Part shown: positions 1 to 32,000 of the stretch, piece after piece
Numbering within the stretch: position 1 is the stretch's first letter
How the letters are laid out: every line of letters starts with the position of its first letter
DNA from: Pyrodictium abyssi
Lineage (GTDB): Archaea > Thermoproteota > Thermoprotei_A > Sulfolobales > Pyrodictiaceae
Length of the DNA stretch: 32,000 nt
Direction of reading: 5' to 3'
Assembly (NCBI RefSeq): GCF_036323395.1
Contig: NZ_AP028907.1
Coordinates: forward strand, 180,001-212,000
Made by a program: the position numbers and the translations under genes
Notes under the pieces: generated by a model
Seen by the model: the letters and a program-made list of their open reading frames with translations, nothing else
Told to the model about the DNA's origin: nothing
Database searches by the model: none

Positions 1-606
1 GTCCTCGTAAGCAGCCTTCACCTTAAGCTTGACTATTATGGGTTCTATGCCTAGCTTCTGGAGTATAGAGGCCAGTTCAGGCGATATCTCGTCGCCCGGC
101 TTAGCTACCTTCGTGTCCTTGGCTATCCATATACTGCCGCCCTGTACGCGTATTGGTACACGTAGCTTACCGAAGACGCTCATTATCGGGCCAGGCTTGA
201 AGCCGGTATCGCCCGCAGGCAGCACTATCTCTGTGGGAGCTATGTCGCCTGGCTTAGCGGGCTTGGTTGCATATATCTTCTCAAGGGCGAGAGCGAGCTC
301 AAAGGGGTTGAGGTTTGTGAATATGAACATGTTAGTACCGGTCAGGTAGGGCTCAAGGGGGGAAGGATCTACACCAGCCTTCTTGAGTGCTAGCTTGAAT
401 AGCGTGTTCTTAGCTACTCTAAGCACTACCTTGTCGCCGAACTTGCGCTCGATTTTCCTGCGTATACGCTGGAGCTGGGCTGTTGGCGTCTTAGAGAGGT
501 CCACTATTGCTACTACCCGGTAGTTCTTGGCTAGCTCTGCTAGCTCTTCTACTTCCTTGATCTTCCACTCCGGTATACGCCGCGCGCGGGCCTGTACGAC
601 ACTCAT
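1..606 (-). CDS. rplP0: 50S ribosomal protein uL10 (acidic P0), C-terminus cut by window edge
   Basis: Absent from the ORF track because it runs off the window. Hand translation of the minus strand from the ATG at 606-604 gives MSVVQARARRIPEWKIKEVEELAELAKNYRVVAIVDLSKTPTAQLQRIRRKIERKFGDKVVLRVAKNTLFKLALKKAG... and stays open to base 1. It follows L11-L1 in the conserved archaeal L11-L1-L10 order. Confidence 0.9.
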   Translation of the reverse strand, partial: MSVVQARARRIPEWKIKEVEELAELAKNYRVVAIVDLSKTPTAQLQRIRRKIERKFGDKVVLRVAKNTLFKLALKKAGVDPSPLEPYLTGTNMFIFTNLNPFELALALEKIYATKPAKPGDIAPTEIVLPAGDTGFKPGPIMSVFGKLRVPIRVQGGSIWIAKDTKVAKPGDEISPELASILQKLGIEPIIVKLKVKAAYED

Positions 607-687
607 CTTGTGATACACCTCCGACCCTGGAGCATATAACAGCCTGAGGCAATGAAAGAGACCGAGACACGTTTAGCAACACGTAGC

Positions 688-1350
688 CTAGCGCAGCATA
701 ACCTCCACTGGTGGGCCCATTGTTGTCTTGACTATTACCCTGGCTATGTTGTTCCTGGCGTTTGGCAGCTTGCCCTCAAGAGTGTTGAGCACCTTGTATA
801 TGTTCTCGACTATCTCCTCCACCTTCATATCCTCTGTGCCAACGCTGCACATCACTTGCGGCTGGTCCTTCATCCTAAGCATTACCGCAGAGCGGTACCT
901 CTTAACGAAGTCAACTATATTGGCGTTCGGCGGGACTGGTATGGGCACCTTGCCACGCGGACCTAGCGCGGGCGCTAGAGTCCTACCTACAAGGGGCATT
1001 AGGTCTGTACGTACCAGTACCCAGTCACAGAACTCTGCTATCTTCTTTGCAGCCTTACGGTTGCCTACAAGCCCTTGTAGCTCCTCCTTAGTCAGGACGC
1101 GGTCAGCTACCTCACGAGCCTTAACGGCCATGTCGCCGTCGGCTGCTACGCATATAGTCACCTTCCGGTTGGGCTGATGTGGCAGGAATACTACCTCTCT
1201 TATACGTCCCTGCGGGCTCTTAAGGTCAACATCGCGCATTACTACTATGAGGTCTACTGACTGCCTAAAGTTACGCCGCGGGCTGGCCTCTATGGCCTCT
1301 CTTACTGCCTTCTCTACCGCATCACGGGGCACAAATGACACTCTCGCCAC
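688..1350 (-). CDS. rpl1: 50S ribosomal protein uL1
   Basis: 220-aa ORF with typical uL1 sequence (RNFRQSVDLIVVMRDVDLKSPQGRIREVVFLPH...), located between L11 and P0. Confidence 0.95.
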   Translation of the reverse strand: MARVSFVPRDAVEKAVREAIEASPRRNFRQSVDLIVVMRDVDLKSPQGRIREVVFLPHQPNRKVTICVAADGDMAVKAREVADRVLTKEELQGLVGNRKAAKKIAEFCDWVLVRTDLMPLVGRTLAPALGPRGKVPIPVPPNANIVDFVKRYRSAVMLRMKDQPQVMCSVGTEDMKVEEIVENIYKVLNTLEGKLPNARNNIARVIVKTTMGPPVEVMLR

Positions 1351-1383
1351 CCCGGGCAGCCTGACTTAGCGGGGGAAGGGGGT

Positions 1384-1893
1384 CTAAGCCTTCTCCCACT
1401 CCTCTTCGTACTTCGAAAGCACTGCGTCGTAGACGCCTTCCTCCACCTCTCTCGTTACCTGCTTAGGATCCTTACCATCAACTGTTATACCTATACTCCT
1501 AGCAGAGCCTAGAATGGTCTTAACAGCCGCCTTCAGTGTCTTCGCTGTCAGACCCGGCTTCTTCATTATCGCTATCTCGACTATCTTTTCGAACGGTAGG
1601 TCCCCTATCTTCTGGTGTATCGGGTCACCAGACGGCTCCTTAGCGCCGACGGCTTTCAGCAGCAACTCTGTGGTCGTTGGTGGCTTAACCTCTATCTCGT
1701 ACTCCTTGGTGTCCTCGTCGACTATTATCTTAACCTGTACCTCGAAGCCCTTGTACCTAGCAGTAACCTTGTTAATCTCCTCGACTACCTTGTTTACGTC
1801 CAGCCCTACTTTCTTCAGTGAGTCGCTTAGAGGCGGGGCAGGAGAAGCCTCGCCCCCCTTAACCTTGACGTTGATGACTCTAATCGTGCCCAT
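1384..1893 (-). CDS. rpl11: 50S ribosomal protein uL11
   Basis: 169-aa [39 protein letters not shown] is the uL11 N-terminal signature. Conserved position after Spt5. Confidence 0.95.
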
Positions 1894-1895
1894 TG

Positions 1896-2369
1896 CTAGC
1901 TCCCTCGCTCCCTAGCGGGCCTCACCGAGTCACCTGGTACCGTGATTTGAAGGGGGTACTCAACCTCTAGCACATTTAAAACTACCTCATTCCTACCCGG
2001 CTGCACTCGTACAACTTGCGCCTTCATCCCACGGAAAGGCCCCGATATTATCTCCACAACATCGCCGGGCTTGAGCGTCTCGACTACAGCCTCTGGCCTA
2101 AGAAGTCTCTCCACGTCCTCGTAGCGCAGTATGCCTGGCACTACACCTTTAGCGTACCTTATTCCCTGTATCGCGTTAGCTGCATGAAACGCTGCAGGGG
2201 TCTCAACTATTACATATCCACGTATCTGTGACGGCACTATTACAGAGAATATTGGTATATTCTCGTCTTTAACCCGCTGCTCGATTATGAGAGCCACGTC
2301 TAGCTCTCTACCAGCAACAGTTCTTACAGCGTATAGACGTGGCTGTATAGAGGGTGAGCGTTGCTCCAT
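1896..2369 (-). CDS. spt5: Transcription elongation factor Spt5 (NusG homologue)
   Basis: NGN domain followed by a KOW motif ([23 protein letters not shown]). The track ORF starts at 2417; I prefer the internal ATG at 2369 (MEQRSP...), which avoids overlap with secE. Confidence 0.9.
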
Positions 2370-2406
2370 ACTATCCTCCTGCTCCACACGGCAACACCTC
2401 CGCGGC

Positions 2407-2607
2407 TCAACCTGCAAGTAGTGTAGCGGCCACGAAGTGTATGACGTAGGCCACAGAGCCTACAAGGAGTATGGCGAGCCAAATCACCTTTGCCGCCTGC
2501 ATGTACTCTGTCTTGTCAGGCTTCTCTACGCGCTGGAGCACAAGCTTCCATTCGTGCAGAGTCGCTTTCACATAGTCTATGATACTCTCCTTCTCCTTTG
2601 CAGCCAT
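2407..2607 (-). CDS. secE: Preprotein translocase subunit SecE / Sec61-gamma
   Basis: 66 aa with a single C-terminal TM helix (AAKVIWLAILLVGSVAYVIHFVAATLL). Conserved secE-spt5-L11 order. Confidence 0.85.
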   Translation of the reverse strand: MAAKEKESIIDYVKATLHEWKLVLQRVEKPDKTEYMQAAKVIWLAILLVGSVAYVIHFVAATLLAG

Positions 2608-2674
2608 AACGCTACCCCACGCAGTAGCTGCTACACACGCGGCTTAGAAATGTAAGCTTTGCCGGGGCTGGAGC

Positions 2675-3616
2675 TCAGCCAGCCTCCTGCTTGAGGTCTG
2701 CTAGTATTTTCTCCGCATAGCGGCGAGGCTCGAAGGGCTCTAGGTCCTCGTAGCCCTGGCCGACGCCTATAAACAGTATAGGCTTTCCGGTCGCTGCGGC
2801 CACGCTTAGGGCTGTACCACCCTTGACATCGGCGTCAACCTTCGTGAGTATTATGAAGTCTATGCCCACAGCTTCGTCGAAGAACCTAGCCTGGTCCACG
2901 GCATCGTTACCGGTGAGTGAATCTACCACCAATGCACGGTAGTCGGGCTTGGCTACGCGGGTTATCTTACGCAGCTCCTCCATGAGGTCCTTGTCTGTAT
3001 GCAGACGGCCAGCTGTATCTATCAGCACTACACGGTAGCCGCGGGCACGCGCATACTCTATAGCATCGTAGACCACTGATGCAGGATCAGCGCCATAGCG
3101 TCCGCCTATAAATGGCACACCAAGTTTCTCAGCGTGCTTTCTGAGCTGCTCCTGTGCTCCCGCACGATAGGTGTCGGCAGCAGCTATAACCGGGGTAACA
3201 CCGTGGCTACGGAACATGTAGGCAAACTTGGCTATAGTAGTAGTCTTGCCTACACCGTTCACCCCAAAGAACACTATCCTAAGCGGATTATCCGGCGAGC
3301 GCTTAGCAGCCTCAGCAACGAGGTCTAGCTTGCGATAACCCCGGCTGAGTACCTCGGTTATAGAGTCCTCAAGAGCCTTTATCACGTGGCCTCGCAGGTT
3401 GCTAAACCTAGGTATCTTACTGCCAACGAGCTTTTCACGTAGCTTAGCAGCAATCTCCTCGGCAACTTCGAACGCCACATCACTCTCGGCAAGACTTATT
3501 ACGAGTTCCTCAAGTATTGGCTCAAGGTCTTCCTCACTTATCTCCTTCGTGGCAACGACTTCTGTTACATTGTCTACGAACTTCTTTAGCGCCTTCTTGA
3601 GCTTGCCGAATACCAT
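2675..3616 (-). CDS. ftsY: Signal recognition particle receptor FtsY
   Basis: SRP-GTPase motifs GVNGVGKTTTIAK (G1), DTAGR (G3) and TKVDAD (G4), with an acidic helical N domain. Confidence 0.95.
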   Translation of the reverse strand: MVFGKLKKALKKFVDNVTEVVATKEISEEDLEPILEELVISLAESDVAFEVAEEIAAKLREKLVGSKIPRFSNLRGHVIKALEDSITEVLSRGYRKLDLVAEAAKRSPDNPLRIVFFGVNGVGKTTTIAKFAYMFRSHGVTPVIAAADTYRAGAQEQLRKHAEKLGVPFIGGRYGADPASVVYDAIEYARARGYRVVLIDTAGRLHTDKDLMEELRKITRVAKPDYRALVVDSLTGNDAVDQARFFDEAVGIDFIILTKVDADVKGGTALSVAAATGKPILFIGVGQGYEDLEPFEPRRYAEKILADLKQEAG

Positions 3617-3807
3617 TCTACCACCCTAATGGCCCACAGCTGGCCAGTGCTAGTAAAAGCCGACGCCACATGGAGACGTGCTAGGGCCTAGAGACGCTAG
3701 CCGCCCCGGGCGAGAAAACCAGCGCGAAGGAGCCATGGGAGGCAAGCAAAACCAGTTGAGCCGAGGCGTTGGCACCGCTAGTGTGGCCAGGGGCGCGCTA
3801 GTGCCTG

Positions 3808-4257
3808 CTACTGTCTCGCCGGCTGCTGGCCCGTCTGTAGAGCTTGCTCTACCGCCGAGCGTAGAGCAGTATAGTACTGCGTAAGCTTAGCTAGCTCCCT
3901 CCTATAAGCATCTAGCAGCTTTGACATGGAGGCCCTCTCTTCACGCAGAAACGCAAGCGCCTTCTCGCGGGACACCTCAACGAATATGTCGAGGCCTGCG
4001 TGGACTACCACTCTCTCCAGCGGCTTTATCGATGCACGGACGAGAACACCGCCCCTAGAGTCTAGAGGAACTAGGGCGTCCTCAGCACCACCCTGTATAC
4101 CCATTATTGCCTCTTCCACCGCCGAGAGCTGAAGAAGCCTAGCCTCTAGCTCAGCTGCAGCTGTCTGCAACTGCTTTATCTGGTTCTCGAGAAGCATTAG
4201 CTGCTCGATAGCCTCTTCAAGAGTTATCGTCTGCTGTTTACTCAAGGCTTTATCCAC
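3808..4257 (-). CDS. pfdA: Prefoldin alpha subunit
   Basis: 149 aa with coiled-coil N and C termini around a central beta region. Conserved archaeal LX-pfdA-ftsY neighbourhood. Confidence 0.8.
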   Translation of the reverse strand: MDKALSKQQTITLEEAIEQLMLLENQIKQLQTAAAELEARLLQLSAVEEAIMGIQGGAEDALVPLDSRGGVLVRASIKPLERVVVHAGLDIFVEVSREKALAFLREERASMSKLLDAYRRELAKLTQYYTALRSAVEQALQTGQQPARQ

Positions 4258-4505
4258 CTAGTGAGATTAGCTAACGCTACTAGGCTGCGGTCAGGCACCT
4301 CCTCCGGCGGCACCTCGACCACGCGCTCAATCTTTATATGATACCTCTTTATCTTATGGTTGCTACCCAGCTCCGACAGTACCTTCTCGACCGCGTGCTC
4401 CGGCTTTAGCGCTCTCACGTACTTCCTGAACTTCCACCACTCCGGCATCTTGTGAGGGCGTATCAGCATCCTACCCTCTACGAGGAAGAACTTCACGTCG
4501 CCCAT
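4242..4505 (-). CDS. rplX: 50S ribosomal protein LX (eL20/L18Ae family)
   Basis: 87 aa; KFFLVEGRMLIRPHKMPEWWKFRKYVRALKPEHAVEKVLSELGSNHKIKRYHIKI is typical LX. Overlaps the pfdA start by 16 nt. Confidence 0.85.
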   Translation of the reverse strand: MGDVKFFLVEGRMLIRPHKMPEWWKFRKYVRALKPEHAVEKVLSELGSNHKIKRYHIKIERVVEVPPEEVPDRSLVALANLTRWIKP

Positions 4506-4535
4506 ACCGCAGCCCCCGGTTTAGGCTCCCTCGGC

Positions 4536-5213
4536 TCAGTCTCTGAGTCTTAAGGCTTGCTGAATCCTCACAAGCTCGGGGCCTGTTGTCTCATCGCCTA
4601 CAAGCGCGCCTTTATCGTTAGCCACTAGCCCTGCTTTCACAAAGTAGAGCCCAAAGTTTACAGTCGCTGTAGCGAATTCTACGCGGAATATGTTGCTCAG
4701 AAGCTTTATCTCCTCCTCGCTTATGCCCGGATGTACAACACCGCCACGGCTAGTGACAACTATCATCGAGCCTACCGTCGGTATGTCTGCAAGGTGTCGC
4801 TGATAGATGGCCTCTACACCTAGCACCTGCTTTATCTTCTCTACTGCCGACTTGTCTATAGTCGGCGATACTAGTGCACCGTAATTGTTAGCCGCTATTA
4901 GGTTCCCGAGCGCCGTCTGGCGTATCTCGAGGATCTCAAGCCGTATCTTGTCGCCTATGTATTCCCTCAGACTGTCATACTCTTCTGGCTTGACAATCCT
5001 CGGTAGAAGAAGCCCCTTATCATTCCCGGCAACCATGACGCCATTTATTATCATGTCGGCTATCTTTACAGCTACCACCTCAACGTCGAGTACATCAGCT
5101 ATTTTCTTCTTATCCTTCTCAGTTATGGTAGGAGGCACCAGCGCTATTCTGTTGTTAGCAAATATGTACACGCCTACATTGGGGTTCCCATGGACATTCA
5201 TGTACTCTATCAA
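4536..5213 (-). CDS. eif6: Translation initiation factor 6 (aIF6)
   Basis: 225 aa with the pentein-repeat aIF6 sequence ([20 protein letters not shown]..., [10 protein letters not shown]..., [12 protein letters not shown]...). Confidence 0.95.
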
Positions 5214-5427
5214 TCAGCGTCCCCAGTATTACGGTTGCGTACCACTAGGAGAGGTAATAGAACTGTCTGCTACAAAGGGAGCGTCCAGCCAGCCGTTAAG
5301 GATCCTCGGGACAAGAACACTGTATAGCAATACCGTGGATGCTTGAACTACCGTAAAGCCAGCTCAAAGGCGCGAGAGTACGACGAGCCGAGAGTTTAGC
5401 GAGAAGCGAAAACAGTAAGGATGCTGG

Positions 5428-5727
5428 CTACTGCTTGTTGGCCGCAGCAGTCTTCTTCTGTCTTACTAGCAGCACCTTGACCTTGCCAGTTTCCTGGTCC
5501 TTGACAGCCTTTACTGTTATGCGGCGCGGTGGCTTCTCTATGCTCCTAGACCATATGTACTCGTTCACGCTGTTGTGTATTATCACGTCTGATACGTCTA
5601 CGCCGAAGTGCCTCGCTATGAACTTCCTTACTAGCTTCACTGCGCGGGCTGCACGGTTAACACGGCGCCCCCAGTAGACGCGGGCTAGGGGGATCGTATA
5701 GACAGCCTCCTTCTTCTCCTTTGGCAC
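5428..5727 (-). CDS. rpl31e: 50S ribosomal protein eL31
   Basis: 99 aa; VYTIPLARVYWGRRVNRAARAVKLVRKFIARHFG matches the eL31 family. Confidence 0.9.
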   Translation of the reverse strand: MPKEKKEAVYTIPLARVYWGRRVNRAARAVKLVRKFIARHFGVDVSDVIIHNSVNEYIWSRSIEKPPRRITVKAVKDQETGKVKVLLVRQKKTAAANKQ

Positions 5728-5771
5728 GGCTTTTACACCCCTTTAAACCCGTCACCGTAGCCGGGCAGAGT

Positions 5772-5927
5772 TTAGACCTTTAGCTTAACTCTCCTCCAGT
5801 GCCTGCGCTTGGGGTTGTCGCGGAACCTCCTGTTAGTCTTTATCACTACCCATATGGGTACTGCGCGGTTCTGCTTAAGCGCCTTAGCCAGTCTTAGCTT
5901 CTTGCCGAGCGGCTTAAAATGCGCCAT
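5772..5927 (-). CDS. rpl39e: 50S ribosomal protein eL39
   Basis: Too short for the ORF track. Hand translation from the ATG at 5927-5925 gives [51 protein letters not shown] plus a stop (51 aa), a classic eL39 next to eL31. Confidence 0.9.
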
Positions 5928-5962
5928 ACCCGTAGCGCACCCCCACGCCGCTGCCCTACCGC

Positions 5963-6310
5963 CTACTTTCTTTTAATCCTTATACGTGGCTCGCGCCTAG
6001 TCCTCTCGTATATAGCCTCTAGGAGCCTCTTTACTATATCCTCATCCACCGGTGGCTGCAGCTGGCCCGCCTGTACGAGCGCTATTATGTTGTCCTCAAC
6101 TATCTTAGCTAGCTCTGGCCGCACCAGCTTCACGTTAGCGAGGCGCTCTCTAGCCTTAGGCGTCAGTATAGCACGTAGGAGCGCATCTCTCCTCGCCGCT
6201 TCCTCCTGCTGGCGGCGCCGCAGCTCCTCCTCCATCTGTAGACGGCGCTGGAGCTCTGCTAGCTTCTTGCGCTTGATAGCCTCAAGTTCATCGTCGTAGA
6301 ACTCCGCCAT
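5963..6310 (-). CDS. PDCD5/TFAR19-family dsDNA-binding protein
   Basis: 115 aa. Charged helical N-terminus, then [32 protein letters not shown], characteristic of the archaeal PDCD5-like family. Confidence 0.8.
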
Positions 6311-6465
6311 TACGTGTCACACCCCCGGTGCAGAGAGCGCTAGAGAAGCTATACTTAGCGTTTAGGGCCGAGGAGTACTAAGCGGAGAACCGCTCGCCGC
6401 GAGGACGTGGACAAGAAACAACGCCGCGAGGAGAGTGGAAAACGCGCCTAAAACGTGCTCACGTG

Positions 6466-6927
6466 CTAGGCTAGGTACTTCTTCAGCGCCGGGTTCTTCT
6501 CAGCAAGCTCCTTCATAATCTCGTATGCCGTGTTGTCTAGCAGGCTGCGCCCCCTGGGGCTCAGTGTGCGCCCCTTGCCACGCACCTTGACTACCAGCCC
6601 TGCGCGCTCTAGCTGCTGTAGTATCTTCCTGACTATTGAGCCGGAGCCCTTAGCGAAGTGCTCCGGTGCTACGCCACGGTTCACACGGCCACCGTAGGCT
6701 GTACGTAGACGCTCTATACCCACCGGTGTGCCGCGCTTGTACAGCTTGCGTAGTATCGATGCCGCGCGGTAGTACCACCATTCGGGGTCCTCTGGCGGCC
6801 TCTCCTTGTGAACGCCAGTCTTCACGTAGTAGGCCCATGCCGGCGGCCTTATCTGCGGCATCTGCTTGAGCTTCTGTGCTACACGCTCTATGAGCAGGTC
6901 GGCTGGAACCTCTAGCGCCGTGACCAT
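6466..6927 (-). CDS. rps19e: 30S ribosomal protein eS19
   Basis: 153 aa; [36 protein letters not shown] is the eS19 signature. Confidence 0.9.
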
Positions 6928-7274
6928 CTTGCTCTCCTCCCCGCTACGCTCCGCTCCCTCACAGGCTGTATTTTATTCCTTCCAGCAGGCTCCTCCCGTC
7001 TACGCCGGGGCTGGGGCCTATAGAGTACGAAGGTGCGTCCTCTAACGTCGAGGAGGCGTGCACCCAGCTTCTCTGCTACCCGGCGTGCAAGCTCTCTACG
7101 GTCTAGCCCAGTCACCTTGACGGCTGTGCGGAGCGCTTTAACCTTCACTACGCCCTTCTCCTTGAGCCTACGGTCTATCTCCTTGAGCACTCCTTCGCTG
7201 AGCCCGTTCTTGCCTATTATCACGTCGGCGGGCCCCTGTTGCACTATCTCCTTCAGCCTCGCGAGGTTCCTCAT
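6912..7274 (-). CDS. CRM-domain (YhbY-like) RNA-binding protein
   Basis: [40 protein letters not shown]...RTFVLYRP matches the YhbY/CRS1 fold. Start chosen at ATG 7274 (MRNLARL); the track ORF begins at 7301. Confidence 0.8.
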
Positions 7275-7617
7275 GTACTCCGTACCTCCTAACCCTGACA
7301 ATGTAGCGGTGCCTGTACCCGCATATAAGGCATGTTACCACGCGCCTCGTAACTCTACCGTCACGCACAAGGCGCACCCTAGCAGTGAGACCGGGGACCA
7401 GGGGAGCCCAGCAGTTACGACAGACGCCACGCCGAAGCAGCATGGGCTTTGCGAGCCGGAGGAGCCTCCTAATCTCGTCAGCCTCCCTCAGCAAGGCTCT
7501 GGAGTAGTCGATCTCGCCCCTCCTAGCAGCCTCCACAGCCAATGCGTATAGCCTGTATATGGACTGTATACCGATATCTCGGGCAATGTCCTTAGAGGTC
7601 CTAGCTCTCCGGGGCAC
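7168..7617 (-). CDS. rnp4: RNase P protein component 4 (Rpp21/Rnp4)
   Basis: N-terminal helices, then a zinc ribbon CRNCWAPLVPGLTARVRLVRDGRVTRRVVTCLICGYRHRY. The start is uncertain: GTG 7617 is proposed, and the track ORF extends to 7755. The 3' end overlaps the YhbY-like gene by about 107 nt. Confidence 0.75.
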   Translation of the reverse strand: MPRRARTSKDIARDIGIQSIYRLYALAVEAARRGEIDYSRALLREADEIRRLLRLAKPMLLRRGVCRNCWAPLVPGLTARVRLVRDGRVTRRVVTCLICGYRHRYIVRVRRYGVHEEPREAEGDSATGARRRDNRQERAQRRSAQGDRP

Positions 7618-8362
7618 TCTGGGCCAGACCCCGAGGGGATGCACAGCTTTGACCACTAATAGGCTGCGCACACAGCACAAGCTAAAGCTGATACTAGCCG
7701 AGGCCGCGTTAGAGACCGTGCCGCGCGAGATATGGGGCCATCCAGCAGTATACAAACACGCGAGGAGAAGAGGGAAACCACCCAGCAGTATACTGCTAGA
7801 CCGCAGCGTCCACCATCACGCAATGAAGAGGCTCCCCAACGCGGAGAAACGCGGGAGGCCAGACATAGTCCACGTAGCTCTCCTTGAGGCGCTAAGCAGC
7901 CCACTAAACAAGGAAGGCTTACTAGAGGTCTACATACACACGTTGAACGACTACGTGATATTCGTCGACCCTTCCACGAGAATACCGCGGAACTACAACC
8001 GCTTCACCGGGCTGATAGAACAGCTATTCCAGGAGGGCCAGGTGCCTCCACAGGGCAAGCCACTACTATGGATAAAACCGATGACGCTCAGGCGCCTCCT
8101 CGAAGAAATAAACGCATCATATGTAATCCTTCTAGCCGAAGATGGGGAAAACAAGCAGGTAAGAGAAATCGTAGCAGAAGCGCTAGAGAACGCACCCAAC
8201 GCAGCAATAATAGTCGGCGCCTTCCCCCATGGAGACTTCACACCGGAGACCAAGGAACTCGCTACAAGAGTCTACAGCATCTACCGCGGTAACCCGCTAG
8301 AAACGTGGACCGTAGTATCACACTTCTTGGCACTAGCAGCCGACATGCTTAACCTAATTTAG
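7559..8362 (+). CDS. nep1: rRNA small-subunit pseudouridine methyltransferase Nep1 (EMG1)
   Basis: LILAEAALETVP..., RGRPDIVHVALLEALSSPLNKEGLLEVYIHT and RIPRNYNRFTGLIEQLF are Nep1/SPOUT signatures. The N-terminus is uncertain; no canonical start lies near the conserved N-terminus. Confidence 0.85.
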   Translation: MDCIPISRAMSLEVLALRGTLGQTPRGCTALTTNRLRTQHKLKLILAEAALETVPREIWGHPAVYKHARRRGKPPSSILLDRSVHHHAMKRLPNAEKRGRPDIVHVALLEALSSPLNKEGLLEVYIHTLNDYVIFVDPSTRIPRNYNRFTGLIEQLFQEGQVPPQGKPLLWIKPMTLRRLLEEINASYVILLAEDGENKQVREIVAEALENAPNAAIIVGAFPHGDFTPETKELATRVYSIYRGNPLETWTVVSHFLALAADMLNLI

Positions 8363-8437
8363 CCTCCAGGAGACACCAGACCGCCGAAAGAGGGTATATG
8401 CCGTATCGACGCCCCTACGATATAACGGTGACACAGC

Positions 8438-8800
8438 TTGATAGCACACGCGTATAGCGGCATGCTACCACCAAGCGACACAATATCGTTTATACAAGGT
8501 GCCGCACTCCTCGCCATAGTGTCAACTCTCATACTCTCAAGCCTCGACGTCCTGCCGGGCTTACGCAGAGTACTAGTGCTATCCATAGCAGTATTTCATC
8601 TTATTTATATCAAGGTCTACGCAGCCACATACGACCTACAGCTCGCCGTGAAGCCTCTCCTTGACGTCTTTATAGACGGGGACGGCCGTGTCTCTGCCAT
8701 GTTGGATCTCACGCAGGTAGCGGTAGCCAGTATACTGATAGACTACGTGTATACAAGGTACATACACTCCAAGAACAAGGAAAGGAATATAAACCCCTAG
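8438..8800 (+). CDS. Hypothetical small membrane protein
   Basis: 120-aa ORF with 2-3 hydrophobic segments. No recognisable family. It is the last host ORF before the tRNA. Confidence 0.4.
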   Translation: MIAHAYSGMLPPSDTISFIQGAALLAIVSTLILSSLDVLPGLRRVLVLSIAVFHLIYIKVYAATYDLQLAVKPLLDVFIDGDGRVSAMLDLTQVAVASILIDYVYTRYIHSKNKERNINP

Positions 8801-8849
8801 CCTACTATGGCACCCATCAACCTGGACGGCACCGCAGCTGCGCGGTAGT

Positions 8850-8927
8850 GCCGCGGTAGTATAGCCCGGCCAAGTATGCGGGCCTCTCGAGCCCGTGACC
8901 CGGGTTCAAATCCCGGCCGCGGCACCA
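8850..8927 (+). tRNA. tRNA-Glu (anticodon CTC), with encoded CCA
   Basis: Hand-folded cloverleaf. Acceptor gccgcgg/ccgcggc, D stem gtat/gtat (2 G-U pairs), anticodon stem cgggc/gcccg with loop c-t-CTC-g-a, T arm ccggg-ttcaaat-cccgg, discriminator a, then cca. Confidence 0.95.
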
Positions 8928-8933
8928 ACCCTC
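8878..8933 (+). repeat. attL: 56-bp direct repeat (3' part of tRNA-Glu plus 6 nt)
   Basis: gcgggcctctcgagcccgtgacccgggttcaaatcccggccgcggcaccaaccctc is identical base for base to 23391-23446. The flanking bases differ on both sides. Confidence 0.9.
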
Positions 8934-8992
8934 CCCATACCCCACACCCGCATCCCCTAATCCATATACCGTGTCACGGAGGCTTACTCTCT

Positions 8993-9313
8993 ATGGGGGT
9001 TCAAGTGCCGCCGCTTCTGACGTCGGTGAAAGTAGAGGCGAAGATAACGTACCAAGTCAAGAAGGGCAGATACCGTTATGCCTATTTGCACATTCCCGCG
9101 AGCATTAAAGCGCTAGTTGAGGGGCGTTACTTCAAGGTTGAAAAGAAGGGCAATGTGGTCATCTATAGAATTAGCGAGCCAGGACCCAATACCTATAAGC
9201 CCGTTAGATATGGTAAGAAGTCTATCTATATCAGGCTTCCTCTAGAAAATGTTATGGCAAAGAAGGCGATAATTGAGCTGCTTCCGGACGGCTTTGCTGT
9301 TCACCTTGTTTAA
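8993..9313 (+). CDS. Hypothetical protein (possibly AbrB-like beta-rich DNA binder)
   Basis: The track ORF 8876-9313 begins inside the tRNA, so the internal ATG at 8993 (MGVQVPP...) is preferred, giving 106 aa. Two segments (YLHIPASIKALVEGRYFKVEKKGNVVIY and IYIRLPLENVMAKKAIIELLPDGFAVHL) loosely resemble SpoVT/AbrB strands; this is a weak call. Confidence 0.5.
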   Translation: MGVQVPPLLTSVKVEAKITYQVKKGRYRYAYLHIPASIKALVEGRYFKVEKKGNVVIYRISEPGPNTYKPVRYGKKSIYIRLPLENVMAKKAIIELLPDGFAVHLV

Positions 9314-9324
9314 CTTACTCTAAG

Positions 9325-9345
9325 TGTCAGAGCCCTAGTCTGACA
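9325..9345. repeat. Palindrome P1: TGTCAGA-N7-TCTGACA
   Basis: TGTCAGAgccctagTCTGACA with perfect 7-bp arms, between convergent genes. Confidence 0.85.
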
Positions 9346-9346
9346 A

Positions 9347-9426
9347 TATTCGCTACAACCCTGTAGGGGAAACCAGGAGTGCCCTCGTGTCCTAGGGGGT
9401 TTCTCCCTTCTCGAGGAGAGGGAAAC
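9347..9426 (+). repeat. Hairpin elements H0 (degenerate, 9347-9373) and H1 (9399-9426)
   Basis: H0 is tattcgctacaaccctgtaggggaaac. H1 is GTTTCtcccttctcgaggagaggGAAAC (28 nt, near-perfect dyad centred on CTCGAG). Confidence 0.85.
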
Positions 9427-10167
9427 CTACTTCTTGCTCCATTGCACCTTGAGCACTGCTGACAGCTTGCCATAGTTCTTTGCCCGCTCGAGGACCTCAT
9501 TGTAGAACTCTGCATAGGATCGCCTTATCTTGGCGTACCTCTCATAGATTTGGTCGCCTTCACGGAAGAGCCAGAACTGTATTTTCTTTACTTCGCTGCT
9601 ATCCCAGTAGAACTTGCCGTCCTCCCGCTGCTTTCTCATGTAGACTTTTGCCTCACTCATCCACCCTCTTCTCTCATCATAGTGGACTTTCCAGACTCTG
9701 GCCTTGTAGCGGTAGACGTAGCCATTTTGTATTATGCCACGCGGCAAGTGCTTCTCGCTCGTCATAGTCATTATCATAAATCCTGTCCAGGTTCTCATAG
9801 TCTCGATATGTCCCATGATTGCAACGGAGAATGGATCGTAGGGATAGCGCTTGACTATCTCCATCCAGGGACCGGCATCATCCCATACAATTAGCGGATA
9901 TCGTATTCCTTCTTTTAGTGCTTGATCTACCTTTTCTTGAAGCTCCATTGGCGTAAATATCAGTAGTTCAAACACCTTATCCCAGTCTTGTAGAAGCTCA
10001 TGGGCTATCTTCAGAGCTAGCGTGGACTTACCGCTCCCCAGCGGCCCCTCTATTACCAGGAGGAACGCGTTTTGTTTCACTATTCCCTCAATGCAGAACT
10101 GACGTGCAAGCTTTCGCCTAACGTTTTGGCAGATGTGCTTAATCTCCCACATATAGGGGTCCCCCAT
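9427..10167 (-). CDS. P-loop NTPase (AAA-like; similar in size and layout to the DnaA-like ATPases of small crenarchaeal viruses)
   Basis: Walker A EGPLGSGKSTLAL and Walker B PLIVWDDAG; 246 aa. The family assignment beyond P-loop NTPase is from memory and not verified. Confidence 0.85.
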   Translation of the reverse strand: MGDPYMWEIKHICQNVRRKLARQFCIEGIVKQNAFLLVIEGPLGSGKSTLALKIAHELLQDWDKVFELLIFTPMELQEKVDQALKEGIRYPLIVWDDAGPWMEIVKRYPYDPFSVAIMGHIETMRTWTGFMIMTMTSEKHLPRGIIQNGYVYRYKARVWKVHYDERRGWMSEAKVYMRKQREDGKFYWDSSEVKKIQFWLFREGDQIYERYAKIRRSYAEFYNEVLERAKNYGKLSAVLKVQWSKK

Positions 10168-10178
10168 TATAAAGAGCC

Positions 10179-10577
10179 TTACCAGTTCTCTTCCTCTACC
10201 TTCTTCACTCTGGATAGCTGTACATTCTGTAGTATTCTCCAGGCTTTGCCAGCAACGATGGAGAGAATCTCCTTGACGCCGCTACGTTTCTTGGCCCTCT
10301 TGAGTATCAGGTAGTTGTAGATGAATCTCTTTAGCGTAGGATCCGGGATTGTGTCTGCTATAGTCTTCAGCATGGCTAAAGTGCGGATTTCTTTATCCGA
10401 AAGCTCGGATAATGTTATTACTGCCTTGCCTTTGGGCATCGCTAGCATCTTGACGGCTATCCTCTGTGCACCAAAGAGGTCCTTATCCTCTTCGAAGTCG
10501 AAGTCTTCATCGATTTCTATATCGAAGTCGAGGGGGTCCTCTTCCTCTGCTCTTTCTCTCCTCTTACGGGCCGGCAT
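10179..10577 (-). CDS. Hypothetical protein with a highly acidic N-terminus
   Basis: 132 aa (EEEDPLDFDIEIDEDFDFEEDKD...). Tightly packed between the membrane protein and the ATPase genes, with 4-nt and 11-nt gaps. Confidence 0.6.
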   Translation of the reverse strand: MPARKRRERAEEEDPLDFDIEIDEDFDFEEDKDLFGAQRIAVKMLAMPKGKAVITLSELSDKEIRTLAMLKTIADTIPDPTLKRFIYNYLILKRAKKRSGVKEILSIVAGKAWRILQNVQLSRVKKVEEENW

Positions 10578-10581
10578 AGTA

Positions 10582-11208
10582 TCACCTTGCAGGCGCTATG
10601 GATACGTGATAGCCTAGCATGGGTAGGATAAAGAACTCCATGATGAACGCGAGAGTCATTCCGACAAGTAGCATCACGATCTGCTCTCCCTTCGTGGGCT
10701 GTATCTTGCCGACAAGCTTCTCTATTGTTCTGCTCGCAAAGTAGTTCTTGAGCACTATCGGGTGTATCATTGACGGTCCTATCTTCGCTTTACGAAGCTC
10801 TTGCTGTATCTCTTCGTCGTCGGGATCTTCGAATTCATAGACTATGTTTCTGTCCGCATCAACTATGATTACCGGCTCTGCTCTCCTACAATTGCTGTCT
10901 TTGCAGAATATGTAAGGCTCCATAGGCGGTAGCTTGTAGAGTCTTGTAGGAGTTATCAGTTCTCCGCTAGCTGTTAGCTTGCCTATGGTTTTCATGAGGA
11001 TCTTGCCGTTTCTTAGGAGAACAGTTACTCTATCCCCCCGTGTCCGCTGGAACGTCTTTACCCTGTTCAGAGCTGCGTATGCTAGCCGCATGGTTTGGTC
11101 TATTCTGGCAGTAGTTGCTATGAAGAGAACGAGTGCGAAGAATGCTATAGTTATGAGCACGTAGAGGATGCTAAGCAAAGCATCTTGTGGCAGACTCACC
11201 GGGCTCAT
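10582..11208 (-). CDS. Hypothetical membrane protein (N- and C-terminal TM helices)
   Basis: 208 aa. TM segments LSILYVLITIAFFALVLFIATTA and IVMLLVGMTLAFIMEFFILPMLG. First gene of the minus-strand operon. Confidence 0.6.
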   Translation of the reverse strand: MSPVSLPQDALLSILYVLITIAFFALVLFIATTARIDQTMRLAYAALNRVKTFQRTRGDRVTVLLRNGKILMKTIGKLTASGELITPTRLYKLPPMEPYIFCKDSNCRRAEPVIIVDADRNIVYEFEDPDDEEIQQELRKAKIGPSMIHPIVLKNYFASRTIEKLVGKIQPTKGEQIVMLLVGMTLAFIMEFFILPMLGYHVSIAPAR

Positions 11209-11305
11209 TATAGCTCCCGTAGCTCTATTGATCGTCCCTTACCTTTTCTTCGCCCTTTCCAGCTTTCATAAGCTGATGCTAGCTCACAGTTGCTAAGTCG
11301 AGAAT

Positions 11306-11330
11306 GTTTCCCTAAAGATCTAGGGGAGAA
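11306..11330 (+). repeat. Degenerate hairpin element H2 abutting a start codon
   Basis: GTTTCcctaaagatctaggggaGAAt, with inner CCCTA/TAGGG arms as in H16. Its 3' end overlaps the first base of the ATG at 11330. Confidence 0.5.
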
Positions 11331-12079
11331 TGCGAGCAATAGCACCCATTGTTGCTGCTGCAATACTAGCACTCATAGCTGGTGCTGGCATTACTGCCTA
11401 TGTGCTTTCTCGGCCCGCAGCTGAGGCTCCTCTCGCAGCTATAGGTACTGCGAACATTATCGCAAGCGTGGAGACCAGGTATATTGTTGAATACATGGTG
11501 TTTGCGAGCGATAAGATAGATCTTAAGGTGTACTTGAACGGAACAGATGTTGCAGACATATTCATCCTGGTACCTACCTCGAGTTCAGAGTACATGGTTG
11601 TCTATAACAAGTACGACTATCAAAGCGGTACTCTACTTGAGTTGAACTATATGAAGGAGTTCATAGTTCTAGCCTGGAGAGATGGCTATGTAGATGCGAT
11701 AATCGTGGACATGGAGAACCCGGCACCCGGAGAGGTACGCCTTCACACGACACATCATCCCGATCCTATGAGCTTGACGCAATATGTGAAGGTTACAAAG
11801 CGCTGGTGGGACATTCTCTGGGAGGGTTTTGCGGTACTATTTGAAATGATGACTGCCATGAAGTTTGTAATAGATATTGTCGTGGCTATGCTGCCCTATG
11901 CCGGAGCTATGTGGTCTGTCTGGCTTGTCTCCGCCATTTCGAAAGCGCTTAGAGACATGAGCATTGAACCTCTGATAGACTTCTTCTATAAGAACTACCA
12001 AATAGTGAGAGGGATAGTATCGGCAGTTACGCAGATAGTGCTCAAGATAATAGACTTGATAACCGGGCCGGCAACATAA
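11330..12079 (+). CDS. Hypothetical membrane protein
   Basis: 249 aa. N-terminal TM (AIAPIVAAAILALIAGAGITAYVL), a central soluble domain and C-terminal hydrophobic helices. Confidence 0.65.
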   Translation: MRAIAPIVAAAILALIAGAGITAYVLSRPAAEAPLAAIGTANIIASVETRYIVEYMVFASDKIDLKVYLNGTDVADIFILVPTSSSEYMVVYNKYDYQSGTLLELNYMKEFIVLAWRDGYVDAIIVDMENPAPGEVRLHTTHHPDPMSLTQYVKVTKRWWDILWEGFAVLFEMMTAMKFVIDIVVAMLPYAGAMWSVWLVSAISKALRDMSIEPLIDFFYKNYQIVRGIVSAVTQIVLKIIDLITGPAT

Positions 12080-12083
12080 CGTT

Positions 12084-12175
12084 ATTTCGCCTACAGGATC
12101 TCTGATGAAATCTTGCTTTCTACATGATTTCGCTATCCTCGAGAAGGAGAAACATGTCAGACTGATACTCTGACA
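12084..12175 (+). repeat. Hairpin elements H3 (12084-12111) and H4 (12127-12153), plus palindrome P2 (12155-12175)
   Basis: H3 is ATTTCgcctacaggatctctgatGAAAT. H4 is ATTTCgctatcctcgagaaggaGAAAC. P2 is TGTCAGActgatacTCTGACA (perfect). They lie between convergent genes. Confidence 0.85.
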
Positions 12176-12195
12176 GTCTCTACGAAAAGAGGATA

Positions 12196-12300
12196 TCATG
12201 TAAGGATGTCTGCCACGAGCTTTGCAAGCCTGTAGCCCAAGTAGCCGGCAAATCCGGCAGCAAATGCGTAGATAACAACTTCAAAGGGCTCTAAGCTCAA
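12196..12300 (-). CDS. Possible 34-aa hydrophobic peptide
   Basis: Hand-found. A TTG at 12300 overlaps the end of the upstream ORF (12281-12589). Translation is (M)SLEPFEVVIYAFAAGFAGYLGYRLAKLVADILT plus a stop. The only support is TM-like composition and start/stop overlap. Confidence 0.2.
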   Translation of the reverse strand: MSLEPFEVVIYAFAAGFAGYLGYRLAKLVADILT

Positions 12301-12589
12301 CCTCCCGCACCTCCTCGAGCATTTGATTCCCTACTGCGATTCCCTTCTGCCTTAGTAATTCCATTAGTTTCCTTGCTCGAGGATCGTCCTCGGGCTCAAC
12401 CCATACTACTAGCCTGTATTCCTCTGGTGGATGTTCATCTTTTTCCACAAAGAGCCAGGCTGATAGCTTTATCATAAGCTGTGGCACGTTTCTACCTCTG
12501 AAAGTTCTCTGGGCAGCTATCGTTGAGCGTCTACGGTGTATTAAGGCAGCTCTTACGGTTATAGGAGGTGTGCGTGGCGGTCCTCCCAT
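12281..12589 (-). CDS. Hypothetical protein
   Basis: 102-aa ORF with a basic N-terminus and an acidic C-terminal half. No recognisable family. Confidence 0.5.
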   Translation of the reverse strand: MGGPPRTPPITVRAALIHRRRSTIAAQRTFRGRNVPQLMIKLSAWLFVEKDEHPPEEYRLVVWVEPEDDPRARKLMELLRQKGIAVGNQMLEEVREVELRAL

Positions 12590-12683
12590 TAATGTGTCCC
12601 TTTACTCCTGTTTAGAGCCCGGTAAGCCGTGTTAAGCTTGTCGAGCTAATGTAAGCTGGTTCTAGTTCGCGGCTCAAGTATAG

Positions 12684-12995
12684 TTGTTGTTGGAGTTAGA
12701 ACGCATGGAGATGGGTATGTCTTTTATGAAACGGGTGAAGGAGAAGCTAGCTAAAGTAGGTCAAGAGTTCAAGGCACGGGCTAAAGCGATAGCAGTAGCG
12801 ACCCTAGGCATAGGGACAACTTTGCTAACTAAGGTGGCGCACGCTCAGACAACCATAGATACCAGTAGCATGACGGAGATGATATCAGCATTCCTACCGA
12901 TAATAATGAGCTTATTCGCTATAATGATTCCGCTAATGTTCTTTGGTAAGATAATGGAGTTCTTTGAGAGGCTACTACGCAGCTTTGGCGGCTAA
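12684..12995 (+). CDS. Small two-TM membrane protein (candidate virion/envelope protein)
   Basis: The likely start is one of the ATGs at 12705-12726. It has a signal-like TM (AIAVATLGIGTTLLTKVAHA). Its C-terminal anchor MTEMISAFLPIIMSLFAIMIPLMFFGKIME is paralogous to the anchor of the next gene. Confidence 0.65.
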   Translation: MLLELERMEMGMSFMKRVKEKLAKVGQEFKARAKAIAVATLGIGTTLLTKVAHAQTTIDTSSMTEMISAFLPIIMSLFAIMIPLMFFGKIMEFFERLLRSFGG

Positions 12996-13000
12996 TATCG

Positions 13001-13693
13001 GTGATAAGTATGCTAAGGCGGCTACTAGCAGTCTTTTTGGTGGCTCTTATAGCATTCAGCACCGTAGCAGCGGCGCAGACAGAGGTGCTAGTTCCCAGCG
13101 ACGTTAGCGGTCCGATGTGGTGGGACTTCAATGCACAAACGCCTACGGTGATTAAGCTACTGCCGAACCTACCAGGACCAGCGCCTAATGCAAGCGACAA
13201 CCTGCGAATCGGCTTCGTAACACAGACAAAAGAGGCCGGCGGAACATACGAGGTCATAACAATCCGCTTCAAGATAAACGGCATGATGACTGTAGGCAGT
13301 CCTAGGTATGGTGTGCCGGACCAGGAAGTGGCCCAGTGGAGTAACAATGAGACTGTAAAGGTTGTCATATTTGGCAACACTATGGAGGTATATGTAGGCA
13401 GCACTAAGGTATGGAGCTATGAGGCGAGCGAAGAGATCCCGGACATAAACTACGTGTATGCGGATAGCGCTACATTCGGAGTGCCGGCATTCGAAGGCGG
13501 CGGATACATAAAGATATACGTGGATGAGGAGGAGCTAAACTCCATCCTAATAAACTATCAAATGCGGGAAAGCATGAACGCGACAATGGAGCTCTTCACA
13601 GCGTTTATGCCGCTGTTGATGGTATTCGCAATATTCGGAATGTTTATGAAGTTCATGGGCAAGATAATGAATACGTTGGGGAGAGCATTTTGA
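13001..13693 (+). CDS. Secreted protein with a C-terminal membrane anchor
   Basis: Signal peptide LLAVFLVALIAFSTVAAAQ, a beta-rich ectodomain of about 170 aa, and the anchor TMELFTAFMPLLMVFAIFGMFMKFMGKIMN. Confidence 0.7.
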   Translation: MISMLRRLLAVFLVALIAFSTVAAAQTEVLVPSDVSGPMWWDFNAQTPTVIKLLPNLPGPAPNASDNLRIGFVTQTKEAGGTYEVITIRFKINGMMTVGSPRYGVPDQEVAQWSNNETVKVVIFGNTMEVYVGSTKVWSYEASEEIPDINYVYADSATFGVPAFEGGGYIKIYVDEEELNSILINYQMRESMNATMELFTAFMPLLMVFAIFGMFMKFMGKIMNTLGRAF

Positions 13694-14742
13694 AACCCAT
13701 AGCTCTTTTTATAGCGGTTCTTCTCCCCCTAGGCCTAATCGTTACTGCGCATGCTGAGCAGAATCCTATAGTAGCTGTCTACTTCTACGCATGGTATGGT
13801 GAGGGATTAGGAGGGAGACATTGGAACGACTCAGCTTATACGCCCATCGTGGATGAGCCGCTGATAGGCTACTATAGCAGCCTAGACCCGGACACGATCG
13901 AGTGGCAGCTAAGGCTACTCAAGCAAGCAGGCATAGACGTACTCTTCATAAGCTGGTGGGGCCCCAATAGCTACGAAGATAGAGCAGCTAGACTGGTCTT
14001 CGAGAACCTGAAGCGCTTCGACCTGAAGGCCGCTATACTGGTCGAGCCCTATCTGGGAGGAGATCCTAGCCTCTACGACTACGAGTGGTGGCTTCAAGTA
14101 CTAGATTACATAAAGAAGAACTACATAGATAAGTATCCGAGCGTCTACTTCCGCTGGGAGGGCAAGCCGCTAGTACTAGCGTACAACCCCATAGGGATGA
14201 AGTGCCGACCAAACACAGACGAGTTCACGGTGAGGATAGTCGGCAACGACATAGACAATGCTGGCTACCAGGACTGGGACCTATGGCCAGACTACCTAGC
14301 CCCATGGACCACAGACAAGCCCATAGAGCTCAGAGTACGACAGGACGGCTACGTGGCCATAGCACCACGCTTCGACGACAGGGTATTCTGCGAGCTAGGC
14401 GTAAGGACTGGCTGTGATCAAAGGCTCTTGGATCCAAATTACACGCTTCAAGCCTACGTGAAACAATGGGAGTGGATACTTCAGCATAAGGATCAAGTAA
14501 GGCTCATAGCGATTTATAGTTGGAACGAATATCACGAGCGCAGCCAGATAGAGCCTCATTACGACGCAACAAAGCCGGAGCCGCTGGTTTACGATCCCTA
14601 TGCATTAACAAGAGCATACACCGAGAAACTGCGCGGTATCGAGTATAGTAAAGAGTACAAAGCTTTAGCCCAGGGTCTAGGACAGATAATGGGTGTTGCC
14701 TTCCTTGCAGGTGCGGCTGCGCAGTTTATCCGGCGGGCTTAG
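13690..14742 (+). CDS. GH99-like glycoside hydrolase (endo-alpha-mannosidase family), secreted and C-terminally anchored
   Basis: Signal peptide, then VYFYAWYG...HWN, IGYYSSLDPDTIEWQLRLLKQAGIDVLFISWWGP, LKAAILVEPY and IAIYSWNEYHERSQIE. From memory these parallel the human MANEA motifs FYYSWYG...HWN, LGSYSSRDPSVIETHMRQMRSASIGVLALSWYPP, HIEPY and ITSFNEWHEGTQIE. The TTG start overlaps the previous stop (TTGA). Confidence 0.8.
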   Translation: MKPIALFIAVLLPLGLIVTAHAEQNPIVAVYFYAWYGEGLGGRHWNDSAYTPIVDEPLIGYYSSLDPDTIEWQLRLLKQAGIDVLFISWWGPNSYEDRAARLVFENLKRFDLKAAILVEPYLGGDPSLYDYEWWLQVLDYIKKNYIDKYPSVYFRWEGKPLVLAYNPIGMKCRPNTDEFTVRIVGNDIDNAGYQDWDLWPDYLAPWTTDKPIELRVRQDGYVAIAPRFDDRVFCELGVRTGCDQRLLDPNYTLQAYVKQWEWILQHKDQVRLIAIYSWNEYHERSQIEPHYDATKPEPLVYDPYALTRAYTEKLRGIEYSKEYKALAQGLGQIMGVAFLAGAAAQFIRRA

Positions 14743-14768
14743 TTTCTCTCCTCGATCCCTGGCGAAAC
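14742..14768 (+). repeat. Hairpin element H5
   Basis: GTTTCtctcctcgatccctggcGAAAC (27 nt). It starts at the last base of the GH99-like stop codon. Confidence 0.8.
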
Positions 14769-14803
14769 ACCTTGCAGTCTCAGCTCTGATTCTCCATGCT
14801 GCC

Positions 14804-15028
14804 ATGGGGCTCTATCTGGCTTGTTTAGCAGCCATTTACGATTCTACTAATATGGGATTTGTTCTTCTCATAGCATACCCGGTGCTTACCGTTAGTCTCT
14901 GGATAACTAAGCCACATGCAATGTTAGCCTTCATGGTTCTAATTGCAGCTTCCCTAAGCTTTCTTAAGCTGTTATGGACTCGAAGGTATCATTTCAAGTT
15001 ATTTGTAAGGCGTATTCTAGGGGGCTAA
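14804..15028 (+). CDS. Small hydrophobic membrane protein
   Basis: The track ORF 14693-15028 overlaps the GH99 gene and H5. The internal ATG at 14804 gives a 74-aa protein with 2-3 TM segments (MGLYLACLAAIYDS...). Confidence 0.45.
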   Translation: MGLYLACLAAIYDSTNMGFVLLIAYPVLTVSLWITKPHAMLAFMVLIAASLSFLKLLWTRRYHFKLFVRRILGG

Positions 15029-15895
15029 TTGGGCAAGAAGAAGAAAAAGGTCTACTTTGGCGATGATAGTATCTTCAAGGCGGTCAAGGACATAGGTAGA
15101 AAGGGGTTAAACACACGAGAGGAATTCATTGAATTAGTTGCTGCGCAAGTTCTCGACCTAGCAGATCTTAGGACTAGGAGAAATACTGGCCGGCCCGCTA
15201 AATGGACACTACAGCTCTGGAACCAACGCTGTTTTGTACTGAGAGAGTTGAATAAGAGGAAACGGTTTGGTCTGGCAGCTTTCGTAAGGAAAGCTTGCAG
15301 TCTTGGCAGGCGCATTCTGAGGTCTAAGGATAAGCTGCCTTACTACAAGCGTCTCAAGATACTTGCGAAATTCGGTATGTGGGTCTCCGAGAAGTATGGT
15401 GTCTCTCCTAGGACGCTTGCTCACATAATAAGGCGCGTGAATGAGAACGAGCGGCTTGTCCGTAAGCTTACGGAGTTCTTCTATCGGGAGCTTGGCAGGG
15501 AATTCAAGAGGCGTGGCATTTCTCCCCGTGTTGCTACTAGGCGTCTGAAGAAGCATATACGGCGTATAAGGAGCCTCTTCAACGATGAGGATAAACGTAT
15601 TGCTGCCTATCTCTGGGATATGATTCCAAAAAAGTATAGAAGCGGAGCCCGGAGGCTCTGGACTTATCTTCTAGTTCTTCACCTAGCAAGATGGATTCGC
15701 AAAAAGGCTAAGGAGTCTGGTGTTGATTGGCGCGATATTGACTGGGCAGCTGAGATCGACTGGAGACAGGGCTATTACTATGCTAAGAGCCGTGTCTTCG
15801 AGCTGTTAGGAATGCTAGGGAGTAAATACGAGGGTCTAACTGAGGAGGAGATTGAACAGATGATGGAGTACTGGGCTCAGAATGAGCGTATATGA
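15029..15895 (+). CDS. Highly basic protein with a helix-turn-helix-like segment
   Basis: 288 aa, with a TTG start immediately after the previous stop. Lys/Arg-rich; YGVSPRTLAHIIRRVN resembles an HTH. No family recognised. Confidence 0.7.
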   Translation: MGKKKKKVYFGDDSIFKAVKDIGRKGLNTREEFIELVAAQVLDLADLRTRRNTGRPAKWTLQLWNQRCFVLRELNKRKRFGLAAFVRKACSLGRRILRSKDKLPYYKRLKILAKFGMWVSEKYGVSPRTLAHIIRRVNENERLVRKLTEFFYRELGREFKRRGISPRVATRRLKKHIRRIRSLFNDEDKRIAAYLWDMIPKKYRSGARRLWTYLLVLHLARWIRKKAKESGVDWRDIDWAAEIDWRQGYYYAKSRVFELLGMLGSKYEGLTEEEIEQMMEYWAQNERI

Positions 15896-15988
15896 GCTAT
15901 CGTGAGCTTTCTTCAGCTTCACTAAGCTCTCGGAGAATCTGGCTGTGGATAGCGTATTCCGCTACCTTTTCTCCACCCGCTGAGAGCC

Positions 15989-18040
15989 ATGGTGCGTATA
16001 AGAGCCCTTCTAATACTAGCCCTCCTCCTAGTGCCCCTTGTCGGCCCAGTAATGCCGGCACACGCAGCAACAATACCGATAAGCGAAGTCGATGAAGCTA
16101 TCAGACTTGGCGTAGAAGCAGTATATCGAGCAGTAAGGCCCGTGGACACTTCATTCAGCAAGTATGTTATGCCAGACCACCCTAGCCCAACAATCTCAAT
16201 AGCGTATAATGGAAAGCTCTACGTGCCTGGCAGCTTCTTTGATCCCGGCGACTCCATCTATAAGACAGAACTCGTAAAAGTATCCAACAACATGGTAGCA
16301 TGGAGGTACTACTTCAATATAGACGACGACGATGACTACGATGTAGTAATCTATGCGGAGCTAACAAACATCGACTATAACATCGACAGGCTATACATCT
16401 ACATCGATAAGGCCGAATACAACATAGATGTCTATGTCGGCGCCTACTCCCCCTATAAGTACTTCAACGTCGGACAGGGATGGAGCACAACAATAGATAT
16501 CAACGACTGGAACAAGTACAAGTTCCACTCAGCTCGCTATGTTGCACGCCACAGCACCAGAATAGCCGCATGGCTGCTAGAGGATGAGGGAGCAAGCTAT
16601 ACTGCAAGCAAACTTCATAATCTCATGAATGGGTGTGGCTACACCTACGACGTATACGCTCCGATATTCGGGCGCAGCACCAGCTATCCCGACGACTTCT
16701 TTACTAGAGATGCTACATGGCTTGGCAACGGCTACAGCTGCCTACCATGGACTCTGAGCAAATACAGCTACTTCCTCAACTACCCCTACAAGAGCCGCAT
16801 GTACATATTCGACGCCTTTAGCAGCTATACCTATCATGCAGCCCTAAGAGCGTGGGAAGAGGCTCCACTAGCAAATCTGCTTAAGGCAATGCATCTTCTC
16901 GACAAGTATGGTGCCTCCAGAGCTAGCGAAGCTGAGCAGCTAATAGCCCAGGTAATTGAGGACGGGAAATGGGACGGCTACGGCATAAAGTACGCCTCCA
17001 TAGATGCCGGCTATGTAGCATCCGGCTACCACACCGGCCCCGAGATTCCTTATGGCTACGCGGGCTATCCCGTATACCTAAACGCAGCTCTGCTAGCTGC
17101 GCTAGTGAAATACTACCAGGTAACGGGAGACCGCTGGATAGCCGGCAACGATATACTCTACATGGCTGACAGGCTTGCCGGTATACTAGTGAAGCTTCAG
17201 TGGAAGTATGAGCACAAGACTCCATGGGGCTACGTGAGGCTAGCACTATTCCGCGGATGGTGGCCGGCGGCATACGAGATAGGCAGCCTAATCAGCAAGT
17301 CTAGCGCCTGGGGCATAATAGACACACTAACCCACACAGCCGACAACGTGGCCGGAATCCTGGCTAAAGTCGGCATAGACTTTCCCTCCGAGGCTCTGAG
17401 GCCTATGCCCAGCGAGTGGCCATTCGCAATAGTGAACAGCGAGTCTACAATACTCGCTATCCAGGCTCTGAAGCTCTACAGGCAGCTTGGCAGAGAGCCC
17501 ATAGACCCCATATCAGACGTAATAGCCGGGTTTGACGGCATCTTCGTGGAGAGTGGCGGTGGCGGGTATGCAGCGATAGGAGGCAGTCATGGCGGTGAGA
17601 CAAGCGATGACGGCCGCTGGATAGTAGCAAGCGCACTAGTTCCCGGTCTAAGCGGCGACGCATGGCATTACCAATACGCCAAGTTTAAGTTCAATCTGGA
17701 GAGCAGCGGCTACTACAAGCTGCGGATAGCGTCAATGGTCTCATATAATGGAAAAGACAGCTATGGCTCTAGCGCCTATGTCTACCTTGTCGTCAAGTTA
17801 CTGAACGCCTATGGTAATGTTGTTGCACAAGTAGAGAAGCTCGTAGACCATGTAGACGAGAACACGCTATTCAACAAGGCAAAGGCTGTAACCGTAGAGC
17901 TTGACACCGGCTACCTCACCAGCGGCACCTACTACGTCGAGATAGGGCTCAAGGTCGTGGCTGACAATAGCCCCATAAGCTGGGAGGGCGTGTGGATAAA
18001 CGGTAAGGTAGTAAACGATGAGATAGTTATAGCGCAGTAA
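15989..18040 (+). CDS. Large secreted protein (candidate virion adhesin or host-recognition protein)
   Basis: 683 aa. Signal peptide LLILALLLVPLVGPVMPAHA, an acidic run IDDDDDYDVV, Tyr/Asn-rich beta regions and a central helical region. No TM anchor. Confidence 0.8.
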   Translation: MVRIRALLILALLLVPLVGPVMPAHAATIPISEVDEAIRLGVEAVYRAVRPVDTSFSKYVMPDHPSPTISIAYNGKLYVPGSFFDPGDSIYKTELVKVSNNMVAWRYYFNIDDDDDYDVVIYAELTNIDYNIDRLYIYIDKAEYNIDVYVGAYSPYKYFNVGQGWSTTIDINDWNKYKFHSARYVARHSTRIAAWLLEDEGASYTASKLHNLMNGCGYTYDVYAPIFGRSTSYPDDFFTRDATWLGNGYSCLPWTLSKYSYFLNYPYKSRMYIFDAFSSYTYHAALRAWEEAPLANLLKAMHLLDKYGASRASEAEQLIAQVIEDGKWDGYGIKYASIDAGYVASGYHTGPEIPYGYAGYPVYLNAALLAALVKYYQVTGDRWIAGNDILYMADRLAGILVKLQWKYEHKTPWGYVRLALFRGWWPAAYEIGSLISKSSAWGIIDTLTHTADNVAGILAKVGIDFPSEALRPMPSEWPFAIVNSESTILAIQALKLYRQLGREPIDPISDVIAGFDGIFVESGGGGYAAIGGSHGGETSDDGRWIVASALVPGLSGDAWHYQYAKFKFNLESSGYYKLRIASMVSYNGKDSYGSSAYVYLVVKLLNAYGNVVAQVEKLVDHVDENTLFNKAKAVTVELDTGYLTSGTYYVEIGLKVVADNSPISWEGVWINGKVVNDEIVIAQ

Positions 18041-18058
18041 GCCCCTAGCTCTTTTTTC

Positions 18059-18107
18059 CTTTCCTCTTCTGCCTGTATGTGAAACTTGTCAGACTCTAGT
18101 TCTGACG
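18059..18107 (+). repeat. Degenerate hairpin H6 (18059-18085) plus palindrome P3 (18087-18107)
   Basis: H6 is cTTTCctcttctgcctgtatgtGAAAC. P3 is TGTCAGActctagtTCTGACg. Confidence 0.75.
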
Positions 18108-18191
18108 CTAGTTCTAAATCGGAATAAGAAGCAGAGGAGAAGCGGGCTCAGCGATTATCTCATCATTACCCGCTTTGCCCGGTGGCCCGCT

Positions 18192-19166
18192 ATGCCCCAG
18201 AGTAACACGTCTCGAAGAGATAGTAGAGAACCTAGCCCTGGTACTGCACAAGGACACTACCGGCCTAGCGAGCTCATTCTACGCTATATAGTTGAAGAGA
18301 AGGTCTCCTTCTTCCGGCTCGAGGAGATACGCTACTGGGCAAAGAAGCGCTACGGAGTAGACATAGACAGGAGGAGGCTCCATGATGCGGCAAAGAGGCT
18401 TACTGCTCGGGGCGTCTTCGAGAAGCCTTCGAGAGGCCTATATCATGTAAAAGACTGGGCAGCTGTCCACATGCTAGTTTCACTCTCCTCGAGAAAGAGA
18501 AACAATGAAGCCCTTGAGGGCCAAGAAGGGATTCACCTACAGGCTAGAGGTGAAAACGTCCTTGAGCCGCGTCAGAACATGAGTCGGACGGACGCGGGCG
18601 CGGCGGGGCGGGCTGGGCGGCGGGTGTCTGAGCGGTGTTCTGACAGGTTGCGGCGGTTTGTGCCTGTTCTCGCTACGGAGGAGGGGTGTTGGACGGTTCT
18701 TCGCTGGCATCTTAATGCGCGTCGGGAGAGGGTTTGGGACTGGCTGTGGGATCTCTTCGAGAGGGCGGTTGCTTTTCGGGAGCTATTCTCTTGGATTGTT
18801 AGATGGCTTAGGGAGGAGCTGCACCGTATGGGGGCGTCTAAGTACGAGATCCGGAGGCGGGTTAGGCGGGTTCTGCAGCGTGTTAGGAGGCTGCTTTCGA
18901 GGGTTAGGCCCGTGATTGGTGCTCATTATAGGAAGAGGTTCTGGCCCCTGGGGGATCTTCTCCGCTTGTTTGGTGCTGAGGAGAGGCTGCCCAGGATGGA
19001 GTTCGGGGTAGAGCTTTGGGCTTGCGGTGAGGGGGCGGTGGAGGCTGCGCGGGAGGGCTACGAGGTCTTTGGGAGCCAGGACGTGTATACTCCGAACGCA
19101 TACAAGCATAATACTCCGGAGCATGCTCAGTATAGGCTGCGGCTGCGTTATCATCCTAGGCACTAG
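18192..19166 (+). CDS. Hypothetical protein: N-terminal winged-helix-like domain plus an Arg/Trp-rich C-terminal half
   Basis: 324 aa. LILRYIVEEKVSFFRLEEIRYWAKKRYGVDIDRRRLHDAAKRLTARGVFEKPSRGLYHV looks like a wHTH. Composition changes sharply after about 18590. Contains hairpin H7 in frame. Confidence 0.65.
   Translation: MPQSNTSRRDSREPSPGTAQGHYRPSELILRYIVEEKVSFFRLEEIRYWAKKRYGVDIDRRRLHDAAKRLTARGVFEKPSRGLYHVKDWAAVHMLVSLSSRKRNNEALEGQEGIHLQARGENVLEPRQNMSRTDAGAAGRAGRRVSERCSDRLRRFVPVLATEEGCWTVLRWHLNARRERVWDWLWDLFERAVAFRELFSWIVRWLREELHRMGASKYEIRRRVRRVLQRVRRLLSRVRPVIGAHYRKRFWPLGDLLRLFGAEERLPRMEFGVELWACGEGAVEAAREGYEVFGSQDVYTPNAYKHNTPEHAQYRLRLRYHPRH
18477..18503 (+). repeat. Hairpin element H7 (intragenic)
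   Basis: GTTTCactctcctcgagaaagaGAAAC (27 nt), in frame within 18192-19166, where it encodes VSLSSRKRN. Confidence 0.75.
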
Positions 19167-19167
19167 G

Positions 19168-19260
19168 ATTTCGCTTCTTAGCCTGTATGCGAAACGCTAG
19201 GGGACGCTAGGTTTCTCCTGTCGACAACACTGCGAAATCTGTCAGAGCGGGGCTCTGACA
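19168..19260 (+). repeat. Hairpin elements H8 (19168-19195) and H9 (19211-19238), plus palindrome P4 (19240-19260)
   Basis: H8 is ATTTCgcttcttagcctgtatgcGAAAC. H9 is GTTTCtcctgtcgacaacactgcGAAAT. P4 is TGTCAGAgcggggcTCTGACA (perfect). Confidence 0.85.
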
Positions 19261-19326
19261 AGGTAAGTGGATTAGCTTCGCTTTGCACCGGCTTACGGTT
19301 TAGTAGCTGTTATTCGGTCATCGGGC

Positions 19327-20457
19327 TTGTCAGAGTTGGGCTCTGACGCTGGTTTTGTAGCCTTCGAGGGGCAAATAGGAAGGTGGGTGCTCTTTGTGGA
19401 GGGGAGGGTTAAGGTTGCTAGGCTGGTGGAGATAGACGGTAGGCCCTACGTAGTGATAGACGGCGCGTTGATCCCCATTGAGGTTTCGCCCGGGAGCTCG
19501 CAGGCGAAACAGGAGAGGCCGGAGCTTCGCTTTGAGCTGAGTGAAGAGGTCCTCGAGCGCTACCGTAGGTGGCTTCCCAGCGAGCAACGAAGTTACCGAG
19601 CCAGGGACCCGGAAACCATAGAGAAGTATATCAGCTATTTAAAGAAGTTCTATGAGTGCAGTAATGGGGTTATATCGCCTGAGACGATTATGAAGTGTGT
19701 TACGAATAAGCACTATGTGAGGGCGTTAAGAGCGTTCGTGGAGATGTTGAGGTACTATGGAGAGGTGTCGCGGCACCTGGCTCTTGAGATCCTTGAGAGG
19801 CTTAGGTGGAGCCGGAATGATAGGATTGGCGAGGATATTGTTCCGGTTTCCCGGGTGCTCGAGAGCATAGCATTCGTCGAGGAGGAAGGGCTTCCGCTGT
19901 ACCAGCTGCTCTATAGGGCTATGCTCTATAGTGGCGGTATCCGGCTGGAGCAGTTCTTCGAGCTAGTGCCCTACGAGGATCATTACTGGCTGTGGAGGGG
20001 AGCGGAGCCCCGGCCCTTTGGCAGGTATAACGCTGTTAAGGCTCTCGAGGACCGTGGGGTAGCCTCGAAGCCTGTGGACCATATATGGCTGCCTGAGGAG
20101 GTTTACCGGGGGCTTAGGGGGCTTGATCCTGATTTCCTTCCGAAGCCGGGAGCGGCTAGGAAGTTCTATAGCCGGCATAAGCTGGTAGGCCCGACATTGA
20201 TTCGTAGCTTCTGCTGGCAAGTTGCGAAGTTTCTCCTGCCCGACAAGAATCTTGCTAGGATGCTGCAGGGGAGGCTTGGAGAGCTTAAGCGCGAGGTATC
20301 CGCGGGGAGCTATGACGCGCTCCGTTATCAGCTCGATCAGCTATACCCGCTTTGGATGCGCTTCGTGGACAGGCTCTACGAGGCGGCCAGGCGTGGTAAG
20401 CCTCTCGAGGAGGCGCGGAGGATAGTCGCTGAGTACCGCTTGCCCCTCCCACCTTAG
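19327..20457 (+). CDS. int: Tyrosine recombinase (integrase), intact
   Basis: 376 aa. Core-binding-like helices (IEKYISYLKKFYE..., ALRAFVEMLRYYG). Candidate catalytic residues are LYSGGIRLEQ (Arg I), TLIRSFCWQ (Arg II), MLQGRLG and SAGSYDAL (Tyr). The exact start is uncertain: TTG 19327 lies inside palindrome P5. Confidence 0.85.
   Translation: MSELGSDAGFVAFEGQIGRWVLFVEGRVKVARLVEIDGRPYVVIDGALIPIEVSPGSSQAKQERPELRFELSEEVLERYRRWLPSEQRSYRARDPETIEKYISYLKKFYECSNGVISPETIMKCVTNKHYVRALRAFVEMLRYYGEVSRHLALEILERLRWSRNDRIGEDIVPVSRVLESIAFVEEEGLPLYQLLYRAMLYSGGIRLEQFFELVPYEDHYWLWRGAEPRPFGRYNAVKALEDRGVASKPVDHIWLPEEVYRGLRGLDPDFLPKPGAARKFYSRHKLVGPTLIRSFCWQVAKFLLPDKNLARMLQGRLGELKREVSAGSYDALRYQLDQLYPLWMRFVDRLYEAARRGKPLEEARRIVAEYRLPLPP
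19328..19348. promoter_or_regulatory. Palindrome P5 overlapping the annotated integrase start
   Basis: TGTCAGAgttgggcTCTGACg. Same family as P1-P4, positioned at the 5' end of int. Confidence 0.6.
19483..19510 (+). repeat. Hairpin element H10 (intragenic, in int)
   Basis: GTTTCGCCcgggagctcgcaGGCGAAAC (28 nt, 8-bp perfect arms, central GAGCTC), in frame, encoding VSPGSSQAKQ. Confidence 0.8.
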
Positions 20458-20459
20458 CG

Positions 20460-20487
20460 GTTTCGCCTAGGAGCTCGTTGGTGAAAC
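20460..20487 (+). repeat. Hairpin element H11
   Basis: GTTTCgcctaggagctcgttggtGAAAC (28 nt). It starts 3 nt after the integrase stop. Confidence 0.85.
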
Positions 20488-20494
20488 TGGGGCT

Positions 20495-20575
20495 GGGCCG
20501 CGGGGATGATGAGTACGGCAGGATCGGATCCGTGAAGAGCGGACTTAACGCTGACCCTCCCGGGACCCGCGGCCC
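20495..20575 (+). ncRNA. Dual-guide C/D box sRNA candidate (core 20506-20554)
   Basis: C box ATGATGA (20506-12), 12-nt guide gtacggcaggat, D' cgga, 3-nt linker, C' gtgaaga (20532-38), 12-nt guide gcggacttaacg, D box CTGA (20551-54). This is the canonical archaeal 7-12-4-3-7-12-4 layout. A perfect 9-bp outer helix (gggccgcgg 20495-503 with ccgcggccc 20567-75) encloses it. Both guides are complementary to conserved 16S rRNA segments (see findings). Confidence 0.6.
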
Positions 20576-20753
20576 TCTGGTTTACCCTACTCTATACTAA
20601 GAGGTATATGGGTTGCGCCCGGCTATACTATAGTGTACTCGAGGGCCCGGCTGCCCCTCTCGACGGGTCGGGGACCCGGGGTGAAGGGATGAGCCGGCCC
20701 GGGAGGCGGGGATTGTCGTGAACCGCCTCCTTCAATGCTCTGACACTCCTAGG

Positions 20754-20876
20754 GTTTCCCCTTCTCGATCCCTGGGGAAACCGGGCCCTGGCGGGGGGTT
20801 TCGCCTTCCTCGAGGAGGGTGAAACCGGCCCTTCCCCTGGAGGGTAGGGTTTCGCTTACAGGCCTGTATGTGAAAT
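20754..20876 (+). repeat. Hairpin elements H12 (20754-20781), H13 (20798-20825) and H14 (20849-20876)
   Basis: H12 is GTTTCcccttctcgatccctgggGAAAC. H13 is GTTTCgccttcctcgaggagggtGAAAC. H14 is GTTTCgcttacaggcctgtatgtGAAAT. A TCTGACA half-site lies at 20739-20745. Confidence 0.85.
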
Positions 20877-20920
20877 AGTGTCGGCTTCCTCTTTCTGTCC
20901 ACCAAAAACAATAAGTAGGT

Positions 20921-20932
20921 GTAACTAGTTAC
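20921..20932. promoter_or_regulatory. Perfect 12-bp palindrome GTAACTAGTTAC upstream of the small-gene operon (candidate operator)
   Basis: It lies between an A-rich TATA-like stretch (aaaaacaataag, about 20904-20915) and the GTG/ATG starts at 20949/20958. Confidence 0.4.
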
Positions 20933-20948
20933 GACTACTTGGCTGCGG

Positions 20949-21269
20949 GTGTGGGGTATGGGGAGTCTACGGGAGGCTCTCATCTTCCTCGCAAATAAGC
21001 CTCAAGCGCTACGTCTTCTCCGCGAGGCTGCGAGGTACAAGGCTTCAAAGGGTAAGCCGCCGTACACTAGAGAGCTTCTCAAGCTGGCAGCCAACGGGGA
21101 CCGCGGCTACAGTATGCGGCTGCTAGAGGAGCTGCAGGCGCTGGGGCTTCTGCGGCGCTACCGGGATTATCTTAGCGATAAGCTGCGCATACCTGTTGTC
21201 CGCAACGATCCCACACCTTTGGCTCACAAGGTTCTAGCACTCTTCGAGGAGGAGGATGAAAATGCCTAG
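20949..21269 (+). CDS. Winged-helix DNA-binding protein
   Basis: 106 aa (GTG 20949 or ATG 20958). TRELLKLAANGDRGYSMRLLEELQALGLLRR looks like an HTH plus wing. Acidic tail. Confidence 0.65.
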   Translation: MWGMGSLREALIFLANKPQALRLLREAARYKASKGKPPYTRELLKLAANGDRGYSMRLLEELQALGLLRRYRDYLSDKLRIPVVRNDPTPLAHKVLALFEEEDENA

Positions 21270-21708
21270 GCCTCCACGGCTTGATAAGGTAATAGCGTTT
21301 GCCCATAAGCTGGCTAGCGATCTTGAGGTAGGGTATCGGGAGCTTGCCGGGATTCGTGGGGAGCTTCTGCGCGTCTCTGAGCTTCTGCGGGATGTCGAGG
21401 TTCTGGAGGCTAGTGTGATCGAGAAGAGTAGGAATGGCTCGGTGTACAGGGTTCTGCAGGTGAAGAGGCCTGGGACGGGCTTTTTCGAGGGAGGCGTGCT
21501 GTCTGTCTATGTTACCCGTAAGCCCGAGCTTGGCGATCTTGTAGTGAGGCTTGTTCATCTCCGTAATGTCTATGCTGAGTGGGTTAAGGCTACTATTAGC
21601 TTGCTTGACGCGTTGGAGAGGACTCCTAGCTTGCTTGAGGAATACAAGCGGCTTGTTTCTCCTACAGGATCTCCGGCGAAACAGGAGGTGAGGGCTCGTG
21701 GATCCTAG
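21256..21708 (+). CDS. Hypothetical protein
   Basis: 150 aa. The start overlaps the previous gene by 14 nt. Contains H15 in frame near its 3' end. Confidence 0.6.
   Translation: MKMPRPPRLDKVIAFAHKLASDLEVGYRELAGIRGELLRVSELLRDVEVLEASVIEKSRNGSVYRVLQVKRPGTGFFEGGVLSVYVTRKPELGDLVVRLVHLRNVYAEWVKATISLLDALERTPSLLEEYKRLVSPTGSPAKQEVRARGS
21655..21682 (+). repeat. Hairpin element H15 (intragenic)
   Basis: GTTTCtcctacaggatctccggcGAAAC (28 nt), in frame, encoding VSPTGSPAKQ, and followed by aggagg. Confidence 0.8.
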
Positions 21709-21847
21709 GGAGCTTGCGGAGATTGAGCAGGAGCTGAGAGAGGCTCGAGAGTTCTTCGCAGAGCGGGGGTACTGGCTCATGGTCTGGTACATAGACGATA
21801 CACTGAGGCTAATAGAGAGGATGAAGGAGGGGAGGAGTAATGGCTCT
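21698..21847 (+). CDS. Possible 49-aa ORF
   Basis: Hand-found. GTG 21698 overlaps the preceding stop region. Translation is VDPRELAEIEQELREAREFFAERGYWLMVWYIDDTLRLIERMKEGRSNGS. Its stop overlaps the RHH gene start (ATG 21840). Support comes only from operon packing. Confidence 0.25.
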
Positions 21848-22049
21848 TAGAACGATCACCGTTAAGCTCGATGACGAGATTGTATCTCTTCTCGACGACA
21901 TCTATAGGAAGCTTGGCTACAATTACCGCAGCGATGTAATAAGAGAAGCACTGGAGGATTGGCTGCGGCGGCATGGATTCAAGGTTAACCTCAGCGTTTC
22001 TCGACCAAGGCATAATGATAGAGGTCTAGTGTTTGAGGTGGAGGTGTAG
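21840..22049 (+). CDS. Ribbon-helix-helix (CopG/Arc/MetJ-type) transcriptional regulator
   Basis: MALRTITVKLDDEIVSLLDDIYRKLGYNYRSDVIREALEDWLRRHG has the classic beta-strand, helix, helix pattern. Confidence 0.8.
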   Translation: MALRTITVKLDDEIVSLLDDIYRKLGYNYRSDVIREALEDWLRRHGFKVNLSVSRPRHNDRGLVFEVEV

Positions 22050-22052
22050 ACC

Positions 22053-22313
22053 ATGACCAGGCTATATCTCTGCGGGTGCTGGCTCGAGGTTAAGGACTGC
22101 AGCTTGCACAAGGCATTGCTGAGGAGTCTTGCCGACATCTACGAGCATGACGTGCTACTCATGGAGGGTGCGCCGGTCTCCATCGACTGTAGGCGGCTGG
22201 CCGCGGACTTCGAAGAGTTCCTGCACGACTATGGTGCCCGGCACTGCCGCGTCGAGCCCGTCGATCCGGCTGAGTGGCGCCGCCCCGAGGAGACGCTACT
22301 TCCGACATTCTAG
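22053..22313 (+). CDS. Hypothetical Cys-containing protein
   Basis: 86 aa. Starts 3 nt after the RHH stop. No family recognised. Confidence 0.55.
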   Translation: MTRLYLCGCWLEVKDCSLHKALLRSLADIYEHDVLLMEGAPVSIDCRRLAADFEEFLHDYGARHCRVEPVDPAEWRRPEETLLPTF

Positions 22314-22326
22314 GGGGTGGGTGGCT

Positions 22327-22755
22327 ATGCCGGTCTTCCTTCTAGCTAATGGCCGCCGGGTTACGCTCTCGAGGGCCCTAGTAGAGCGGGTTGTTACTAC
22401 GAGGCTCTCTAACTGCTTCTCTCCGCAGTGCTACATGTCGAAGGAGGAGTACCTAGCGTGCATAGAGTGGATCACAGGGAGGAGAAGCGAGGCTCCAGGG
22501 CACGCGCGTACATGCATCTACCACATGCTGTTCTACAGCGAGAACCTGGTTCTAACAAACTACATGTTCTTGAGGTCGCTGCGCGACCCAGCGGCGCCAG
22601 AGTACCTAGACTCTATGCTGAGGCTACTCGAGGAGATACGCCGACTAGCAGAGGAGGCCTATCAGCACCTAGCAGCTAGCCGCTATAGCGAGGCTCAGAG
22701 ACTGGCCATCGAGATTCTAGACAAGCTCCTAAGATGGGGAATAGACCCATGGTAG
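22327..22755 (+). CDS. Hypothetical protein
   Basis: The track ORF 22129-22755 overlaps the previous gene out of frame. The internal ATG at 22327 (MPVFLLANGRR...) gives 142 aa with a helical C-terminus. Confidence 0.6.
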   Translation: MPVFLLANGRRVTLSRALVERVVTTRLSNCFSPQCYMSKEEYLACIEWITGRRSEAPGHARTCIYHMLFYSENLVLTNYMFLRSLRDPAAPEYLDSMLRLLEEIRRLAEEAYQHLAASRYSEAQRLAIEILDKLLRWGIDPW

Positions 22756-22758
22756 GGG

Positions 22759-23019
22759 GTGTCTTGCATGTCGGCTGACTGCCGCCGTTGCCGGTTCTTT
22801 ATCCCCCTTGAGAGGATGGATCATGATAGCATAGTGAGGGCTGAGAAGTGGCTTCAATGGATGCAGAAGAACGGGAAGAGGCAGGGTCATAGGATCCTGG
22901 GATGGTGCGGTAGGTATGAGAGGCCGGTAACCTACTATGTTGGCCGCTGCACGGGCTTCTCCCCCTATGCCGATAGACCGGCGGTGAAGAGTATACTCGA
23001 CTATCTTCGGGGCAGCTAG
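22759..23019 (+). CDS. Small Cys-rich (putative zinc-binding) protein
   Basis: 86 aa with CRRC...GWCGRYERPVTYYVGRC. GTG start 3 nt after the previous stop. Confidence 0.55.
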   Translation: MSCMSADCRRCRFFIPLERMDHDSIVRAEKWLQWMQKNGKRQGHRILGWCGRYERPVTYYVGRCTGFSPYADRPAVKSILDYLRGS

Positions 23020-23040
23020 CTCTTTCTTATTAAGAGGAGG

Positions 23041-23127
23041 TGTCAGAGTTCTACTCCGGCATCTTGTTTCTCCCTAGATCCTGTAGGGGAAACTCTCGGG
23101 TTTCTCCCTTCTCGAGGAGGGTGAAAC
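23041..23127 (+). repeat. Degenerate palindrome P6 (23041-23061), plus hairpins H16 (23066-23093) and H17 (23100-23127)
   Basis: P6 is TGTCAGAgttctacTCcGgCA. H16 is GTTTCtccctagatcctgtagggGAAAC. H17 is GTTTCtcccttctcgaggagggtGAAAC. Confidence 0.85.
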
Positions 23128-23132
23128 GCTGC

Positions 23133-23300
23133 TCAACGTAACTTCCTTAGGCATAGGCGCCCTCTTCCATCTATCTCCCAGATTAGATAGTCGCCTTTGC
23201 TCAGCTTTGTACGTTCCACGAACTCTTTGGGTAGATGTATGAAGAGGACTTCTCCATGTGGGGTCTTCTTTGCCTGAACCCTGACCAGGCGGGGCTGCAT
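23133..23300 (-). CDS. SpoVT/AbrB-family small DNA-binding protein
   Basis: Too short for the ORF track. Hand translation from the ATG at 23300 gives MQPRLVRVQAKKTPHGEVLFIHLPKEFVERTKLSKGDYLIWEIDGRGRLCLRKLR (55 aa). IHLPKEFVE...KGDYLIWEIDGRGRLCL is a typical AbrB swapped-hairpin pattern. Confidence 0.7.
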   Translation of the reverse strand: MQPRLVRVQAKKTPHGEVLFIHLPKEFVERTKLSKGDYLIWEIDGRGRLCLRKLR

Positions 23301-23310
23301 ACTCTCACGG

Positions 23311-23328
23311 TCTGTACAGTCTGTACAG
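23311..23328. promoter_or_regulatory. Tandem TCTGTACAG x2 (each containing the palindrome CTGTACAG) just upstream of the AbrB-like gene
   Basis: tctgtacagtctgtacag lies 11-28 nt upstream of the ATG at 23300 on the gene's strand, which is an operator-like position. Confidence 0.4.
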
Positions 23329-23390
23329 TGATACTATGTAAGCCTCTCTAGCCATGGTAGCGCTTGCTAGAGGTCCTTTTCGGCTGGGAC

Positions 23391-23446
23391 GCGGGCCTCT
23401 CGAGCCCGTGACCCGGGTTCAAATCCCGGCCGCGGCACCAACCCTC
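23391..23446 (+). repeat. attR: 56-bp direct repeat (partial tRNA-Glu 3' copy)
   Basis: Identical to 8878-8933. It lacks the tRNA 5' half, so it is not a functional tRNA. Confidence 0.9.
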
Positions 23447-23685
23447 AATACCCTCCCCCTTGTTCTGGCCATTCCTCCGCCCAGGTACGGGGCTGCCGAC
23501 GTGATAGCCCTGTTACACTGGTTTGAGCTTTGTAGGAGAGCACGTGCCTGTAACGGCACCTAGGGCTTGGATAGACCCGTCATACAGTACATATTGTACA
23601 TCCAGCGTATATCGTCTTTGGCTACAGTCTTTTAAAGAAGGGTGGAGAACGCAACTACTGTGGCTATGAGGGCCTCTGTGTGTCT

Positions 23686-24201
23686 TTAGCTGTCCCTTAT
23701 TGTACGCAGCTTTGGCCCGCCTTCCATAAAGCCTTCGGGGAAGTACATGTCCTTGATACTGCTGAAACCGTGGTTTAGTAGCACTTTCCCGAGCCTTGTA
23801 TCCTCTGGCGGAGTTCCCCGCTCAAGCTGCTTCATGGTCTCCTCGTCGCCGACGTACTCGAGGAATAGCGTTTCGCCCTGTTCTAGTATGCGTGAAGCTG
23901 CGTAGACGAGGCGTTCCTCGAGACCCCCTCTAGCTAGGTCCCAGTTTACACCATATATTTCTATCCAGCCCCGATAGTAGGGTGGACGCCCCTCAAATAG
24001 CCTTATGTAGGCAAGGTGCTGGCCCTTGTAGAGAACCTCAATGTCGTACATCTCGCGTATCCTGGGCTTCCGCAGGTCTACAACCTGGAGCCCCATGGAA
24101 GCTAGTAGTGCCTTAAGACCGTCGACTCTCCTCAACGCCAATACACCTAAGGCGACGGGCAGGCTACACTGAATGTCACCAACTAGTTCCAATATAAGCA
24201 C
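23686..24201 (-). CDS. Conserved hypothetical protein
   Basis: 171-aa ORF with host-like codon usage. Family not recognised with confidence. Confidence 0.55.
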   Translation of the reverse strand: MLILELVGDIQCSLPVALGVLALRRVDGLKALLASMGLQVVDLRKPRIREMYDIEVLYKGQHLAYIRLFEGRPPYYRGWIEIYGVNWDLARGGLEERLVYAASRILEQGETLFLEYVGDEETMKQLERGTPPEDTRLGKVLLNHGFSSIKDMYFPEGFMEGGPKLRTIRDS

Positions 24202-24432
24202 GGCTACGTCTATTACCCCTAGAGTGGTGGCTTGGGGCTATCTGCTGCGCTTCCTGGCTCCAGTGCTAGGCTACGCCCGGCATCACGCCGACCACGTCAA
24301 GCTCTCTTATAGAGCCCTGCATGCTGCGAAGAGTCTAAGTATGCGTATACGTTGTTATACTAGATGAGCCCGGGGTCTTTTTTACCAGTAGACTCCACAA
24401 TAGGGCGTCATGTAGTTTATGAGGTGCCGTGT

Positions 24433-24735
24433 ATGTTTATGAGACACCCTCTAGACCCGACCAAGGATAAGCTCGATAGTAGTGATGTTGTTGACGCCAT
24501 CCGTCTAGCTATAGTCGCGGAACTCGACGCTATAAGCTTCTACCTCCAAGTCGCCAGGCGTGTAGAAGACGAGGCTGTTAGAAGGGTTTTCGAGGACGTT
24601 GCCAGGGAGGAGAAGACGCATGTGGGAGAGTTCCTCGCTCTACTGAAGCGGCTTGACCCGGAGCAGGCTAGGGAGCTCGAGAAAGGATTCCAGGAAGTGT
24701 CAGAACTCCTAGGCGAAACTGCTGCCAAGGACTAG
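24433..24735 (+). CDS. Small ferritin-like / rubrerythrin-family protein (EncFtn-like motifs)
   Basis: DAIRLAIVAELDAISFYLQ...DVAREEKTHVGEFLALLKRLDP has the di-iron ExxH-type pattern. Start moved to ATG 24433, which is preceded by gaggtg. Confidence 0.65.
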   Translation: MFMRHPLDPTKDKLDSSDVVDAIRLAIVAELDAISFYLQVARRVEDEAVRRVFEDVAREEKTHVGEFLALLKRLDPEQARELEKGFQEVSELLGETAAKD

Positions 24736-24971
24736 TCCTAAGGCTTCTGGAGCAGCAGATAGAGCCAGTTCTCCTCGTCGAGCCCGGTGTACACGGTTAT
24801 TTTTTCGCTTTCACACTGATTTTCTTGCAGGGCGTACTATGCTACCCCGGTCGAGCTTGTTCTTGGATTCAGCCGGCTCTATCCTGGCGCGTGACGTGGT
24901 GTCAGCTACCCTCCGGCTTTTATACCCGTGTTAAAGACAGGGGTGTCTCTGGGCTAGTGGGGCTGGATAAT

Positions 24972-25448
24972 ATGGCGCTAGAGCCTGGTGTAGAGGCACC
25001 CTCGTTTGAGGCTACCACGCATACAGGCTCTAGGTTCCGTCTCGACGAGCTCCGAGGGAGGATCGTGGTGCTTTACTTCTACCCTCGTGCCATGACCACC
25101 GGCTGTACGAGAGAAGCTAGGCGCTTCAATGAGCTGCTTGACGAGTTTGAAAAGCTTGGAGCTGTTGTAGTGGGCGTGTCCACGGACCCTCCGGAGAGGA
25201 ACAAGAAGTTCGCGGAGAAGTATAGCCTCCGCTTTACACTTCTCAGCGACACAGAGGGAGAGGTAGCCCGTCTCTACGGCGTGCTACGGCAAGGAACCAG
25301 GAGGCTTAGCGCTGAGCGTGTGACATTCGTCATAGACCGCGACGGTAGGATTGCTGAGGTGATAAAGGGTGTTAGGCCTGCAGAGAAGCACGCAGACCTA
25401 GCCCTTGAAGCAGTAAGGAGGCTTGCAGCCAGCGCGGCCGGGGAGTAG
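24972..25448 (+). CDS. bcp: Peroxiredoxin, Bcp type
   Basis: PGVEAPSFEATTHTGSRFRLDELRGRIVVLYFYPRAMTTGCTREA...GVSTDP. Start at the internal ATG 24972 (the track ORF starts at 24825). Confidence 0.9.
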   Translation: MALEPGVEAPSFEATTHTGSRFRLDELRGRIVVLYFYPRAMTTGCTREARRFNELLDEFEKLGAVVVGVSTDPPERNKKFAEKYSLRFTLLSDTEGEVARLYGVLRQGTRRLSAERVTFVIDRDGRIAEVIKGVRPAEKHADLALEAVRRLAASAAGE

Positions 25449-25541
25449 TCCGGCCCCTACTACATTAACCGTGGCTCCGGGAGACTGTTCATTAAAATAG
25501 CAGCAGAGAGGAGCCTAGGCCTGCTAGCGGGCCGGGCGGCG

Positions 25542-26351
25542 TTACTGCTCCTCTCCCTTGTTTTCAGCTGCCTCCTTGGCTTCTTTCTCCTCCTTCTGCT
25601 CTGGCTGTGTCTGCTGCTCCCTGTTCTCTTCCTCCTTGGGTTCTGGGAACTTCATCCTCTCTATGAACTCTATAGCCTTTACCTCATCCTTCATGTACCT
25701 GTACGCTTCTAGTATCACTATACGCTTTACCACTTGGAAGTCGTTTATACCGAATACCTTCTCGCTGAGCTCGACGCGCGCTGTCCCGGTCTCGCCGTCA
25801 TACTGTACCTTCACGTCCTCTGGTGTGAGCGATGGCGGTGTACGCCTTAGTATTAGCTGCTGTATCTTCTCCTCGGGCGTCTTTAGCACCTTTACTACCT
25901 TCACCTTCGCGAGTATCGTCTTGCCTGCTAGCGGGTGGTTGAAGTCTACTACCACCCGGCCGCCGGCGACACTCCTTATGACCGCTAGCTGGTTGTTTAT
26001 CTCCACTATCTTGCCGGGCTCCGGGACGACACCGCTCTTTATGAACTGGTTCTTTGGCAGTATCTTTATCTTCTCGGGGTCACGCTTGCCGAAGGCGTCC
26101 TCCGGCGGTATTTCTATCTCCTTTTCTTCGCCCTCGCTCATCTCCTTTATTGCCTTCTCTAGGCCTGGCAGTAGCCGGCCCTCCCCGACTATGACCAGGC
26201 GCGGCCCGTAGCGGTCCTTGGGGTCGTATATGCCTGCTTTGCGTGCCTCTTCTTCGCTAGTAGTGTCTATGACTTCTCCTGTGTCCTTTACCCGGAGAGT
26301 GTACTCGACTAGCGCAAAGGTGCCCTCCTCTAGCGGCATTGCTGCCTTCAC
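25542..26351 (-). CDS. Long-type FKBP peptidyl-prolyl cis-trans isomerase
   Basis: FKBP core with an IF insert (VEYTLRVKDTGEVIDTT..., GRVVVDFNHPLAGKTILAKVKVVKV), plus a C-terminal domain and an acidic tail. Confidence 0.9.
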   Translation of the reverse strand: MKAAMPLEEGTFALVEYTLRVKDTGEVIDTTSEEEARKAGIYDPKDRYGPRLVIVGEGRLLPGLEKAIKEMSEGEEKEIEIPPEDAFGKRDPEKIKILPKNQFIKSGVVPEPGKIVEINNQLAVIRSVAGGRVVVDFNHPLAGKTILAKVKVVKVLKTPEEKIQQLILRRTPPSLTPEDVKVQYDGETGTARVELSEKVFGINDFQVVKRIVILEAYRYMKDEVKAIEFIERMKFPEPKEEENREQQTQPEQKEEKEAKEAAENKGEEQ

Positions 26352-26902
26352 ACCCCGCTCCTAAGGTACCAGCCAGCGTCAATGACGTTCTCGATATAAA
26401 TTCTGTCGTGGCGGCGCCTAGGCCGGCCCCATCCTAGCGGCTCCATCCGCTCATTAAGCACTAGCACCGGGTATCTTCTACAACGCCCCGGAGGCATAGG
26501 GCGGTACGAGGCAATAGACTCGGGCAGCACGTCGCGTCCGTAGAGGAAGAGCCTCTCGCCCTGGGGCTTTACCACTACGTAGCCCTGGCGGGGCCTCAGC
26601 CGGTACCTAGCTATAACCGAGCACATGCCGAGGAAGGGCGTAAGCCTGCCTCTCCTCACCCTGGCCACGTGTATGCCCGCGCTGGCTACACTAGAGCGCA
26701 GCCCCCGGGGCAGCGACAACACGGTCTCGGCTACCGGGCTAGCCATAGCGTAGACGTCTAGCACGCCCCCGGGGCCCGGGCGGCAGACTACCCGGAGCCC
26801 TAGGTCCTCTAGCCTTTTGTCCACGCCGAGGCATTCTAGCAGCCTATCCATCTCCCCCGCGGCTTCTCTGCACTCTGCTAGCTCGTCTTCACCAGCCTGC
26901 AT
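26348..26902 (-). CDS. Nip7-like ribosome-biogenesis protein with a PUA domain
   Basis: YVVVKPQGERLFLYGRDVLPESI...YPVLVLNERMEPLGWG...ENVIDAGWYLRSG parallels yeast Nip7 (VWVKPNGEMPFLYGNHVLK...VPLGFG...ADIGEYLR, recalled from memory). The start is uncertain; ATG 26902 is chosen. Confidence 0.75.
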   Translation of the reverse strand: MQAGEDELAECREAAGEMDRLLECLGVDKRLEDLGLRVVCRPGPGGVLDVYAMASPVAETVLSLPRGLRSSVASAGIHVARVRRGRLTPFLGMCSVIARYRLRPRQGYVVVKPQGERLFLYGRDVLPESIASYRPMPPGRCRRYPVLVLNERMEPLGWGRPRRRHDRIYIENVIDAGWYLRSGV

Positions 26903-27699
26903 ATCGTGAAGCCCTCCGTGGAATGGCGGTGTGGGAAGAAGCGCTTGCACCTCGACACGGAGGGGTCTAGGTCTAGGCCTATGTACCTGGCCACGCCGGG
27001 GCTCCCCGCCGTATAGCTTGGCTCCTCCACCTCGAAGTCTCCCCTGCTCTCGAGGAGGGTGGATACAACGTACTCGTTCTCCTCCACTGATATACTACAC
27101 GTGGCGTAGACCACGGCGCCCCCGGGCTCCAAGGCGTCAAGGGCTGCGTCAAGCAGTTCTAGCTGAAGCTCTACCCTAGAGAGTATGTCGCCGAAGCTGC
27201 GGGGCCACCGCCCGCGCTGGAAGGGCAGCAAGCCCTCACCACTACACGGGGCATCGAGGAGTATTGAGTCGAAGCGCCCTAGCTCTGGGAGCTGGCGCGC
27301 ATCCATGTGGAGCGCCGCAACATTGAGTACTGCGAGGCGGCTCATATTGTTCTTCAGCGCTAGTAGCTTCCTACGGTTAATGTCAGCAGCTATTATCGGG
27401 GCCGACGGGTTGTGCTGTGCTATCTGGCTAGTCTTCACGCCTGCCCCAGCACACATGTCGGCTATCCTTCTCGCGTCCTCGGGGCTGAGGGCAGGCACAA
27501 CCATCATGGATGCCGGGCCCTGAACTGTGTAGAGCCCCTGCATGTACTCATGCAGAGCTCCTATTGGGTAGGGTGTCTCCTCGACCACCAGCCCATACCA
27601 CAGGTAGGGATGGCGGCGCGTTACTACGCCCTTCTCTGCTAACCGCTCAGTAAGCTCCTCAACTCCAGCGAGGAGCGTGTTAACGCGGATAGTCTTCAT
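26878..27699 (-). CDS. NOL1/NOP2/Sun-family RNA (cytosine-C5) methyltransferase
   Basis: Motifs DMCAGAGVKT (SAM binding), LLDAPCSGEG (motif IV) and VVYATCSISVEENE (motif VI). The true N-terminus probably lies upstream, because the frame is open to 27927 (see findings). Confidence 0.9.
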   Translation of the reverse strand: MKTIRVNTLLAGVEELTERLAEKGVVTRRHPYLWYGLVVEETPYPIGALHEYMQGLYTVQGPASMMVVPALSPEDARRIADMCAGAGVKTSQIAQHNPSAPIIAADINRRKLLALKNNMSRLAVLNVAALHMDARQLPELGRFDSILLDAPCSGEGLLPFQRGRWPRSFGDILSRVELQLELLDAALDALEPGGAVVYATCSISVEENEYVVSTLLESRGDFEVEEPSYTAGSPGVARYIGLDLDPSVSRCKRFFPHRHSTEGFTICRLVKTS

Positions 27700-28004
27700 T
27701 ACCGATTCCTCGCTTGCTCCTAGAAGCTGTTCTGCCTCGTCGCCGAGCAGAGCGAGGTATCGTAGAGCCTGGTGGACGTGGATGAAGCTATAACGTGCTA
27801 CCAGCAGCTTCGCCCTGGCTAGTAGCTCCTCGTCTTGCTCTAGACCCTCCAGTTGCTCCCTCAGCGCCTCTACCGCCTTGCGATAGACTGTTTTCCTCCT
27901 AGACAGGTTTGAGGCACCCCCAGAGGCCTAGGCATGGGACTCCCCGCTGTGTAGCCGCCATGGTGGCCGAGCAGCGCCCGGCGGCACGGAGGTAGAGGCC
28001 AGCC

Positions 28005-28523
28005 ATGAGGCGCGGTGTCTTCGTGGGCCGTTTCCAGCCTCCACACTGGGGCCACATAGAGGTTATAAAGTGGTGCCTAGACCGCGTAGACGAGCTCATA
28101 ATCGTCGTTGGCTCTGCCCAGGAGAGCCACACAATCAAGAACCCGTTCACGGCTGGCGAGCGGATAGAGATGCTCCTGCTAGGCCTAAGGGACGCGGGCG
28201 TAGACACGTCACGGATAATGATAGTACCCATACCCGACATCGCTATGAACTATGTGTGGCCGCGGTACCTCGAGATGCTTCTCCCGCGCTTCGAGGTAGT
28301 ATTCTCGAGGAACCCACTGGTGACCAGGCTCTTCACAGAGTACGGCTACCGCGTAGAGGCGCCGCCGGCTTTTAGCCGGGGCGAGTACAGCGCGACAAGG
28401 ATACGCACCCTCATACTCCGCGGCGACGAGTCCTGGAAGAGGCTGGTACCCCCGAGCGTCGCCCGGTTCATTGAAGAGATTAAAGGCGTTGAAAGACTCA
28501 TAGCCATCTCCAGGAGGGACTAG
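28005..28523 (+). CDS. Nicotinamide-nucleotide adenylyltransferase (archaeal NadM type)
   Basis: RGVFVGRFQPPHWGHIEVIKW...LIIVVGSAQESHTIKNPFTAGERIEML matches the (H/T)xGH nucleotidyltransferase family. Confidence 0.9.
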   Translation: MRRGVFVGRFQPPHWGHIEVIKWCLDRVDELIIVVGSAQESHTIKNPFTAGERIEMLLLGLRDAGVDTSRIMIVPIPDIAMNYVWPRYLEMLLPRFEVVFSRNPLVTRLFTEYGYRVEAPPAFSRGEYSATRIRTLILRGDESWKRLVPPSVARFIEEIKGVERLIAISRRD

Positions 28524-28530
28524 AGGAGCC

Positions 28531-29616
28531 TTGGAGCCGCTAGTCATAGACGGAAGCTTCGGCGAGGGTGGAGGCCAGATACTGAGGACCACACTGGCCC
28601 TCTCAGCCCTACTCGGCCGCCCCGTGAAGATAGTGAATATTAGGGCTAAGAGGCCCCGGCCGGGGCTCCAGCGCCAGCACCTCACATCCGTCAGAGCCGT
28701 GGCCGAGGTAGCTGGCGCGCGGGTCGACGGCCTCCGGCTAGGCTCCACCGAGATAACGTTCTGGCCAGGGAGGCTGCGGAGCGGGCGCTTCCGCTTCGAC
28801 ATAGGCACAGCTGGCAGCATAACCCTGGTACTGCAGGCCGTGCTGCCCGTCCTAGTCTACGCCCCGGGCCGCGTCGAAGTCGAGATAAGGGGCGGGACCG
28901 ACGTGCCCTGGAGCCCGCCGATAGACTACGTGAGGTTCGTACTGTCTAGGCTCCTCGAGCGTATGGGCTACGTGTTCCGCGTCACGCTGAGGAGGCGCGG
29001 GCACTATCCCCGGGGCGGCGGCGTGGTCGTGGTGGAGGTACCCCAGCCTCCGGGCCAGCTCGAGCCCGTCAGGCTAGACACTGCTGGGCCCGTGAAGGCG
29101 TTCGAGGGGCTAAGCCACGCCGTCCGGCTCCCCCGCCACGTCGCCGAGAGGCAGGCCAGGGCAGCCAAGGAGCTTATCGAGGCCAAGTACCCCGGGCTAC
29201 CGGTCGAGATAGAGACCGAGTGGTACGAGCCCGGGCGAGACCCGCACCTGGGCCCCGGCAGCGGCATAGTAGTGTGGGCCTTCACCGGGAATAGTGTCCT
29301 CGGCGGCGACTCGATAGGCGCCAAGGGCAAGCCCGCTGAGAAGGTCGGCCGCGAGGCTGCCGAGAAGCTGCTCGAGGACCTGGCTACCGGGAAGGCTCTG
29401 GACAGGCACGCCTCCGATATGCTGATACCCTACGCCGCGCTCGCATGCGGCGAGTCGCTGCTAGGCGGCGCAAAGCTGACCATGCACGCGTGGACAAACA
29501 TAGAGATAGTCAAGCGCATACTACCAGAAGCCCGGATGGAGTTCGTCGAGGGCGGCGAGATAGGGGAACCCTTCGCCCTAAGAGTGCAGGGCGTGTGCCA
29601 CAGGGCGGGTCGCTAG
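28531..29616 (+). CDS. rtcA: RNA 3'-terminal phosphate cyclase
   Basis: DGSFGEGGGQILRTTLALSALLGRPVKIVNIRAKRPRPGLQRQHL is the RtcA signature; 361 aa. TTG start. Confidence 0.9.
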   Translation: MEPLVIDGSFGEGGGQILRTTLALSALLGRPVKIVNIRAKRPRPGLQRQHLTSVRAVAEVAGARVDGLRLGSTEITFWPGRLRSGRFRFDIGTAGSITLVLQAVLPVLVYAPGRVEVEIRGGTDVPWSPPIDYVRFVLSRLLERMGYVFRVTLRRRGHYPRGGGVVVVEVPQPPGQLEPVRLDTAGPVKAFEGLSHAVRLPRHVAERQARAAKELIEAKYPGLPVEIETEWYEPGRDPHLGPGSGIVVWAFTGNSVLGGDSIGAKGKPAEKVGREAAEKLLEDLATGKALDRHASDMLIPYAALACGESLLGGAKLTMHAWTNIEIVKRILPEARMEFVEGGEIGEPFALRVQGVCHRAGR

Positions 29617-30731
29617 CCACCGAAAAGCCATGGGGTCTTTACGCGTAGACACTGGTAGACCGTGTCGAGTAGCCTGTCTACCCCCTCCCCCGTAAGGGCT
29701 GAGATGAGCAGCGGCTCGCTGGCGCATAGGTCTGTTTTGCTCGTGCCTGCTAGTGCCTCGTTAACAGCTTCTACAGCGCGTTCGACACGCTCCCGGGGTG
29801 TTATGTCTACCTTGTTCACTGCTACTATGAGGCCTGCACCACGGTTTGCTATTATCCCCGTGTATACGTCTTTGAGCAGTCTCATCTGGTGCTCAATGTC
29901 CTGCACCATTTCCGGCGACGGGTCCACTAGGAACAGTACTACATCAGGAAGCGACTGCAGCGCCGCGAAGGCTTTACGCTCTATCTCGTTGTGCTGCTCC
30001 AAAGGCCTCTCGAGTATACCAGGAGTATCGACCATGTAGAACGCTACGTCTCTCACCTTCGTCTTGCCTACTATAACCGTCTTTGTCGTGAAGGGGTATG
30101 ACGCCACCTCTGGCTCCGCTGTGGACGCCCTACGCACGAGCGTGGACTTACCGGTACTAGGTATGCCGGCCACGACCACTATCGGCAGCCCTTCGGACAC
30201 TATGTGCGTCTGGAGCAGCTCTCTACGCACACGGTCCAACAGTTCAAGCCGTTTGCGAAGCCTACGCACCACGGATAGTATACGGCCGCTCCCTTCCTTA
30301 CGCAGTCTAGCAGCCTCGCGCGCATCGGCAGCCGATACTATTAGGAGACGGTACTGGTTCCAGAACTCCTTTATCAGGCGAAGCGACCGGCGTATAGCAC
30401 GGAGAGCCTCGTCGTACTCTTCCCCAACGAAGCCCAGTACTAGGGCTCGGTGGAACTCGCTCATCTCACGGGTGGACGGCAAGCGCGCTACACGGAGGAG
30501 CCTCGAGTAGGAGACGTTGAACACTACTTCTAGCCTCTTAAGCTCGAACTCTATTCGGCCGGGCAGGCCGCGGCGCCGCGGCCTAACCTTACGGTACCGC
30601 TCCCCTACAACCCTGACTATTTCCTCGGAGCTGTAGACGTGTGTCTCCTTAAGCCTCTTAACGGTCTCAGCGAGCTTGAGCATTTCCCGGTGCCGCCGGA
30701 GCCACGGCAGCTCCTCATGCTGTACTGCCAT
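29613..30731 (-). CDS. Nog1-like / OBG-HflX-like GTPase
   Basis: G1 VVAGIPSTGKST, G3 DTPGIL and G4 NKVD, with an N-terminal helical domain. Start moved to ATG 30731 (the track ORF starts at 30914). Confidence 0.8.
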   Translation of the reverse strand: MAVQHEELPWLRRHREMLKLAETVKRLKETHVYSSEEIVRVVGERYRKVRPRRRGLPGRIEFELKRLEVVFNVSYSRLLRVARLPSTREMSEFHRALVLGFVGEEYDEALRAIRRSLRLIKEFWNQYRLLIVSAADAREAARLRKEGSGRILSVVRRLRKRLELLDRVRRELLQTHIVSEGLPIVVVAGIPSTGKSTLVRRASTAEPEVASYPFTTKTVIVGKTKVRDVAFYMVDTPGILERPLEQHNEIERKAFAALQSLPDVVLFLVDPSPEMVQDIEHQMRLLKDVYTGIIANRGAGLIVAVNKVDITPRERVERAVEAVNEALAGTSKTDLCASEPLLISALTGEGVDRLLDTVYQCLRVKTPWLFGG

Positions 30732-30961
30732 TAACGCCCCCACAGCTCCAACAGAAGCCACGACCCCCCTTATCAAGAACACCTCCGTGAACCGGGCTGC
30801 AGAGTGTATCCTATGGAGGAGCTGGGGCAAGTAGCGACGACTACGCATAGGAGTGCGAATGCGAGAAGAGAGCACAGAGGTACCAGAGGAGACTCGTGGA
30901 GCTTCGCACAGCATCCGGTGGCTGGGGGCATAGGCCTGGTAAGATCCCCAGGGGCCGCGGG

Positions 30962-32000
30962 CTACTCTACCTTGGGGAGGTAGCTTAGGTCTATCTTCTC
31001 GGGCTCAGCGTCGCGCAGCTGGCCCTCCAGGTAGTCCTGGTAGCCCTTGAGGTCTAGCAGGCCGTGCCCGCTTAGGTTGAAGAGTATCGTTATCCTCTCG
31101 CCGCGCTTCTTAGCCTCCAGCGCCACGTCGATAGCAGCCTTGACTGCGTGGGCACTCTCCGGAGCCGGTATGATGCCCTCTGTGCGGGCGAAGAACACCG
31201 CGGCCTCGAACACCTCAGTCTGCTTGTAGGCCACTGGCTCGACAATGCCGTGGTTTACTAGTATGCTGAGAGTCGGGGCTACGCCATGGTATCGGAGCCC
31301 ACCCGCGTGTATCGGTGGTGGCACGAACCGGTGGCCTATCGTGTGCATCTTGAGGAGAGGCGTCATGCCGGCAGTGTCGCCGAAGTCGTAGCGGTACTCG
31401 CCGCGCGTCATGCTCGGCGCTGCGCGCGGCTCCACGGCTATGAAGCGTGCCTCCGTCTTGCCGCGAAGCCTATCATAGATGAACGGGTAGGCGAGGCCAG
31501 CGTAGTTGCTACCACCGCCTACAGCGCCTATGACTACGTCGGGGTACTCGCCTAGGGCTTCTAGCTGCCGCTTAGCTTCAAGCCCTATCACGGTCTGGTG
31601 AAGGAGCACGTGGTTCAGCACACTGCCCAGACTGTACTTGGTGTCGGGATTCTTCAGGGCGTCCTCTATGGCCTCGCTTATCGCTATGCCTAGGCTACCA
31701 GGGTTGTCCGGGTCCTTCTCGAGTATCTTCCTACCAGCCTCGGTGTACGGGCTAGGACTCGGCACCACCTCCGCCCCATAGGTCTGCATGACTATGCGCC
31801 GGTAGGGCTTCTGCTCGTAGCTGATCCGGACCATGTATACCCGGACCTTGAGCCCGAACATAGCGCCCGCTAGGGCTAGCGCCGAGCCCCACTGGCCCGC
31901 GCCAGTCTCGGTGGTAAGCCTCTTAGTGCCCTCGAGGCGGTTATAGTAGGCCTGCGCCAGCGCCGTGTTTATCTTATGGCTACCCGTGGGCAACACACCC
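30962..32000 (-). CDS. trpB: Tryptophan synthase beta chain-like PLP enzyme (TrpB2-like), N-terminus beyond the window
   Basis: [16 protein letters not shown] (PLP lysine), [12 protein letters not shown] and [12 protein letters not shown]. The frame is open to the window edge. Confidence 0.9.

Follow-up and report, generated by a model that had tools for sequence, protein, structure and literature searches.

The window analysed here, a 32-kb stretch of the Pyrodictium abyssi genome, raises the question of what the DNA enclosed by two copies of a tRNA-derived repeat is, how it came to lie there, and whether it could leave again. Our answer, to which we give a probability of roughly 0.85, is that it is the 14,457-bp genome of a temperate virus (14,513 bp with one att copy) inserted in the 3' part of the P. 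abyssi tRNA-Glu(CUC) gene. A literature search found no published description of this provirus.

Two exact copies of a 56-nt sequence lie in direct orientation, 14,513 nt apart, at 8878-8933 and 23391-23446. A repeat arising by chance in 32 kb would be far shorter; the next-longest repeat family measures 33 nt and is imperfect. Because ARAGORN and Rfam placed a tRNA-Glu(CTC) at 8850-8927, the repeated core starts at tRNA position 29, in the anticodon stem, and extends through CCA and a further 6 nt (ACCCTC). Thus, the perfect att repeats proposed in a preliminary description of this DNA were confirmed in extent and in their relation to the tRNA. The features at the two borders are as follows.

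8850..8927, plus strand: host tRNA-Glu(CUC) gene, complete at the left junction (ARAGORN; Rfam RF00005, 60 bits)
8878..8933, plus strand: attL, the left-hand copy of the core (56 nt), which is common to the attP of contig L011 and the attB of genome L012 (see below)
23391..23446, plus strand: attR, the right-hand copy of the core, consisting of a 3' fragment of the tRNA that lacks a functional 5' half

For the attR copy, Rfam reported a partial tRNA (23370-23430) whose score of 30.2 bits only just exceeds the cut-off of 29. Base composition shifts at the borders of the element, and both flanks carry the housekeeping genes expected from the preliminary description: L1, L11, Spt5, FtsY, prefoldin, eIF6, S19e, and Nep1 on the left, and DUF1122, a rubrerythrin-like gene, peroxiredoxin, FKBP, RNA cyclase, and NOG1 on the right.

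The preliminary description had called for a search for an empty tRNA-Glu site in related genomes, and we found one in a metagenome-assembled genome labelled Pyrodictium delaneyi (L012), whose flank is 91.4% identical to the window. There, the order is Nep1, a 120-aa gene, tRNA-Glu, and then directly the homologue of window positions 23447-23629. As the tRNA-Glu is joined straight to the right flank, the site is an uninterrupted attB; its tRNA is identical to that of the window, and the sequence following it matches the DNA downstream of attR. The converse arrangement was present in a metagenomic contig (L011) with 72-86% DNA identity to the element. This contig is colinear with window positions 15798-20457, 20887-21328, and 23128-23444 and then runs on into 8878-9666. 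The right end, att, and left end are therefore contiguous in it and form an attP junction. Together, the attB and the attP junction bear out the integrated state of the element. The predicted junction of 23390, att, and 8934 thus exists in a relative; L011 is a linear contig of 6.75 kb, in which the attP-type junction was seen and a closed circle was not.

The element encodes its own candidate for the enzyme of integration.

19327..20457, plus strand: intact tyrosine recombinase (integrase), matching phrog_5127 "integrase" at 6.9e-9

Its longest open reading frame specifies 376 aa, while the NCBI-annotated start at 19396 gives 353 aa. The protein itself had no match above threshold in Pfam (including PF16795) or NCBIfam and no sequence match in the PDB, and its identity as a recombinase, as first proposed, is borne out by PHROGs, profile comparison, relatives, and a structure model. 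The predicted catalytic residues are R206, R293, R316, and Y329; these and K248 are invariant in a 12-member family with homologues down to 25% identity, two members of which (P0033 and P0034) pass PF16795. Comparison with the SSV-type (PF16795) integrases by hhalign gave 95.8% (E 8e-9, 240 columns) and aligned the R, R, R, and Y with R211, R281, R304, and Y314 of SSV1, whereas comparison with the pNOB8 integrase gave a probability of 0.3%, with no relation seen. At the position where SSV-type enzymes carry K and pNOB8-type enzymes carry Y, the protein has T290. The best PDB matches of its AF2 model were XerA, lambda Int, and XerH, with weak Foldseek E-values (5e-3 at best, TM 0.2-0.4). Judged by these profiles, the integrase is related to the SSV-type enzymes and not to that of pNOB8. 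No open reading frame spans the reconstructed circular junction; att is therefore intergenic and the integrase gene is not partitioned, in agreement with the preliminary description. Since attP lies outside int, at a distance of 2.9 kb, the gene is of the rare type that stays whole after insertion.

The left part of the element (8934-18100, about 9.2 kb, 48.9% GC) contains the genes shared with the Aeropyrum virus APOV1, an isolated, particle-forming virus.

8990..9313, plus strand: protein of about 107 aa, the first gene right of att and the best conserved one relative to L011 (93% aa identity)
9427..10167, minus strand: DnaA-like AAA+/P-loop ATPase (phrog_5484 at 1.9e-23)
10179..10577, minus strand: homologue of APOV1 orf18-132 (blastp 45% identity, E 8e-40)
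10582..11208, minus strand: membrane protein homologous to APOV1 orf17-201 (25% identity by blastp, E 2e-15)
11330..12079, plus strand: membrane protein homologous to the C-terminal region of APOV1 orf16-391 (40% identity across 67 aa)
12281..12589, minus strand: homologue of APOV1 orf13-94 (blastp 37% identity, E 1.5e-13)
12684..12995, plus strand: small hydrophobic protein homologous to APOV1 orf12-85 (57% identity across 47 aa; E 5e-14)
13001..13693, plus strand: signal-peptide protein with a TM segment at its C-terminus, homologous to APOV1 orf11-222 (23% identity, E 1.6e-6)
13690..14742, plus strand: secreted GH99-like glycoside hydrolase (PF16317 at 3.8e-15, above the cut-off)
15029..15895, plus strand: basic protein with partial homology to APOV1 orf15-259 (52% identity across 73 aa; phrog_38579 at 5e-20)
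15989..18040, plus strand: 683-aa secreted protein, homologue of APOV1 orf9-678 (55% identity, E 0)

The P-loop ATPase operon and the block of signal-peptide and TM proteins (11330-18040) were thus present as originally described. The product of 8990..9313, aligned to L011 positions 6093-6407 by tblastn, had only sub-threshold Pfam matches and by eye looks like a tandem AbrB-like, beta-rich protein. DnaA-like ATPases are a signature gene common to fusello-, gutta-, and bicaudaviruses. The one encoded here shares 31% identity with APOV1 orf19 over 96% of its length and 57% with the ATPase of another APOV1-like provirus (L002), and its matches to the SSV and ATV homologues are weaker. The 11330..12079 product is also homologous to L002 4789-5637 (40% identity over 252 aa). 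The small hydrophobic protein is a candidate virion or capsid protein, and the signal and TM segments of the 13001..13693 product were read from its translation. The glycoside hydrolase is a homologue of APOV1 orf10-284 (50% identity, E 2e-86). The 683-aa protein is 100% identical to a Pyrodictium abyssi protein. In its AF2 model (pLDDT 79.5, pTM 0.82), Foldseek matched the C-terminal ~170 residues only, to sugar-binding Fbs1, to CBM61/CBM4/CBM27, and to tail fibre, tailspike, and gpJ proteins. The modelled C-terminal beta-sandwich resembles a carbohydrate-binding module or a phage tail fibre, and a probable role for the protein is to attach the virus to the surface of its host.

The right part (18101-23390, about 5.3 kb, 56.0% GC) contains, besides the integrase, the following features.

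18192..19166, plus strand: 324-aa protein (71% identity to L011; 36-54%, partial, to elements L005 and L009)
20458..20948: non-coding region of 491 nt with four GTTTC-N18-GAAAC-type sites and AT-rich palindromes
20949..21708, plus strand: two small genes, for 106 and 150 aa (68% and 51% identity to L011)
21840..22049, plus strand: ribbon-helix-helix (CopG-type) DNA-binding protein (PF01402 at 7.6e-7, above the cut-off)
22053..23019, plus strand: three small genes, for 86 aa, about 142 aa (start 22327), and a Cys-rich protein of 86 aa
23133..23300, minus strand: AbrB/SpoVT-type (MazE_antitoxin fold) DNA-binding protein (PF04014 at 1.2e-6; 28.8 bits, cut-off 24.7)
9399..23127, dispersed: 15 GTTTC-N17/18-GAAAC sites with at most one mismatch

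The Pfam matches substantiate the ribbon-helix-helix and AbrB genes noted earlier, and the former also matched a phrog_876 repressor at 7e-5. The 324-aa gene always lies just upstream of int (in L011, L005, and L009), and its L011 homologue has a weak AbiEi_4/wHTH match. The non-coding region, presumably a control or origin region, matched no Rfam family, and its RNA fold was not unusual (z = -1.2). The 25 nt that flank the att core on its right recur in inverted orientation (inverted repeat I2), and this inverted copy overlaps the start of the 106-aa gene. The three genes at 22053..23019 had no match in Pfam, PHROGs, or NCBIfam and no counterpart in L011. The AbrB gene is 79-82% identical to att-adjoining genes in L005, L009, and L011 and always adjoins att in elements with this integrase type. 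The GTTTC-GAAAC sites start at 9399, 12127, 14742, 18059, 18477, 19168, 19211, 19483, 20460, 20754, 20798, 20849, 21655, 23066, and 23100. Ten exact matches were found in the motif scan, all inside the element, against 0.13 expected; with up to one mismatch, 15 lie inside and one outside it in the window. They are probably operators, and candidate targets of an element-encoded dimeric DNA-binding protein. The layout of int (plus), AbrB (minus), and tRNA 3' fragment also occurs in L005 and L009, at tRNA-Asp, where the fragments start at the same anticodon-stem position as the core in the window. In both, the int/AbrB module sits on a non-APOV1 backbone, and this integration/regulation module recurs on unrelated element backbones.

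Could the element, once integrated as proposed, have become a cryptic or defective provirus or a domesticated island that no longer excises or forms particles? Its integrase is very divergent; the closest relative, L011, lacks three of the element's small genes (22053-23019); and the orf15-like gene has moved relative to APOV1 and L002. Against this, the 56-nt repeats are still perfect, whereas the att copies of L002 are 99% identical; int and each of the ten core genes have the full length of their homologues; no catalytic residue has been lost; and a relative at 72-86% identity was sampled in the attP form. We consider such decay unlikely. The virus genome is apparently intact, as signs of decay are absent: the direct repeat is perfect and all core open reading frames are open. 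The 376-aa protein might be an inactive relic, with insertion catalysed in trans by another integrase, given that it lacks a Pfam match, has T290 at the KxxR/YxxR position, and lies 2.9 kb from attP. The invariance of its five key residues across the 12 homologues speaks against this. Furthermore, four independent elements (the window's, L011, L005, and L009) pair int and AbrB with a tRNA-Glu or tRNA-Asp fragment having the same tRNA start, and the element contains no other recombinase, which makes a relic very improbable.

An equally slight chance attaches to a non-viral element, such as an integrative plasmid, in the sense of pNOB8 or pSSVi/pSSVx. Such an origin would fit the intact integrase, as in classical (pNOB8-type) integration, the occurrence of the int/AbrB module on non-APOV1 backbones, and the majority of open reading frames without known function. 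However, ten genes have homologues in particle-forming APOV1, among them the genes for its secreted and membrane proteins; searches of the element with Pfam, PHROGs, and NCBIfam turned up no genes for conjugation, relaxase, or plasmid Rep; and the integrase is unrelated to pNOB8's. That the repeat is an assembly duplication or artefact, an a priori possibility only, is scarcely conceivable, because its position corresponds exactly to a tRNA 3' part, independent assemblies contain the empty site and the attP junction, and composition shifts at the borders.

In the temperate virus that we propose, two modules would form a mosaic. The left one would serve replication and virion formation as in APOV1-like (Guttaviridae, Betaguttavirus-like) viruses, with the DnaA-like ATPase operon, the small hydrophobic and signal-peptide proteins, the GH99-like glycosidase, and the 683-aa secreted protein. 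The right one would serve integration and regulation, through the 324-aa protein, the integrase, the non-coding control region, wHTH/RHH/Zn-type regulators, AbrB, and attP. In the circular genome, the AbrB and 8990 genes would diverge from a spacer of ~200 nt that holds attP (tRNA-Glu position 29 to CCA and a few nt). The presumably active recombinase would exchange strands within the 56-nt identity with attB, regenerating the tRNA at attL and leaving the 3' fragment at attR. Because attP outside int keeps the gene whole in the lysogen, the element could in principle excise itself, in contrast to APOV1, SSV1, and the L002 provirus, and it would presumably form virions.

Among known integration systems, the closest characterised relatives of the integrase by profile are the SSV-type ("suicidal", type I) enzymes such as SSV1 D335 and APOV1 orf21 (PF16795). 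A review (PMC8371274) equates PF16795 families with suicidal integrases. Both target the 3' part of a tRNA; in contrast to the SSV type, attP is not inside the gene here, there is no int(N)/int(C) partition, the D-335 N-terminal domain is missing, and the KxxR lysine is T or S in the element's family. Classical (type II) pNOB8-type integration is alike in topology, with an intact gene, att outside it, and an att core of ~40-60 bp overlapping a tRNA, yet the pNOB8 integrase (PF00589, YxxR signature) has no detectable sequence relation to the element's. Thus, the pNOB8-like rather than SSV-like character first proposed holds for topology and not for the enzyme.

The suggestion that the element could be APOV1 or a relative was correct in its second part. 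Ten open reading frames match APOV1 at 23-57% aa identity, with no nucleotide-level match and a different tRNA and integrase, so that the two are not the same and the element is a distant relative. Both are of one size class (13,769 bp, or 13.8 kb, versus 14.5 kb), occupy a tRNA gene in a hyperthermophile of the Desulfurococcales, and lack a DNA polymerase. The ten homologous, syntenic genes are orf19, orf18, orf17, orf16, orf15 (at a different position), orf13, orf12, orf11, orf10, and orf9; only about half of the element's open reading frames have APOV1 counterparts. APOV1 resides in tRNA-Leu rather than tRNA-Glu, its host belongs to a family other than Pyrodictiaceae, and its SSV-type orf21 integrase, like those of SSV1 and the L002 provirus, is split on integration. 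APOV1 orf1-8, orf14, orf20 (DUF5658), and orf21 have no counterpart; in their place stands the 5.3-kb module with the wHTH protein, non-partitioned integrase, AbrB, RHH, and GTTTC-GAAAC sites. The 14.2-kb provirus L002 (GCA_027080775.1), one example of the APOV1-like proviruses present in Desulfurococcales metagenome-assembled genomes and likewise integrated in a tRNA gene, carries a DUF5658 gene like APOV1 and no GTTTC-GAAAC sites in the motif scan. Unlike the element, it has tRNA-Leu(TAA) as its target, and its 71-nt att lies within the split SSV-type int. Its core module is nonetheless closer to the element than that of APOV1 (ATPase 57%, large protein 60%, GH99 48%). Judged by its genes, the element is a tRNA-integrating, guttavirus-like provirus with a swapped integration module.

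A repeat search confirmed an exact 56-nt direct repeat at 8878-8933 and 23391-23446, with the 14,513-nt spacing given in the preliminary description, and it is the sole long exact direct repeat in the window. Placement by ARAGORN and Rfam upheld the proposal that the repeat covers tRNA-Glu(CUC) from the anticodon stem through CCA plus 6 nt; the shared sequence starts at tRNA position 29 and continues through the encoded CCA into an extra ACCCTC. The left copy (attL) makes the tRNA complete, and the right copy (attR) is a 3' fragment that Rfam recognized only marginally, as part of a tRNA (30.2 bits, the cut-off being 29). The claim that housekeeping genes lie outside the repeats was borne out by the gene identities on both sides. 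GC content was 54% and 59% in the flanks versus 51.5% within the element. The features that matter for the following are listed here.

Left flank: housekeeping genes for L1, L11, Spt5, FtsY, prefoldin, eIF6, S19e and Nep1
8850-8927, plus strand: tRNA-Glu(CTC)
8878-8933: attL
8990-9313, same orientation as the host tRNA-Glu and directly downstream of it: first gene right of attL
9427-10167, minus strand: P-loop ATPase, DnaA-like (phrog_5484 at 1.9e-23)
15989-18040: 683-aa large protein with a signal peptide
19327-20457: integrase (int)
20458-20948: 491-nt gap
23133-23300, minus strand: AbrB gene (PF04014 at 1.2e-6)
23391-23446: attR
Right flank: housekeeping genes for DUF1122, a rubrerythrin-like gene, peroxiredoxin, FKBP, RNA cyclase and NOG1

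Relatives of the host locus were retrieved with the left-flank Nep1 protein as a query. L012, from a metagenome-assembled genome labelled Pyrodictium delaneyi, is 91.4% identical in DNA to window 2-8942, and its tRNA-Glu is directly joined to a homologue of window 23447-23629 (77% identity). In a three-way alignment, the sequence left of the core is of the attL type and that right of the core of the attR type; this junction is an empty attB site. The related metagenomic contig L011 (JGI 3300034049, 6.75 kb) matches, in the same order, the window segments 15798-20457, 20887-21328, and 23128-23444 and runs unbroken from the right-arm match into window 8878-9666 (86% identity). The order along this linear contig is element right arm, same core, element left arm, and the junction is an attP junction in a close relative, of the kind for which the preliminary description had suggested a search. 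The preliminary description would have doubted mobility if the same content were found without repeats at a non-tRNA locus, or if the repeat were an assembly duplication with neither an empty tRNA-Glu site nor a circular junction. The L012 and L011 junctions, the latter contiguous, answer both doubts and thus favor a mobile element. To the right of the insertion, the DUF1122 region is inverted between window 23908-24406 and L012 11586-12085, where the L012 contig ends.

In the reconstructed circle, attP falls in the ~200-nt spacer between the AbrB gene and the 8990-9313 gene, and no open reading frame longer than the latter crosses the core. The integrase gene is internal and full-length, while in L002, an APOV1-like provirus in the assembly GCA_027080775.1, int is split at att. 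These two findings uphold the earlier statement that att lies outside int and that integration does not partition the gene. The adjacent 8990-9313 gene is the best kept in comparison with L011 (93% amino acid identity versus 51 to 81% in other full-length gene matches). It resembles by eye two AbrB-like half-domains and has no significant family match; expression in the lysogen is conceivable.

With megablast, the whole element had no nucleotide match in phage or plasmid collections. All-against-all comparison with the Aeropyrum virus APOV1 identified ten homologous, largely syntenic genes (10 of the 21 APOV1 ORFs; E values from 1.6e-6 to 0). Thus, the suggestion that the element might be APOV1 or a relative of it holds for the relative but not for the same element.

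APOV1 genes with homologues in the element (amino acid identity)
orf19: 31%, DnaA-like ATPase
orf18: 45%
orf17: 25%
orf16: 40%, C-terminal part only
orf13: 37%
orf12: 57%
orf11: 23%
orf10: 50%, GH99-like (PF16317 at 3.8e-15)
orf15: 52%, partial
orf9: 55%, match over 672 aa

The core module of L002 is closer to the element than that of APOV1 (57% identity in the ATPase and 60% in the large protein). This provirus sits in tRNA-Leu(TAA), and its 71-nt att divides an SSV-type int into the parts int(N) and int(C), the same arrangement as in APOV1. Traits that define the Guttaviridae with Betaguttavirus (APOV1-like) are circular dsDNA of ~14-20 kb, an ovoid or droplet-shaped enveloped virion, and a 10.5-kDa major capsid protein, which the text of the ICTV profile does not assign to an ORF. 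The 14.5-kb element lies inside this size range, and the att repeats together with L011 suggest that its genome is circular. It shares with APOV1 a gene complement of DnaA-like ATPase, glycoside hydrolase, and structural-region ORFs, and blastp detected homologues of the small APOV1 ORFs orf12 and orf13. Among the papers that could be searched, none deals with a provirus in Pyrodictium abyssi. The element is a predicted tRNA-integrating, guttavirus-like archaeal provirus with a replaced integration module.

We therefore weighed the possible origins of this locus. An integrated APOV1-like provirus made by site-specific recombination is the reading we prefer, with a probability of about 0.85. 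The attP of a circular genome would recombine with the 3' part of tRNA-Glu, a recombinase with Y329 as the catalytic tyrosine would carry out the reaction, and the tRNA would be restored at attL. Because int would stay whole after integration, the lysogen should keep the means to excise, unlike those of APOV1, SSV1, and L002. That the repeat was created in assembly is a negligible possibility next to the empty site in L012 and the attP junction in L011. An origin as a plasmid instead of a virus we regard as very improbable, as ten genes have homologues in APOV1. We give just as little weight to an integrase supplied in trans, as the catalytic residues of the element integrase are invariant in its family.

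The present state of the provirus is a separate matter. It might be cryptic, but this is unlikely, as the repeats are perfect, the core genes are full-length, and the relative L011 is found in attP form. The same three observations argue for a recent or active element.

The large protein belongs to a family with only 22 members in a collection of 5.8 billion proteins. Its named relatives come from Pyrodictium, Aeropyrum, Desulfurococcaceae, Thermosphaera, and Staphylothermus, and one distant member (29% identity) is labelled Nitrososphaeria. In IMG/VR, the protein as a single query had no match, and an alignment of the family retrieved only APOV1 itself. The AlphaFold model (pLDDT 79.5, pTM 0.82) contains a C-terminal beta-sandwich, whose structural neighbors are the sugar-binding proteins Fbs1, CBM61, CBM4, and CBM27 and phage tail-fibre, tailspike, and gpJ proteins. 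From this glycan-binding or tail-fibre-like fold and the signal peptide, we infer a putative virion attachment protein. Surface glycans may be a target that it shares with the secreted GH99-like enzyme.

This arrangement of the integration module recurs at each locus found to carry this integrase. In L011, the order is int, RHH, AbrB, attP. L005 and L009, two other integrated elements with a similar integrase, carry int, an AbrB gene (79-82% identical), and a 3' fragment of tRNA-Asp(GTC) with the same start position in the anticodon stem. ARAGORN called these tRNA-Asp sequences as full tRNAs, which we rejected: the 5' halves belong to the elements and are conserved from L005 to L009, and in our reading the sequences are attR-type fragments. 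Upstream of int, the ~10 kb (L005) and ~3 kb (L009) available contain no APOV1-like core gene. Thus, int and the genes for AbrB and a 324-aa protein form, together with attP, a module that moves between backbones. The interval between RHH and AbrB in our element (22053-23019) holds genes for three small proteins without a recognizable family, of 86, ~142, and 86 aa, the last Cys-rich; these genes are missing from the closest relative L011, where RHH abuts AbrB.

We also considered remnants of a split SSV-type int or of DUF5658 and rejected them, as the element holds no trace of either. GC content steps near 18.1 kb from 48.9% in the APOV1-like module (8934-18100) to 56.0% in the integrase/regulator module (18101-23390). 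The absence of remnants and the GC step support replacement of the module. Because the GC content is 55.5% in APOV1 and 60.9% in the L002 provirus, the structural module may derive from a lower-GC lineage.

The element also carries a dispersed motif, GTTTC-N17/18-GAAAC (27-28 nt), with 10 exact copies, all inside the element, against 0.13 expected. Allowing up to one mismatch, there were 15 copies inside (9399-23127) and 1 in the flanks, with 1.5 expected. Many copies lie 0-50 nt past stop codons or between convergent genes, and they are clustered on both sides of int and throughout the 491-nt gap. The sites also flank int in L011 (3298-6502) and L005 (3968-11216) and are absent from the APOV1-like backbones of APOV1, L002, and L003 (a further source of an SSV-type integrase). 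The motif goes with the int/AbrB module. Another motif, the perfect palindrome GGTTGTACCCGGGGTACAACC, is present up to 9 times in L005 (4053-11249) and L009 (1609-4704). Alignment of 26 copies of the GTTTC...GAAAC site revealed that the outer TTTC/GAAA and a C-G pair at position 7 are invariant, around a variable central mini-palindrome such as CTCGAG, GAGCTC, GGATCC, or GTCGAC. We rejected continuous RNA hairpins or terminators because positions 8-11 were not complementary above control. This, together with the invariant outer half-sites, fits a protein operator better, and the site is probably an operator at which a dimeric protein would bind half-sites separated by two helical turns. For the 491-nt gap, a structured RNA was likewise rejected (z = -1.2, no Rfam match). 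Last, an inverted copy of the 25 nt that adjoin the att core on its right (8931-8955) lies at 20941-20965, with 24 of 25 positions matching, over the start of a 106-aa gene; the equivalent pair in L011 is at 6016-6033 and 4745-4762. This pair may be a shared site for a regulator or directionality factor.

The integrase had no match in Pfam, NCBIfam, or PDB sequences; with both sequence and profile queries, PDB gave nothing above noise, and tblastn gave no match among phages and only noise among plasmids. It matched PHROG 5127 "integrase" at 6.9e-9, and its annotated 353-aa version is named "Integrase SSV1 C-terminal domain-containing protein" in UniRef. The family is small, with 12 sequences in a word-indexed search and 19 representatives at E<=1e-3 in an exhaustive search of 1.84 billion cluster representatives. 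R206, K248, R293, R316, and Y329 are invariant across its alignment. Using hhalign, we found that the family matches a profile of SSV-type integrases (SSV1 D335, APOV1 orf21, L002, and L003) with 95.8% probability (E 8e-9, 240 columns) and the pNOB8 integrase with 0.3% probability. R206, R293, R316, and Y329 align with SSV1 R211, R281, R304, and Y314, the last being the experimentally shown nucleophile of SSV1 Int (PMC8371274). The family carries T or S (T290 in the element) where SSV-type enzymes have K and pNOB8-type enzymes Y (PMC8371274). Two distant members of the family, P0033 (30 bits) and P0034 (77 bits), pass PF16795; of the R...KxxR...Y signature of that family, the element integrase, itself without a Pfam match, keeps R, R, and Y, with K replaced by T290.

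In Foldseek, the AlphaFold model of the integrase (pLDDT 77.7) came closest to the PDB entries of XerA, lambda Int, and XerH. XerA (5hxy) and the best lambda Int (5j0n) reached probabilities of 0.96-0.98, other lambda Int structures 0.77-0.87, and XerH ~0.1; E values and TM-scores were weak. The catalytic Arg-Arg-(His/Arg/Trp)-Tyr set and two-domain fold of the tyrosine recombinase superfamily are present. The ancestry of the integrase appears nearer to the SSV/PF16795 lineage, a link made through hhalign and transitive Pfam matches.

PF16795 families have been equated with suicidal integrases of single origin (PMC8371274, a 2021 review). A profile search retrieved ~40 PF16795 integrases of 420-447 aa, and the two that we inspected, at L018 9856-11326 (1.37-Mb contig) and L019 9835-11272, are intact (423-441 aa); both are on chromosomal contigs, with tRNA-Arg(TCG) 66-88 nt upstream. 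No second att site was found within 10 kb of either. BrxL-type (BREX-like) genes are present on the L018 island. Given these intact genes adjoining tRNA-Arg, non-partitioned integrases of the PF16795 lineage are probably commoner than the summary in PMC8371274 implies.

A broader reading, which we hold tentatively and place slightly below even odds, is that the integrase represents a rare, undescribed branch of the SSV/PF16795 lineage, non-suicidal because attP lies outside the gene, that a guttavirus backbone swapped modules, and that the provirus is an inducible Pyrodictium virus. If so, together with the intact PF16795 integrases near tRNA-Arg, self-partitioning would not be general in the lineage. 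The guttavirus backbone would have lost a suicidal module and gained a self-excisable one, which brings along AbrB and wHTH regulators of its own as well as the dispersed operator. APOV1 is the only sequenced guttavirus; the element and ~20 metagenomic relatives of the 683-aa protein add comparative depth and define a conserved ten-gene core for the APOV1 group. The host range would widen from Aeropyrum to Pyrodictium, among the most thermophilic cultivable genera, with a second representative in a cultivable host. P. abyssi grows optimally near 97-100 C, and no virus is known to have been isolated from the Pyrodictiaceae. The host strain is sequenced and would allow attempts at induction. In practice, the element is of modest value, as a candidate integration module for hyperthermophile genetics, and it is of interest chiefly to archaeal virologists.

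In SSV-type integration, attP lies inside the int ORF and the gene is split, which is not so in the element. With pNOB8-type integration, the element shares an int that remains intact but not sequence membership, as pNOB8 Int is a PF00589 protein with the R...YxxR...Y signature and the element integrase does not match PF00589. Thus, the preliminary comparison with pNOB8 rather than SSV stands for the topology of integration, with int intact and att outside, and fails for the enzyme, which is apparently SSV/PF16795-related. APOV1 has an SSV-type integrase split by integration, whereas the gene in the element is whole. Within one enzyme lineage, two related virus backbones would therefore differ in whether int survives integration, a contrast from which the effect of partitioning on excision and lysogen stability is directly testable.

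Follow-up and report, generated by a model that had tools for sequence, protein, structure and literature searches.

The palindrome family TGTCAGA-N7-TCTGACA, confined to a 14,513-bp provirus within the 32-kb window (the whole stretch of DNA that was analysed), probably provides double-stranded DNA sites for a dimeric, sequence-specific regulator encoded by the provirus itself. A dyad operator of this kind had been proposed in an earlier note on this DNA, and it is the reading best supported by the sequences. The provirus is bordered on the plus strand by perfect 56-bp direct repeats, attL (8878–8933), which takes in the 3' part of a tRNA-Glu(CTC) gene (8850–8927), and attR (23391–23446). AGV1 and the SSVs have matches to this tRNA fragment in their attP regions. 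The integrase (19396–20457, plus strand; 353 aa, phrog_5127) is an archaeal tyrosine recombinase whose distant homologues P0011 and P0012 carry PF16795, and its gene is intact in the integrated state.

A search of the window allowing up to two mismatches returned seven copies, where 0.04 would be expected (0 of 100 shuffles). Every copy lies inside the provirus, and the 17.4 kb of flanking host DNA has none at that threshold. When repeated dyads were sought with no preset motif, GTCAGA-N7-TCTGAC was the top family with five perfect copies; by comparison, 60 shuffles gave families of at most 1–2 copies, and the flanks yielded no repeated dyad. Six of the seven copies are intergenic, although non-coding DNA makes up only 13% of the provirus (P = 3e-5). 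The arms are conserved among copies while spacers and flanks diverge, and the consensus can be refined to TGTCAGAG-N5-YTCTGACR, a 21-bp site of 8-5-8 geometry. Coordinates from the pattern search match those given previously for the perfect copies at 9325–9345, 12155–12175 and 19240–19260 and for the one-change TCTGACG variants at 18087–18107 and 19328–19348, and the copy at 23041–23061 is degenerate, as described, with two changes. That list was nonetheless incomplete: it missed a copy at 18625–18645 (TGTCTGAGCGGTGTTCTGACA; one mismatch, left arm TGTCTGA) and a degenerate eighth copy at 18570–18590 (CGTCAGAACATGAGTCGGACG; three mismatches), both in the open reading frame of a 324-aa protein. 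The half-site reported at 20739 is not significant, isolated half-sites being at chance level, with three in 32 kb (1546, 24698 and 20739) against about four calculated for a 7-mer on both strands.

Comparison with related metagenomic elements, which retain a TGTCAGA-type consensus at orthologous positions, provides evidence for an operator. First, the motif is found upstream of integrases in related elements, where the earlier note had suggested looking for it. In the window (copy 19328, the proposed int operator), L004, L005 and L173, exactly 68 nt separate the beginning of the dyad from the integrase start, and the dyad ends 4–5 nt before a conserved TATA-like box. In the window this putative promoter box is TTTTGTAG (19353–19360, plus strand), 4 nt past the dyad, with T19355 and T19356 invariant in the alignment of orthologous int-upstream regions (alignment A2); its equivalents are CTTTGTAA in L004 and L005, CTTTGAAT in L173 and TTAAGTAG in L001 and L003. 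About 23–24 nt beyond the end of the box comes TGGGTG (19384–19389, plus strand), the invariant block T218–T225 of the same alignment, which is kept in L001 and L003 too; it is a candidate transcription start or Shine-Dalgarno-like region and ends 7 nt before GTG 19396. These boxes and the start are predictions from sequence and conservation. Throughout the int-upstream alignments the arms are invariant, and spacer and flanks average ~50% identity. Copy 19328 had been thought to overlap a TTG start of int, but the database protein (353 aa) and homologue alignments support GTG 19396; TTG 19327 is merely the first in-frame start following a stop, and the copy lies upstream of the gene.

Second, the order of dyad, 4–5 nt and TCTAAA(T/A) recurs upstream of the 324-aa gene (18192–19166, plus strand) in the window, L004 (3206), L005 (2277) and L179 (9889). 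In the window, copy 18087 is followed by CTAG and then by TTCTAAAT (18112–18119). The 5' UTR implied for this gene would be ~50 nt, longer than is usual for the first gene of a crenarchaeal transcript, which counts against an operator there. The G21 variant of the dyad tends to mark promoter-adjacent copies (8 of 12, flanks read by eye).

Third, site positions are conserved between lineages, while arm sequences differ at five of eight positions. TGTCAGA is absent from the most distant lineage (L001, L002 and L003), whose integrases are 55–57% identical, and L001 has eight copies of another dyad, GGTTGTAC-N5-GTACAACC, with the same 21-bp, 8-5-8 geometry. These are placed 68 nt before int (GGTTGTACCCGGGGTACAACC), in the linker of the homologous gene and beside the 3' end of the AbrB gene, where dyads are also found in L004 (7289), L006 (4429), L176 (2263) and L003 (4315), the L001 site being at 11224. 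Within the disordered linker of the 324-aa protein, the copy at 18625 (peptide VSERCSD) has an orthologue in L004 at 3747 (LSESGSD), and the copy at 18570 shares its alignment position with the lineage-specific in-gene dyads of L179 and L001, the peptide at that one position being RQNMSRT, CLSSPQT (L179) or GCTRGTT (L001) according to lineage. The DNA rather than the peptide appears to be kept at these in-gene sites.

A dimer bound at copies 19328 and 18087, 4–5 bp upstream of the TATA-like boxes and at the position of the archaeal BRE, would control recruitment of TFB and TBP and hence transcription of the integrase and 324-aa genes. Repression in the integrated state would be likelier than activation. 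The remaining sites, at all three convergent junctions, within the 324-aa gene's linker and ahead of the int-proximal copy, may be auxiliary: they could block read-through transcription like roadblocks, or take part in cooperative binding or looping. The last of these, copy 19240, lies 74 nt past the stop of the 324-aa gene, abuts a GTTTC-type hairpin and is spaced about 88–100 nt from copy 19328. A link between the dyad and int expression is well supported at copy 19328 by the 68-nt spacing, the TATA-like box and the different 21-bp dyad found at this position in distant relatives, but control of int cannot be its entire function, because three window copies occupy convergent junctions, where no promoter is expected.

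The first of these junction copies, at 9325 (TGTCAGAGCCCTAGTCTGACA), lies 12 nt past the stop of a 107-aa gene and 82 nt from that of a DnaA-like ATPase gene; its orthologue in L005 (6422) is also 12 nt past the stop, and that in L171 (4872) occupies the same junction. Copy 12155, preceded by two hairpins, separates genes at 11330–12079 (plus strand) and 12281–12589 (minus strand), and copy 23041 is followed by two GTTTC hairpins, beyond which lies the 3' end of a gene for an AbrB/MazE-like protein (23133–23300, minus strand; PF04014). A location of three of the eight window copies at convergent junctions is not predicted by a classical operator model and is predicted by a terminator or 3'-end hairpin model. 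Each of the three convergent junctions in the window has one copy and the divergent junctions have none; across loci, scored by eye from gene tables, the dyad is present at 11 of 15 convergent and 0 of 11 divergent, promoter-containing junctions.

Such a distribution would suit palindromes that are transcribed as RNA hairpins (7–8 bp stem, 5–7 nt loop) and act with the GTTTC/GAAAC hairpins as bidirectional terminators, 3'-end stabilisers or sites for sequence-specific RNA-binding proteins, an alternative, raised earlier as a 7-bp-stem RNA hairpin, that we consider unlikely. Of the seven copies within the two-mismatch limit, five lie 12–75 nt past a plus-strand stop codon, and a palindrome gives an identical hairpin in transcripts of either strand. 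Hairpin and dyad also interchange: the int stop is followed by a GTTTC hairpin in the window and by a dyad in L005, and a hairpin replaces the dyad after the 107-aa gene in L006. Stems are extended by lineage-specific complementary flanks (AGG/CCT in L006, GATC/GATC in L171), and the outermost pair is much more commonly T.G than C.A (11 vs 2). The earlier note had described U-G pairing as retained only in the plus sense; the asymmetry, however, is limited to this pair (1/21), with pairs 2–7 divided 2 vs 2, and is largely explained by common descent of two or three orthologous sites next to promoters. The more distant L171/L179 lineage has mixed TGTCWGA half-sites, in which pair 5/17 is T-A in five of nine sites, T.T in three and A.A in one, so that a mid-stem clash occurs in four of the nine. 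These counts are as expected if half-sites vary independently, which indicates that the sequence is read and pairing is not preserved. Arms are identical within a lineage, showing no drift with compensatory changes, and therefore something reads their sequence. With ~50% G+C, the stems of five of the seven copies are predicted to be at ~0 kcal/mol at temperatures of at least 85 °C, the host growth temperature being taken from the annotation of the relatives as Pyrodictium sp. Both the unpaired hybrid half-sites and this predicted melting weaken the case for RNA hairpins. Archaeal intrinsic termination depends on oligo-T tracts, and one, CTCTTTTTTCC, is already present upstream of copy 18087. 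Nor would a 3'-end element be expected to keep a fixed distance of 4–5 nt from TATA-like boxes across three lineages.

Sites that are read as DNA but serve no transcriptional role, such as centromere-like or partition sites, replication origins or terminators, sites for packaging or condensation, or recombinase accessory sites, seem quite improbable. The dyads are low-copy sites dispersed round a small circular genome, in which they resemble parS-type sites, and L171 has four copies 116–140 nt apart that, together with hairpins, occupy a single non-coding region of 630 nt resembling an origin or centromere. Copy 9325 lies beside the end of the DnaA-like ATPase gene, and the 324-aa protein has an N-terminal fold that matches the Bacillus subtilis replication terminator protein (RTP), although this is fold-level winged-helix similarity only (E ~1e-2). 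No ParA/ParB-like pair was found among the element genes, which argues against partition. The 7-7-7 or 8-5-8 geometry resembles that of tyrosine-recombinase core sites, but the att core itself is the anticodon-arm region of the tRNA, unrelated in sequence to the dyad, and L171 keeps nearly the same dyad despite having an integrase of a different family. Recombination between copies would, moreover, be blocked because their spacers differ. Their conserved position against TATA-like boxes points instead to transcription.

The dyad is associated with GTTTC/GAAAC hairpins across all related loci, a near-constant adjacency that is unexplained under an operator model. Close adjacency had been claimed for five of six copies; it holds for four (12155, 18087, 19240 and 23041, all within 4 nt); the nearest to copy 9325 is a partial hairpin at 13 nt, and copy 19328 has none. 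Hairpin-plus-dyad cassettes could be selfish or neutral repeats of the REP or MITE kind, with no dedicated function and incidental effects, and in combining two repeat families they recall bacterial BIMEs. They vary in presence: the 12155 dyad and its two hairpins lie in a stretch of ~100–130 nt (12080–12212) that, by eye, lacks a counterpart at the orthologous junction of L171, where the flanking genes are 73–79% identical. One cassette even lies in the coding linker of the 324-aa gene (GTTTC hairpin 18477–18503 with dyads 18570 and 18625). Such an origin is nevertheless very improbable, since copies spreading independently in lineages with different arms would not land at the same places. 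Invariant arms amid decaying flanks and the small copy numbers (5–8 per element) also argue against it, as does the element's gene content, in which no transposase or RAYT-like gene was detected.

Returning to a DNA-binding regulator, the provirus codes for two confident winged-helix proteins of the dimeric MarR/PadR/F-93 type and a ribbon-helix-helix (RHH) protein, any of which could supply the dimer. The AbrB-like protein, one of the candidates put forward earlier, is unlikely to be the reader, since protein identity and dyad family do not go together: the L001 protein is 82% identical although the dyad there differs, and that of L006 is 61% identical although the dyad is the same. The integrase is set aside because its L171 counterpart belongs to a different family (34% over 89 aa) and the L171 dyad is nearly the same. 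The most parsimonious reader would be the N-terminal domain of the 324-aa protein, which was missing from the earlier candidates and whose gene is flanked and interrupted by sites. This protein comprises a confidently modelled winged helix (residues ~22–100; AF2 pLDDT 80–92 over residues 21–100), the disordered linker (pLDDT <30) and a conserved C-terminal domain. Its N-terminus has Foldseek matches to SarA, STIV F93, SSV1 F-93, RTP and PadR; the L003 homologue also matches the AbiEi_4 winged helix (8e-06), as P0026 does weakly. Each of the three motif lineages has homologues, these being the only lineages across which arms and proteins can be seen to co-vary. The RHH protein (21840–22049, plus strand; PF01402, 7.6e-07; phrog_876) ranks third as a candidate, and a 103-aa MarR/HxlR-like winged-helix protein (20958–21269, plus strand; AF2 pLDDT 88) ranks second. 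The latter best matches APE_0880a (2pg4) in Foldseek, followed by MarR-family structures, and its recognition helix begins with RGYSM, invariant among elements of the TGTCAGA lineage; those of the TGTCWGA lineage have NHAE there.

The TGTCAGA-N7-TCTGACA dyads lie in a provirus of 14,513 bp bordered by perfect 56-bp direct repeats (8878–8933 and 23391–23446). These repeats correspond to the 3' part of tRNA-Glu(CTC), and this tRNA-Glu fragment is also the attachment region in AGV1 and the SSVs. The flanks are archaeal chromosome, with genes for ribosomal protein L1, aIF6, FtsY, Nep1 and RtcA. The provirus encodes a DnaA-like ATPase (9427–10167, minus strand; phrog_5484), an archaeal tyrosine integrase (int, 19396–20457; phrog_5127), an RHH protein (21840–22049, plus strand) and an AbrB/MazE-like protein (23133–23300, minus strand), the remainder being mostly ORFans. 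Its nearest isolated relative is the guttavirus APOV1, which has a genome of similar size and a DnaA-like protein 31% identical over 96% of its length; homologues of the small provirus proteins are annotated as coming from Pyrodictium sp. MAGs, which makes a hyperthermophile of the Pyrodictiaceae the probable host. Two further genes encode a GH99/WbsX-like glycosyl hydrolase or transferase (13690–14742; PF16317, 3.8e-15) and a 288-aa protein common to APOV1 and AGV1 (15029–15895; phrog_38579) that is annotated in AGV1 as 'glutamyl-tRNA reductase'. In two related metagenomic contigs, L005 (5703–6503) and L006 (4466–5251), the AbrB gene runs into homologues of the window genes at 8990–9313 and 9427–10167. 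This contiguity represents the excised circular junction (attP form), so that relatives do exist as free replicons or virions.

Scanning the window for TGTCAGA-N7-TCTGACA yields seven matches at two or fewer mismatches where 0.04 are expected, and an eighth copy with three mismatches starts at 18570. All copies fall within the provirus and none in its flanks. An unbiased search for repeated dyads ranks the TGTCAGA family first in the element and yields nothing in the flanks, and six of the seven copies are intergenic although the element is 87% coding (P = 3e-5). The family thus has the properties of a dyad-symmetric, over-represented and element-specific site. The rescan reproduces the coordinates of the six copies described in the earlier note (9325, 12155, 18087, 19240, 19328 and 23041) and adds two in-gene copies, at 18625 and 18570, that it had overlooked. 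A half-site at 20739, which had been listed with them, occurs at the frequency expected by chance, and the mechanically assigned TTG start of int at 19327 is replaced by GTG 19396, which both the database protein and conservation support. The searchable literature yielded no account of the motif or of proviruses of this group. We conclude that the dyads probably represent a new regulator-operator pair in an undescribed family of guttavirus-like proviruses, and the distribution of the sites would also suit a more novel, stoperator-like role.

Relatives were collected as contigs, mostly shorter than 10 kb, that encode homologues of the integrase, of a 103-aa winged-helix protein (20958–21269, plus strand) or of a 324-aa protein (18192–19166, plus strand). 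An integrase alignment search of genome contigs gave a single distant match (L009), which lacks the motif, and the search of viral contigs gave none. Three motif lineages are distinguished. Lineage A comprises the window and contigs L004, L005, L006, L008, L173 and L176, with integrases 71–86% identical; all have the same dyad as the window, with the refined consensus TGTCAGAG-N5-YTCTGACR, and the contigs that include the int region (L004, L005, L006 and L008) carry four to six copies each at orthologous places. Lineage B (L171/L172 and L179–L181) has a left gene module 72–83% identical to that of the window, a regulator module 32–52% identical, and an integrase of a different family. Its half-sites are TGTCWGA in all combinations, such that pair 5/17 is T-A in five sites, T.T in three and A.A in one. 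Lineage C (L001/L002 and L003) has integrases 55–57% identical and lacks the window dyad motif; in all three contigs GGTTGTAC-N5-GTACAACC stands in for TGTCAGAG-N5-CTCTGACA, with the 21-bp geometry and the positions unchanged. L001 contains eight copies of identical geometry to the window dyad, exclusively in its element part (4053–11245), and L003 contains copies at 2052, 3126 and 4315. Five to eight copies are found per element.

The lineages are thus marked by the arm sequences TGTCAGAG, TGTCWGAG and GGTTGTAC, which are the same among the copies of one lineage and different between lineages, while spacers and flanks diverge freely. The arms of lineages A and C share positions 2, 3 and 7 and differ symmetrically in both arms at the other five. 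Invariance of the arms within a lineage, together with the TGTCWGA hybrids, is what recognition of each half-site by sequence, independently of the other, calls for. Because the arms are lineage-specific, the spacers and flanks free and the lineage B half-sites independent, the pattern bears the mark of a trans-acting factor recognising the arms, and not of a structure that needs pairing alone.

Dyad positions are retained even where arm sequences differ, including at two putative promoters. First, in the window, L004, L005 and L173 the int-proximal copy (19328) begins 68 nt ahead of the int start codon, a positive outcome for the earlier note's proposal to look upstream of related integrases, and L001 has its different dyad at the same distance. 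This copy is followed after 4–5 nt by a TATA-like box (TTTTGTAG, CTTTGTAA, CTTTGAAT or TTAAGTAG) with invariant T's, then after 23 nt by an invariant TGGGTG, with the window start codon 6 nt beyond. A second dyad lies about 88–104 nt upstream of the int-proximal one in the window, L005, L008, L179 and L001. Second, the dyad preceding the 324-aa gene (18087) has TCTAAA(T/A) 4–5 nt after it in the window, L004, L005 and L179. The spacing between dyad and TATA-like box is kept across more than 40% protein divergence. Both promoters are predicted from sequence, and the remaining dyads are not promoter-adjacent. Since these two dyads abut the presumed place of TFB/TBP at a held spacing, the most economical reading for 19328 and 18087 is that they would act as duplex DNA in transcription initiation. 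A dimeric, element-encoded DNA-binding protein would then act at the int promoter and at that of the 324-aa gene, more probably by repressing them in the lysogen.

Alternatively, the dyads could be structured RNA hairpins or terminators, a reading that we consider unlikely. The earlier note raised it as well, remarking that the two variant copies keep U-G pairing only in plus-sense RNA. The plus-strand U.G bias is confined to the outermost pair, 1/21 (11 versus 2), and is absent from pairs 2–7 (2 versus 2). By our reading of the flanks, the G21 variant accompanies promoter-adjacent copies in 8 of 12 cases. The wobble at pair 1/21 is therefore accounted for by shared ancestry and promoter context, G21 occurring at orthologous copies next to promoters. 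Although 92% of arm cells are Watson-Crick paired, this follows from the invariance of the sequence itself, and a dimer's operator would equally be expected to differ symmetrically between lineages. A central T.T or A.A clash occurs in four of the nine sites of lineage B, and the dyads do not show the compensatory pairing, with wobbles on the transcribed strand only, that an RNA structure requires. An apparent concerted compensatory change in L171 (A5>T with T17>A) is weakened by the hybrid half-sites of L179 and L180. The stems are about 50% G+C, and in a nearest-neighbour model that omits stabilisation by protein or salt, five of seven copies have approximately zero free energy (open) at 85 °C or more, host temperature being taken from the Pyrodictium-annotated homologues. 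No T-run consistently follows the stems, and at copy 18087 an oligo-T tract is already present upstream.

The best support for RNA hairpins comes from gene arrangement, as dyads occur shortly after stop codons and between convergent genes. Each of the three convergent junctions in the window has one dyad (9325, 12155 and 23041), and the three divergent junctions have none. Across all loci, counted by eye from gene tables, 11 of 15 convergent and 0 of 11 divergent junctions contain a dyad (Fisher P = 2e-4, with non-independent and in many cases orthologous junctions). A copy beside the AbrB gene's 3' end is present in the window, L004, L006, L176, L001 and L003. Dyads at convergent junctions are not what a plain operator model predicts, but they would be expected of roadblock sites (stoperators) or of bidirectional terminator hairpins. 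The dyads also resemble bacterial bidirectional terminators and REP/BIME elements in being palindromes past stops that are enriched at convergent junctions and form composites with a second hairpin family. They differ from these elements in that the arms are constrained by sequence and lineage and not by structure, stem stability is low at the presumed growth temperature, and two copies keep a fixed distance to a TATA-like box.

The second family consists of GTTTC...GAAAC hairpins, which lie beside nearly all dyads in all three lineages, including those in a coding linker; the two families clearly travel together. These hairpins comprise sequence subfamilies, such as CTCGAG-centred and CCTGTAGGGGAAAC-containing ones. 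Their covariation was considered as a contrast to the dyads, but the inner nested pairing is 47% Watson-Crick (27% when shuffled) and, given the subfamilies, the contrast is not clean. About 100–130 nt around 12155, comprising two hairpins and the dyad, have no counterpart by eye at the orthologous junction of L171, indicating that individual copies are gained and lost. Elsewhere in L171, a 630-nt non-coding region upstream of the winged-helix operon contains four dyads spaced 140, 136 and 116 nt apart (1349–1890), with GTTTC-type hairpins at every dyad and a further palindrome, CCTTGTGCTTACCTA/TAGGTAAACTCAAGG, at two; it looks like an origin or centromere.

Dyads are present before, within and after the 324-aa gene. 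In each lineage a linker of this gene, which is predicted to be disordered and at which the gene is split in L003, contains that lineage's own dyad. The same alignment position encodes RQNMSRT in lineage A, where the dyad is degenerate, CLSSPQT in B and GCTRGTT in C. Lineage A has an additional good dyad 55 nt further along the linker, translated as VSERCSD or LSESGSD. Two lineages also have a GTTTC/GAAAC-type hairpin in the coding linker, a short way upstream of the in-gene dyads (window 18477–18503; L179 10328–10352). L179 is a 1.37-Mb contig (GCA_013540595.1) in which a 1,436-bp piece (9794–11229) is 100% identical to the metagenomic contig L180 and contains a 309-aa gene, four dyads and the first integrase codons, with ordinary host genes on either side. 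This piece is either a relic, an assembly chimera or one end of a provirus whose integrase is split in the SSV manner. Near it the 21-mer CTGTTATCCAGCCAATAACAG occurs at 7438, and its reverse complement at 9758.

The candidates for the protein that recognises the dyads were ranked from the three lineages. The 324-aa protein leads, at a little below even confidence. It has homologues in all three lineages and an N-terminal winged helix in a confident model (pLDDT 80–92), with SarA, STIV F93, SSV1 F-93, PadR and RTP as the nearest folds. The putative recognition helix of this protein reads RRRLHDAAKRL in both lineages A and B but RRRIHDAFRKL or RRRIHEALAEL in C. The window protein has no winged-helix Pfam match, AbiEi_4 matches of weak to modest score occur in its homologues only, and the large C-terminal domain has no assigned fold (pLDDT <50). 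The 103-aa protein is a possible but doubtful reader of the sites. A high-confidence model (pLDDT 88) gives it a MarR/HxlR-like winged helix, and its recognition helix starts with RGYSM, invariant in lineage A, and with NHAE in B; the lineage C contigs examined contained no homologue. A Pfam search of the winged-helix candidates gave no MarR or PadR match. A protein outside this list is somewhat less probable again, and the RHH protein is improbable. The AbrB protein, also proposed in the earlier note, is disfavoured because its identity does not follow the dyad family, being 82% in L001, which has a different dyad, and 61% in L006, which has the same one. The integrase is disfavoured as well, since that of L171 belongs to a different family yet occurs with almost the same dyad and the att core (the tRNA-Glu anticodon-arm region) is unrelated in sequence. 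For the same two reasons, the dyads do not appear to be core or arm sites of a tyrosine recombinase.

The promoter of the 103-aa operon has a different palindrome (20913–20940). At this promoter (20907–20940) a conserved, BRE/TATA-like CAAAAACAATAAGTA runs into the 28-bp palindrome AAGTAGGTGTAAC-TA-GTTACGACTACTT, whose outer AAGTA...TACTT is kept in relatives. The inner arms vary, being AGTACTCT-N9-AGAGTACT in L006 and AAGTAATTCCAGAA/TTCCTGCATTACTT in L171. This palindrome probably represents a distinct operator family, serving autoregulation of the 103-aa operon.

Several known systems can be compared with the dyads. MarR/PadR/HxlR-type dimers and viral F-93 have the fold modelled for both winged-helix candidates. 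Such dimers bind inverted repeats of about 16–24 bp that often overlap their own promoter, and dyad 18087 similarly adjoins the TATA-like box that precedes the 324-aa winged-helix gene. Unlike in these systems, dyads are also present inside the coding region of the 324-aa gene, and such sites within a regulator are unusual.

The nearest case among archaeal viruses is, by analogy, F55 of SSV1, a small lysogeny regulator of a temperate crenarchaeal virus. It holds early genes off by binding repeated sites that overlap the BRE or the transcription start of several promoters (PMC5569661, PMC9608457). The provirus, likewise a member of this broad group of small integrating viruses, also encodes an RHH protein. 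However, F55 sites are tandem direct repeats (ATAGATAG) found at promoters only (PMC5569661), whereas the dyads are inverted repeats with a 5-nt spacer, half of them away from promoters, and the site sequences show no similarity. No repeated dyad family was found in the APOV1 genome.

The closest functional analogue, judged on its arrangement, is the operator/stoperator system of Cluster A mycobacteriophages. In L5, one prophage regulator, gp71, acts at many sites located at promoters and in short intergenic spaces, and the site sequence varies between related phage lineages (PMC9283540, PMC6550527). The dyads are likewise dispersed and mostly intergenic (six of seven), with two abutting TATA-like boxes, three at junctions and lineage-specific arms; many intergenic sites are thus present besides those at promoters. 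L5 sites are asymmetric 13-mers that are bound by a monomer and oriented with the direction of transcription (PMC9283540). The dyads are instead symmetric, orientation-free 21-bp sites whose only asymmetry is A/G at position 21, and they do not follow the orientation rule; they are therefore not members of the Cluster A stoperator family. The transcription systems also differ, being archaeal here (TBP/TFB, TATA/BRE) and bacterial there.

A single provirus-encoded winged-helix protein might nevertheless silence and insulate the whole integrated virus through symmetric, stoperator-like sites, as an archaeal immunity-group system, a scenario that we regard as speculative and rather unlikely. Under it, sites would lie on the BRE/TATA of the int promoter, at the protein's own promoter and, once or twice, in its own coding linker; a site at every convergent junction would block elongating archaeal RNA polymerase; and protein-site specificity could be exchanged between virus lineages while site positions stay fixed. 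If the junction and in-gene dyads are roadblocks, they would provide the first equivalent in archaea of the stoperator strategy of mycobacteriophages and a handle on how archaeal RNA polymerase is terminated or insulated through proteins; should they be ordinary operators, they are simply a new regulator-operator pair in this provirus family. To our knowledge, the upkeep of lysogeny and the control of excision are almost unstudied in temperate viruses of hyperthermophilic archaea outside Sulfolobales. The locus offers a compact, testable regulatory circuit with a 21-bp site, two promoters of conserved geometry and three small candidate DNA-binding proteins, for which the natural "specificity swaps" in related elements serve as ready-made controls.

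Among look-alikes in the literature, the GlnR/TnrA box is TGTNA-N7-TNACA (17 bp), with the crystallised operator TGTCAGA-TAA-TCTGACA (PMC9249791). Its half-site letters are those of the dyad, but the 7-mers are separated by 3 nt there and 7 nt here, and because GlnR/TnrA is a bacterial MerR-type system the resemblance is taken as coincidental. In a paper on Sulfolobus dif/Xer, the look-alike heptamers occur only in mutant substrate oligonucleotides (dII mutA). A scan of viral contigs for the paired dyad returned no matches, and one for the single dyad returned 44 contigs with one site each, which is taken as chance. A metagenome scan with the pair GTCAGA-N7-TCTGAC...GTCAGA-N7-TCTGAC returned 117 loci (L054–L170) of unrelated palindrome or tandem-repeat families, none of which encodes a homologue of any element protein. 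The hexamer dyad GTCAGA-N7-TCTGAC is thus not unique to this provirus family. The pairs in these 117 unrelated contigs are 66–96 nt apart and belong to a few recurrent families and tandem arrays. One family, in contigs of about 60% G+C, has GGTCAGACCTCCGGTCTGACG with its near-complement 87 nt further on; another, in contigs of 30–35% G+C, consists of CGTCAGATC-N3-GATCTGACG pairs separated by about 94 nt.

Between int and the winged-helix operon, there also appears to be a candidate archaeal C/D box sRNA (20502–20557, plus strand), and a virus-encoded methylation guide would be of interest in itself. It is laid out as ATGATGA (C), a 12-nt guide, CGGA (D'), TCC, GTGAAGA (C'), a 12-nt guide and CTGA (D), and is flanked by inverted GGGCCGCGGGG (20495–20505) and CCCGCGGCCC (20566–20575). 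The candidate is kept in L004 and, with another first guide, in L173 and L176. It has full-length, sub-threshold Rfam matches to many C/D families, among them snoPyro_CD (28.9 bits, E = 2e-4 in a 201-nt search).

What the first reader, a model, noticed from the sequence alone, without database searches (positions are those of the whole stretch)
9347..23127. Element-specific family of 27-28 nt GTTTC-N17/18-GAAAC hairpin elements (15 canonical and 3 degenerate copies)
The canonical copies have [G/A]TTTC and GAAA[C/T] termini separated by 17-18 nt. They are at 9399-9426, 12084-12111, 12127-12153, 14742-14768, 18477-18503, 19168-19195, 19211-19238, 19483-19510, 20460-20487, 20754-20781, 20798-20825, 20849-20876, 21655-21682, 23066-23093 and 23100-23127. 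Degenerate copies are at 9347-9373, 11306-11330 and 18059-18085. A back-of-envelope expectation for this pattern in 14.5 kb of random sequence with equal base frequencies is about 0.1. My visual scan found none in the roughly 17.5 kb of host flanks. The interiors differ and fall into subtypes: tcccttCTCGAGgagg, ctcgatccctgg, agcctgtatg and cctgtaggg. Many copies nevertheless stay self-complementary, for example 20798-20825, 23100-23127, 19483-19510 and 20849-20876, which looks like compensatory change around a conserved stem base. Non-Watson-Crick positions in the stems are mostly G-T on the plus strand, about 11 versus 2 C-A by hand count including the second palindrome family. This weakly favours a plus-sense RNA hairpin over a pure DNA site. 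Most copies sit directly after stop codons or between genes, and often in pairs or triplets. My inference is that they are intercistronic RNA punctuation (termination, processing, stability or a protein-binding hairpin), or alternatively DNA operators or recombination hot spots. Their length and GTTTC...GAAAC termini also resemble CRISPR repeats, raising the speculative possibility of Cas6 or repeat-binding-protein decoys.
Basis: partly seen in the sequence, partly recalled or inferred. Interest (0 to 1): 0.85.

Follow-up and report, generated by a model that had tools for sequence, protein, structure and literature searches.

The report
Virus-specific 28-bp mirrored DNA sites
A provirus in the archaeon Pyrodictium abyssi carries about 19 copies of a 27-29 bp mirror-symmetric motif (GTTTCnC...GnGAAAC), shared only with its closest uncultured relatives, and the copies look like binding sites for a paired DNA-binding protein at gene boundaries rather than RNA hairpins or CRISPR-like repeats.

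Summary
All 15 RTTTC-N17/18-GAAAY copies sit at the stated coordinates. None lies in the 17.5 kb of host flanks, and about 0.05 are expected by chance. The element is a 14.5-kb provirus integrated at tRNA-Glu in Pyrodictium abyssi and is distantly related to Aeropyrum virus APOV1.

The motif family, together with a second palindrome (GTCAGA-N7-TCTGAC), occurs in every close relative I could fetch: six metagenomic contigs and one chromosomal remnant. It is absent from APOV1 and three other more distant relatives.

The hairpin reading is not supported:
- Only TTTC, C7 and their mirror positions are conserved.
- The two halves of a copy pair no better than halves taken from different copies.
- There is no strand bias. 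G.T versus A.C mismatches are 38 versus 32, and 22 versus 20 copies fold better on the plus or minus strand.
- Asymmetric subtypes occur in both orientations.
- Most copies are predicted not to fold at 95 C.

The best reading is a set of dispersed, dyad-symmetric double-stranded DNA sites for a virus-encoded dimeric binder, working like stoperators at transcription-unit boundaries (confidence about 0.4). The rivals are RNA 3'-end hairpins, REP-like selfish palindromes and Xer/pdif-like exchange sites. Cas6 mimicry has no support. The novelty is moderate, and the function is untested.

The parts
8877..8931 (+). attL: 3' part of host tRNA-Glu(CTC), the left copy of the 55-nt direct repeat that bounds the provirus
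   Evidence: tRNA at 8850-8927. The same 55 nt recur at 23392-23446.
23392..23446 (+). attR: right copy of the 55-nt repeat
9347..9373 (.). Degenerate copy (TATTC...GAAAC), 2 nt after a GTCAGA-N7-TCTGAC palindrome
   Evidence: Sequence. The same arrangement is conserved in L130. It scores below the weight-matrix threshold.
9399..9426 (.). 28-mer, CTCGAG type, lying between convergent genes. Its sequence is identical to L130 6475-6502.
11306..11330 (.). Doubtful degenerate copy that lacks the right terminus
   Evidence: Sequence. Not recovered by the weight matrix.
12084..12111 (.). 28-mer, CAGGATCT type, 4 nt after a stop codon
12127..12153 (.). 27-mer, CTCGAG type, 2 nt before the palindrome at 12156-12174
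14742..14768 (.). 27-mer, GGGATCGAG type in reverse orientation. Its first G is the last base of the stop codon.
18059..18085 (.). 27-mer with a CTTTC end. It lies after the T-tract that follows the 683-aa gene and 2 nt before the palindrome at 18088. The site is absent at this locus in L136, and L129 carries a different type there.
18477..18503 (.). 27-mer inside the linker of the winged-helix protein gene, in frame (VSLSSRKRN). Present in L129 and L136; falls in a 36-nt gap in L130.
18530..18556 (.). The ortholog is recognisable in L129, L130 and L140.
19168..19195 (.). 28-mer, 1 nt after a stop codon. It forms a pair with the next copy at a 43-bp centre-to-centre distance, and the pair is conserved in L129 and L130.
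19211..19238 (.). 28-mer, GTCGAC type, 2 nt before the palindrome at 19241
19483..19510 (.). 28-mer inside the integrase gene linker, in frame (VSPGSSQAK). A copy sits at the same position in L130, L134, L136 and L137, each with a different interior type.
20460..20487 (.). 28-mer, GAGCTC type, 2 nt after the integrase stop codon
20754..20781 (.). 28-mer, first of a triplet
20798..20825 (.). 28-mer, CTCGAG type, the best self-complementary copy (-17.4 kcal/mol at 37 C)
20849..20876 (.). 28-mer, AGGCCT type, third of the triplet
21655..21682 (.). 28-mer inside the C-terminal end of the 150-aa gene, in frame (VSPTGSPAK). Orthologous copies in L134, L136 and L137 are also in frame 1.
23066..23093 (.). 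28-mer, CAGGATCT type in reverse orientation, 5 nt after the degenerate palindrome at 23042
23100..23127 (.). 28-mer, CTCGAG type
9326..9344 (.). Companion palindrome GTCAGA-N7-TCTGAC. Further copies lie at 12156-12174, 18088-18106, 19241-19259 and 19329-19347, with degenerate copies at 18571, 18626 and 23042.
   Evidence: The family is conserved in all relatives that carry the 28-mers.
20949..22049 (+). Gene block p106, p150, a 50-aa ORF and a ribbon-helix-helix protein. These are candidate binders by co-occurrence only (inferred).
   Evidence: Homologs of p106 and p150 are found in the four motif-bearing contigs that cover this region. The block and the motif are both missing from L138. RHH_1 domain, E = 7.6e-7.
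18273..19166 (+). Winged-helix protein whose disordered linker holds two copies of the motif and two degenerate companion palindromes
   Evidence: AlphaFold model: residues 1-70 form a winged helix at pLDDT about 85, and residues 74-155 score below 50. Alignment.

Best explanation
The copies are dyad-symmetric sites on double-stranded DNA. Each consists of two inverted half-sites, (G)TTTCnC(Y), whose centres lie about 20 bp apart, roughly two helical turns. I infer that they are bound by a dimeric or dimer-of-dimers DNA-binding protein encoded by this virus lineage. Together with the adjacent 19-bp GTCAGA-N7-TCTGAC operators they fill most of the short intergenic space. On this reading they mark the boundaries of transcription units, so that a bound protein silences or insulates units across the whole provirus, much as the dispersed 'stoperators' of mycobacteriophage L5 do. 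What is shown: the pattern of conservation, the independence of the two half-sites, the indifference to orientation, the restriction to one lineage, and the tight interleaving with the second palindrome. What is inferred: that a protein binds the sites, which protein it is, and the effect on transcription.
For: - Only positions 2-5 (TTTC) and 7 (C), with their mirror positions, carry information. Positions 8-13 carry almost none.
- A left half matches its own right half no better than the right halves of other copies (positions 9-13: 81 matches versus 67.7 +/- 9, p = 0.08). Pairing is 72.2% against 71.3% in shuffles, and the covariation score is reached by 86 of 500 shuffles.
- There is no strand asymmetry in mismatches or in folding energy.
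- Asymmetric interior types occur in both orientations relative to the genes: T2 2+/3-, T3 5+/5-, T6 3+/2-.
- Position 6 and its mirror are genome-specific: nearly always C/G in L134 and L137, and variable in the window. This fits co-evolution between a site and its binder.
- The companion palindrome behaves the same way: GTCAGA/GTCTGA variants appear on either arm without compensation.
- In at least ten places a 28-mer sits 2-10 nt from a companion palindrome.
- The family is present in all close relatives and gives zero hits in 62 kb of more distant relatives. One of those, L138, has its own TTGTACCC..GGGTACAA palindromes at equivalent places.
- The element encodes several small DNA-binding proteins (RHH, an AbrB/MazE-type protein, a winged-helix protein). 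The p106/p150/RHH block co-occurs with the sites.
- 15 of 19 copies are intergenic.
Against: - No binding data exist, and the binder is not identified. The p106 model has low confidence (pLDDT 62).
- Length varies from 26 to 29 bp, including 1-nt indels between orthologs, so a rigid dimer would not fit every copy.
- Real copies are slightly more self-complementary than chimeras of their halves (-8.3 versus -7.5 kcal/mol, p = 0.02). One measure, cells changed on both sides, exceeds all but one shuffle (1 of 500).
- At the locus after the integrase stop codon, L136 and L134 keep a GAGCTC-centred hairpin although the GTTTC/GAAAC ends are lost.
- The interiors fall into recurring types rather than drifting freely, which a binder that reads only the outer 7-8 bp does not explain.
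- Starting immediately after the stop codon is more typical of RNA 3'-end elements.
- L5 stoperators are asymmetric and orientation-dependent, unlike these sites.
Confidence: 0.4

Rival explanations
1. RNA hairpins in plus-sense transcripts that stabilise or define mRNA 3' ends, or act as processing or protein-binding sites.
For: - Many copies start 1-4 nt after a stop codon or overlap it.
- Several copies are good hairpins at 37 C, from -10 to -17 kcal/mol.
- Real copies are marginally more stable than chimeras of their halves (p = 0.02).
- A hairpin persists without the conserved termini after the integrase stop codon in L136 and L134.
Against: - There is no excess pairing over shuffles.
- Neither strand folds better overall (22 versus 20 copies, p = 0.37).
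- G.T and A.C mismatches are balanced (38 versus 32).
- Both orientations occur.
- About a third of the window's copies pair only through the 5-bp AU-rich terminus.
- Only 2 of 16 copies are predicted to fold at 95 C. Pyrodictium grows near 100 C (my own knowledge).
- Where T-tract terminators are seen, they precede the 28-mer rather than follow it.
- No Rfam family matches.
Confidence: 0.15
2. Selfish, REP- or RPE-like miniature palindromic elements that spread and are homogenised within this virus lineage, tolerated in intergenic DNA and in disordered protein linkers.
For: - Copies are present or absent at the same locus in close relatives. The locus after the 683-aa gene has a copy in the window and L129 but none in L136. 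The copy at 18477 lies in a 36-nt gap in L130.
- Copies lie in frame in three protein linkers.
- The family shows discrete types, both orientations and clusters.
- It covers about 27-35% of the intergenic DNA in the right arm.
- Genome-specific consensus at position 6 suggests concerted evolution.
Against: - No transposase or HUH/RAYT-type enzyme appears among 20 ORFs scanned with Pfam, 10 of them also with PHROGs.
- No target-site duplications are visible.
- No copies lie in 17.5 kb of host flank, which argues against mobilisation by a host enzyme.
- Most positions are orthologous across genomes that are 71-81% identical at protein level.
- The most conserved part is the termini plus the spacing, not the whole unit.
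Confidence: 0.15
3. Recombination sites with a 28-bp, 11-6-11 geometry like Xer/dif or plasmid pdif sites, or homology patches like the promoter stem-loops of T4-type phages. Co-infecting viruses would exchange gene modules and site halves at these points.
For: - The 28-bp length with palindromic 6-bp centres (CTCGAG, GAGCTC, AGGCCT) matches the archaeal dif layout described in PMC4640148.
- Many copies look like chimeras of half-types, and the type differs between genomes at the same locus.
- Homology breakpoints between genomes lie within 10 nt of a copy in 11 of 20 cases (p about 2e-6 against the whole region).
- A roughly 390-bp insert carrying an sRNA-like gene is bracketed by copies in the window and missing in L130.
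- The right end of a chromosomal remnant (L139) falls about where the in-gene copy sits in the integrase.
Against: - Breakpoint enrichment is not significant against an intergenic-only null (p = 0.08).
- The conserved part is the outer 7-8 bp, whereas in dif the inner arms are conserved. There is no sequence similarity to the archaeal dif consensus.
- Length varies from 26 to 29 bp.
- The integrase's real att site (tRNA-Glu anticodon arm to 3' end) contains no GTTTC/GAAAC.
- The L130 indel is not a clean site-to-site deletion.
Confidence: 0.15
4. CRISPR-repeat mimics that act as decoys for Cas6 or another repeat-binding protein.
For: The only support is the length and the GTTTC...GAAAC ends, which resemble many class 1 repeats (my own knowledge).
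Against: - The interiors differ between copies, gaps between neighbours are 6-25 nt, and both orientations occur.
- No Rfam CRISPR-DR family matches at E <= 10.
- Some copies lie inside genes.
- The host's own repeat could not be retrieved.
Confidence: 0.03

Closest known systems
Stoperators of mycobacteriophage L5 and other Cluster A phages: dispersed repressor sites that block transcription in the prophage (my own knowledge)
   Same: Both have tens of copies of one short motif spread over a temperate virus genome, sitting in short intergenic spaces often just after genes. In both, the consensus is specific to a lineage and appears to change together with the virus.
   Different: L5 stoperators are 13-bp, asymmetric, oriented with transcription and bound by a monomeric repressor. 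The sites here are 27-29 bp, symmetric, found in either orientation and paired with a second palindrome. Binding is untested here, and the host is an archaeon.
REP/BIME elements of bacteria and Rickettsia palindromic elements (my own knowledge)
   Same: All are short imperfect palindromes found after stop codons, in clusters and in both orientations. Like the Rickettsia elements, some of these copies lie in frame within protein-coding genes.
   Different: The copies here sit in a 14.5-kb virus, not in the host chromosome. There is no GTAG-type tetranucleotide and no RAYT transposase. They are much shorter than Rickettsia elements. Their stems are not conserved as structures.
Xer/dif sites and pdif modules of Acinetobacter plasmids. 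The archaeal dif layout is given in PMC4640148.
   Same: Both are 28 bp with inverted arms around a 6-bp centre. pdif sites also occur in many copies per replicon, flanking small gene modules.
   Different: Here the outer rather than the inner arm positions are conserved. The length varies. There is no similarity to the archaeal dif consensus WTKDSMTATAA-N6-TTATATSHMAA. No link to a recombinase has been shown.
Promoter-early stem-loops of T4-type phages, which act as mobile regulatory cassettes at gene-module borders (my own knowledge)
   Same: Both are repeated regulatory palindromes at the borders of variable gene modules in a hyperplastic region of a virus genome.
   Different: The sequence, host domain and transcription machinery all differ. 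No promoter function has been shown here.
APOV1 (Betaguttavirus), the nearest described virus
   Same: The left arm is syntenic with APOV1 orf9-orf19. The largest protein is 55% identical.
   Different: APOV1 has no copy of either palindrome family. The right arm, which holds 13 of the 19 copies, has no APOV1 homologs.

Membership tests
CRISPR repeat or virus-borne mini-array | Near-identical direct repeats in one orientation | tested here: not met
   The interiors differ and fall into at least seven types. Both orientations occur.
CRISPR repeat or virus-borne mini-array | Regular unique spacers of about 25-50 nt between repeats | tested here: not met
   Neighbouring copies are 6-25 nt apart, or kilobases apart.
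CRISPR repeat or virus-borne mini-array | Similarity to a known repeat family or to the host's own repeat | tested here: inconclusive
   No Rfam CRISPR-DR match at E <= 10.
Structured RNA hairpin (terminator, stabiliser or processing site) | Base pairs maintained by covariation | tested here: not met
   Pairing is 72.2% against 71.3% in shuffles, and the covariation score is reached by 86 of 500 shuffles. Pairs 8-12 are unpaired in 43-67% of copies (13-20 of 30). There are no compensatory changes between orthologs.
Structured RNA hairpin (terminator, stabiliser or processing site) | Preference for the transcribed strand (G.U tolerated, A.C not; fixed orientation) | tested here: not met
   G.T 38 versus A.C 32. 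The plus strand folds better in 22 copies and the minus strand in 20. Both orientations occur.
Structured RNA hairpin (terminator, stabiliser or processing site) | Stability at the host's growth temperature | tested here: not met
   2 of 16 copies have a predicted energy below -1 kcal/mol at 95 C. This extrapolates the energy parameters and ignores any stabilisation by proteins or salts.
REP/BIME elements | Imperfect palindromes of 20-40 nt, extragenic and clustered | tested here: met
REP/BIME elements | Many copies across the host chromosome | tested here: not met
   No canonical copy lies in 17.5 kb of flank, with one borderline weight-matrix hit. The whole genome was not scanned.
REP/BIME elements | A cognate RAYT (HUH, IS200/IS605-like) transposase and a conserved tetranucleotide at the foot of the hairpin | tested here: not met
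   No such domain appears among 20 ORFs scanned with Pfam, 10 of them also with PHROGs. There is no conserved flanking tetranucleotide.
Xer/dif or pdif recombination site | 28 bp made of 11-bp inverted arms and a 6-bp centre of fixed length | tested here: inconclusive
   Most copies are 28 bp and can be read as 11-6-11. However, 26-, 27- and 29-bp copies are common, and orthologs differ by 1-nt indels.
Xer/dif or pdif recombination site | Conserved recombinase-binding arms next to the centre, and similarity to the dif consensus | tested here: not met
   The inner arm positions 8-11 are the variable ones. There is no resemblance to the Thermococcales dif consensus.
Xer/dif or pdif recombination site | Cleavage and strand exchange by a tyrosine recombinase | not testable with these tools
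   The element's SSV-type integrase uses a tRNA-Glu att site that lacks the motif.
Stoperator-type dispersed repressor sites | Many copies of one motif in short intergenic spaces of a temperate virus | tested here: met
   19 copies, of which 15 are intergenic (p = 5e-10). The element is an integrated provirus.
Stoperator-type dispersed repressor sites | Asymmetric site with a fixed orientation relative to transcription | tested here: not met
   The sites are symmetric, and the asymmetric interiors occur in both orientations.
Stoperator-type dispersed repressor sites | Bound by the virus repressor, with a block to transcription | not testable with these tools
   This needs EMSA, ChIP and transcript mapping.
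Integron attC | RYYYAAC...GTTRRRY core sites, 57-141 bp, and an IntI integrase | tested here: not met
   The termini are GTTTC...GAAAC, the opposite arrangement. The length is 27-29 bp. There is no IntI.

The most novel reading that the evidence does not exclude
The 28-mers, with their companion 19-bp palindromes, are the joints of a cassette system in hyperthermophilic archaeal viruses. A protein that recognises GTTTCnC ends would promote exchange at these sites. Gene modules, and even the site interiors, would then be swapped between co-infecting genomes. That would explain the type switching at orthologous positions, the chimeric halves, and the insert bracketed by sites that carries a virus-encoded C/D-box sRNA.
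Probability: 0.15. Interest if true: 0.75.

Novelty: new variant of a known kind. Interest (0 to 1): 0.5.

Why it matters
Almost nothing is known about how viruses of Pyrodictium and related hyperthermophiles control or organise their genomes. A lineage-specific pair of DNA motifs fills much of the non-coding DNA, reaches into protein linkers and is conserved across vent metagenomes. That gives a concrete, testable handle in three ways. It points to a specific protein-DNA recognition system to look for. It would be a possible archaeal counterpart of genome-wide prophage silencing by dispersed operators; I know of no archaeal example, and I did not search the literature for one. It also offers a simple signature for finding this virus group in metagenomes. 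If the sites prove to be exchange points instead, they would be a new route for modular evolution of archaeal viruses.

Tried and rejected
- **Megablast against the phage collection.** The whole element and the triplet region gave no match. Only a protein search reached APOV1.
- **Exact-protein look-ups.** Look-ups of a 433-aa ORF in the right host flank, a 313-aa ORF in the left flank and the 683-aa ORF failed, probably because of start-codon choice or because the stop codon was included.
- **IMG/VR scans.** Two protein scans and three DNA-pattern scans returned only chance or unrelated hits.
- **Genome collection.** The protein scan found nothing, not even APOV1 in A. pernix. As a result I could scan neither the whole P. 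abyssi genome nor its CRISPR arrays.
- **JGI metagenome scans.** The protein scan found nothing. The composite 28-mer-plus-palindrome pattern gave six single chance hits.
- **Covariance model.** MAFFT misaligned copies of mixed length, so I did not build one. I used a half-site weight matrix instead and an ungapped alignment of 28-nt copies for pair counting.
- **Origin-recognition-box idea.** I could not retrieve a consensus to compare, so I dropped it.
- **Rep-Arvir rolling-circle initiator idea** (PMC13107129). No DUF7845 or other Pfam hit was found for the winged-helix protein.
- **Structure predictions.** p106 gave pLDDT 62 and the C-terminal half of the winged-helix protein gave below 50. 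Both were too poor for fold searches. Sequence searches of solved structures gave only designed helical proteins.
- **Helical phasing of neighbouring sites.** Centre distances of 34, 42-44, 51-54 and 59 bp are suggestive but not conclusive.

Full report
**The observation**

None falls outside 9399-23127. Two thousand first-order Markov simulations of the element give a mean of 0.047 matches and never more than 2. The flanks (17,541 bp) contain none. It leaves 9347-9373 and 11306-11330 below threshold. It also gives one borderline hit in the host flank at 23870-23898, where about 0.2 would be expected by chance. The family is real and far above chance.

**Context**

The copies lie in a provirus bounded by a 55-nt direct repeat: the 3' part of tRNA-Glu(CTC) at 8877-8931 recurs at 23392-23446. 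The host is Pyrodictium abyssi, because the 683-aa protein is 100% identical to a protein on a 2.22-Mb P. abyssi contig.

[quoted passage not shown] Its largest protein is 55% identical, and the left arm (9427-18040) is syntenic with APOV1 orf9-orf19. The right arm (18040-23400), which holds 13 of the 19 copies, has no APOV1 homologs. The right arm encodes:
- a winged-helix protein,
- an intact SSV-type integrase,
- a ribbon-helix-helix protein,
- an AbrB/MazE-type protein,
- several small proteins of unknown function.

**Distribution in relatives**

APOV1 has no copy of the motif. Protein homology led to six metagenomic contigs from separate samples: L129, L130, L134, L136, L137 and L140. Their proteins are 60-90% identical to those of the window, and every one carries the motif at 1-2 copies per kb. 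A chromosomal remnant (L139) carries it too. All of them also carry a second palindrome, GTCAGA-N7-TCTGAC, usually 2-10 nt from a 28-mer.

More distant relatives give zero hits in 62 kb: L131 and L132 (about 60% identity in the large protein), L138 (integrase 53-57% identical) and APOV1. L138 instead has its own palindromes, TTGTACCC..GGGTACAA, around its integrase. Pattern scans of IMG/VR and of the held JGI metagenomes gave only chance hits. The two motifs are therefore a shared trait of one narrow virus clade, not a host repeat.

**What is conserved**

Over 45 copies, TTTC at positions 2-5 and its mirror GAAA are fixed by the search pattern used to collect the copies. Beyond those, C at position 7 and its mirror G are present in 43-44 of 45. 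Position 1 is mostly G, and positions 8-13 carry almost no information. Position 6 and its mirror are genome-specific: nearly always C/G in L134 and L137, and variable in the window. Length is mostly 28 bp, with 26-, 27- and 29-bp copies. Orthologs in the window and L136 differ by single-base indels.

**Tests of the hairpin idea**

- With ungapped mirror pairing, left halves match their own right halves at positions 9-13 no better than the right halves of other copies (81 versus 67.7 +/- 9 matches, p = 0.08).
- On an ungapped alignment of 30 28-nt copies, 72.2% of cells pair against 71.3 +/- 1.5% after shuffling. The covariation score is reached by 86 of 500 shuffles. Pairs 8-12 are unpaired in 43-67% of copies (13-20 of 30). 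One measure, cells changed on both sides, does exceed the shuffles (1 of 500), but the tool warns that relatedness alone can cause this.
- Folding energies of real copies are only slightly better than those of chimeras made from the halves of different copies (-8.3 versus -7.5 kcal/mol, p = 0.02).
- The plus strand folds better in 22 copies and the minus strand in 20 (Wilcoxon p = 0.37).
- Asymmetric interior types occur in both orientations relative to the genes: T2 2+/3-, T3 5+/5-, T6 3+/2-.
- Orthologous copies in the window and L136 differ by substitutions that break pairs rather than compensate for them.
- At 95 C only 2 of 16 window copies are predicted to fold. Pyrodictium grows near 100 C (my own knowledge).
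- No Rfam family, including the CRISPR-DR families, matches the copies at E <= 10.

One locus points the other way. After the integrase stop codon, L136 and L134 keep a GAGCTC-centred hairpin although the GTTTC/GAAAC ends have decayed.

**Position and turnover**

Fifteen of 19 copies are intergenic in an element that is 86% coding (p = 5e-10). In the right arm, copies plus a 3-10-nt margin cover 27-35% of the intergenic DNA. Several start 1-4 nt after a stop codon or share its last base.

Three loci lie inside genes and are conserved in position across genomes:
- the disordered linker of the winged-helix protein,
- the linker after the first ~52 residues of the integrase,
- the C-terminal end of a 150-aa protein.

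At all three the copy is read in the same frame, as V/F-S-...-K/N. At the integrase locus the five genomes carry five different interior types, and each of those types recurs elsewhere in these genomes.

Copies also come and go at the same locus. After the 683-aa gene, the window and L129 have different types, L130 has an unrelated small palindrome, and L136 has nothing between the T-tract and the GTCAGA palindrome. The copy at 18477 falls in a 36-nt gap in L130.

Homology breakpoints between genomes lie within 10 nt of a copy in 11 of 20 cases (p about 2e-6 against the whole region). Against an intergenic-only null this is not significant (p = 0.08).

**Interpretation**

The following all point to a dyad-symmetric site on double-stranded DNA read by a dimeric protein, rather than to an RNA structure:
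- two short mirrored half-sites about two helical turns apart,
- independent halves,
- no strand or orientation preference,
- a lineage-specific and partly genome-specific consensus,
- tight interleaving with a second palindrome that behaves the same way.

The element encodes several small DNA-binding proteins. The p106/p150/RHH block is found in the motif-bearing contigs that cover that region, and it is absent, along with both motifs, from L138. That is co-occurrence, not proof.

By analogy with the dispersed stoperators of mycobacteriophage L5 (my own knowledge), I propose that the sites let a viral protein silence or insulate transcription units across the provirus. I put this at about 0.4. 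It does not explain why the interiors fall into recurring types, or why the types switch at orthologous loci. Those features suggest gene conversion or exchange among copies and keep the REP-like and recombination-site readings alive at about 0.15 each. The RNA-hairpin reading keeps about 0.15 because of the stop-codon adjacency and the one locus where the structure outlasts the termini. CRISPR mimicry has no positive evidence.

**Comparison with known systems**

- The sites fail the tested defining features of CRISPR repeats, covarying RNA hairpins, RAYT-mobilised REPs, dif/pdif sites and integron attC sites (see the membership table). The archaeal dif layout is taken from PMC4640148.
- They share the distribution pattern of stoperators but not their asymmetry.
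- I found no description of such motifs in the papers on APOV1, AGV1 or Guttaviridae that the library holds.

**Limits**

The relatives are short metagenomic contigs. Orthologous copies are not independent observations, so the permutation p-values are approximate. No binding, transcript or recombination data exist.

**Verdict**

This is a real, clade-specific family of 27-29-bp dyad-symmetric sites. The most likely role is protein binding on DNA at the borders of transcription units. The finding is moderately novel and moderately interesting.

Noticed in passing
window 20502-20557 (+); L136 5543-5591: Candidate virus-encoded C/D-box sRNA. Seven archaeal C/D families match at the same spot; the best is snoPyro_CD at 28.9 bits (gathering score 45, E = 0.013). 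A C box ATGATGA and a D box CTGA are present. The 49-nt core is 100% identical in L136, although the surrounding region is about 71% identical.
   Followed up: partly
window 9326-9344, 12156-12174, 18088-18106, 19241-19259, 19329-19347 (degenerate copies at 18571, 18626, 23042): A second palindrome family, GTCAGA-N7-TCTGAC, is conserved in all motif-bearing relatives and usually lies 2-10 nt from a 28-mer. One copy overlaps the integrase start. GTCAGA/GTCTGA variants occur without compensation, as expected for an operator on double-stranded DNA.
   Followed up: partly
L138 about 2200, 3130, 4330 and 4690: A more distant integrated relative (integrase 53-57% identical, next to a tRNA-Asp-like sequence) lacks both motif families. 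It has its own TTGTACCC-N-GGGTACAA palindromes at comparable places around the winged-helix and integrase genes.
   Followed up: partly
L139 9794-11229 versus L140 1099-2534: A 1.4-kb fragment 100% identical to a viral contig sits in a 1.37-Mb archaeal chromosome contig. It carries the winged-helix gene and five copies of the motif. Its right end is the N-terminal part of the integrase, fused in frame to a host LUD-domain gene. The junction lies about where the in-gene 28-mer sits in the window's integrase.
   Followed up: partly
window 18651-19166: The C-terminal half of the winged-helix protein is 92-94% identical in L129, L130 and L136, while neighbouring proteins in the same contigs are mostly about 50-80% identical. 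The structure model for this half has low confidence, and nothing similar is found among solved structures.
   Followed up: partly
window 19327-20457: The integrase belongs to the SSV type (the UniRef name, plus PF16795 in distant homologs). It is nevertheless intact inside the provirus: the att site lies between two AbrB-like genes, not inside the integrase gene.
   Followed up: no
window 23370-23430: The viral side of attR matches the tRNA model beyond the 55-nt direct repeat (30.2 bits, model positions 7-64). The virus therefore carries a longer tRNA-like stretch than the repeat itself.
   Followed up: no
window 23870-23898: One borderline motif-like sequence (GTTTCGCCCTGTTCTAGTATGCGTGAAGC, 29 nt) lies about 420 nt outside attR in host DNA. 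Its score is just above threshold, so it is probably chance.
   Followed up: no
L018, L019, L026, L035, L048, L050, L083 (uncultured Bacteroides and Mediterranea) and others: The tandem pattern GTTTC-N17/18-GAAAC, short gap, GTTTC-N18-GAAAC occurs on many contigs of some gut Bacteroidales genomes, often with the same 61-nt span. This looks like an unrelated bacterial repeat family.
   Followed up: no

Follow-up and report, generated by a model that had tools for sequence, protein, structure and literature searches.

Here we describe a glycosidase-like gene and its surroundings in a window of 32,000 nucleotides of archaeal DNA (the whole stretch that was analysed, to which all coordinates refer). 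A preliminary description of the sequence had attributed the gene to a mobile element, and this element is indeed an APOV1-like provirus (Table 1). Ten of its ORFs match those of APOV1 in the same order, the weakest at 23-25% identity and the strongest at 57%. The collinearity extends to the proviruses L003 and L090; furthermore, L091 represents a second virus of the same type with the same gene order. The 56-nt att repeat copies the 3′ half of tRNA-Glu(CTC), and the identical 56 nt are found in the relative L088 at the circular junction of the end genes (attP). The host flanks carry S19e and EMG1 on the left, and DUF1122 and AhpC on the right, and a homology search identified the host as Pyrodictium-like. 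As far as we know, this may be the first provirus with clear boundaries from such a host. Moreover, the related elements, at least six in number, add breadth to a virus family represented until now by one sequenced genome.

Table 1. Features of the provirus and of the GH99-like gene and protein (positions in the window, or in the protein where aa is given)
Feature	Position	Strand	Basis or remark
tRNA-Glu(CTC), integration target	8850..8927	+	ARAGORN
attL, 56-nt direct repeat	8878..8933		100% identical to 23391-23446
APOV1-like (betaguttavirus-like) provirus, ~14.5 kb	8934..23390		Ten ORFs collinear with APOV1; GC drop inside
P-loop ATPase, homologue of APOV1 orf19-247	9427..10167	-	31% identity; weak STAND/NACHT P-loop matches
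Small hydrophobic protein, homologue of APOV1 orf12-85	12684..12995	+	57% identity; candidate capsid/envelope protein
230-aa protein, signal-like N-terminus, C-terminal TM, homologue of APOV1 orf11-222	13001..13693	+	Upstream of the GH99-like gene
GH99-like glycosidase gene, 350 aa, stop included	13690..14742	+	ORF and translation
Signal-peptide-like N-terminus, aa 1-22, MKPIALFIAVLLPLGLIVTAHA followed by EQ	13690..13755	+	Kyte-Doolittle (KD) hydropathy 2.4
YFYAWYG..RHWN block	aa 31-46		Translation of the GH99-like gene
GYYSSLDPDTIEWQLRLLKQAGIDVLFISWWGP block	aa 60-92		Translation of the GH99-like gene
SWWG, aa 88-91	13951..13962	+	W90 aligns with the -2 subsite residue (MANEA Y189 / bacterial W)
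VEPY, aa 118-121, counterpart of GH99 H[I/L]EPY	14041..14052	+	Aligns to FHIEPF / FHLEPY
SWNEYHERSQIE block	aa 277-288		Translation of the GH99-like gene
NEYHE, aa 279-283, catalytic pair E280 + E283	14524..14538	+	Aligns with NEWHE of 4acy, 4ad1, 6zdc
C-terminal hydrophobic anchor, aa 329-347, GLGQIMGVAFLAGAAAQFI, then RRA	14674..14730	+	KD 1.5
27-nt palindrome GTTTC-N17-GAAAC, abutting the stop codon of the GH99-like gene	14742..14768		One of ten copies in the provirus
683-aa secreted protein, homologue of APOV1 orf9-678	15989..18040	+	55% identity; candidate receptor-binding protein
attR, 56-nt direct repeat	23391..23446		Perfect copy of attL

The relationship with APOV1 was found by protein-level search only, a megablast of the provirus against the INPHARED phages having returned no match. 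The right half of the provirus (18-23 kb) has a higher GC content and lacks APOV1 matches; it was considered as a second, unrelated element and rejected as such, since its L088 homologues are contiguous with the 683-aa gene and the att junction. A Pfam search for an integrase in the provirus gave no match; a 376-aa ORF (19327-20457) resembles the APOV1 integrase only weakly in pairwise comparison (E=0.004), and the relatives L003 and L090 carry PF16795 integrases. Among the putative structural proteins, the small hydrophobic one may be the major capsid protein; for APOV1, the ICTV profile gives an MCP of 10.5 kDa, the ORF of which is not named in the text. The 683-aa protein belongs to a family of only 22 clusters among 5.8 billion proteins. 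Its AlphaFold (AF2) model (pLDDT 86.7) contains beta-sandwich domains weakly resembling carbohydrate-binding modules (CBMs) and phage tail-fibre tips, these domain-level matches being the only ones obtained, with no fold found for the whole protein.

The gene of interest, placed at the outset in a presumptive structural module, lies within a block of genes for membrane and secreted proteins, and the 350-aa ORF is present exactly as first described. Its TTG start codon forms a four-nucleotide overlap (TTGA) with the TGA stop of the preceding ORF, an overlap which is identical before the GH99-like gene of contig L091; the gene is translationally coupled to that of the 230-aa protein. It is under strongly purifying selection (dN/dS = 0.086 against the L091 copy). 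The signal peptide and the C-terminal anchor claimed at the outset are both borne out by hydropathy and by conservation across the family, on which the predicted topology is based: of the 81 homologues, 76 begin with a hydrophobic stretch and 55 end with a hydrophobic tail and basic residues. The anchor segment is Gly/Ala-rich and moderately hydrophobic, weaker than the N-terminal one, and a C-terminal helix is modelled by AF2 at aa 321-349. The cleavage site, between AHA and E, is deduced from the AxA motif. A search for PEF-CTERM sorting signals in distant homologues gave below-threshold scores only.

In APOV1 itself, a homologue with 48-50% identity to the window protein (53% over the catalytic domain) occupies the same slot, between orf11-222 and orf9-678, shares the Ala-rich C-terminal anchor and likewise matches PF16317, its public annotation being N-terminally truncated. 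The two viruses differ in host (Aeropyrum for APOV1, Pyrodictium-like for the window provirus) and in integration site (tRNA-Leu and tRNA-Glu, respectively); the window provirus has two extra genes between the GH99-like and the large gene, and the two alleles fall in different clades of the GH99-like family. APOV1 can be cultured with A. pernix K1 and is induced when aeration is reduced. Within the Desulfurococcales, the GH99-like gene belongs to the conserved core of a small APOV1-like provirus lineage. The preliminary description knew of no characterised GH99 from an archaeal virus, and this stands as far as characterisation is concerned; however, the ICTV Guttaviridae profile already names "a glycoside hydrolase" for the APOV1 homologue, so that the field has met this gene before.

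The GH99 family comprises retaining, endo-acting alpha-mannosidases and mannanases, which use two glutamates and a 1,2-anhydro-sugar intermediate. The similarity of the ORF product to this family is far beyond chance. The Pfam profile PF16317 is matched at 56.3 bits (E=3.8e-15), above its curated cut-off (GA 33), and all 81 aligned homologues match it as well; the match consists of two blocks when the single sequence is used and extends to the whole domain with the family profile. Likewise, phmmer recovers 4acy at 1.7e-12 and human MANEA at 6e-8 with the single protein, and the family profile matches BtGH99 at 2e-23 and both BxGH99 and human MANEA at ~1e-16, over the whole domain. The AF2 model of the protein (pLDDT 93.6, pTM 0.86) tells the same story: ranks 1 to 36 of the Foldseek search against the PDB are all GH99 structures, with E from 9e-17 (best 8.9e-17) to 1e-13, and the first GH71 structure follows clearly second, at 1e-9. 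The TM values of these 36 matches, 0.54-0.65, are moderate, as the query carries its signal and anchor segments and has a shorter domain. With identities of 17-21% to the characterised GH99 enzymes, the product is best placed, on profiles and model, as a GH99 member of a divergent branch.

Other assignments were considered and rejected. Membership in GH71 (PF03659) scores 13.4 bits for a GA of 34, the DYGE motif is absent (EYHE being present), and only one of the 81 homologues matches that profile. A WbsX-like identity (PF14307) reaches 24.4 bits for a GA of 25.1 and covers aa 258-291 only, weak matches of this kind occurring in 41 of the 81 homologues. Searches with the protein gave no match in NCBIfam and no significant match in PHROGs; among the BFVD viral structures, Foldseek returned only TIM-barrel proteins, of giant viruses and others, at E~1e-11, with no archaeal virus and hence no lead on function.

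All the motifs that had been quoted as hallmarks of GH99 are found in the translation, and the catalytic pair can be placed residue by residue: E280 aligns with E333 of BxGH99 and E283 with E336, the former being conserved in 81/81 sequences and the latter in 80/81. The glutamates of the EW[H/G]E motif are E404/E407 in MANEA and E333/E336 in BxGH99, where E333 is the base acting on the 2-OH and E336 the acid (PMC6001782, PMC11025385). The surrounding N-E-x-H-E-R-S-x-I-E-P block is essentially invariant, and E119, W89/W90, N279 and E288 show little or no variation. Of the SWWG block, S88, W89 and G91 are each kept in 81/81 sequences and W90 in 80/81; W90 lies opposite TWW in BtGH99 and BxGH99 and SWY in MANEA, a position of the -2 subsite (189 in MANEA) at which Trp goes with Man and Tyr with Glc (PMC11025385).

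The bacterial endo-alpha-1,2-mannanases BtGH99 (4acy/4ad0) and BxGH99 (4ad1/5m03) share with the window protein the (beta/alpha)8 fold, the catalytic Glu pair, the -2 subsite Trp and a series of blocks (YxWYG..HW, P-x-G-x-YSS, (S/T)WW, EPY/F, GKPL and NE-x-HE-x-x-QIEP). They belong to Bacteroides polysaccharide-utilisation loci, whereas the window protein is archaeal/viral and carries a predicted C-terminal TM anchor. MANEA, in turn, has the same family membership and catalytic motif, and is membrane-tethered with a non-cytoplasmic catalytic domain, as predicted for the window protein; however, its anchor is N-terminal (type II), its residue 189 is a Tyr, associated with a preference for Glc, and it carries D[E/D]NGE, the -2 loop of the eukaryotic enzymes (PMC11025385), whereas the window protein has Trp at the -2 position and lacks that loop.

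Altogether, the explanation that we favour, with a probability of roughly 0.55, is that the window protein is a competent though divergent GH99 enzyme, exported and anchored, encoded by an APOV1-like core gene, and that it would cut mannose glycans of the host surface. The N-terminal signal peptide would export it, the C-terminal helix would hold it on the outer face of the membrane, and the two glutamates would drive a retaining cleavage via a 1,2-anhydro sugar. The substrate would be mannose-containing glycans, either of the S-layer or of other N-glycoproteins. The literature was searched for N-glycan structures of Aeropyrum or Pyrodictium, and nothing specific was found. Because guttavirus virions are enveloped (ICTV Guttaviridae profile), the enzyme may ride in the virion envelope or in the membrane of the infected cell. 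It should be noted that, since the branch is divergent, the alpha-mannoside specificity and the roles in entry, egress or exclusion are inferred.

Indeed, the clade deviates at defining motifs, and its specificity could therefore differ. The Trp of the GH99 EWHE motif (position 281) is Y in 72 and F in 8 of the 81 sequences, and the resulting EYHE is intermediate between GH99 EWHE and GH71 DYGE, its Tyr recalling the latter. The H[I/L]EPY motif is only partly present (L117-V118-E119-P120-Y121): E119 is present in 81/81 sequences, and P/A and Y/F are kept at their positions, but Leu117 replaces the His, with Met or Leu at this position throughout the family. Y252 and R295 of BxGH99 have no clear equivalents. 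In the profile alignment, G-F-Y-T-Y252-F lies opposite Y193-Q-D195-W196 (YxDWDLWP), in a gapped region of uncertain register; this tyrosine (Y323, Bx Y252) is not needed for catalysis according to Sobala 2023 (PMC11025385). The catalytic domain is, moreover, ~50 residues shorter than those of Bt, Bx and MANEA, half of the members weakly match WbsX, and the second-best structural match is to GH71 alpha-1,3-glucanases (AnGH71C 9fnf, Agn1 8yfh), barrels of the same clan. It is hence possible, if on balance unlikely, that the clade forms a distinct subfamily of the GH99/GH71 clan acting on a non-mannoside alpha-glycan (alpha-glucan-like, or containing an archaea-specific sugar), for which the name "endo-alpha-mannosidase" would be a misnomer. 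The spacing of the glutamates (E-x-x-E), which is that of GH99, argues against such a shift, and so do the conservation, as in GH99, of W90 and of the YxWYG..HW and GxYSS blocks, and the GH71 score, far under its cut-off.

A second alternative is suggested by the distribution of the family, which has roughly 200 homologues, most of them non-viral. Of the 78 genome loci with a homologue, about 73 lack the APOV1-type viral module and mostly present cellular-looking contexts; within IMG/VR, APOV1 is the only virus with the gene. The A. pernix chromosomal copy sits among housekeeping genes, and that of L010 (75% identity to the window protein) is followed by HD, MarC, GT4 and AsnS genes. Furthermore, the window allele is 78-82% identical to copies outside APOV1-type modules, as opposed to 52-53% to other viral copies, and it groups with the former and not with the APOV1/Calypsonella clade. 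Since most homologues lie outside APOV1-type modules and the window allele is closer to them, the gene may simply have kept a cellular function: it would have been captured from a cell and would serve a host-type function or lysogenic conversion, such as the scavenging of mannose glycans or the remodelling of the cell's own surface, with no role in the virion or in infection. We regard this as unlikely. The slot between a membrane protein of ~220 aa and a protein of ~700 aa is preserved despite the divergence of the large protein, which is down to 41% identity in L090, where the block of small ORF, ~210-aa, GH99 and ~700-aa proteins is nevertheless kept; core genes typically behave in this way, and morons do not. 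In addition, the 683-aa protein family occurs on the same contigs as many of the "viral clade" members, and the translational coupling to the upstream membrane-protein gene also speaks against this alternative.

It is quite unlikely, in turn, that the enzyme trims putative N-glycans on the envelope proteins of the virus itself, for maturation or against self-aggregation, by analogy with MANEA or with the action of neuraminidase on HA/NA. Archaeal N-glycosylation takes place on the outer membrane face, and the predicted topology would put the enzyme in the same compartment as the neighbouring exported viral proteins; the eukaryotic GH99 is, besides, a glycoprotein-processing enzyme. Yet the existence of cellular homologues points to a substrate of wider occurrence. 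Finally, a catalytically dead, lectin-like attachment protein is very hard to credit: glycan binding would suit a virus surface protein and GH99 paralogues that have probably turned lectin exist (fish CMANEAL, E404Q), but neither the near-invariance of the catalytic glutamates and their block over 81 sequences nor the strength of the purifying selection fits such a loss.

The favoured explanation, an anchored GH99 cutting host-surface mannose glycans, makes the protein a good candidate for a virus enzyme acting on the sugars of the host surface. By clearing or destroying glycan receptors, it might help entry or release, or might prevent re-adsorption and superinfection. A more specific version, tentative and rather doubtful, would see in it a receptor-destroying glycosidase on the envelope of the ovoid virion or on the infected-cell surface, the gene being repeatedly swapped with the host allele and thus tracking host glycan variation. 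Its functional counterparts would then be influenza neuraminidase or the tailspike depolymerases of phages.

A crenarchaeal parallel is offered by SSV19 (Fuselloviridae), whose family is linked to APOV1 in gene-sharing networks, and whose tailspike VP4 has a GH76-like endo-mannanase core proposed to bind or degrade S-layer glycans. The VP4 core is an unrelated (alpha/alpha)6 GH76 fold forming a domain of the virion spike, whereas the window protein would be a separate membrane-anchored enzyme. A core of this GH76 type could have been expected in the 683-aa protein, but no such match appeared there. The enveloped guttavirus virions, the CBM- and tail-fibre-like beta-sandwiches of the 683-aa neighbour and the GH76-like domain of SSV19 all lend plausibility to a role at the surface.

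How enveloped crenarchaeal viruses cross a glycosylated S-layer is a question on which this family may bear, and according to a 2024 review no S-layer-hydrolysing enzyme has yet been identified in archaeal viruses (PMC10791045). The GH99-like proteins constitute concrete and tractable candidates: small single-domain enzymes, with an intact GH99 catalytic pair, predicted to be exported and membrane-anchored, and encoded by a core gene of the APOV1 lineage. If the receptor-destroying version were true, this would be the first archaeal-virus enzyme shown to hydrolyse host S-layer or surface glycans. The window protein would also give GH99, whose epoxide-intermediate mechanism is unusual, a hyperthermostable representative. 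At the same time the advance is incremental: a glycoside hydrolase annotation already exists for the APOV1 homologue, and the function is predicted from sequence and model; the window gene is, by its sequence, a further member of the known APOV1-type glycoside hydrolase gene.

As a minor feature of the locus, the palindrome immediately following the gene belongs to a recurrent element: the GTTTC-N17-GAAAC pattern has 10 matches, 10/10 of them inside the provirus, for 0.09 expected, and it is also present in the closest relatives, L088 and L089.

The GH99-like open reading frame lies exactly where the preliminary description had placed it, and all the motifs quoted there are found in its translation (see the table). 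In the reading that we favor, the encoded protein (GH protein) would be exported and then membrane-anchored, would be an active GH99-type endo-glycosidase, and would cut mannose-containing surface glycans of the host to the benefit of the virus, be it in entry, release, anti-re-adsorption or exclusion. To this whole chain we assign a probability of about 0.55. The original observation is real and its interpretation correct.

Features of the integrated element and its borders (window positions)
Feature	Position	Strand	Remark
tRNA-Glu(CTC)	8850-8927		
Perfect 56-nt direct repeat	8878-8933 and 23391-23446		copy of 3′ half of tRNA-Glu(CTC)
GH gene	13690..14742	+	350 aa, TTG start
683-aa secreted protein	15989-18040		APOV1 orf9-678 counterpart
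Palindrome sites	9399, 14742, 18477, 19483, 20460, 20754, 20798, 21655, 23066, 23100		

The family attribution holds in profile searches, where the GH protein matches Pfam Glyco_hydro_99 (PF16317) with E=3.8e-15 and 56.3 bits (curated cut-off 33), and stays under the cut-offs of WbsX (24.4 bits against 25.1) and of GH71, from the same clan (13.4 against 34). A PDB sequence search retrieves the bacterial enzymes BtGH99 (4acy, 1.7e-12) and BxGH99, and human MANEA (6zdc, 6e-8). Nearly all of the 145 homologues obtained from a database search carry a precomputed PF16317 match; among the 81 that were aligned, individual matches are to PF16317 in 81/81, to WbsX (weak) in 41 and to GH71 in one, and the profile of this alignment matches BtGH99 at 2e-23, and BxGH99 and MANEA at ~1e-16 spanning the whole catalytic domain. 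Structure agrees as well: in an AlphaFold2 model built on the alignment (mean pLDDT 93.6, pTM 0.86) strands and helices alternate, and GH99 structures occupy ranks 1-36 of a Foldseek search of the PDB (E 8.9e-17 to 1.4e-13, TM 0.54-0.65, 17-21% identity), ahead of GH71 enzymes (~1e-9) and unrelated TIM-barrel glycosidases (above 1e-5). Membership of GH99, fold included, is very probable.

The claim that the gene belongs to a mobile element is borne out by the tRNA-Glu and the repeats, by a GC content of 47-50% across 9-17 kb, down from 53-59% in the left flank, by counterparts of genes of APOV1, a related Aeropyrum virus (Guttaviridae), and by an attP-like junction in a close relative. The flanking host genes are S19e and EMG1/Nep1 on the left, and DUF1122 and AhpC on the right; the NOG1 GTPase of the flank is 86% identical to that of Pyrodictium delaneyi, 68% to that of Hyperthermus butylicus and 50% to that of Pyrolobus fumarii, which makes the host a Pyrodictium-like hyperthermophile. 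Ten ORFs of the element have APOV1 counterparts in collinear order; these include a P-loop ATPase (orf19-247), orf18, orf17, orf16, orf13, orf12-85 (57%), orf11-222, the GH gene itself (orf10-284, 50%), orf15 and orf9-678 (55%). In the metagenomic contig L088 (JGI 3300034049, Ga0373972_0298), homologues of the right half of the element are directly followed by homologues of its leftmost genes, with the identical 56-nt att core at that junction (5963-6018), which is the attP of a circular or episomal relative; 8934-23390 therefore constitutes one complete provirus of about 14.5 kb. A second contig, L091, has an identical gene order and is another genome of this virus type. Upstream of the att core, L088 looks tRNA-like, recalling the virus-borne tRNA-Glu reported in Aeropyrum globular virus 1.

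Two further frames of the provirus deserve mention. The ORF listed at 8876-9313 opens inside the tRNA/att site; since its homologues (91% in L088, 71% in L091) align from ~residue 37 onward only, the gene probably starts near 8990 (MGVQVPP...), its first ~36 codons being probably an artefact of the longest-ORF rule. SSV-type integrase genes are usually split by integration. The 376-aa ORF at 19327-20457, without Pfam match and kept at 73% in L088, has a weak pairwise similarity (E=0.004) to the SSV-type integrase of APOV1 around a possible box-I Arg; if it is an integrase, it would be a very divergent one, unsplit by integration.

From 11330 to 18040, the provirus encodes in a run proteins of 249, 103 and 230 aa, the GH protein, and proteins of 111 and 683 aa, with signal-like N-termini and/or TM segments, plausibly a structural module; the ICTV profile (PMC5882108) describes a major capsid protein of 10.5 kDa, two minor ones and an envelope. 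A block made of a small hydrophobic ORF, a ~210-230-aa ORF, the GH99-like ORF and a ~680-720-aa ORF is also present in APOV1 and in two MAG proviruses, one of 'Ca. Calypsonella' (L003/L004/L023, where L023 and L004 are the same contig) and one of Desulfurococcaceae (L090). In the latter, the large protein is only 41% identical, and the genes adjoining the block encode an SSV-type integrase and a fusellovirus VP2-like protein. The 683-aa family, with 22 clusters in 5.8 billion proteins, is apparently restricted to APOV1-like elements; several of its contigs equal in length those bearing GH99-like genes, and in one case both lie at adjacent locus tags (F7C36_00350 and F7C36_00355). The recurrence of the block and this co-occurrence indicate that the GH99-like gene is a conserved core gene of the virus lineage. 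In the AlphaFold2 model of the 683-aa protein (pLDDT 86.7), N- and C-terminal beta-sandwich domains enclose a central helical domain; no whole-protein structural match was found, and the sandwiches weakly resemble carbohydrate-binding modules, the sugar-binding Fbs1 domain and phage tail-fibre/tailspike tips (E 4e-6 to 1e-3), a hint of receptor binding. The protein is a candidate receptor-binding or fusion protein of largely new architecture.

The GH99-like family is not virus-specific. When a single genome was scanned for each GTDB species, 200 relatives turned up. Desulfurococcales, Acidilobaceae, Aeropyrum and Staphylothermus have such genes, and more distant ones occur in Bathyarchaeia, Nitrososphaerales and some Dehalococcoidia; among the 2.9 million viral contigs of IMG/VR a relative is carried by APOV1 alone. 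Of the 78 best loci, three (L023, L027 and L077, a fragment) were seen to have another viral-module gene within 10 kb; some of the others lie on short contigs, where the module may have been missed. The chromosomal copy of A. pernix lies between L13e/TtuA and ZnuABC, that encoding P0016 between a tRNA synthetase and an amidohydrolase, and that of L010 (75% identical) ahead of HD, MarC, GT4 and Asn-synthase genes; around that of L002 (57%) no further gene of the element is found. Beside the conservation of the gene in the virus lineage, such copies bring forward the alternative of a host-type or lysogenic-conversion function.

Comparison of the GH gene in the window with that of L091 gives dN/dS = 0.086, with dS (1.56) near saturation. 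Across 9427-18040, dS varies strongly from gene to gene: the 288-aa gene has 0.25, the ATPase 0.58, and the 230-aa and GH genes 1.3-1.6, an unevenness that suggests mosaic recombination by which mainly surface-protein genes are replaced. Within the catalytic domain, identity of the window copy is 82% with the homologue P0003 and 78% with P0004, 64-65% with Aeropyrum chromosomal copies, and only 53% with the APOV1 copy and 52% with that of the Calypsonella provirus; the latter two share 64%. A rough NJ tree, which has no support values, gives the same picture. The nearest copy (L006, 81%, P. delaneyi MAG) has RHH and bPH/SHOCT neighbours in common with L086 and no APOV1-type genes around it, and two extra genes separate the GH and large genes in the window and L091, not in APOV1, L003 or L090. 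Altogether, this suggests that Pyrodictium-type viruses carry an allele swapped with a host-type gene.

Returning to the favored chain, export and anchoring are addressed by the termini. The 230-aa ORF upstream ends in a TGA that overlaps the TTG start by four bases (TTGA), and the identical overlap in L091 argues for a true start and for translational coupling. By Kyte-Doolittle hydropathy, a strong hydrophobic segment covers residues 1-22 (ending AHA|EQ) and a weaker Gly/Ala-rich one residues 329-347, followed by RRA; 76 of the 81 aligned homologues have a hydrophobic N-terminus and 55 a hydrophobic C-terminal tail with basic residues. Hydropathy and family conservation thus point to an external catalytic domain with a C-terminal anchor. 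A group of ~480-aa homologues has an extra coiled-coil region ahead of the TM anchor, and distant cellular homologues from Bathyarchaeia and Nitrososphaerales (P0069-P0087, P0113 and others) end in IPEFPSF-hydrophobic-KRK tails, like the archaeal PEF-CTERM sorting signal, at E 0.013-0.06 against TIGR03024, below threshold.

Activity is addressed by the motifs that define GH99 (Sobala 2023, PMC11025385) and by the catalytic pair of BxGH99, in which E333 acts on the 2-OH while E336 serves as acid (PMC6001782). N279-E280-Y281-H282-E283 of the GH protein aligns to NEWHE, and the catalytic glutamates are near-invariant (E280 in 81/81, E283 in 80/81); N279, W278, E288 and E119 of VEPY are invariant, and W90 of SWWG, opposite the -2 subsite aromatic (W in bacteria, Y189 in MANEA), is kept in 80/81. 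As to divergence, all members of the clade have Leu or Met in place of the His of H[I/L]EPY, Tyr replaces the Trp of EWHE (72/81 sequences), the catalytic domain is ~50 residues shorter than in solved GH99 enzymes, and the region of Bx Y252 / MANEA Y323 falls on a stretch of low alignment confidence that reads YxDWDLWP. We read this as a genuine but divergent GH99 branch with its catalytic machinery intact; catalytic competence seems likely, and an alpha-mannoside substrate about an even chance. Alternatives are that the substrate is a different one or that the enzyme trims glycoproteins of the virus itself; a dead lectin is unlikely because the catalytic glutamates are conserved.

The GH gene adds a member to a known, already annotated, uncharacterised viral gene, the ICTV Guttaviridae profile listing "a glycoside hydrolase" among the APOV1 ORFs (PMC5882108). 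In APOV1 (HE580237, 5348-6300, minus strand), the annotated orf10-284 begins at an internal Met (MREAGIDC...); the frame is open upstream, where it takes in a hydrophobic stretch and two conserved blocks, VYFYPWYSG..RHWD and GLYDSRD, and the tblastn alignment reaches past the annotated start. The protein as annotated therefore lacks the first barrel strand(s) and the signal peptide, the true start being probably a non-ATG codon. Annotated glycoside hydrolases also exist in tristromaviruses and some rudiviruses, undetectable in a search with the GH query; a GH76-like mannanase core is part of the SSV19 tailspike, and binding or degradation of S-layer glycans has been proposed for it (PMC9351363); according to a 2024 review an S-layer-degrading enzyme was not yet identified in archaeal viruses (PMC10791045). 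The part of the literature that was covered yielded no link between GH99 and archaeal viruses.

Finally, a 27-28-nt palindrome, GTTTC-N17-18-GAAAC (e.g. GTTTCTCCCTTCTCGAGGAGAGGGAAAC), occurs in 10 copies, all in the provirus (0.09 expected), with an imperfect copy at 12082 and sites spanning 9399-23127. The closest relatives share it (L088 has one identical copy, and L089 also carries the motif), but it is missing from APOV1, L003 and L090. It is often found directly 3′ of stop codons and might act as a terminator hairpin, or else as the operator of a virus-encoded RHH/wHTH regulator.

Follow-up and report, generated by a model that had tools for sequence, protein, structure and literature searches.

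A box C/D small RNA (sRNA) gene is present at positions 20495-20575 (+) of the window, that is, the whole 32,000-nucleotide stretch of Pyrodictium abyssi DNA that was analysed. We consider it likely, on sequence grounds, that this interval encodes a genuine archaeal methylation-guide sRNA, which is accessory cargo of an APOV1-like provirus inserted at a tRNA-Glu gene. Within the searchable literature, no earlier box C/D guide RNA gene on a mobile element of archaea seems to have been described. The sequence of this interval matches exactly that quoted in an earlier annotation made from the nucleotides and their open reading frames (the sequence-only reading), and comprises a complete archaeal box C/D sRNA, with all of the following elements on the + strand. 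Box C (AUGAUGA; DNA ATGATGA; 20506-20512) is followed by the 12-nt D' guide (gtacggcaggat; RNA GUACGGCAGGAU; 20513-20524), box D' (CGGA; 20525-20528), a 3-nt D'/C' loop (tcc; 20529-20531) constituting the k-loop, box C' (GUGAAGA; DNA GTGAAGA; 20532-20538), the 12-nt D guide (gcggacttaacg; RNA GCGGACUUAACG; 20539-20550) and box D (CUGA; DNA CTGA; 20551-20554). Boxes D' and C' each deviate at one position, from CUGA and RUGAUGA, respectively. NNGA variants of box D', including CGGA and CCGA, are known in RNA-seq-verified sRNAs, as is GTGAAGA, a common C' box among the sRNAs of Pyrobaculum calidifontis (Pca). Both spacers, C-D' and C'-D, are exactly 12 nt, as expected of archaeal C/D sRNAs, and the paired C and D boxes with a terminal stem and the C' and D' boxes with a short loop likewise conform to this class. 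A canonical 3-bp stem (GGG, 20503-20505; CCC, 20555-20557) adjoins boxes C and D in the Rfam alignment. The outer helix, which had been read as a perfect 9-bp helix (20495-503 with 20567-575), is indeed present but comprises 10 bp in the fold, between a 5' arm (GGGCCGCGGG; 20495-20504, +) and a 3' arm (CCCGCGGCCC; 20566-20575, +).

The C/D architecture claimed in the sequence-only reading is borne out not only by the sequence itself but also by Rfam alignment, simulation of the layout and a purpose-built profile. A single instance of the layout RTGATGA-N12-NNGA-N3-8-TGANGA-N12-CTGA is found in the window, as against none on either strand of 300 first-order Markov sequences of 32 kb (9.6 Mb). 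At a permissive threshold, full-length matches to approximately a dozen archaeal C/D families of Rfam were obtained at 20502-20557 (+), the best of which was snoPyro_CD (RF00095; Bitscore: 28.9; E = 5e-4 in a 600-nt scan and 0.029 in a scan of the whole window). Rfam gave no C/D match elsewhere in the window. None of the matches to the sRNA reached the Rfam gathering score (snoPyro_CD: 28.9 versus 45; sR2: 26 versus 42; sR1: 23 versus 45). As the Rfam C/D models are guide-specific, the sRNA is not a member of the named snoPyro_CD or Sulfolobus/Pyrococcus sR families. A scan with a C/D model had been proposed in the sequence-only reading, and a profile (R1) was constructed from 48 RNA-seq-supported P. 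calidifontis sRNAs, with sR19 left out. This profile matches 20507-20554 from end to end without indels (19.4 bits; E = 3.7e-5), with boxes C and D aligning to their counterparts in both the Rfam models and the Pyrobaculum profile. The second-best match in the window (5.5 bits; E = 1.2) leaves the sRNA as the sole significant one, and among 489 kb of control loci the profile matched only two other copies of the same sRNA, described below. The sub-threshold Rfam scores could be taken to indicate a chance motif or a dead, unexpressed relic, but we consider this highly improbable given the empty simulation, the single significant profile match and the retention of intact boxes in all three copies, each in its own context. 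A second, degenerate C/D unit was sought in 20576-20948 and rejected, its boxes and spacings being unfit by eye and neither Rfam nor the C/D profile giving a match.

The sRNA gene is located within a provirus of ~14.5 kb (8934-23390), in agreement with the earlier claim that it is element-borne. A perfect 56-nt direct repeat of tRNA-Glu marks its two ends, the left copy (attL; 8878-8933, +) corresponding to the 3' half of an intact tRNA-Glu(CUC) gene (8850-8927, +; ARAGORN; Rfam tRNA: 60 bits; repeat family D1). The right copy (attR; 23391-23446, +) is a 100% identical duplicate of the tRNA 3' half, with a partial tRNA match at 23370-23430. In a metagenomic relative (L002) the right and left ends are joined, as in a circular genome. 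The GC content falls to 0.47-0.50 over 9-17 kb of the window, and homologues of more than ten provirus ORFs are found in Aeropyrum pernix ovoid virus 1 (APOV1), among them those of a 683-aa protein (55% identity), a GH99-like protein (48%) and a DnaA-like ATPase (31%). The tRNA-derived repeats, the integrase and the gene content held in common with APOV1 identify the element as a Guttaviridae-like (guttavirus-like) integrated provirus. Its SSV-family tyrosine integrase gene (19327-20457, +; phrog_5127, E = 7e-9) is kept intact on integration. The translated product is 100% identical to a P. abyssi protein (P0001) named "Integrase SSV1 C-terminal domain-containing protein" in UniRef, and its distant homologues contain PF16795. 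The sRNA sits in the 3' trailer of this gene; its adjacency to the integrase had been recognised earlier, and the distance from the stop codon (20457) to the outer helix is 37 nt. The only match of the provirus to GenBank phages by megablast was the tRNA-Glu att site, while tblastn against the same phages gave no match for the integrase and no relative of the 683-aa virion-module protein was found in IMG/VR.

The guides were compared with 16S rRNA sequences of relatives that serve as family-level proxies for the host, namely a Pyrodictiaceae MAG (L066), Ignicoccus pacificus (L072) and Thermogladius (L051). In all three of these proxies, the D' guide forms nine contiguous pairs and two more (11/12) with AUCCUGCCGGAC at the 5' end of the 16S rRNA, as had been predicted. 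Positions 1-9 from box D' pair with AUCCUGCCG (E. coli 16-24), which places the N+5 nucleotide at U20. The D guide forms ten contiguous pairs with GGUUAAGUCCGG in the same three sequences, positions 2-11 pairing with the helix 37 loop GUUAAGUCCG (E. coli 1089-1098; N+5 = A1092). The N+5 nucleotides on these relatives' 16S rRNAs are thus those named in the sequence-only reading, and its match of up to ten contiguous positions for the D guide holds as well, but a second candidate site for this guide had been overlooked (CGUUAAGCCCGC; E. coli 866-877; 11/12, with an A:C mismatch at position 8; N+5 = A870). The helix 37 and 866-877 sites were placed by means of the 16S alignment of PMC4644070. A target is expected to show at least nine contiguous Watson-Crick pairs around N+5 (PMC6009581), and both guides do so on the 16S rRNAs of these three relatives. 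Shuffled guides reach the observed run lengths with p = 0.07 (D') and 0.011 (D), or jointly ~8e-4, which supports the earlier argument that two such matches are unlikely to arise by chance. The two targets are ~1,030 nt apart on the 16S rRNA, whereas those of most dual-guide sRNAs lie within 100 nt of each other (PMC6009581). A KaiC-like gene is located upstream of the 16S rRNA gene in the Pyrodictiaceae MAG, in a synteny that is not conserved.

The choice between the two D-guide sites was evaluated across 44 retrieved 16S sequences, mostly of Thermoproteota and including the Pyrodictiaceae MAG, of which 35 have ...AAGCCCGC in the 866-877 segment. The corresponding segment of Methanopyrus kandleri, ...AAGUCCGC, would fit the D guide at 12/12 positions, but this reading is found in none of the 44, and as such the helix 37 loop is the better D-guide match in the likely host. 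The M. kandleri sRNA sR91 has a D' guide, AGGCGGACUUAA, with 10 nt in common with the D guide described here, and its predicted target is G856 of the 16S rRNA, in the CCGUUAAGUCCGCC segment (E. coli ~866-877). One Desulfurococcaceae MAG has CCUGUUAAGUCAGG at helix 37, which would reduce the D guide to eight pairs, and a match in the host is therefore not guaranteed. Among the matches listed from a degenerate-pattern scan of contigs were at least 113 16S starts, for the most part from crenarchaea, and a small number of chance matches in bacteria, but neither the P. abyssi 16S rRNA nor the sRNA locus.

Many archaeal guides are orphan or directed at tRNA (PMC7994747), and RNA-guided systems with Nop-domain proteins are found on archaeal viruses (PMC12045711), so that the guides could conceivably act on a host tRNA, on an mRNA of the host or a rival virus, or on DNA, as in TIGR-Tas. 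However, the two 16S sites are the best matches for the guides across a full Ignicoccus 16S-23S operon, while no other target of at least 9 nt was found for either guide in the 32-kb window, and we regard a target other than 16S rRNA as improbable. The TIGR-Tas systems pair dual-spacer guides with Nop-domain proteins, are common among phages and viruses of archaea, and are evolutionarily tied to box C/D RNPs (PMC12045711). Their tandem 36-nt units, ~9-nt spacers, lack of k-turn boxes, adjacent Tas gene and DNA targets find no parallel here, where k-turn boxes and 12-nt spacers occur in a single unit. Tandem Repeats Finder returned nothing relevant in 19000-23500 and comparison of 20 ORFs of the element against Pfam revealed no Nop domain, and TIGR-Tas was rejected as a candidate.

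Two further copies of the sRNA were identified in metagenomic sequences, one in a sister provirus (L003) and the other in an unrelated SSV-type element (L145), which is integrated at tRNA-Ala and has no proteins in common with the provirus of the window. At the sequence level, the sRNA module is thus conserved on two unrelated integrated elements. In the sister provirus, 79/81 positions of the sRNA unit are identical to those of the window, with unchanged boxes and guides, while the integrase gene shows 73% nucleotide identity. However, the two also show 90% identity in the neighbouring ORF, and the high identity of the sRNA is consequently by itself no proof of selection. The unit of the SSV-type element differs only at two D' guide positions, 10 and 11, which are unpaired with the 16S rRNA, and in the outer helix, where a single compensatory change has occurred. 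The boxes are intact and the D guide is identical in all three copies. The outer helix is fully paired in each, with a single G-C to C-G compensatory change; a single compensatory pair among three copies is equalled by 165/500 shuffles and is not statistically significant, as only three copies are known. The sRNA is present in 2/7 related elements and one unrelated element, and is absent from the remaining 5/7 integrase relatives, so that the element can dispense with it. Comparison with empty sites in two relatives (L148 and L146) gave no clean definition of the borders of the sRNA-module indel, and no target-site duplication was seen. Scans of IMG/VR for either guide together with the boxes returned chance matches only (for example, tRNA ends and coding sequence), and no match to the crenarchaeal 16S 5' end was found in the same database.

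In all three copies the sRNA lies 8-57 nt downstream of an ORF on the same strand, which is the commonest arrangement of archaeal C/D genes, whose flanks are dispensable for maturation (PMC7994747). An AT-rich promoter of its own is absent from the sRNA gene. Downstream, an AT-rich and TATA-like sequence (20588-20612, +) is also present in alignments with L003, L146 and L148; it probably serves as promoter for the transcription unit that follows, in which case the integrase transcript would end with the sRNA. This position, 37 nt past the integrase stop codon, together with the unusually long 10-bp GC helix, could also fit a cis-acting element of that transcript, in which an L7Ae-bound k-turn and a strong hairpin serve as a 3' stabiliser, terminator or translational regulator and the 16S match is incidental; L7Ae has been reported on k-turns in mRNAs (PMC5539422). 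Nonetheless, one k-turn would suffice for such a role, leaving the full C/D and C'/D' arrangement with its two exact 12-nt spacers unneeded. The guides are, moreover, conserved where they pair with 16S rRNA and variable only elsewhere, and the unit of the SSV-type element follows a MazE/AbrB-like ORF rather than an integrase. The outer helix is followed by TTT only and not by a T-tract, and the fold z-score of the unit (-0.97) is not exceptional. A cis-acting role is accordingly seen as a rather improbable explanation.

Among the closest known systems, those of the same class and geometry are the sRNAs sR19 of P. calidifontis, sR58 of Ignicoccus hospitalis (Iho) and sR23 of M. kandleri (Mka), which have the D' core CGGCAGGA in common with the sRNA described here (PMC4644070, Dennis et al. 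2015). The D' guide of Pca sR19 is assigned to 16S U15, which corresponds to U20 of E. coli and is thus the same predicted nucleotide as here (PMC4644070), and by our own register count the guide of Iho sR58, CUCCGGCAGGAG, addresses this nucleotide as well, while Mka sR23 is aimed at the neighbouring U12 (PMC4644070). All three are encoded in the chromosome, with a second guide directed ~25 nt away (G42 or G35), in contrast to the ~1,030 nt separating the first target from the helix 37 loop here. Only the D' core and target are alike between the provirus sRNA and sR19/sR58, as the D guide and genomic context differ. There is no homology to sR19, sR58 or sR23 beyond the target-constrained guide core, and as such we regard the provirus sRNA as a functional analogue, possibly composite, rather than a demonstrated orthologue.

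As chromosomal sRNAs of other Thermoproteota (Iho sR58 and Pca sR19) have the same D' specificity, the RNA may represent a functional or until recently functional C/D sRNA gene acquired from a Pyrodictiaceae chromosome, or two host sRNAs combined, which is spread horizontally by mobile elements as a passenger duplicating an existing methylation without benefit to the element. Capture of a host gene had been put forward in the sequence-only reading, and for the D' guide part it is likely. The sporadic presence of the sRNA among related and unrelated elements, and the composite, transposed and MITE-like sRNA copies documented in Pyrobaculum (PMC6009581), are in keeping with such a passenger. A neutral passenger should decay, however, and neither the boxes nor the pairing guide positions vary among three copies from diverged or unrelated contexts. 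Furthermore, D-guide specificity for the helix 37 loop is found in 0/7 of the species' sRNA sets of PMC4644070, suggesting that at least half of the RNA may contribute a new function. For the RNA as a whole we therefore regard a benefit-free passenger as possible but somewhat doubtful; it overlaps with the preferred explanation, a functional guide RNA carried as cargo, since the molecular working is the same in both. The MITE-like copies of P. calidifontis, in which inverted repeats surround an sRNA-like core, indicate that archaeal C/D genes can be mobilised (PMC6009581, Lui et al. 2018). These copies are, however, dispersed over ~15 chromosomal locations and not found on viruses, their boxes are degenerate and their guides are orphan or directed at tRNA, whereas here a single intact copy with rRNA guides is present per element and the carriers bear integrases.

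Under the guide RNA reading, we infer that the sRNA would be transcribed together with the integrase mRNA, as its 3' trailer. Host L7Ae would bind the C/D k-turn and C'/D' k-loop, on which Nop5 and fibrillarin would assemble, while exonucleases would trim the flanks and the 10-bp outer helix would probably protect or delimit the precursor. The resulting RNP could then pair with nascent 16S rRNA. Covering E. coli 16-24, which comprise the 3' strand of helix 1 and the central pseudoknot's 5' strand, the D' guide would direct 2'-O-methylation of U20, while the D guide, covering the helix 37 loop, would direct methylation of A1092 and may bind the near-identical 866-877 sequence too.

As the nearest precedent, a virus-encoded box C/D guide RNA that employs the host fibrillarin RNP is known in Epstein-Barr virus, namely EBV v-snoRNA1 (PMC2718842; PMC13597479). 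A guide of this kind on a mobile element had been thought undescribed, which stands for archaea within the searchable literature but not beyond them, as the EBV C/D snoRNA methylates host rRNA (PMC2718842, PMC13597479). It was shown in 2026 to guide 2'-O-methylation at 18S-C621 and 28S-U1760 of the host, affecting both translation and virus production (PMC13597479). EBV v-snoRNA1 is the intron-encoded, nucleolar RNA of a eukaryotic herpesvirus, whereas the predicted guide sRNA described here is archaeal, has symmetric dual guides and belongs to a small temperate virus of a hyperthermophile. We very tentatively suggest, as an idea that is rather unlikely at present, that temperate archaeal viruses and elements use a host-RNP-dependent guide RNA to reprogramme the host small ribosomal subunit, with a methyl group added at the helix 37 loop and added or reinforced at the central-pseudoknot strand. 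If so, the sRNA would be an archaeal counterpart of EBV v-snoRNA1 (PMC13597479), and the methylation could likewise adjust the folding of the 16S rRNA, or translation, in favour of lysogeny or virus production. Alternatively, it could render the 16S rRNA resistant to a ribonuclease toxin, which is conceivable as 2'-O-methylation protects the bond concerned from cleavage. Mobile elements would, furthermore, represent the long-sought vehicle for the horizontal spread of C/D sRNA genes. The same intact unit on an APOV1-like provirus and an unrelated SSV-type element would be direct evidence for the carriage and exchange of rRNA methylation guides by viruses and integrated elements. The host of the provirus, P. 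abyssi, is a cultured strain.

The putative box C/D guide RNA gene (sRNA; window positions 20495-20575, + strand, 81 nt), whose sequence is exactly as quoted in the sequence-only reading, comprises box C (AUGAUGA; 20506-20512), a 12-nt D′ guide (GUACGGCAGGAU; 20513-20524), box D′ (CGGA; 20525-20528), a 3-nt loop (20529-20531), box C′ (GUGAAGA; 20532-20538), a 12-nt D guide (GCGGACUUAACG; 20539-20550) and box D (CUGA; 20551-20554), all on the + strand. A short stem of the kind that normally closes a C/D k-turn is apparent in the Rfam alignment (GGG, 20503-20505; CCC, 20555-20557), while the predicted fold encloses the whole unit in a 10-bp GC outer helix (20495-20504/20566-20575). The window contains a single instance of this box layout, which is absent from 9.6 Mb of first-order Markov sequence. 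A permissive Rfam scan of the 32 kb produced end-to-end matches to ~12 archaeal C/D families at the sRNA only, none of which reached its gathering score, as is to be expected of models specific to other guides. Furthermore, an independent profile of 48 aligned, RNA-seq-supported Pyrobaculum calidifontis sRNAs (PMC4644070 supplement, Dennis et al. 2015; sR19 left out) matched positions 20507-20554 with no indel (19.4 bits; E ~3.7e-5), the second-best match in the window reaching 5.5 bits. When 489 kb of control loci were searched with this profile, nothing but the two further copies of the sRNA scored E < 0.1. The C/D assignment proposed earlier is thus borne out by both types of model, and the Markov sequence, the profile E-value and the control loci together rule out a chance motif.

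The sRNA is located 37 nt downstream of an intact SSV-family integrase gene (19327-20457; phrog_5127), the product of which is 100% identical to a Pyrodictium abyssi protein. Both form part of a ~14.5-kb provirus (8934-23390) flanked by a perfect 56-nt direct repeat (8878-8933 and 23391-23446) corresponding to the 3′ half of tRNA-Glu(CUC), of which an intact copy is found at 8850-8927. The GC content drops from 0.53-0.62 in the flanks to 0.47-0.50 over 9-17 kb. The provirus also encodes a DnaA-like ATPase (phrog_5484; E = 2e-23), small regulators of the RHH and MazE/AbrB types and a secreted-looking, 350-aa GH99-like protein with a WbsX-like C-terminus (13690-14742, + strand; PF16317; E = 4e-15). 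Matches to Aeropyrum pernix ovoid virus 1 (APOV1; Guttaviridae) were obtained for over ten of the provirus ORFs, with 55% identity for a 683-aa protein, 48% for the GH99-like protein and 31% for the ATPase; the GH99-like protein and its APOV1 counterpart suggest glycan remodelling by this virus family. In a metagenomic relative (L002), the right-end genes are joined directly to the left-end genes across a tRNA-like attP, and this contig represents an element of the same kind in circular form. The tRNA-Glu repeats, the APOV1-like genes and the L002 junction confirm that the sRNA is element-borne, as had been claimed, and place it within one genuine integrated virus-like element. Although homology assigns the integrase to the SSV family, its gene is not split by integration, and the attP/tRNA-like segment adjoins a different ORF (8876-9313), as seen at the circular junction (L002 5944-6407).

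The sRNA guides were compared with the 16S of relatives rather than with that of P. abyssi. The matches listed in a genome scan include at least 113 16S starts, mostly crenarchaeal, of which a Pyrodictiaceae MAG (L066), Ignicoccus pacificus (L072, full operon) and Thermogladius (L051) served as proxies for the host. Each of these has AUCCUGCCGGAC at the 16S 5′ end, to which the D′ guide is complementary over nine contiguous positions (1-9) and, beyond a single mismatch, at two more, and GGUUAAGUCCGG in the helix 37 loop, to which the D guide is complementary over ten contiguous positions (2-11). On the 16S of these relatives, both guides thus have the nine or more contiguous Watson-Crick pairs around N+5, the predicted methylation position, that form the published criterion (PMC6009581). 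The N+5 nucleotides are U20 (D′ guide) and A1092 (D guide), numbered after the E. coli line of a published alignment (PMC4644070). Shuffled guides attained such run lengths on the Ignicoccus 16S-23S in 7% and 1.1% of cases, jointly ~8e-4, which agrees with the earlier contention that two matches to 16S are unlikely to arise by chance. The helix 37 target named for the D guide stands, with its ten pairs, but a second candidate site had been missed, namely CGUUAAGCCCGC (E. coli 866-877; 11/12 pairs, A:C mismatch at position 8, N+5 = A870). Methanopyrus kandleri reads ...AAGUCCGC here, which would give a perfect 12/12 match, and U was found at this site in none of the 44 16S sequences covering it among the matches listed. 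At helix 37, eight of the 29 covering sequences among the matches listed, one labelled Desulfurococcaceae, read CCUGUUAAGUCAGG, and as such the 10-bp match is known from the 16S of relatives and that of P. abyssi may differ. The guides might instead act on non-rRNA targets, but no fitting site is present in the window.

Three copies of the sRNA are known in all. Among contigs with integrase relatives (seven surveyed; 55-77% identity), the sister provirus L003, which also adjoins tRNA-Glu, carries it at the same position, while it is absent from L002, L004, L006, L146 and L148. Nucleotide identity between the window and L003 is 73% for the integrase gene, 79/81 for the sRNA unit (both differences in the 3′ linker), ~61% over the 150 nt downstream and 90% for the next ORF. 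A pattern scan of JGI metagenomes identified one further copy (L145), and none was found in IMG/VR or APOV1. The L145 copy lies 8 nt after a 57-aa MazE/AbrB-like ORF and ~1 kb from a tRNA-Ala overlapped by an SSV1-type integrase N-terminal fragment (PF07935, above threshold), which is the signature of SSV-type integration and differs from the unsplit window integrase with its attP segment beside another ORF. No protein common to L145 and the window was found. The L145 sRNA differs only at D′ guide positions 10-11, unpaired with 16S in either version, in the 3′ linker, where 4 nt are deleted, and in the outer helix, where one compensatory G-C to C-G swap is seen; covariation across the three copies is not significant (165/500 shuffles reach it). 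A purely cis-acting 3′-UTR element would leave unexplained the two complete box pairs, the exact 12-nt spacers and the restriction of guide conservation to the positions pairing with 16S. The L145 locus (737-3300, ~2.7 kb) appears to be a short SSV-type element remnant adjoining tRNA-Ala(GGC), encoding PadR-like wHTH, zinc-ribbon and MazE/AbrB-like proteins and the sRNA, and is followed by host NMD3 and thiamine-binding-protein genes. Near-threshold matches to the Rfam eL15-Euryarchaeota ribosomal protein leader in L004 (8464-8525, - strand; 30.9 bits) and L006 (1435-1488, - strand; 29 bits; gathering score 33.7) may represent another structured RNA or a chance match.

The reading with the best support is that the sRNA functions as a methylation guide and travels as optional cargo of integrated elements, based on its architecture, its element-borne location, its complementarity to relatives' 16S and the fact that its boxes and pairing positions are retained although the contexts are unrelated. 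Its sporadic distribution shows that it is dispensable for the element, and a neutral captured passenger is a plausible alternative which partly overlaps with the guide reading. No AT-rich promoter was found upstream of the sRNA and each of the three copies follows an ORF on the same strand, suggesting co-transcription with the upstream gene; an AT-rich TATA-like stretch conserved in relatives is located downstream. Promoters are missing from most archaeal sRNA genes, and maturation does not require the flanking sequence (PMC7994747). The methylation guide would assemble with host L7Ae, Nop5 and fibrillarin into an RNP predicted to methylate U20 and A1092, and might additionally exert a chaperone effect on the 16S 5′ end. 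A TIGR-Tas system was ruled out, there being no array and no Nop protein (PMC12045711).

Several chromosomal sRNAs have a D′ guide almost identical to that of the provirus copy (PMC4644070). They are P. calidifontis sR19 (GUGAUGA-AUUCGGCAGGAG-UUGA), which has the same U as its predicted D′ target, reported as 16S U15, Ignicoccus hospitalis sR58 (GUGAGGA-CUCCGGCAGGAG-CCGA) and M. kandleri sR23, with U12 as its predicted target. The 5′-terminal 16S segment is thus an established guide target of chromosomal sRNAs. In the 16S structure, it supplies helix 1 with its 3′ strand and the central pseudoknot with one of its strands. The second guide target lies ~25 nt away in the cellular sRNAs but ~1,030 nt away in the provirus sRNA. 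No helix 37 loop guide was found in the sRNA sets of seven species (PMC4644070); M. kandleri sR91 has 10 nt in common with the provirus D guide but is aimed at the 866-877 segment. The provirus sRNA therefore has the appearance of a composite, in which one guide duplicates a common cellular specificity and the other may be new.

A full-text literature search found no link between box C/D sRNAs and archaeal viruses, proviruses, plasmids or integrases, and Lui et al. describe MITE-like sRNA copies with no mention of viruses (PMC6009581). A eukaryotic precedent for a virus-borne, rRNA-methylating C/D RNA is the EBV v-snoRNA1, which was discovered in 2009 and which, as shown in 2026, methylates the 18S and 28S rRNA of its host and is required for virus production (PMC2718842; PMC13597479). 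As such, the carrier, an archaeal virus or integrated element, is new, as possibly is the helix 37 loop target, while the molecule and its mechanism are standard.

Further features can be observed around the sRNA. A GC-rich insertion of ~100 nt (20640-20740, + strand) downstream of it contains an 8-bp hairpin (GGAGGCGG...CCGCCTCC), is specific to the window provirus, being absent from L003 and L002, and is matched by neither Rfam nor the C/D profile. The 25 nt just inside attL (8931-8955) recur as a 96% inverted copy (20941-20965) spanning the GTG start of an ORF (20949-21269) 370 nt downstream of the sRNA. A similar sequence precedes the homologous ORF in L002, and the inverted copy may represent a shared promoter, a shared 5′ end or a trace of inversion or recombination. 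Short GTTTC...GAAAC palindromes crowd the intergenic regions of this provirus family, including L002, L146 and L148, and are found in the window at 9397-9426, 20460-20487 (between the integrase stop codon and the sRNA), 20756-20781, 20796-20825, 20850-20875, 21655-21686 and 23062-23127. The relatives additionally harbor TGTCAGAG...CTCTGACA palindromes. These palindromes are probably operator sites for the RHH and AbrB/MazE-like regulators of the element.
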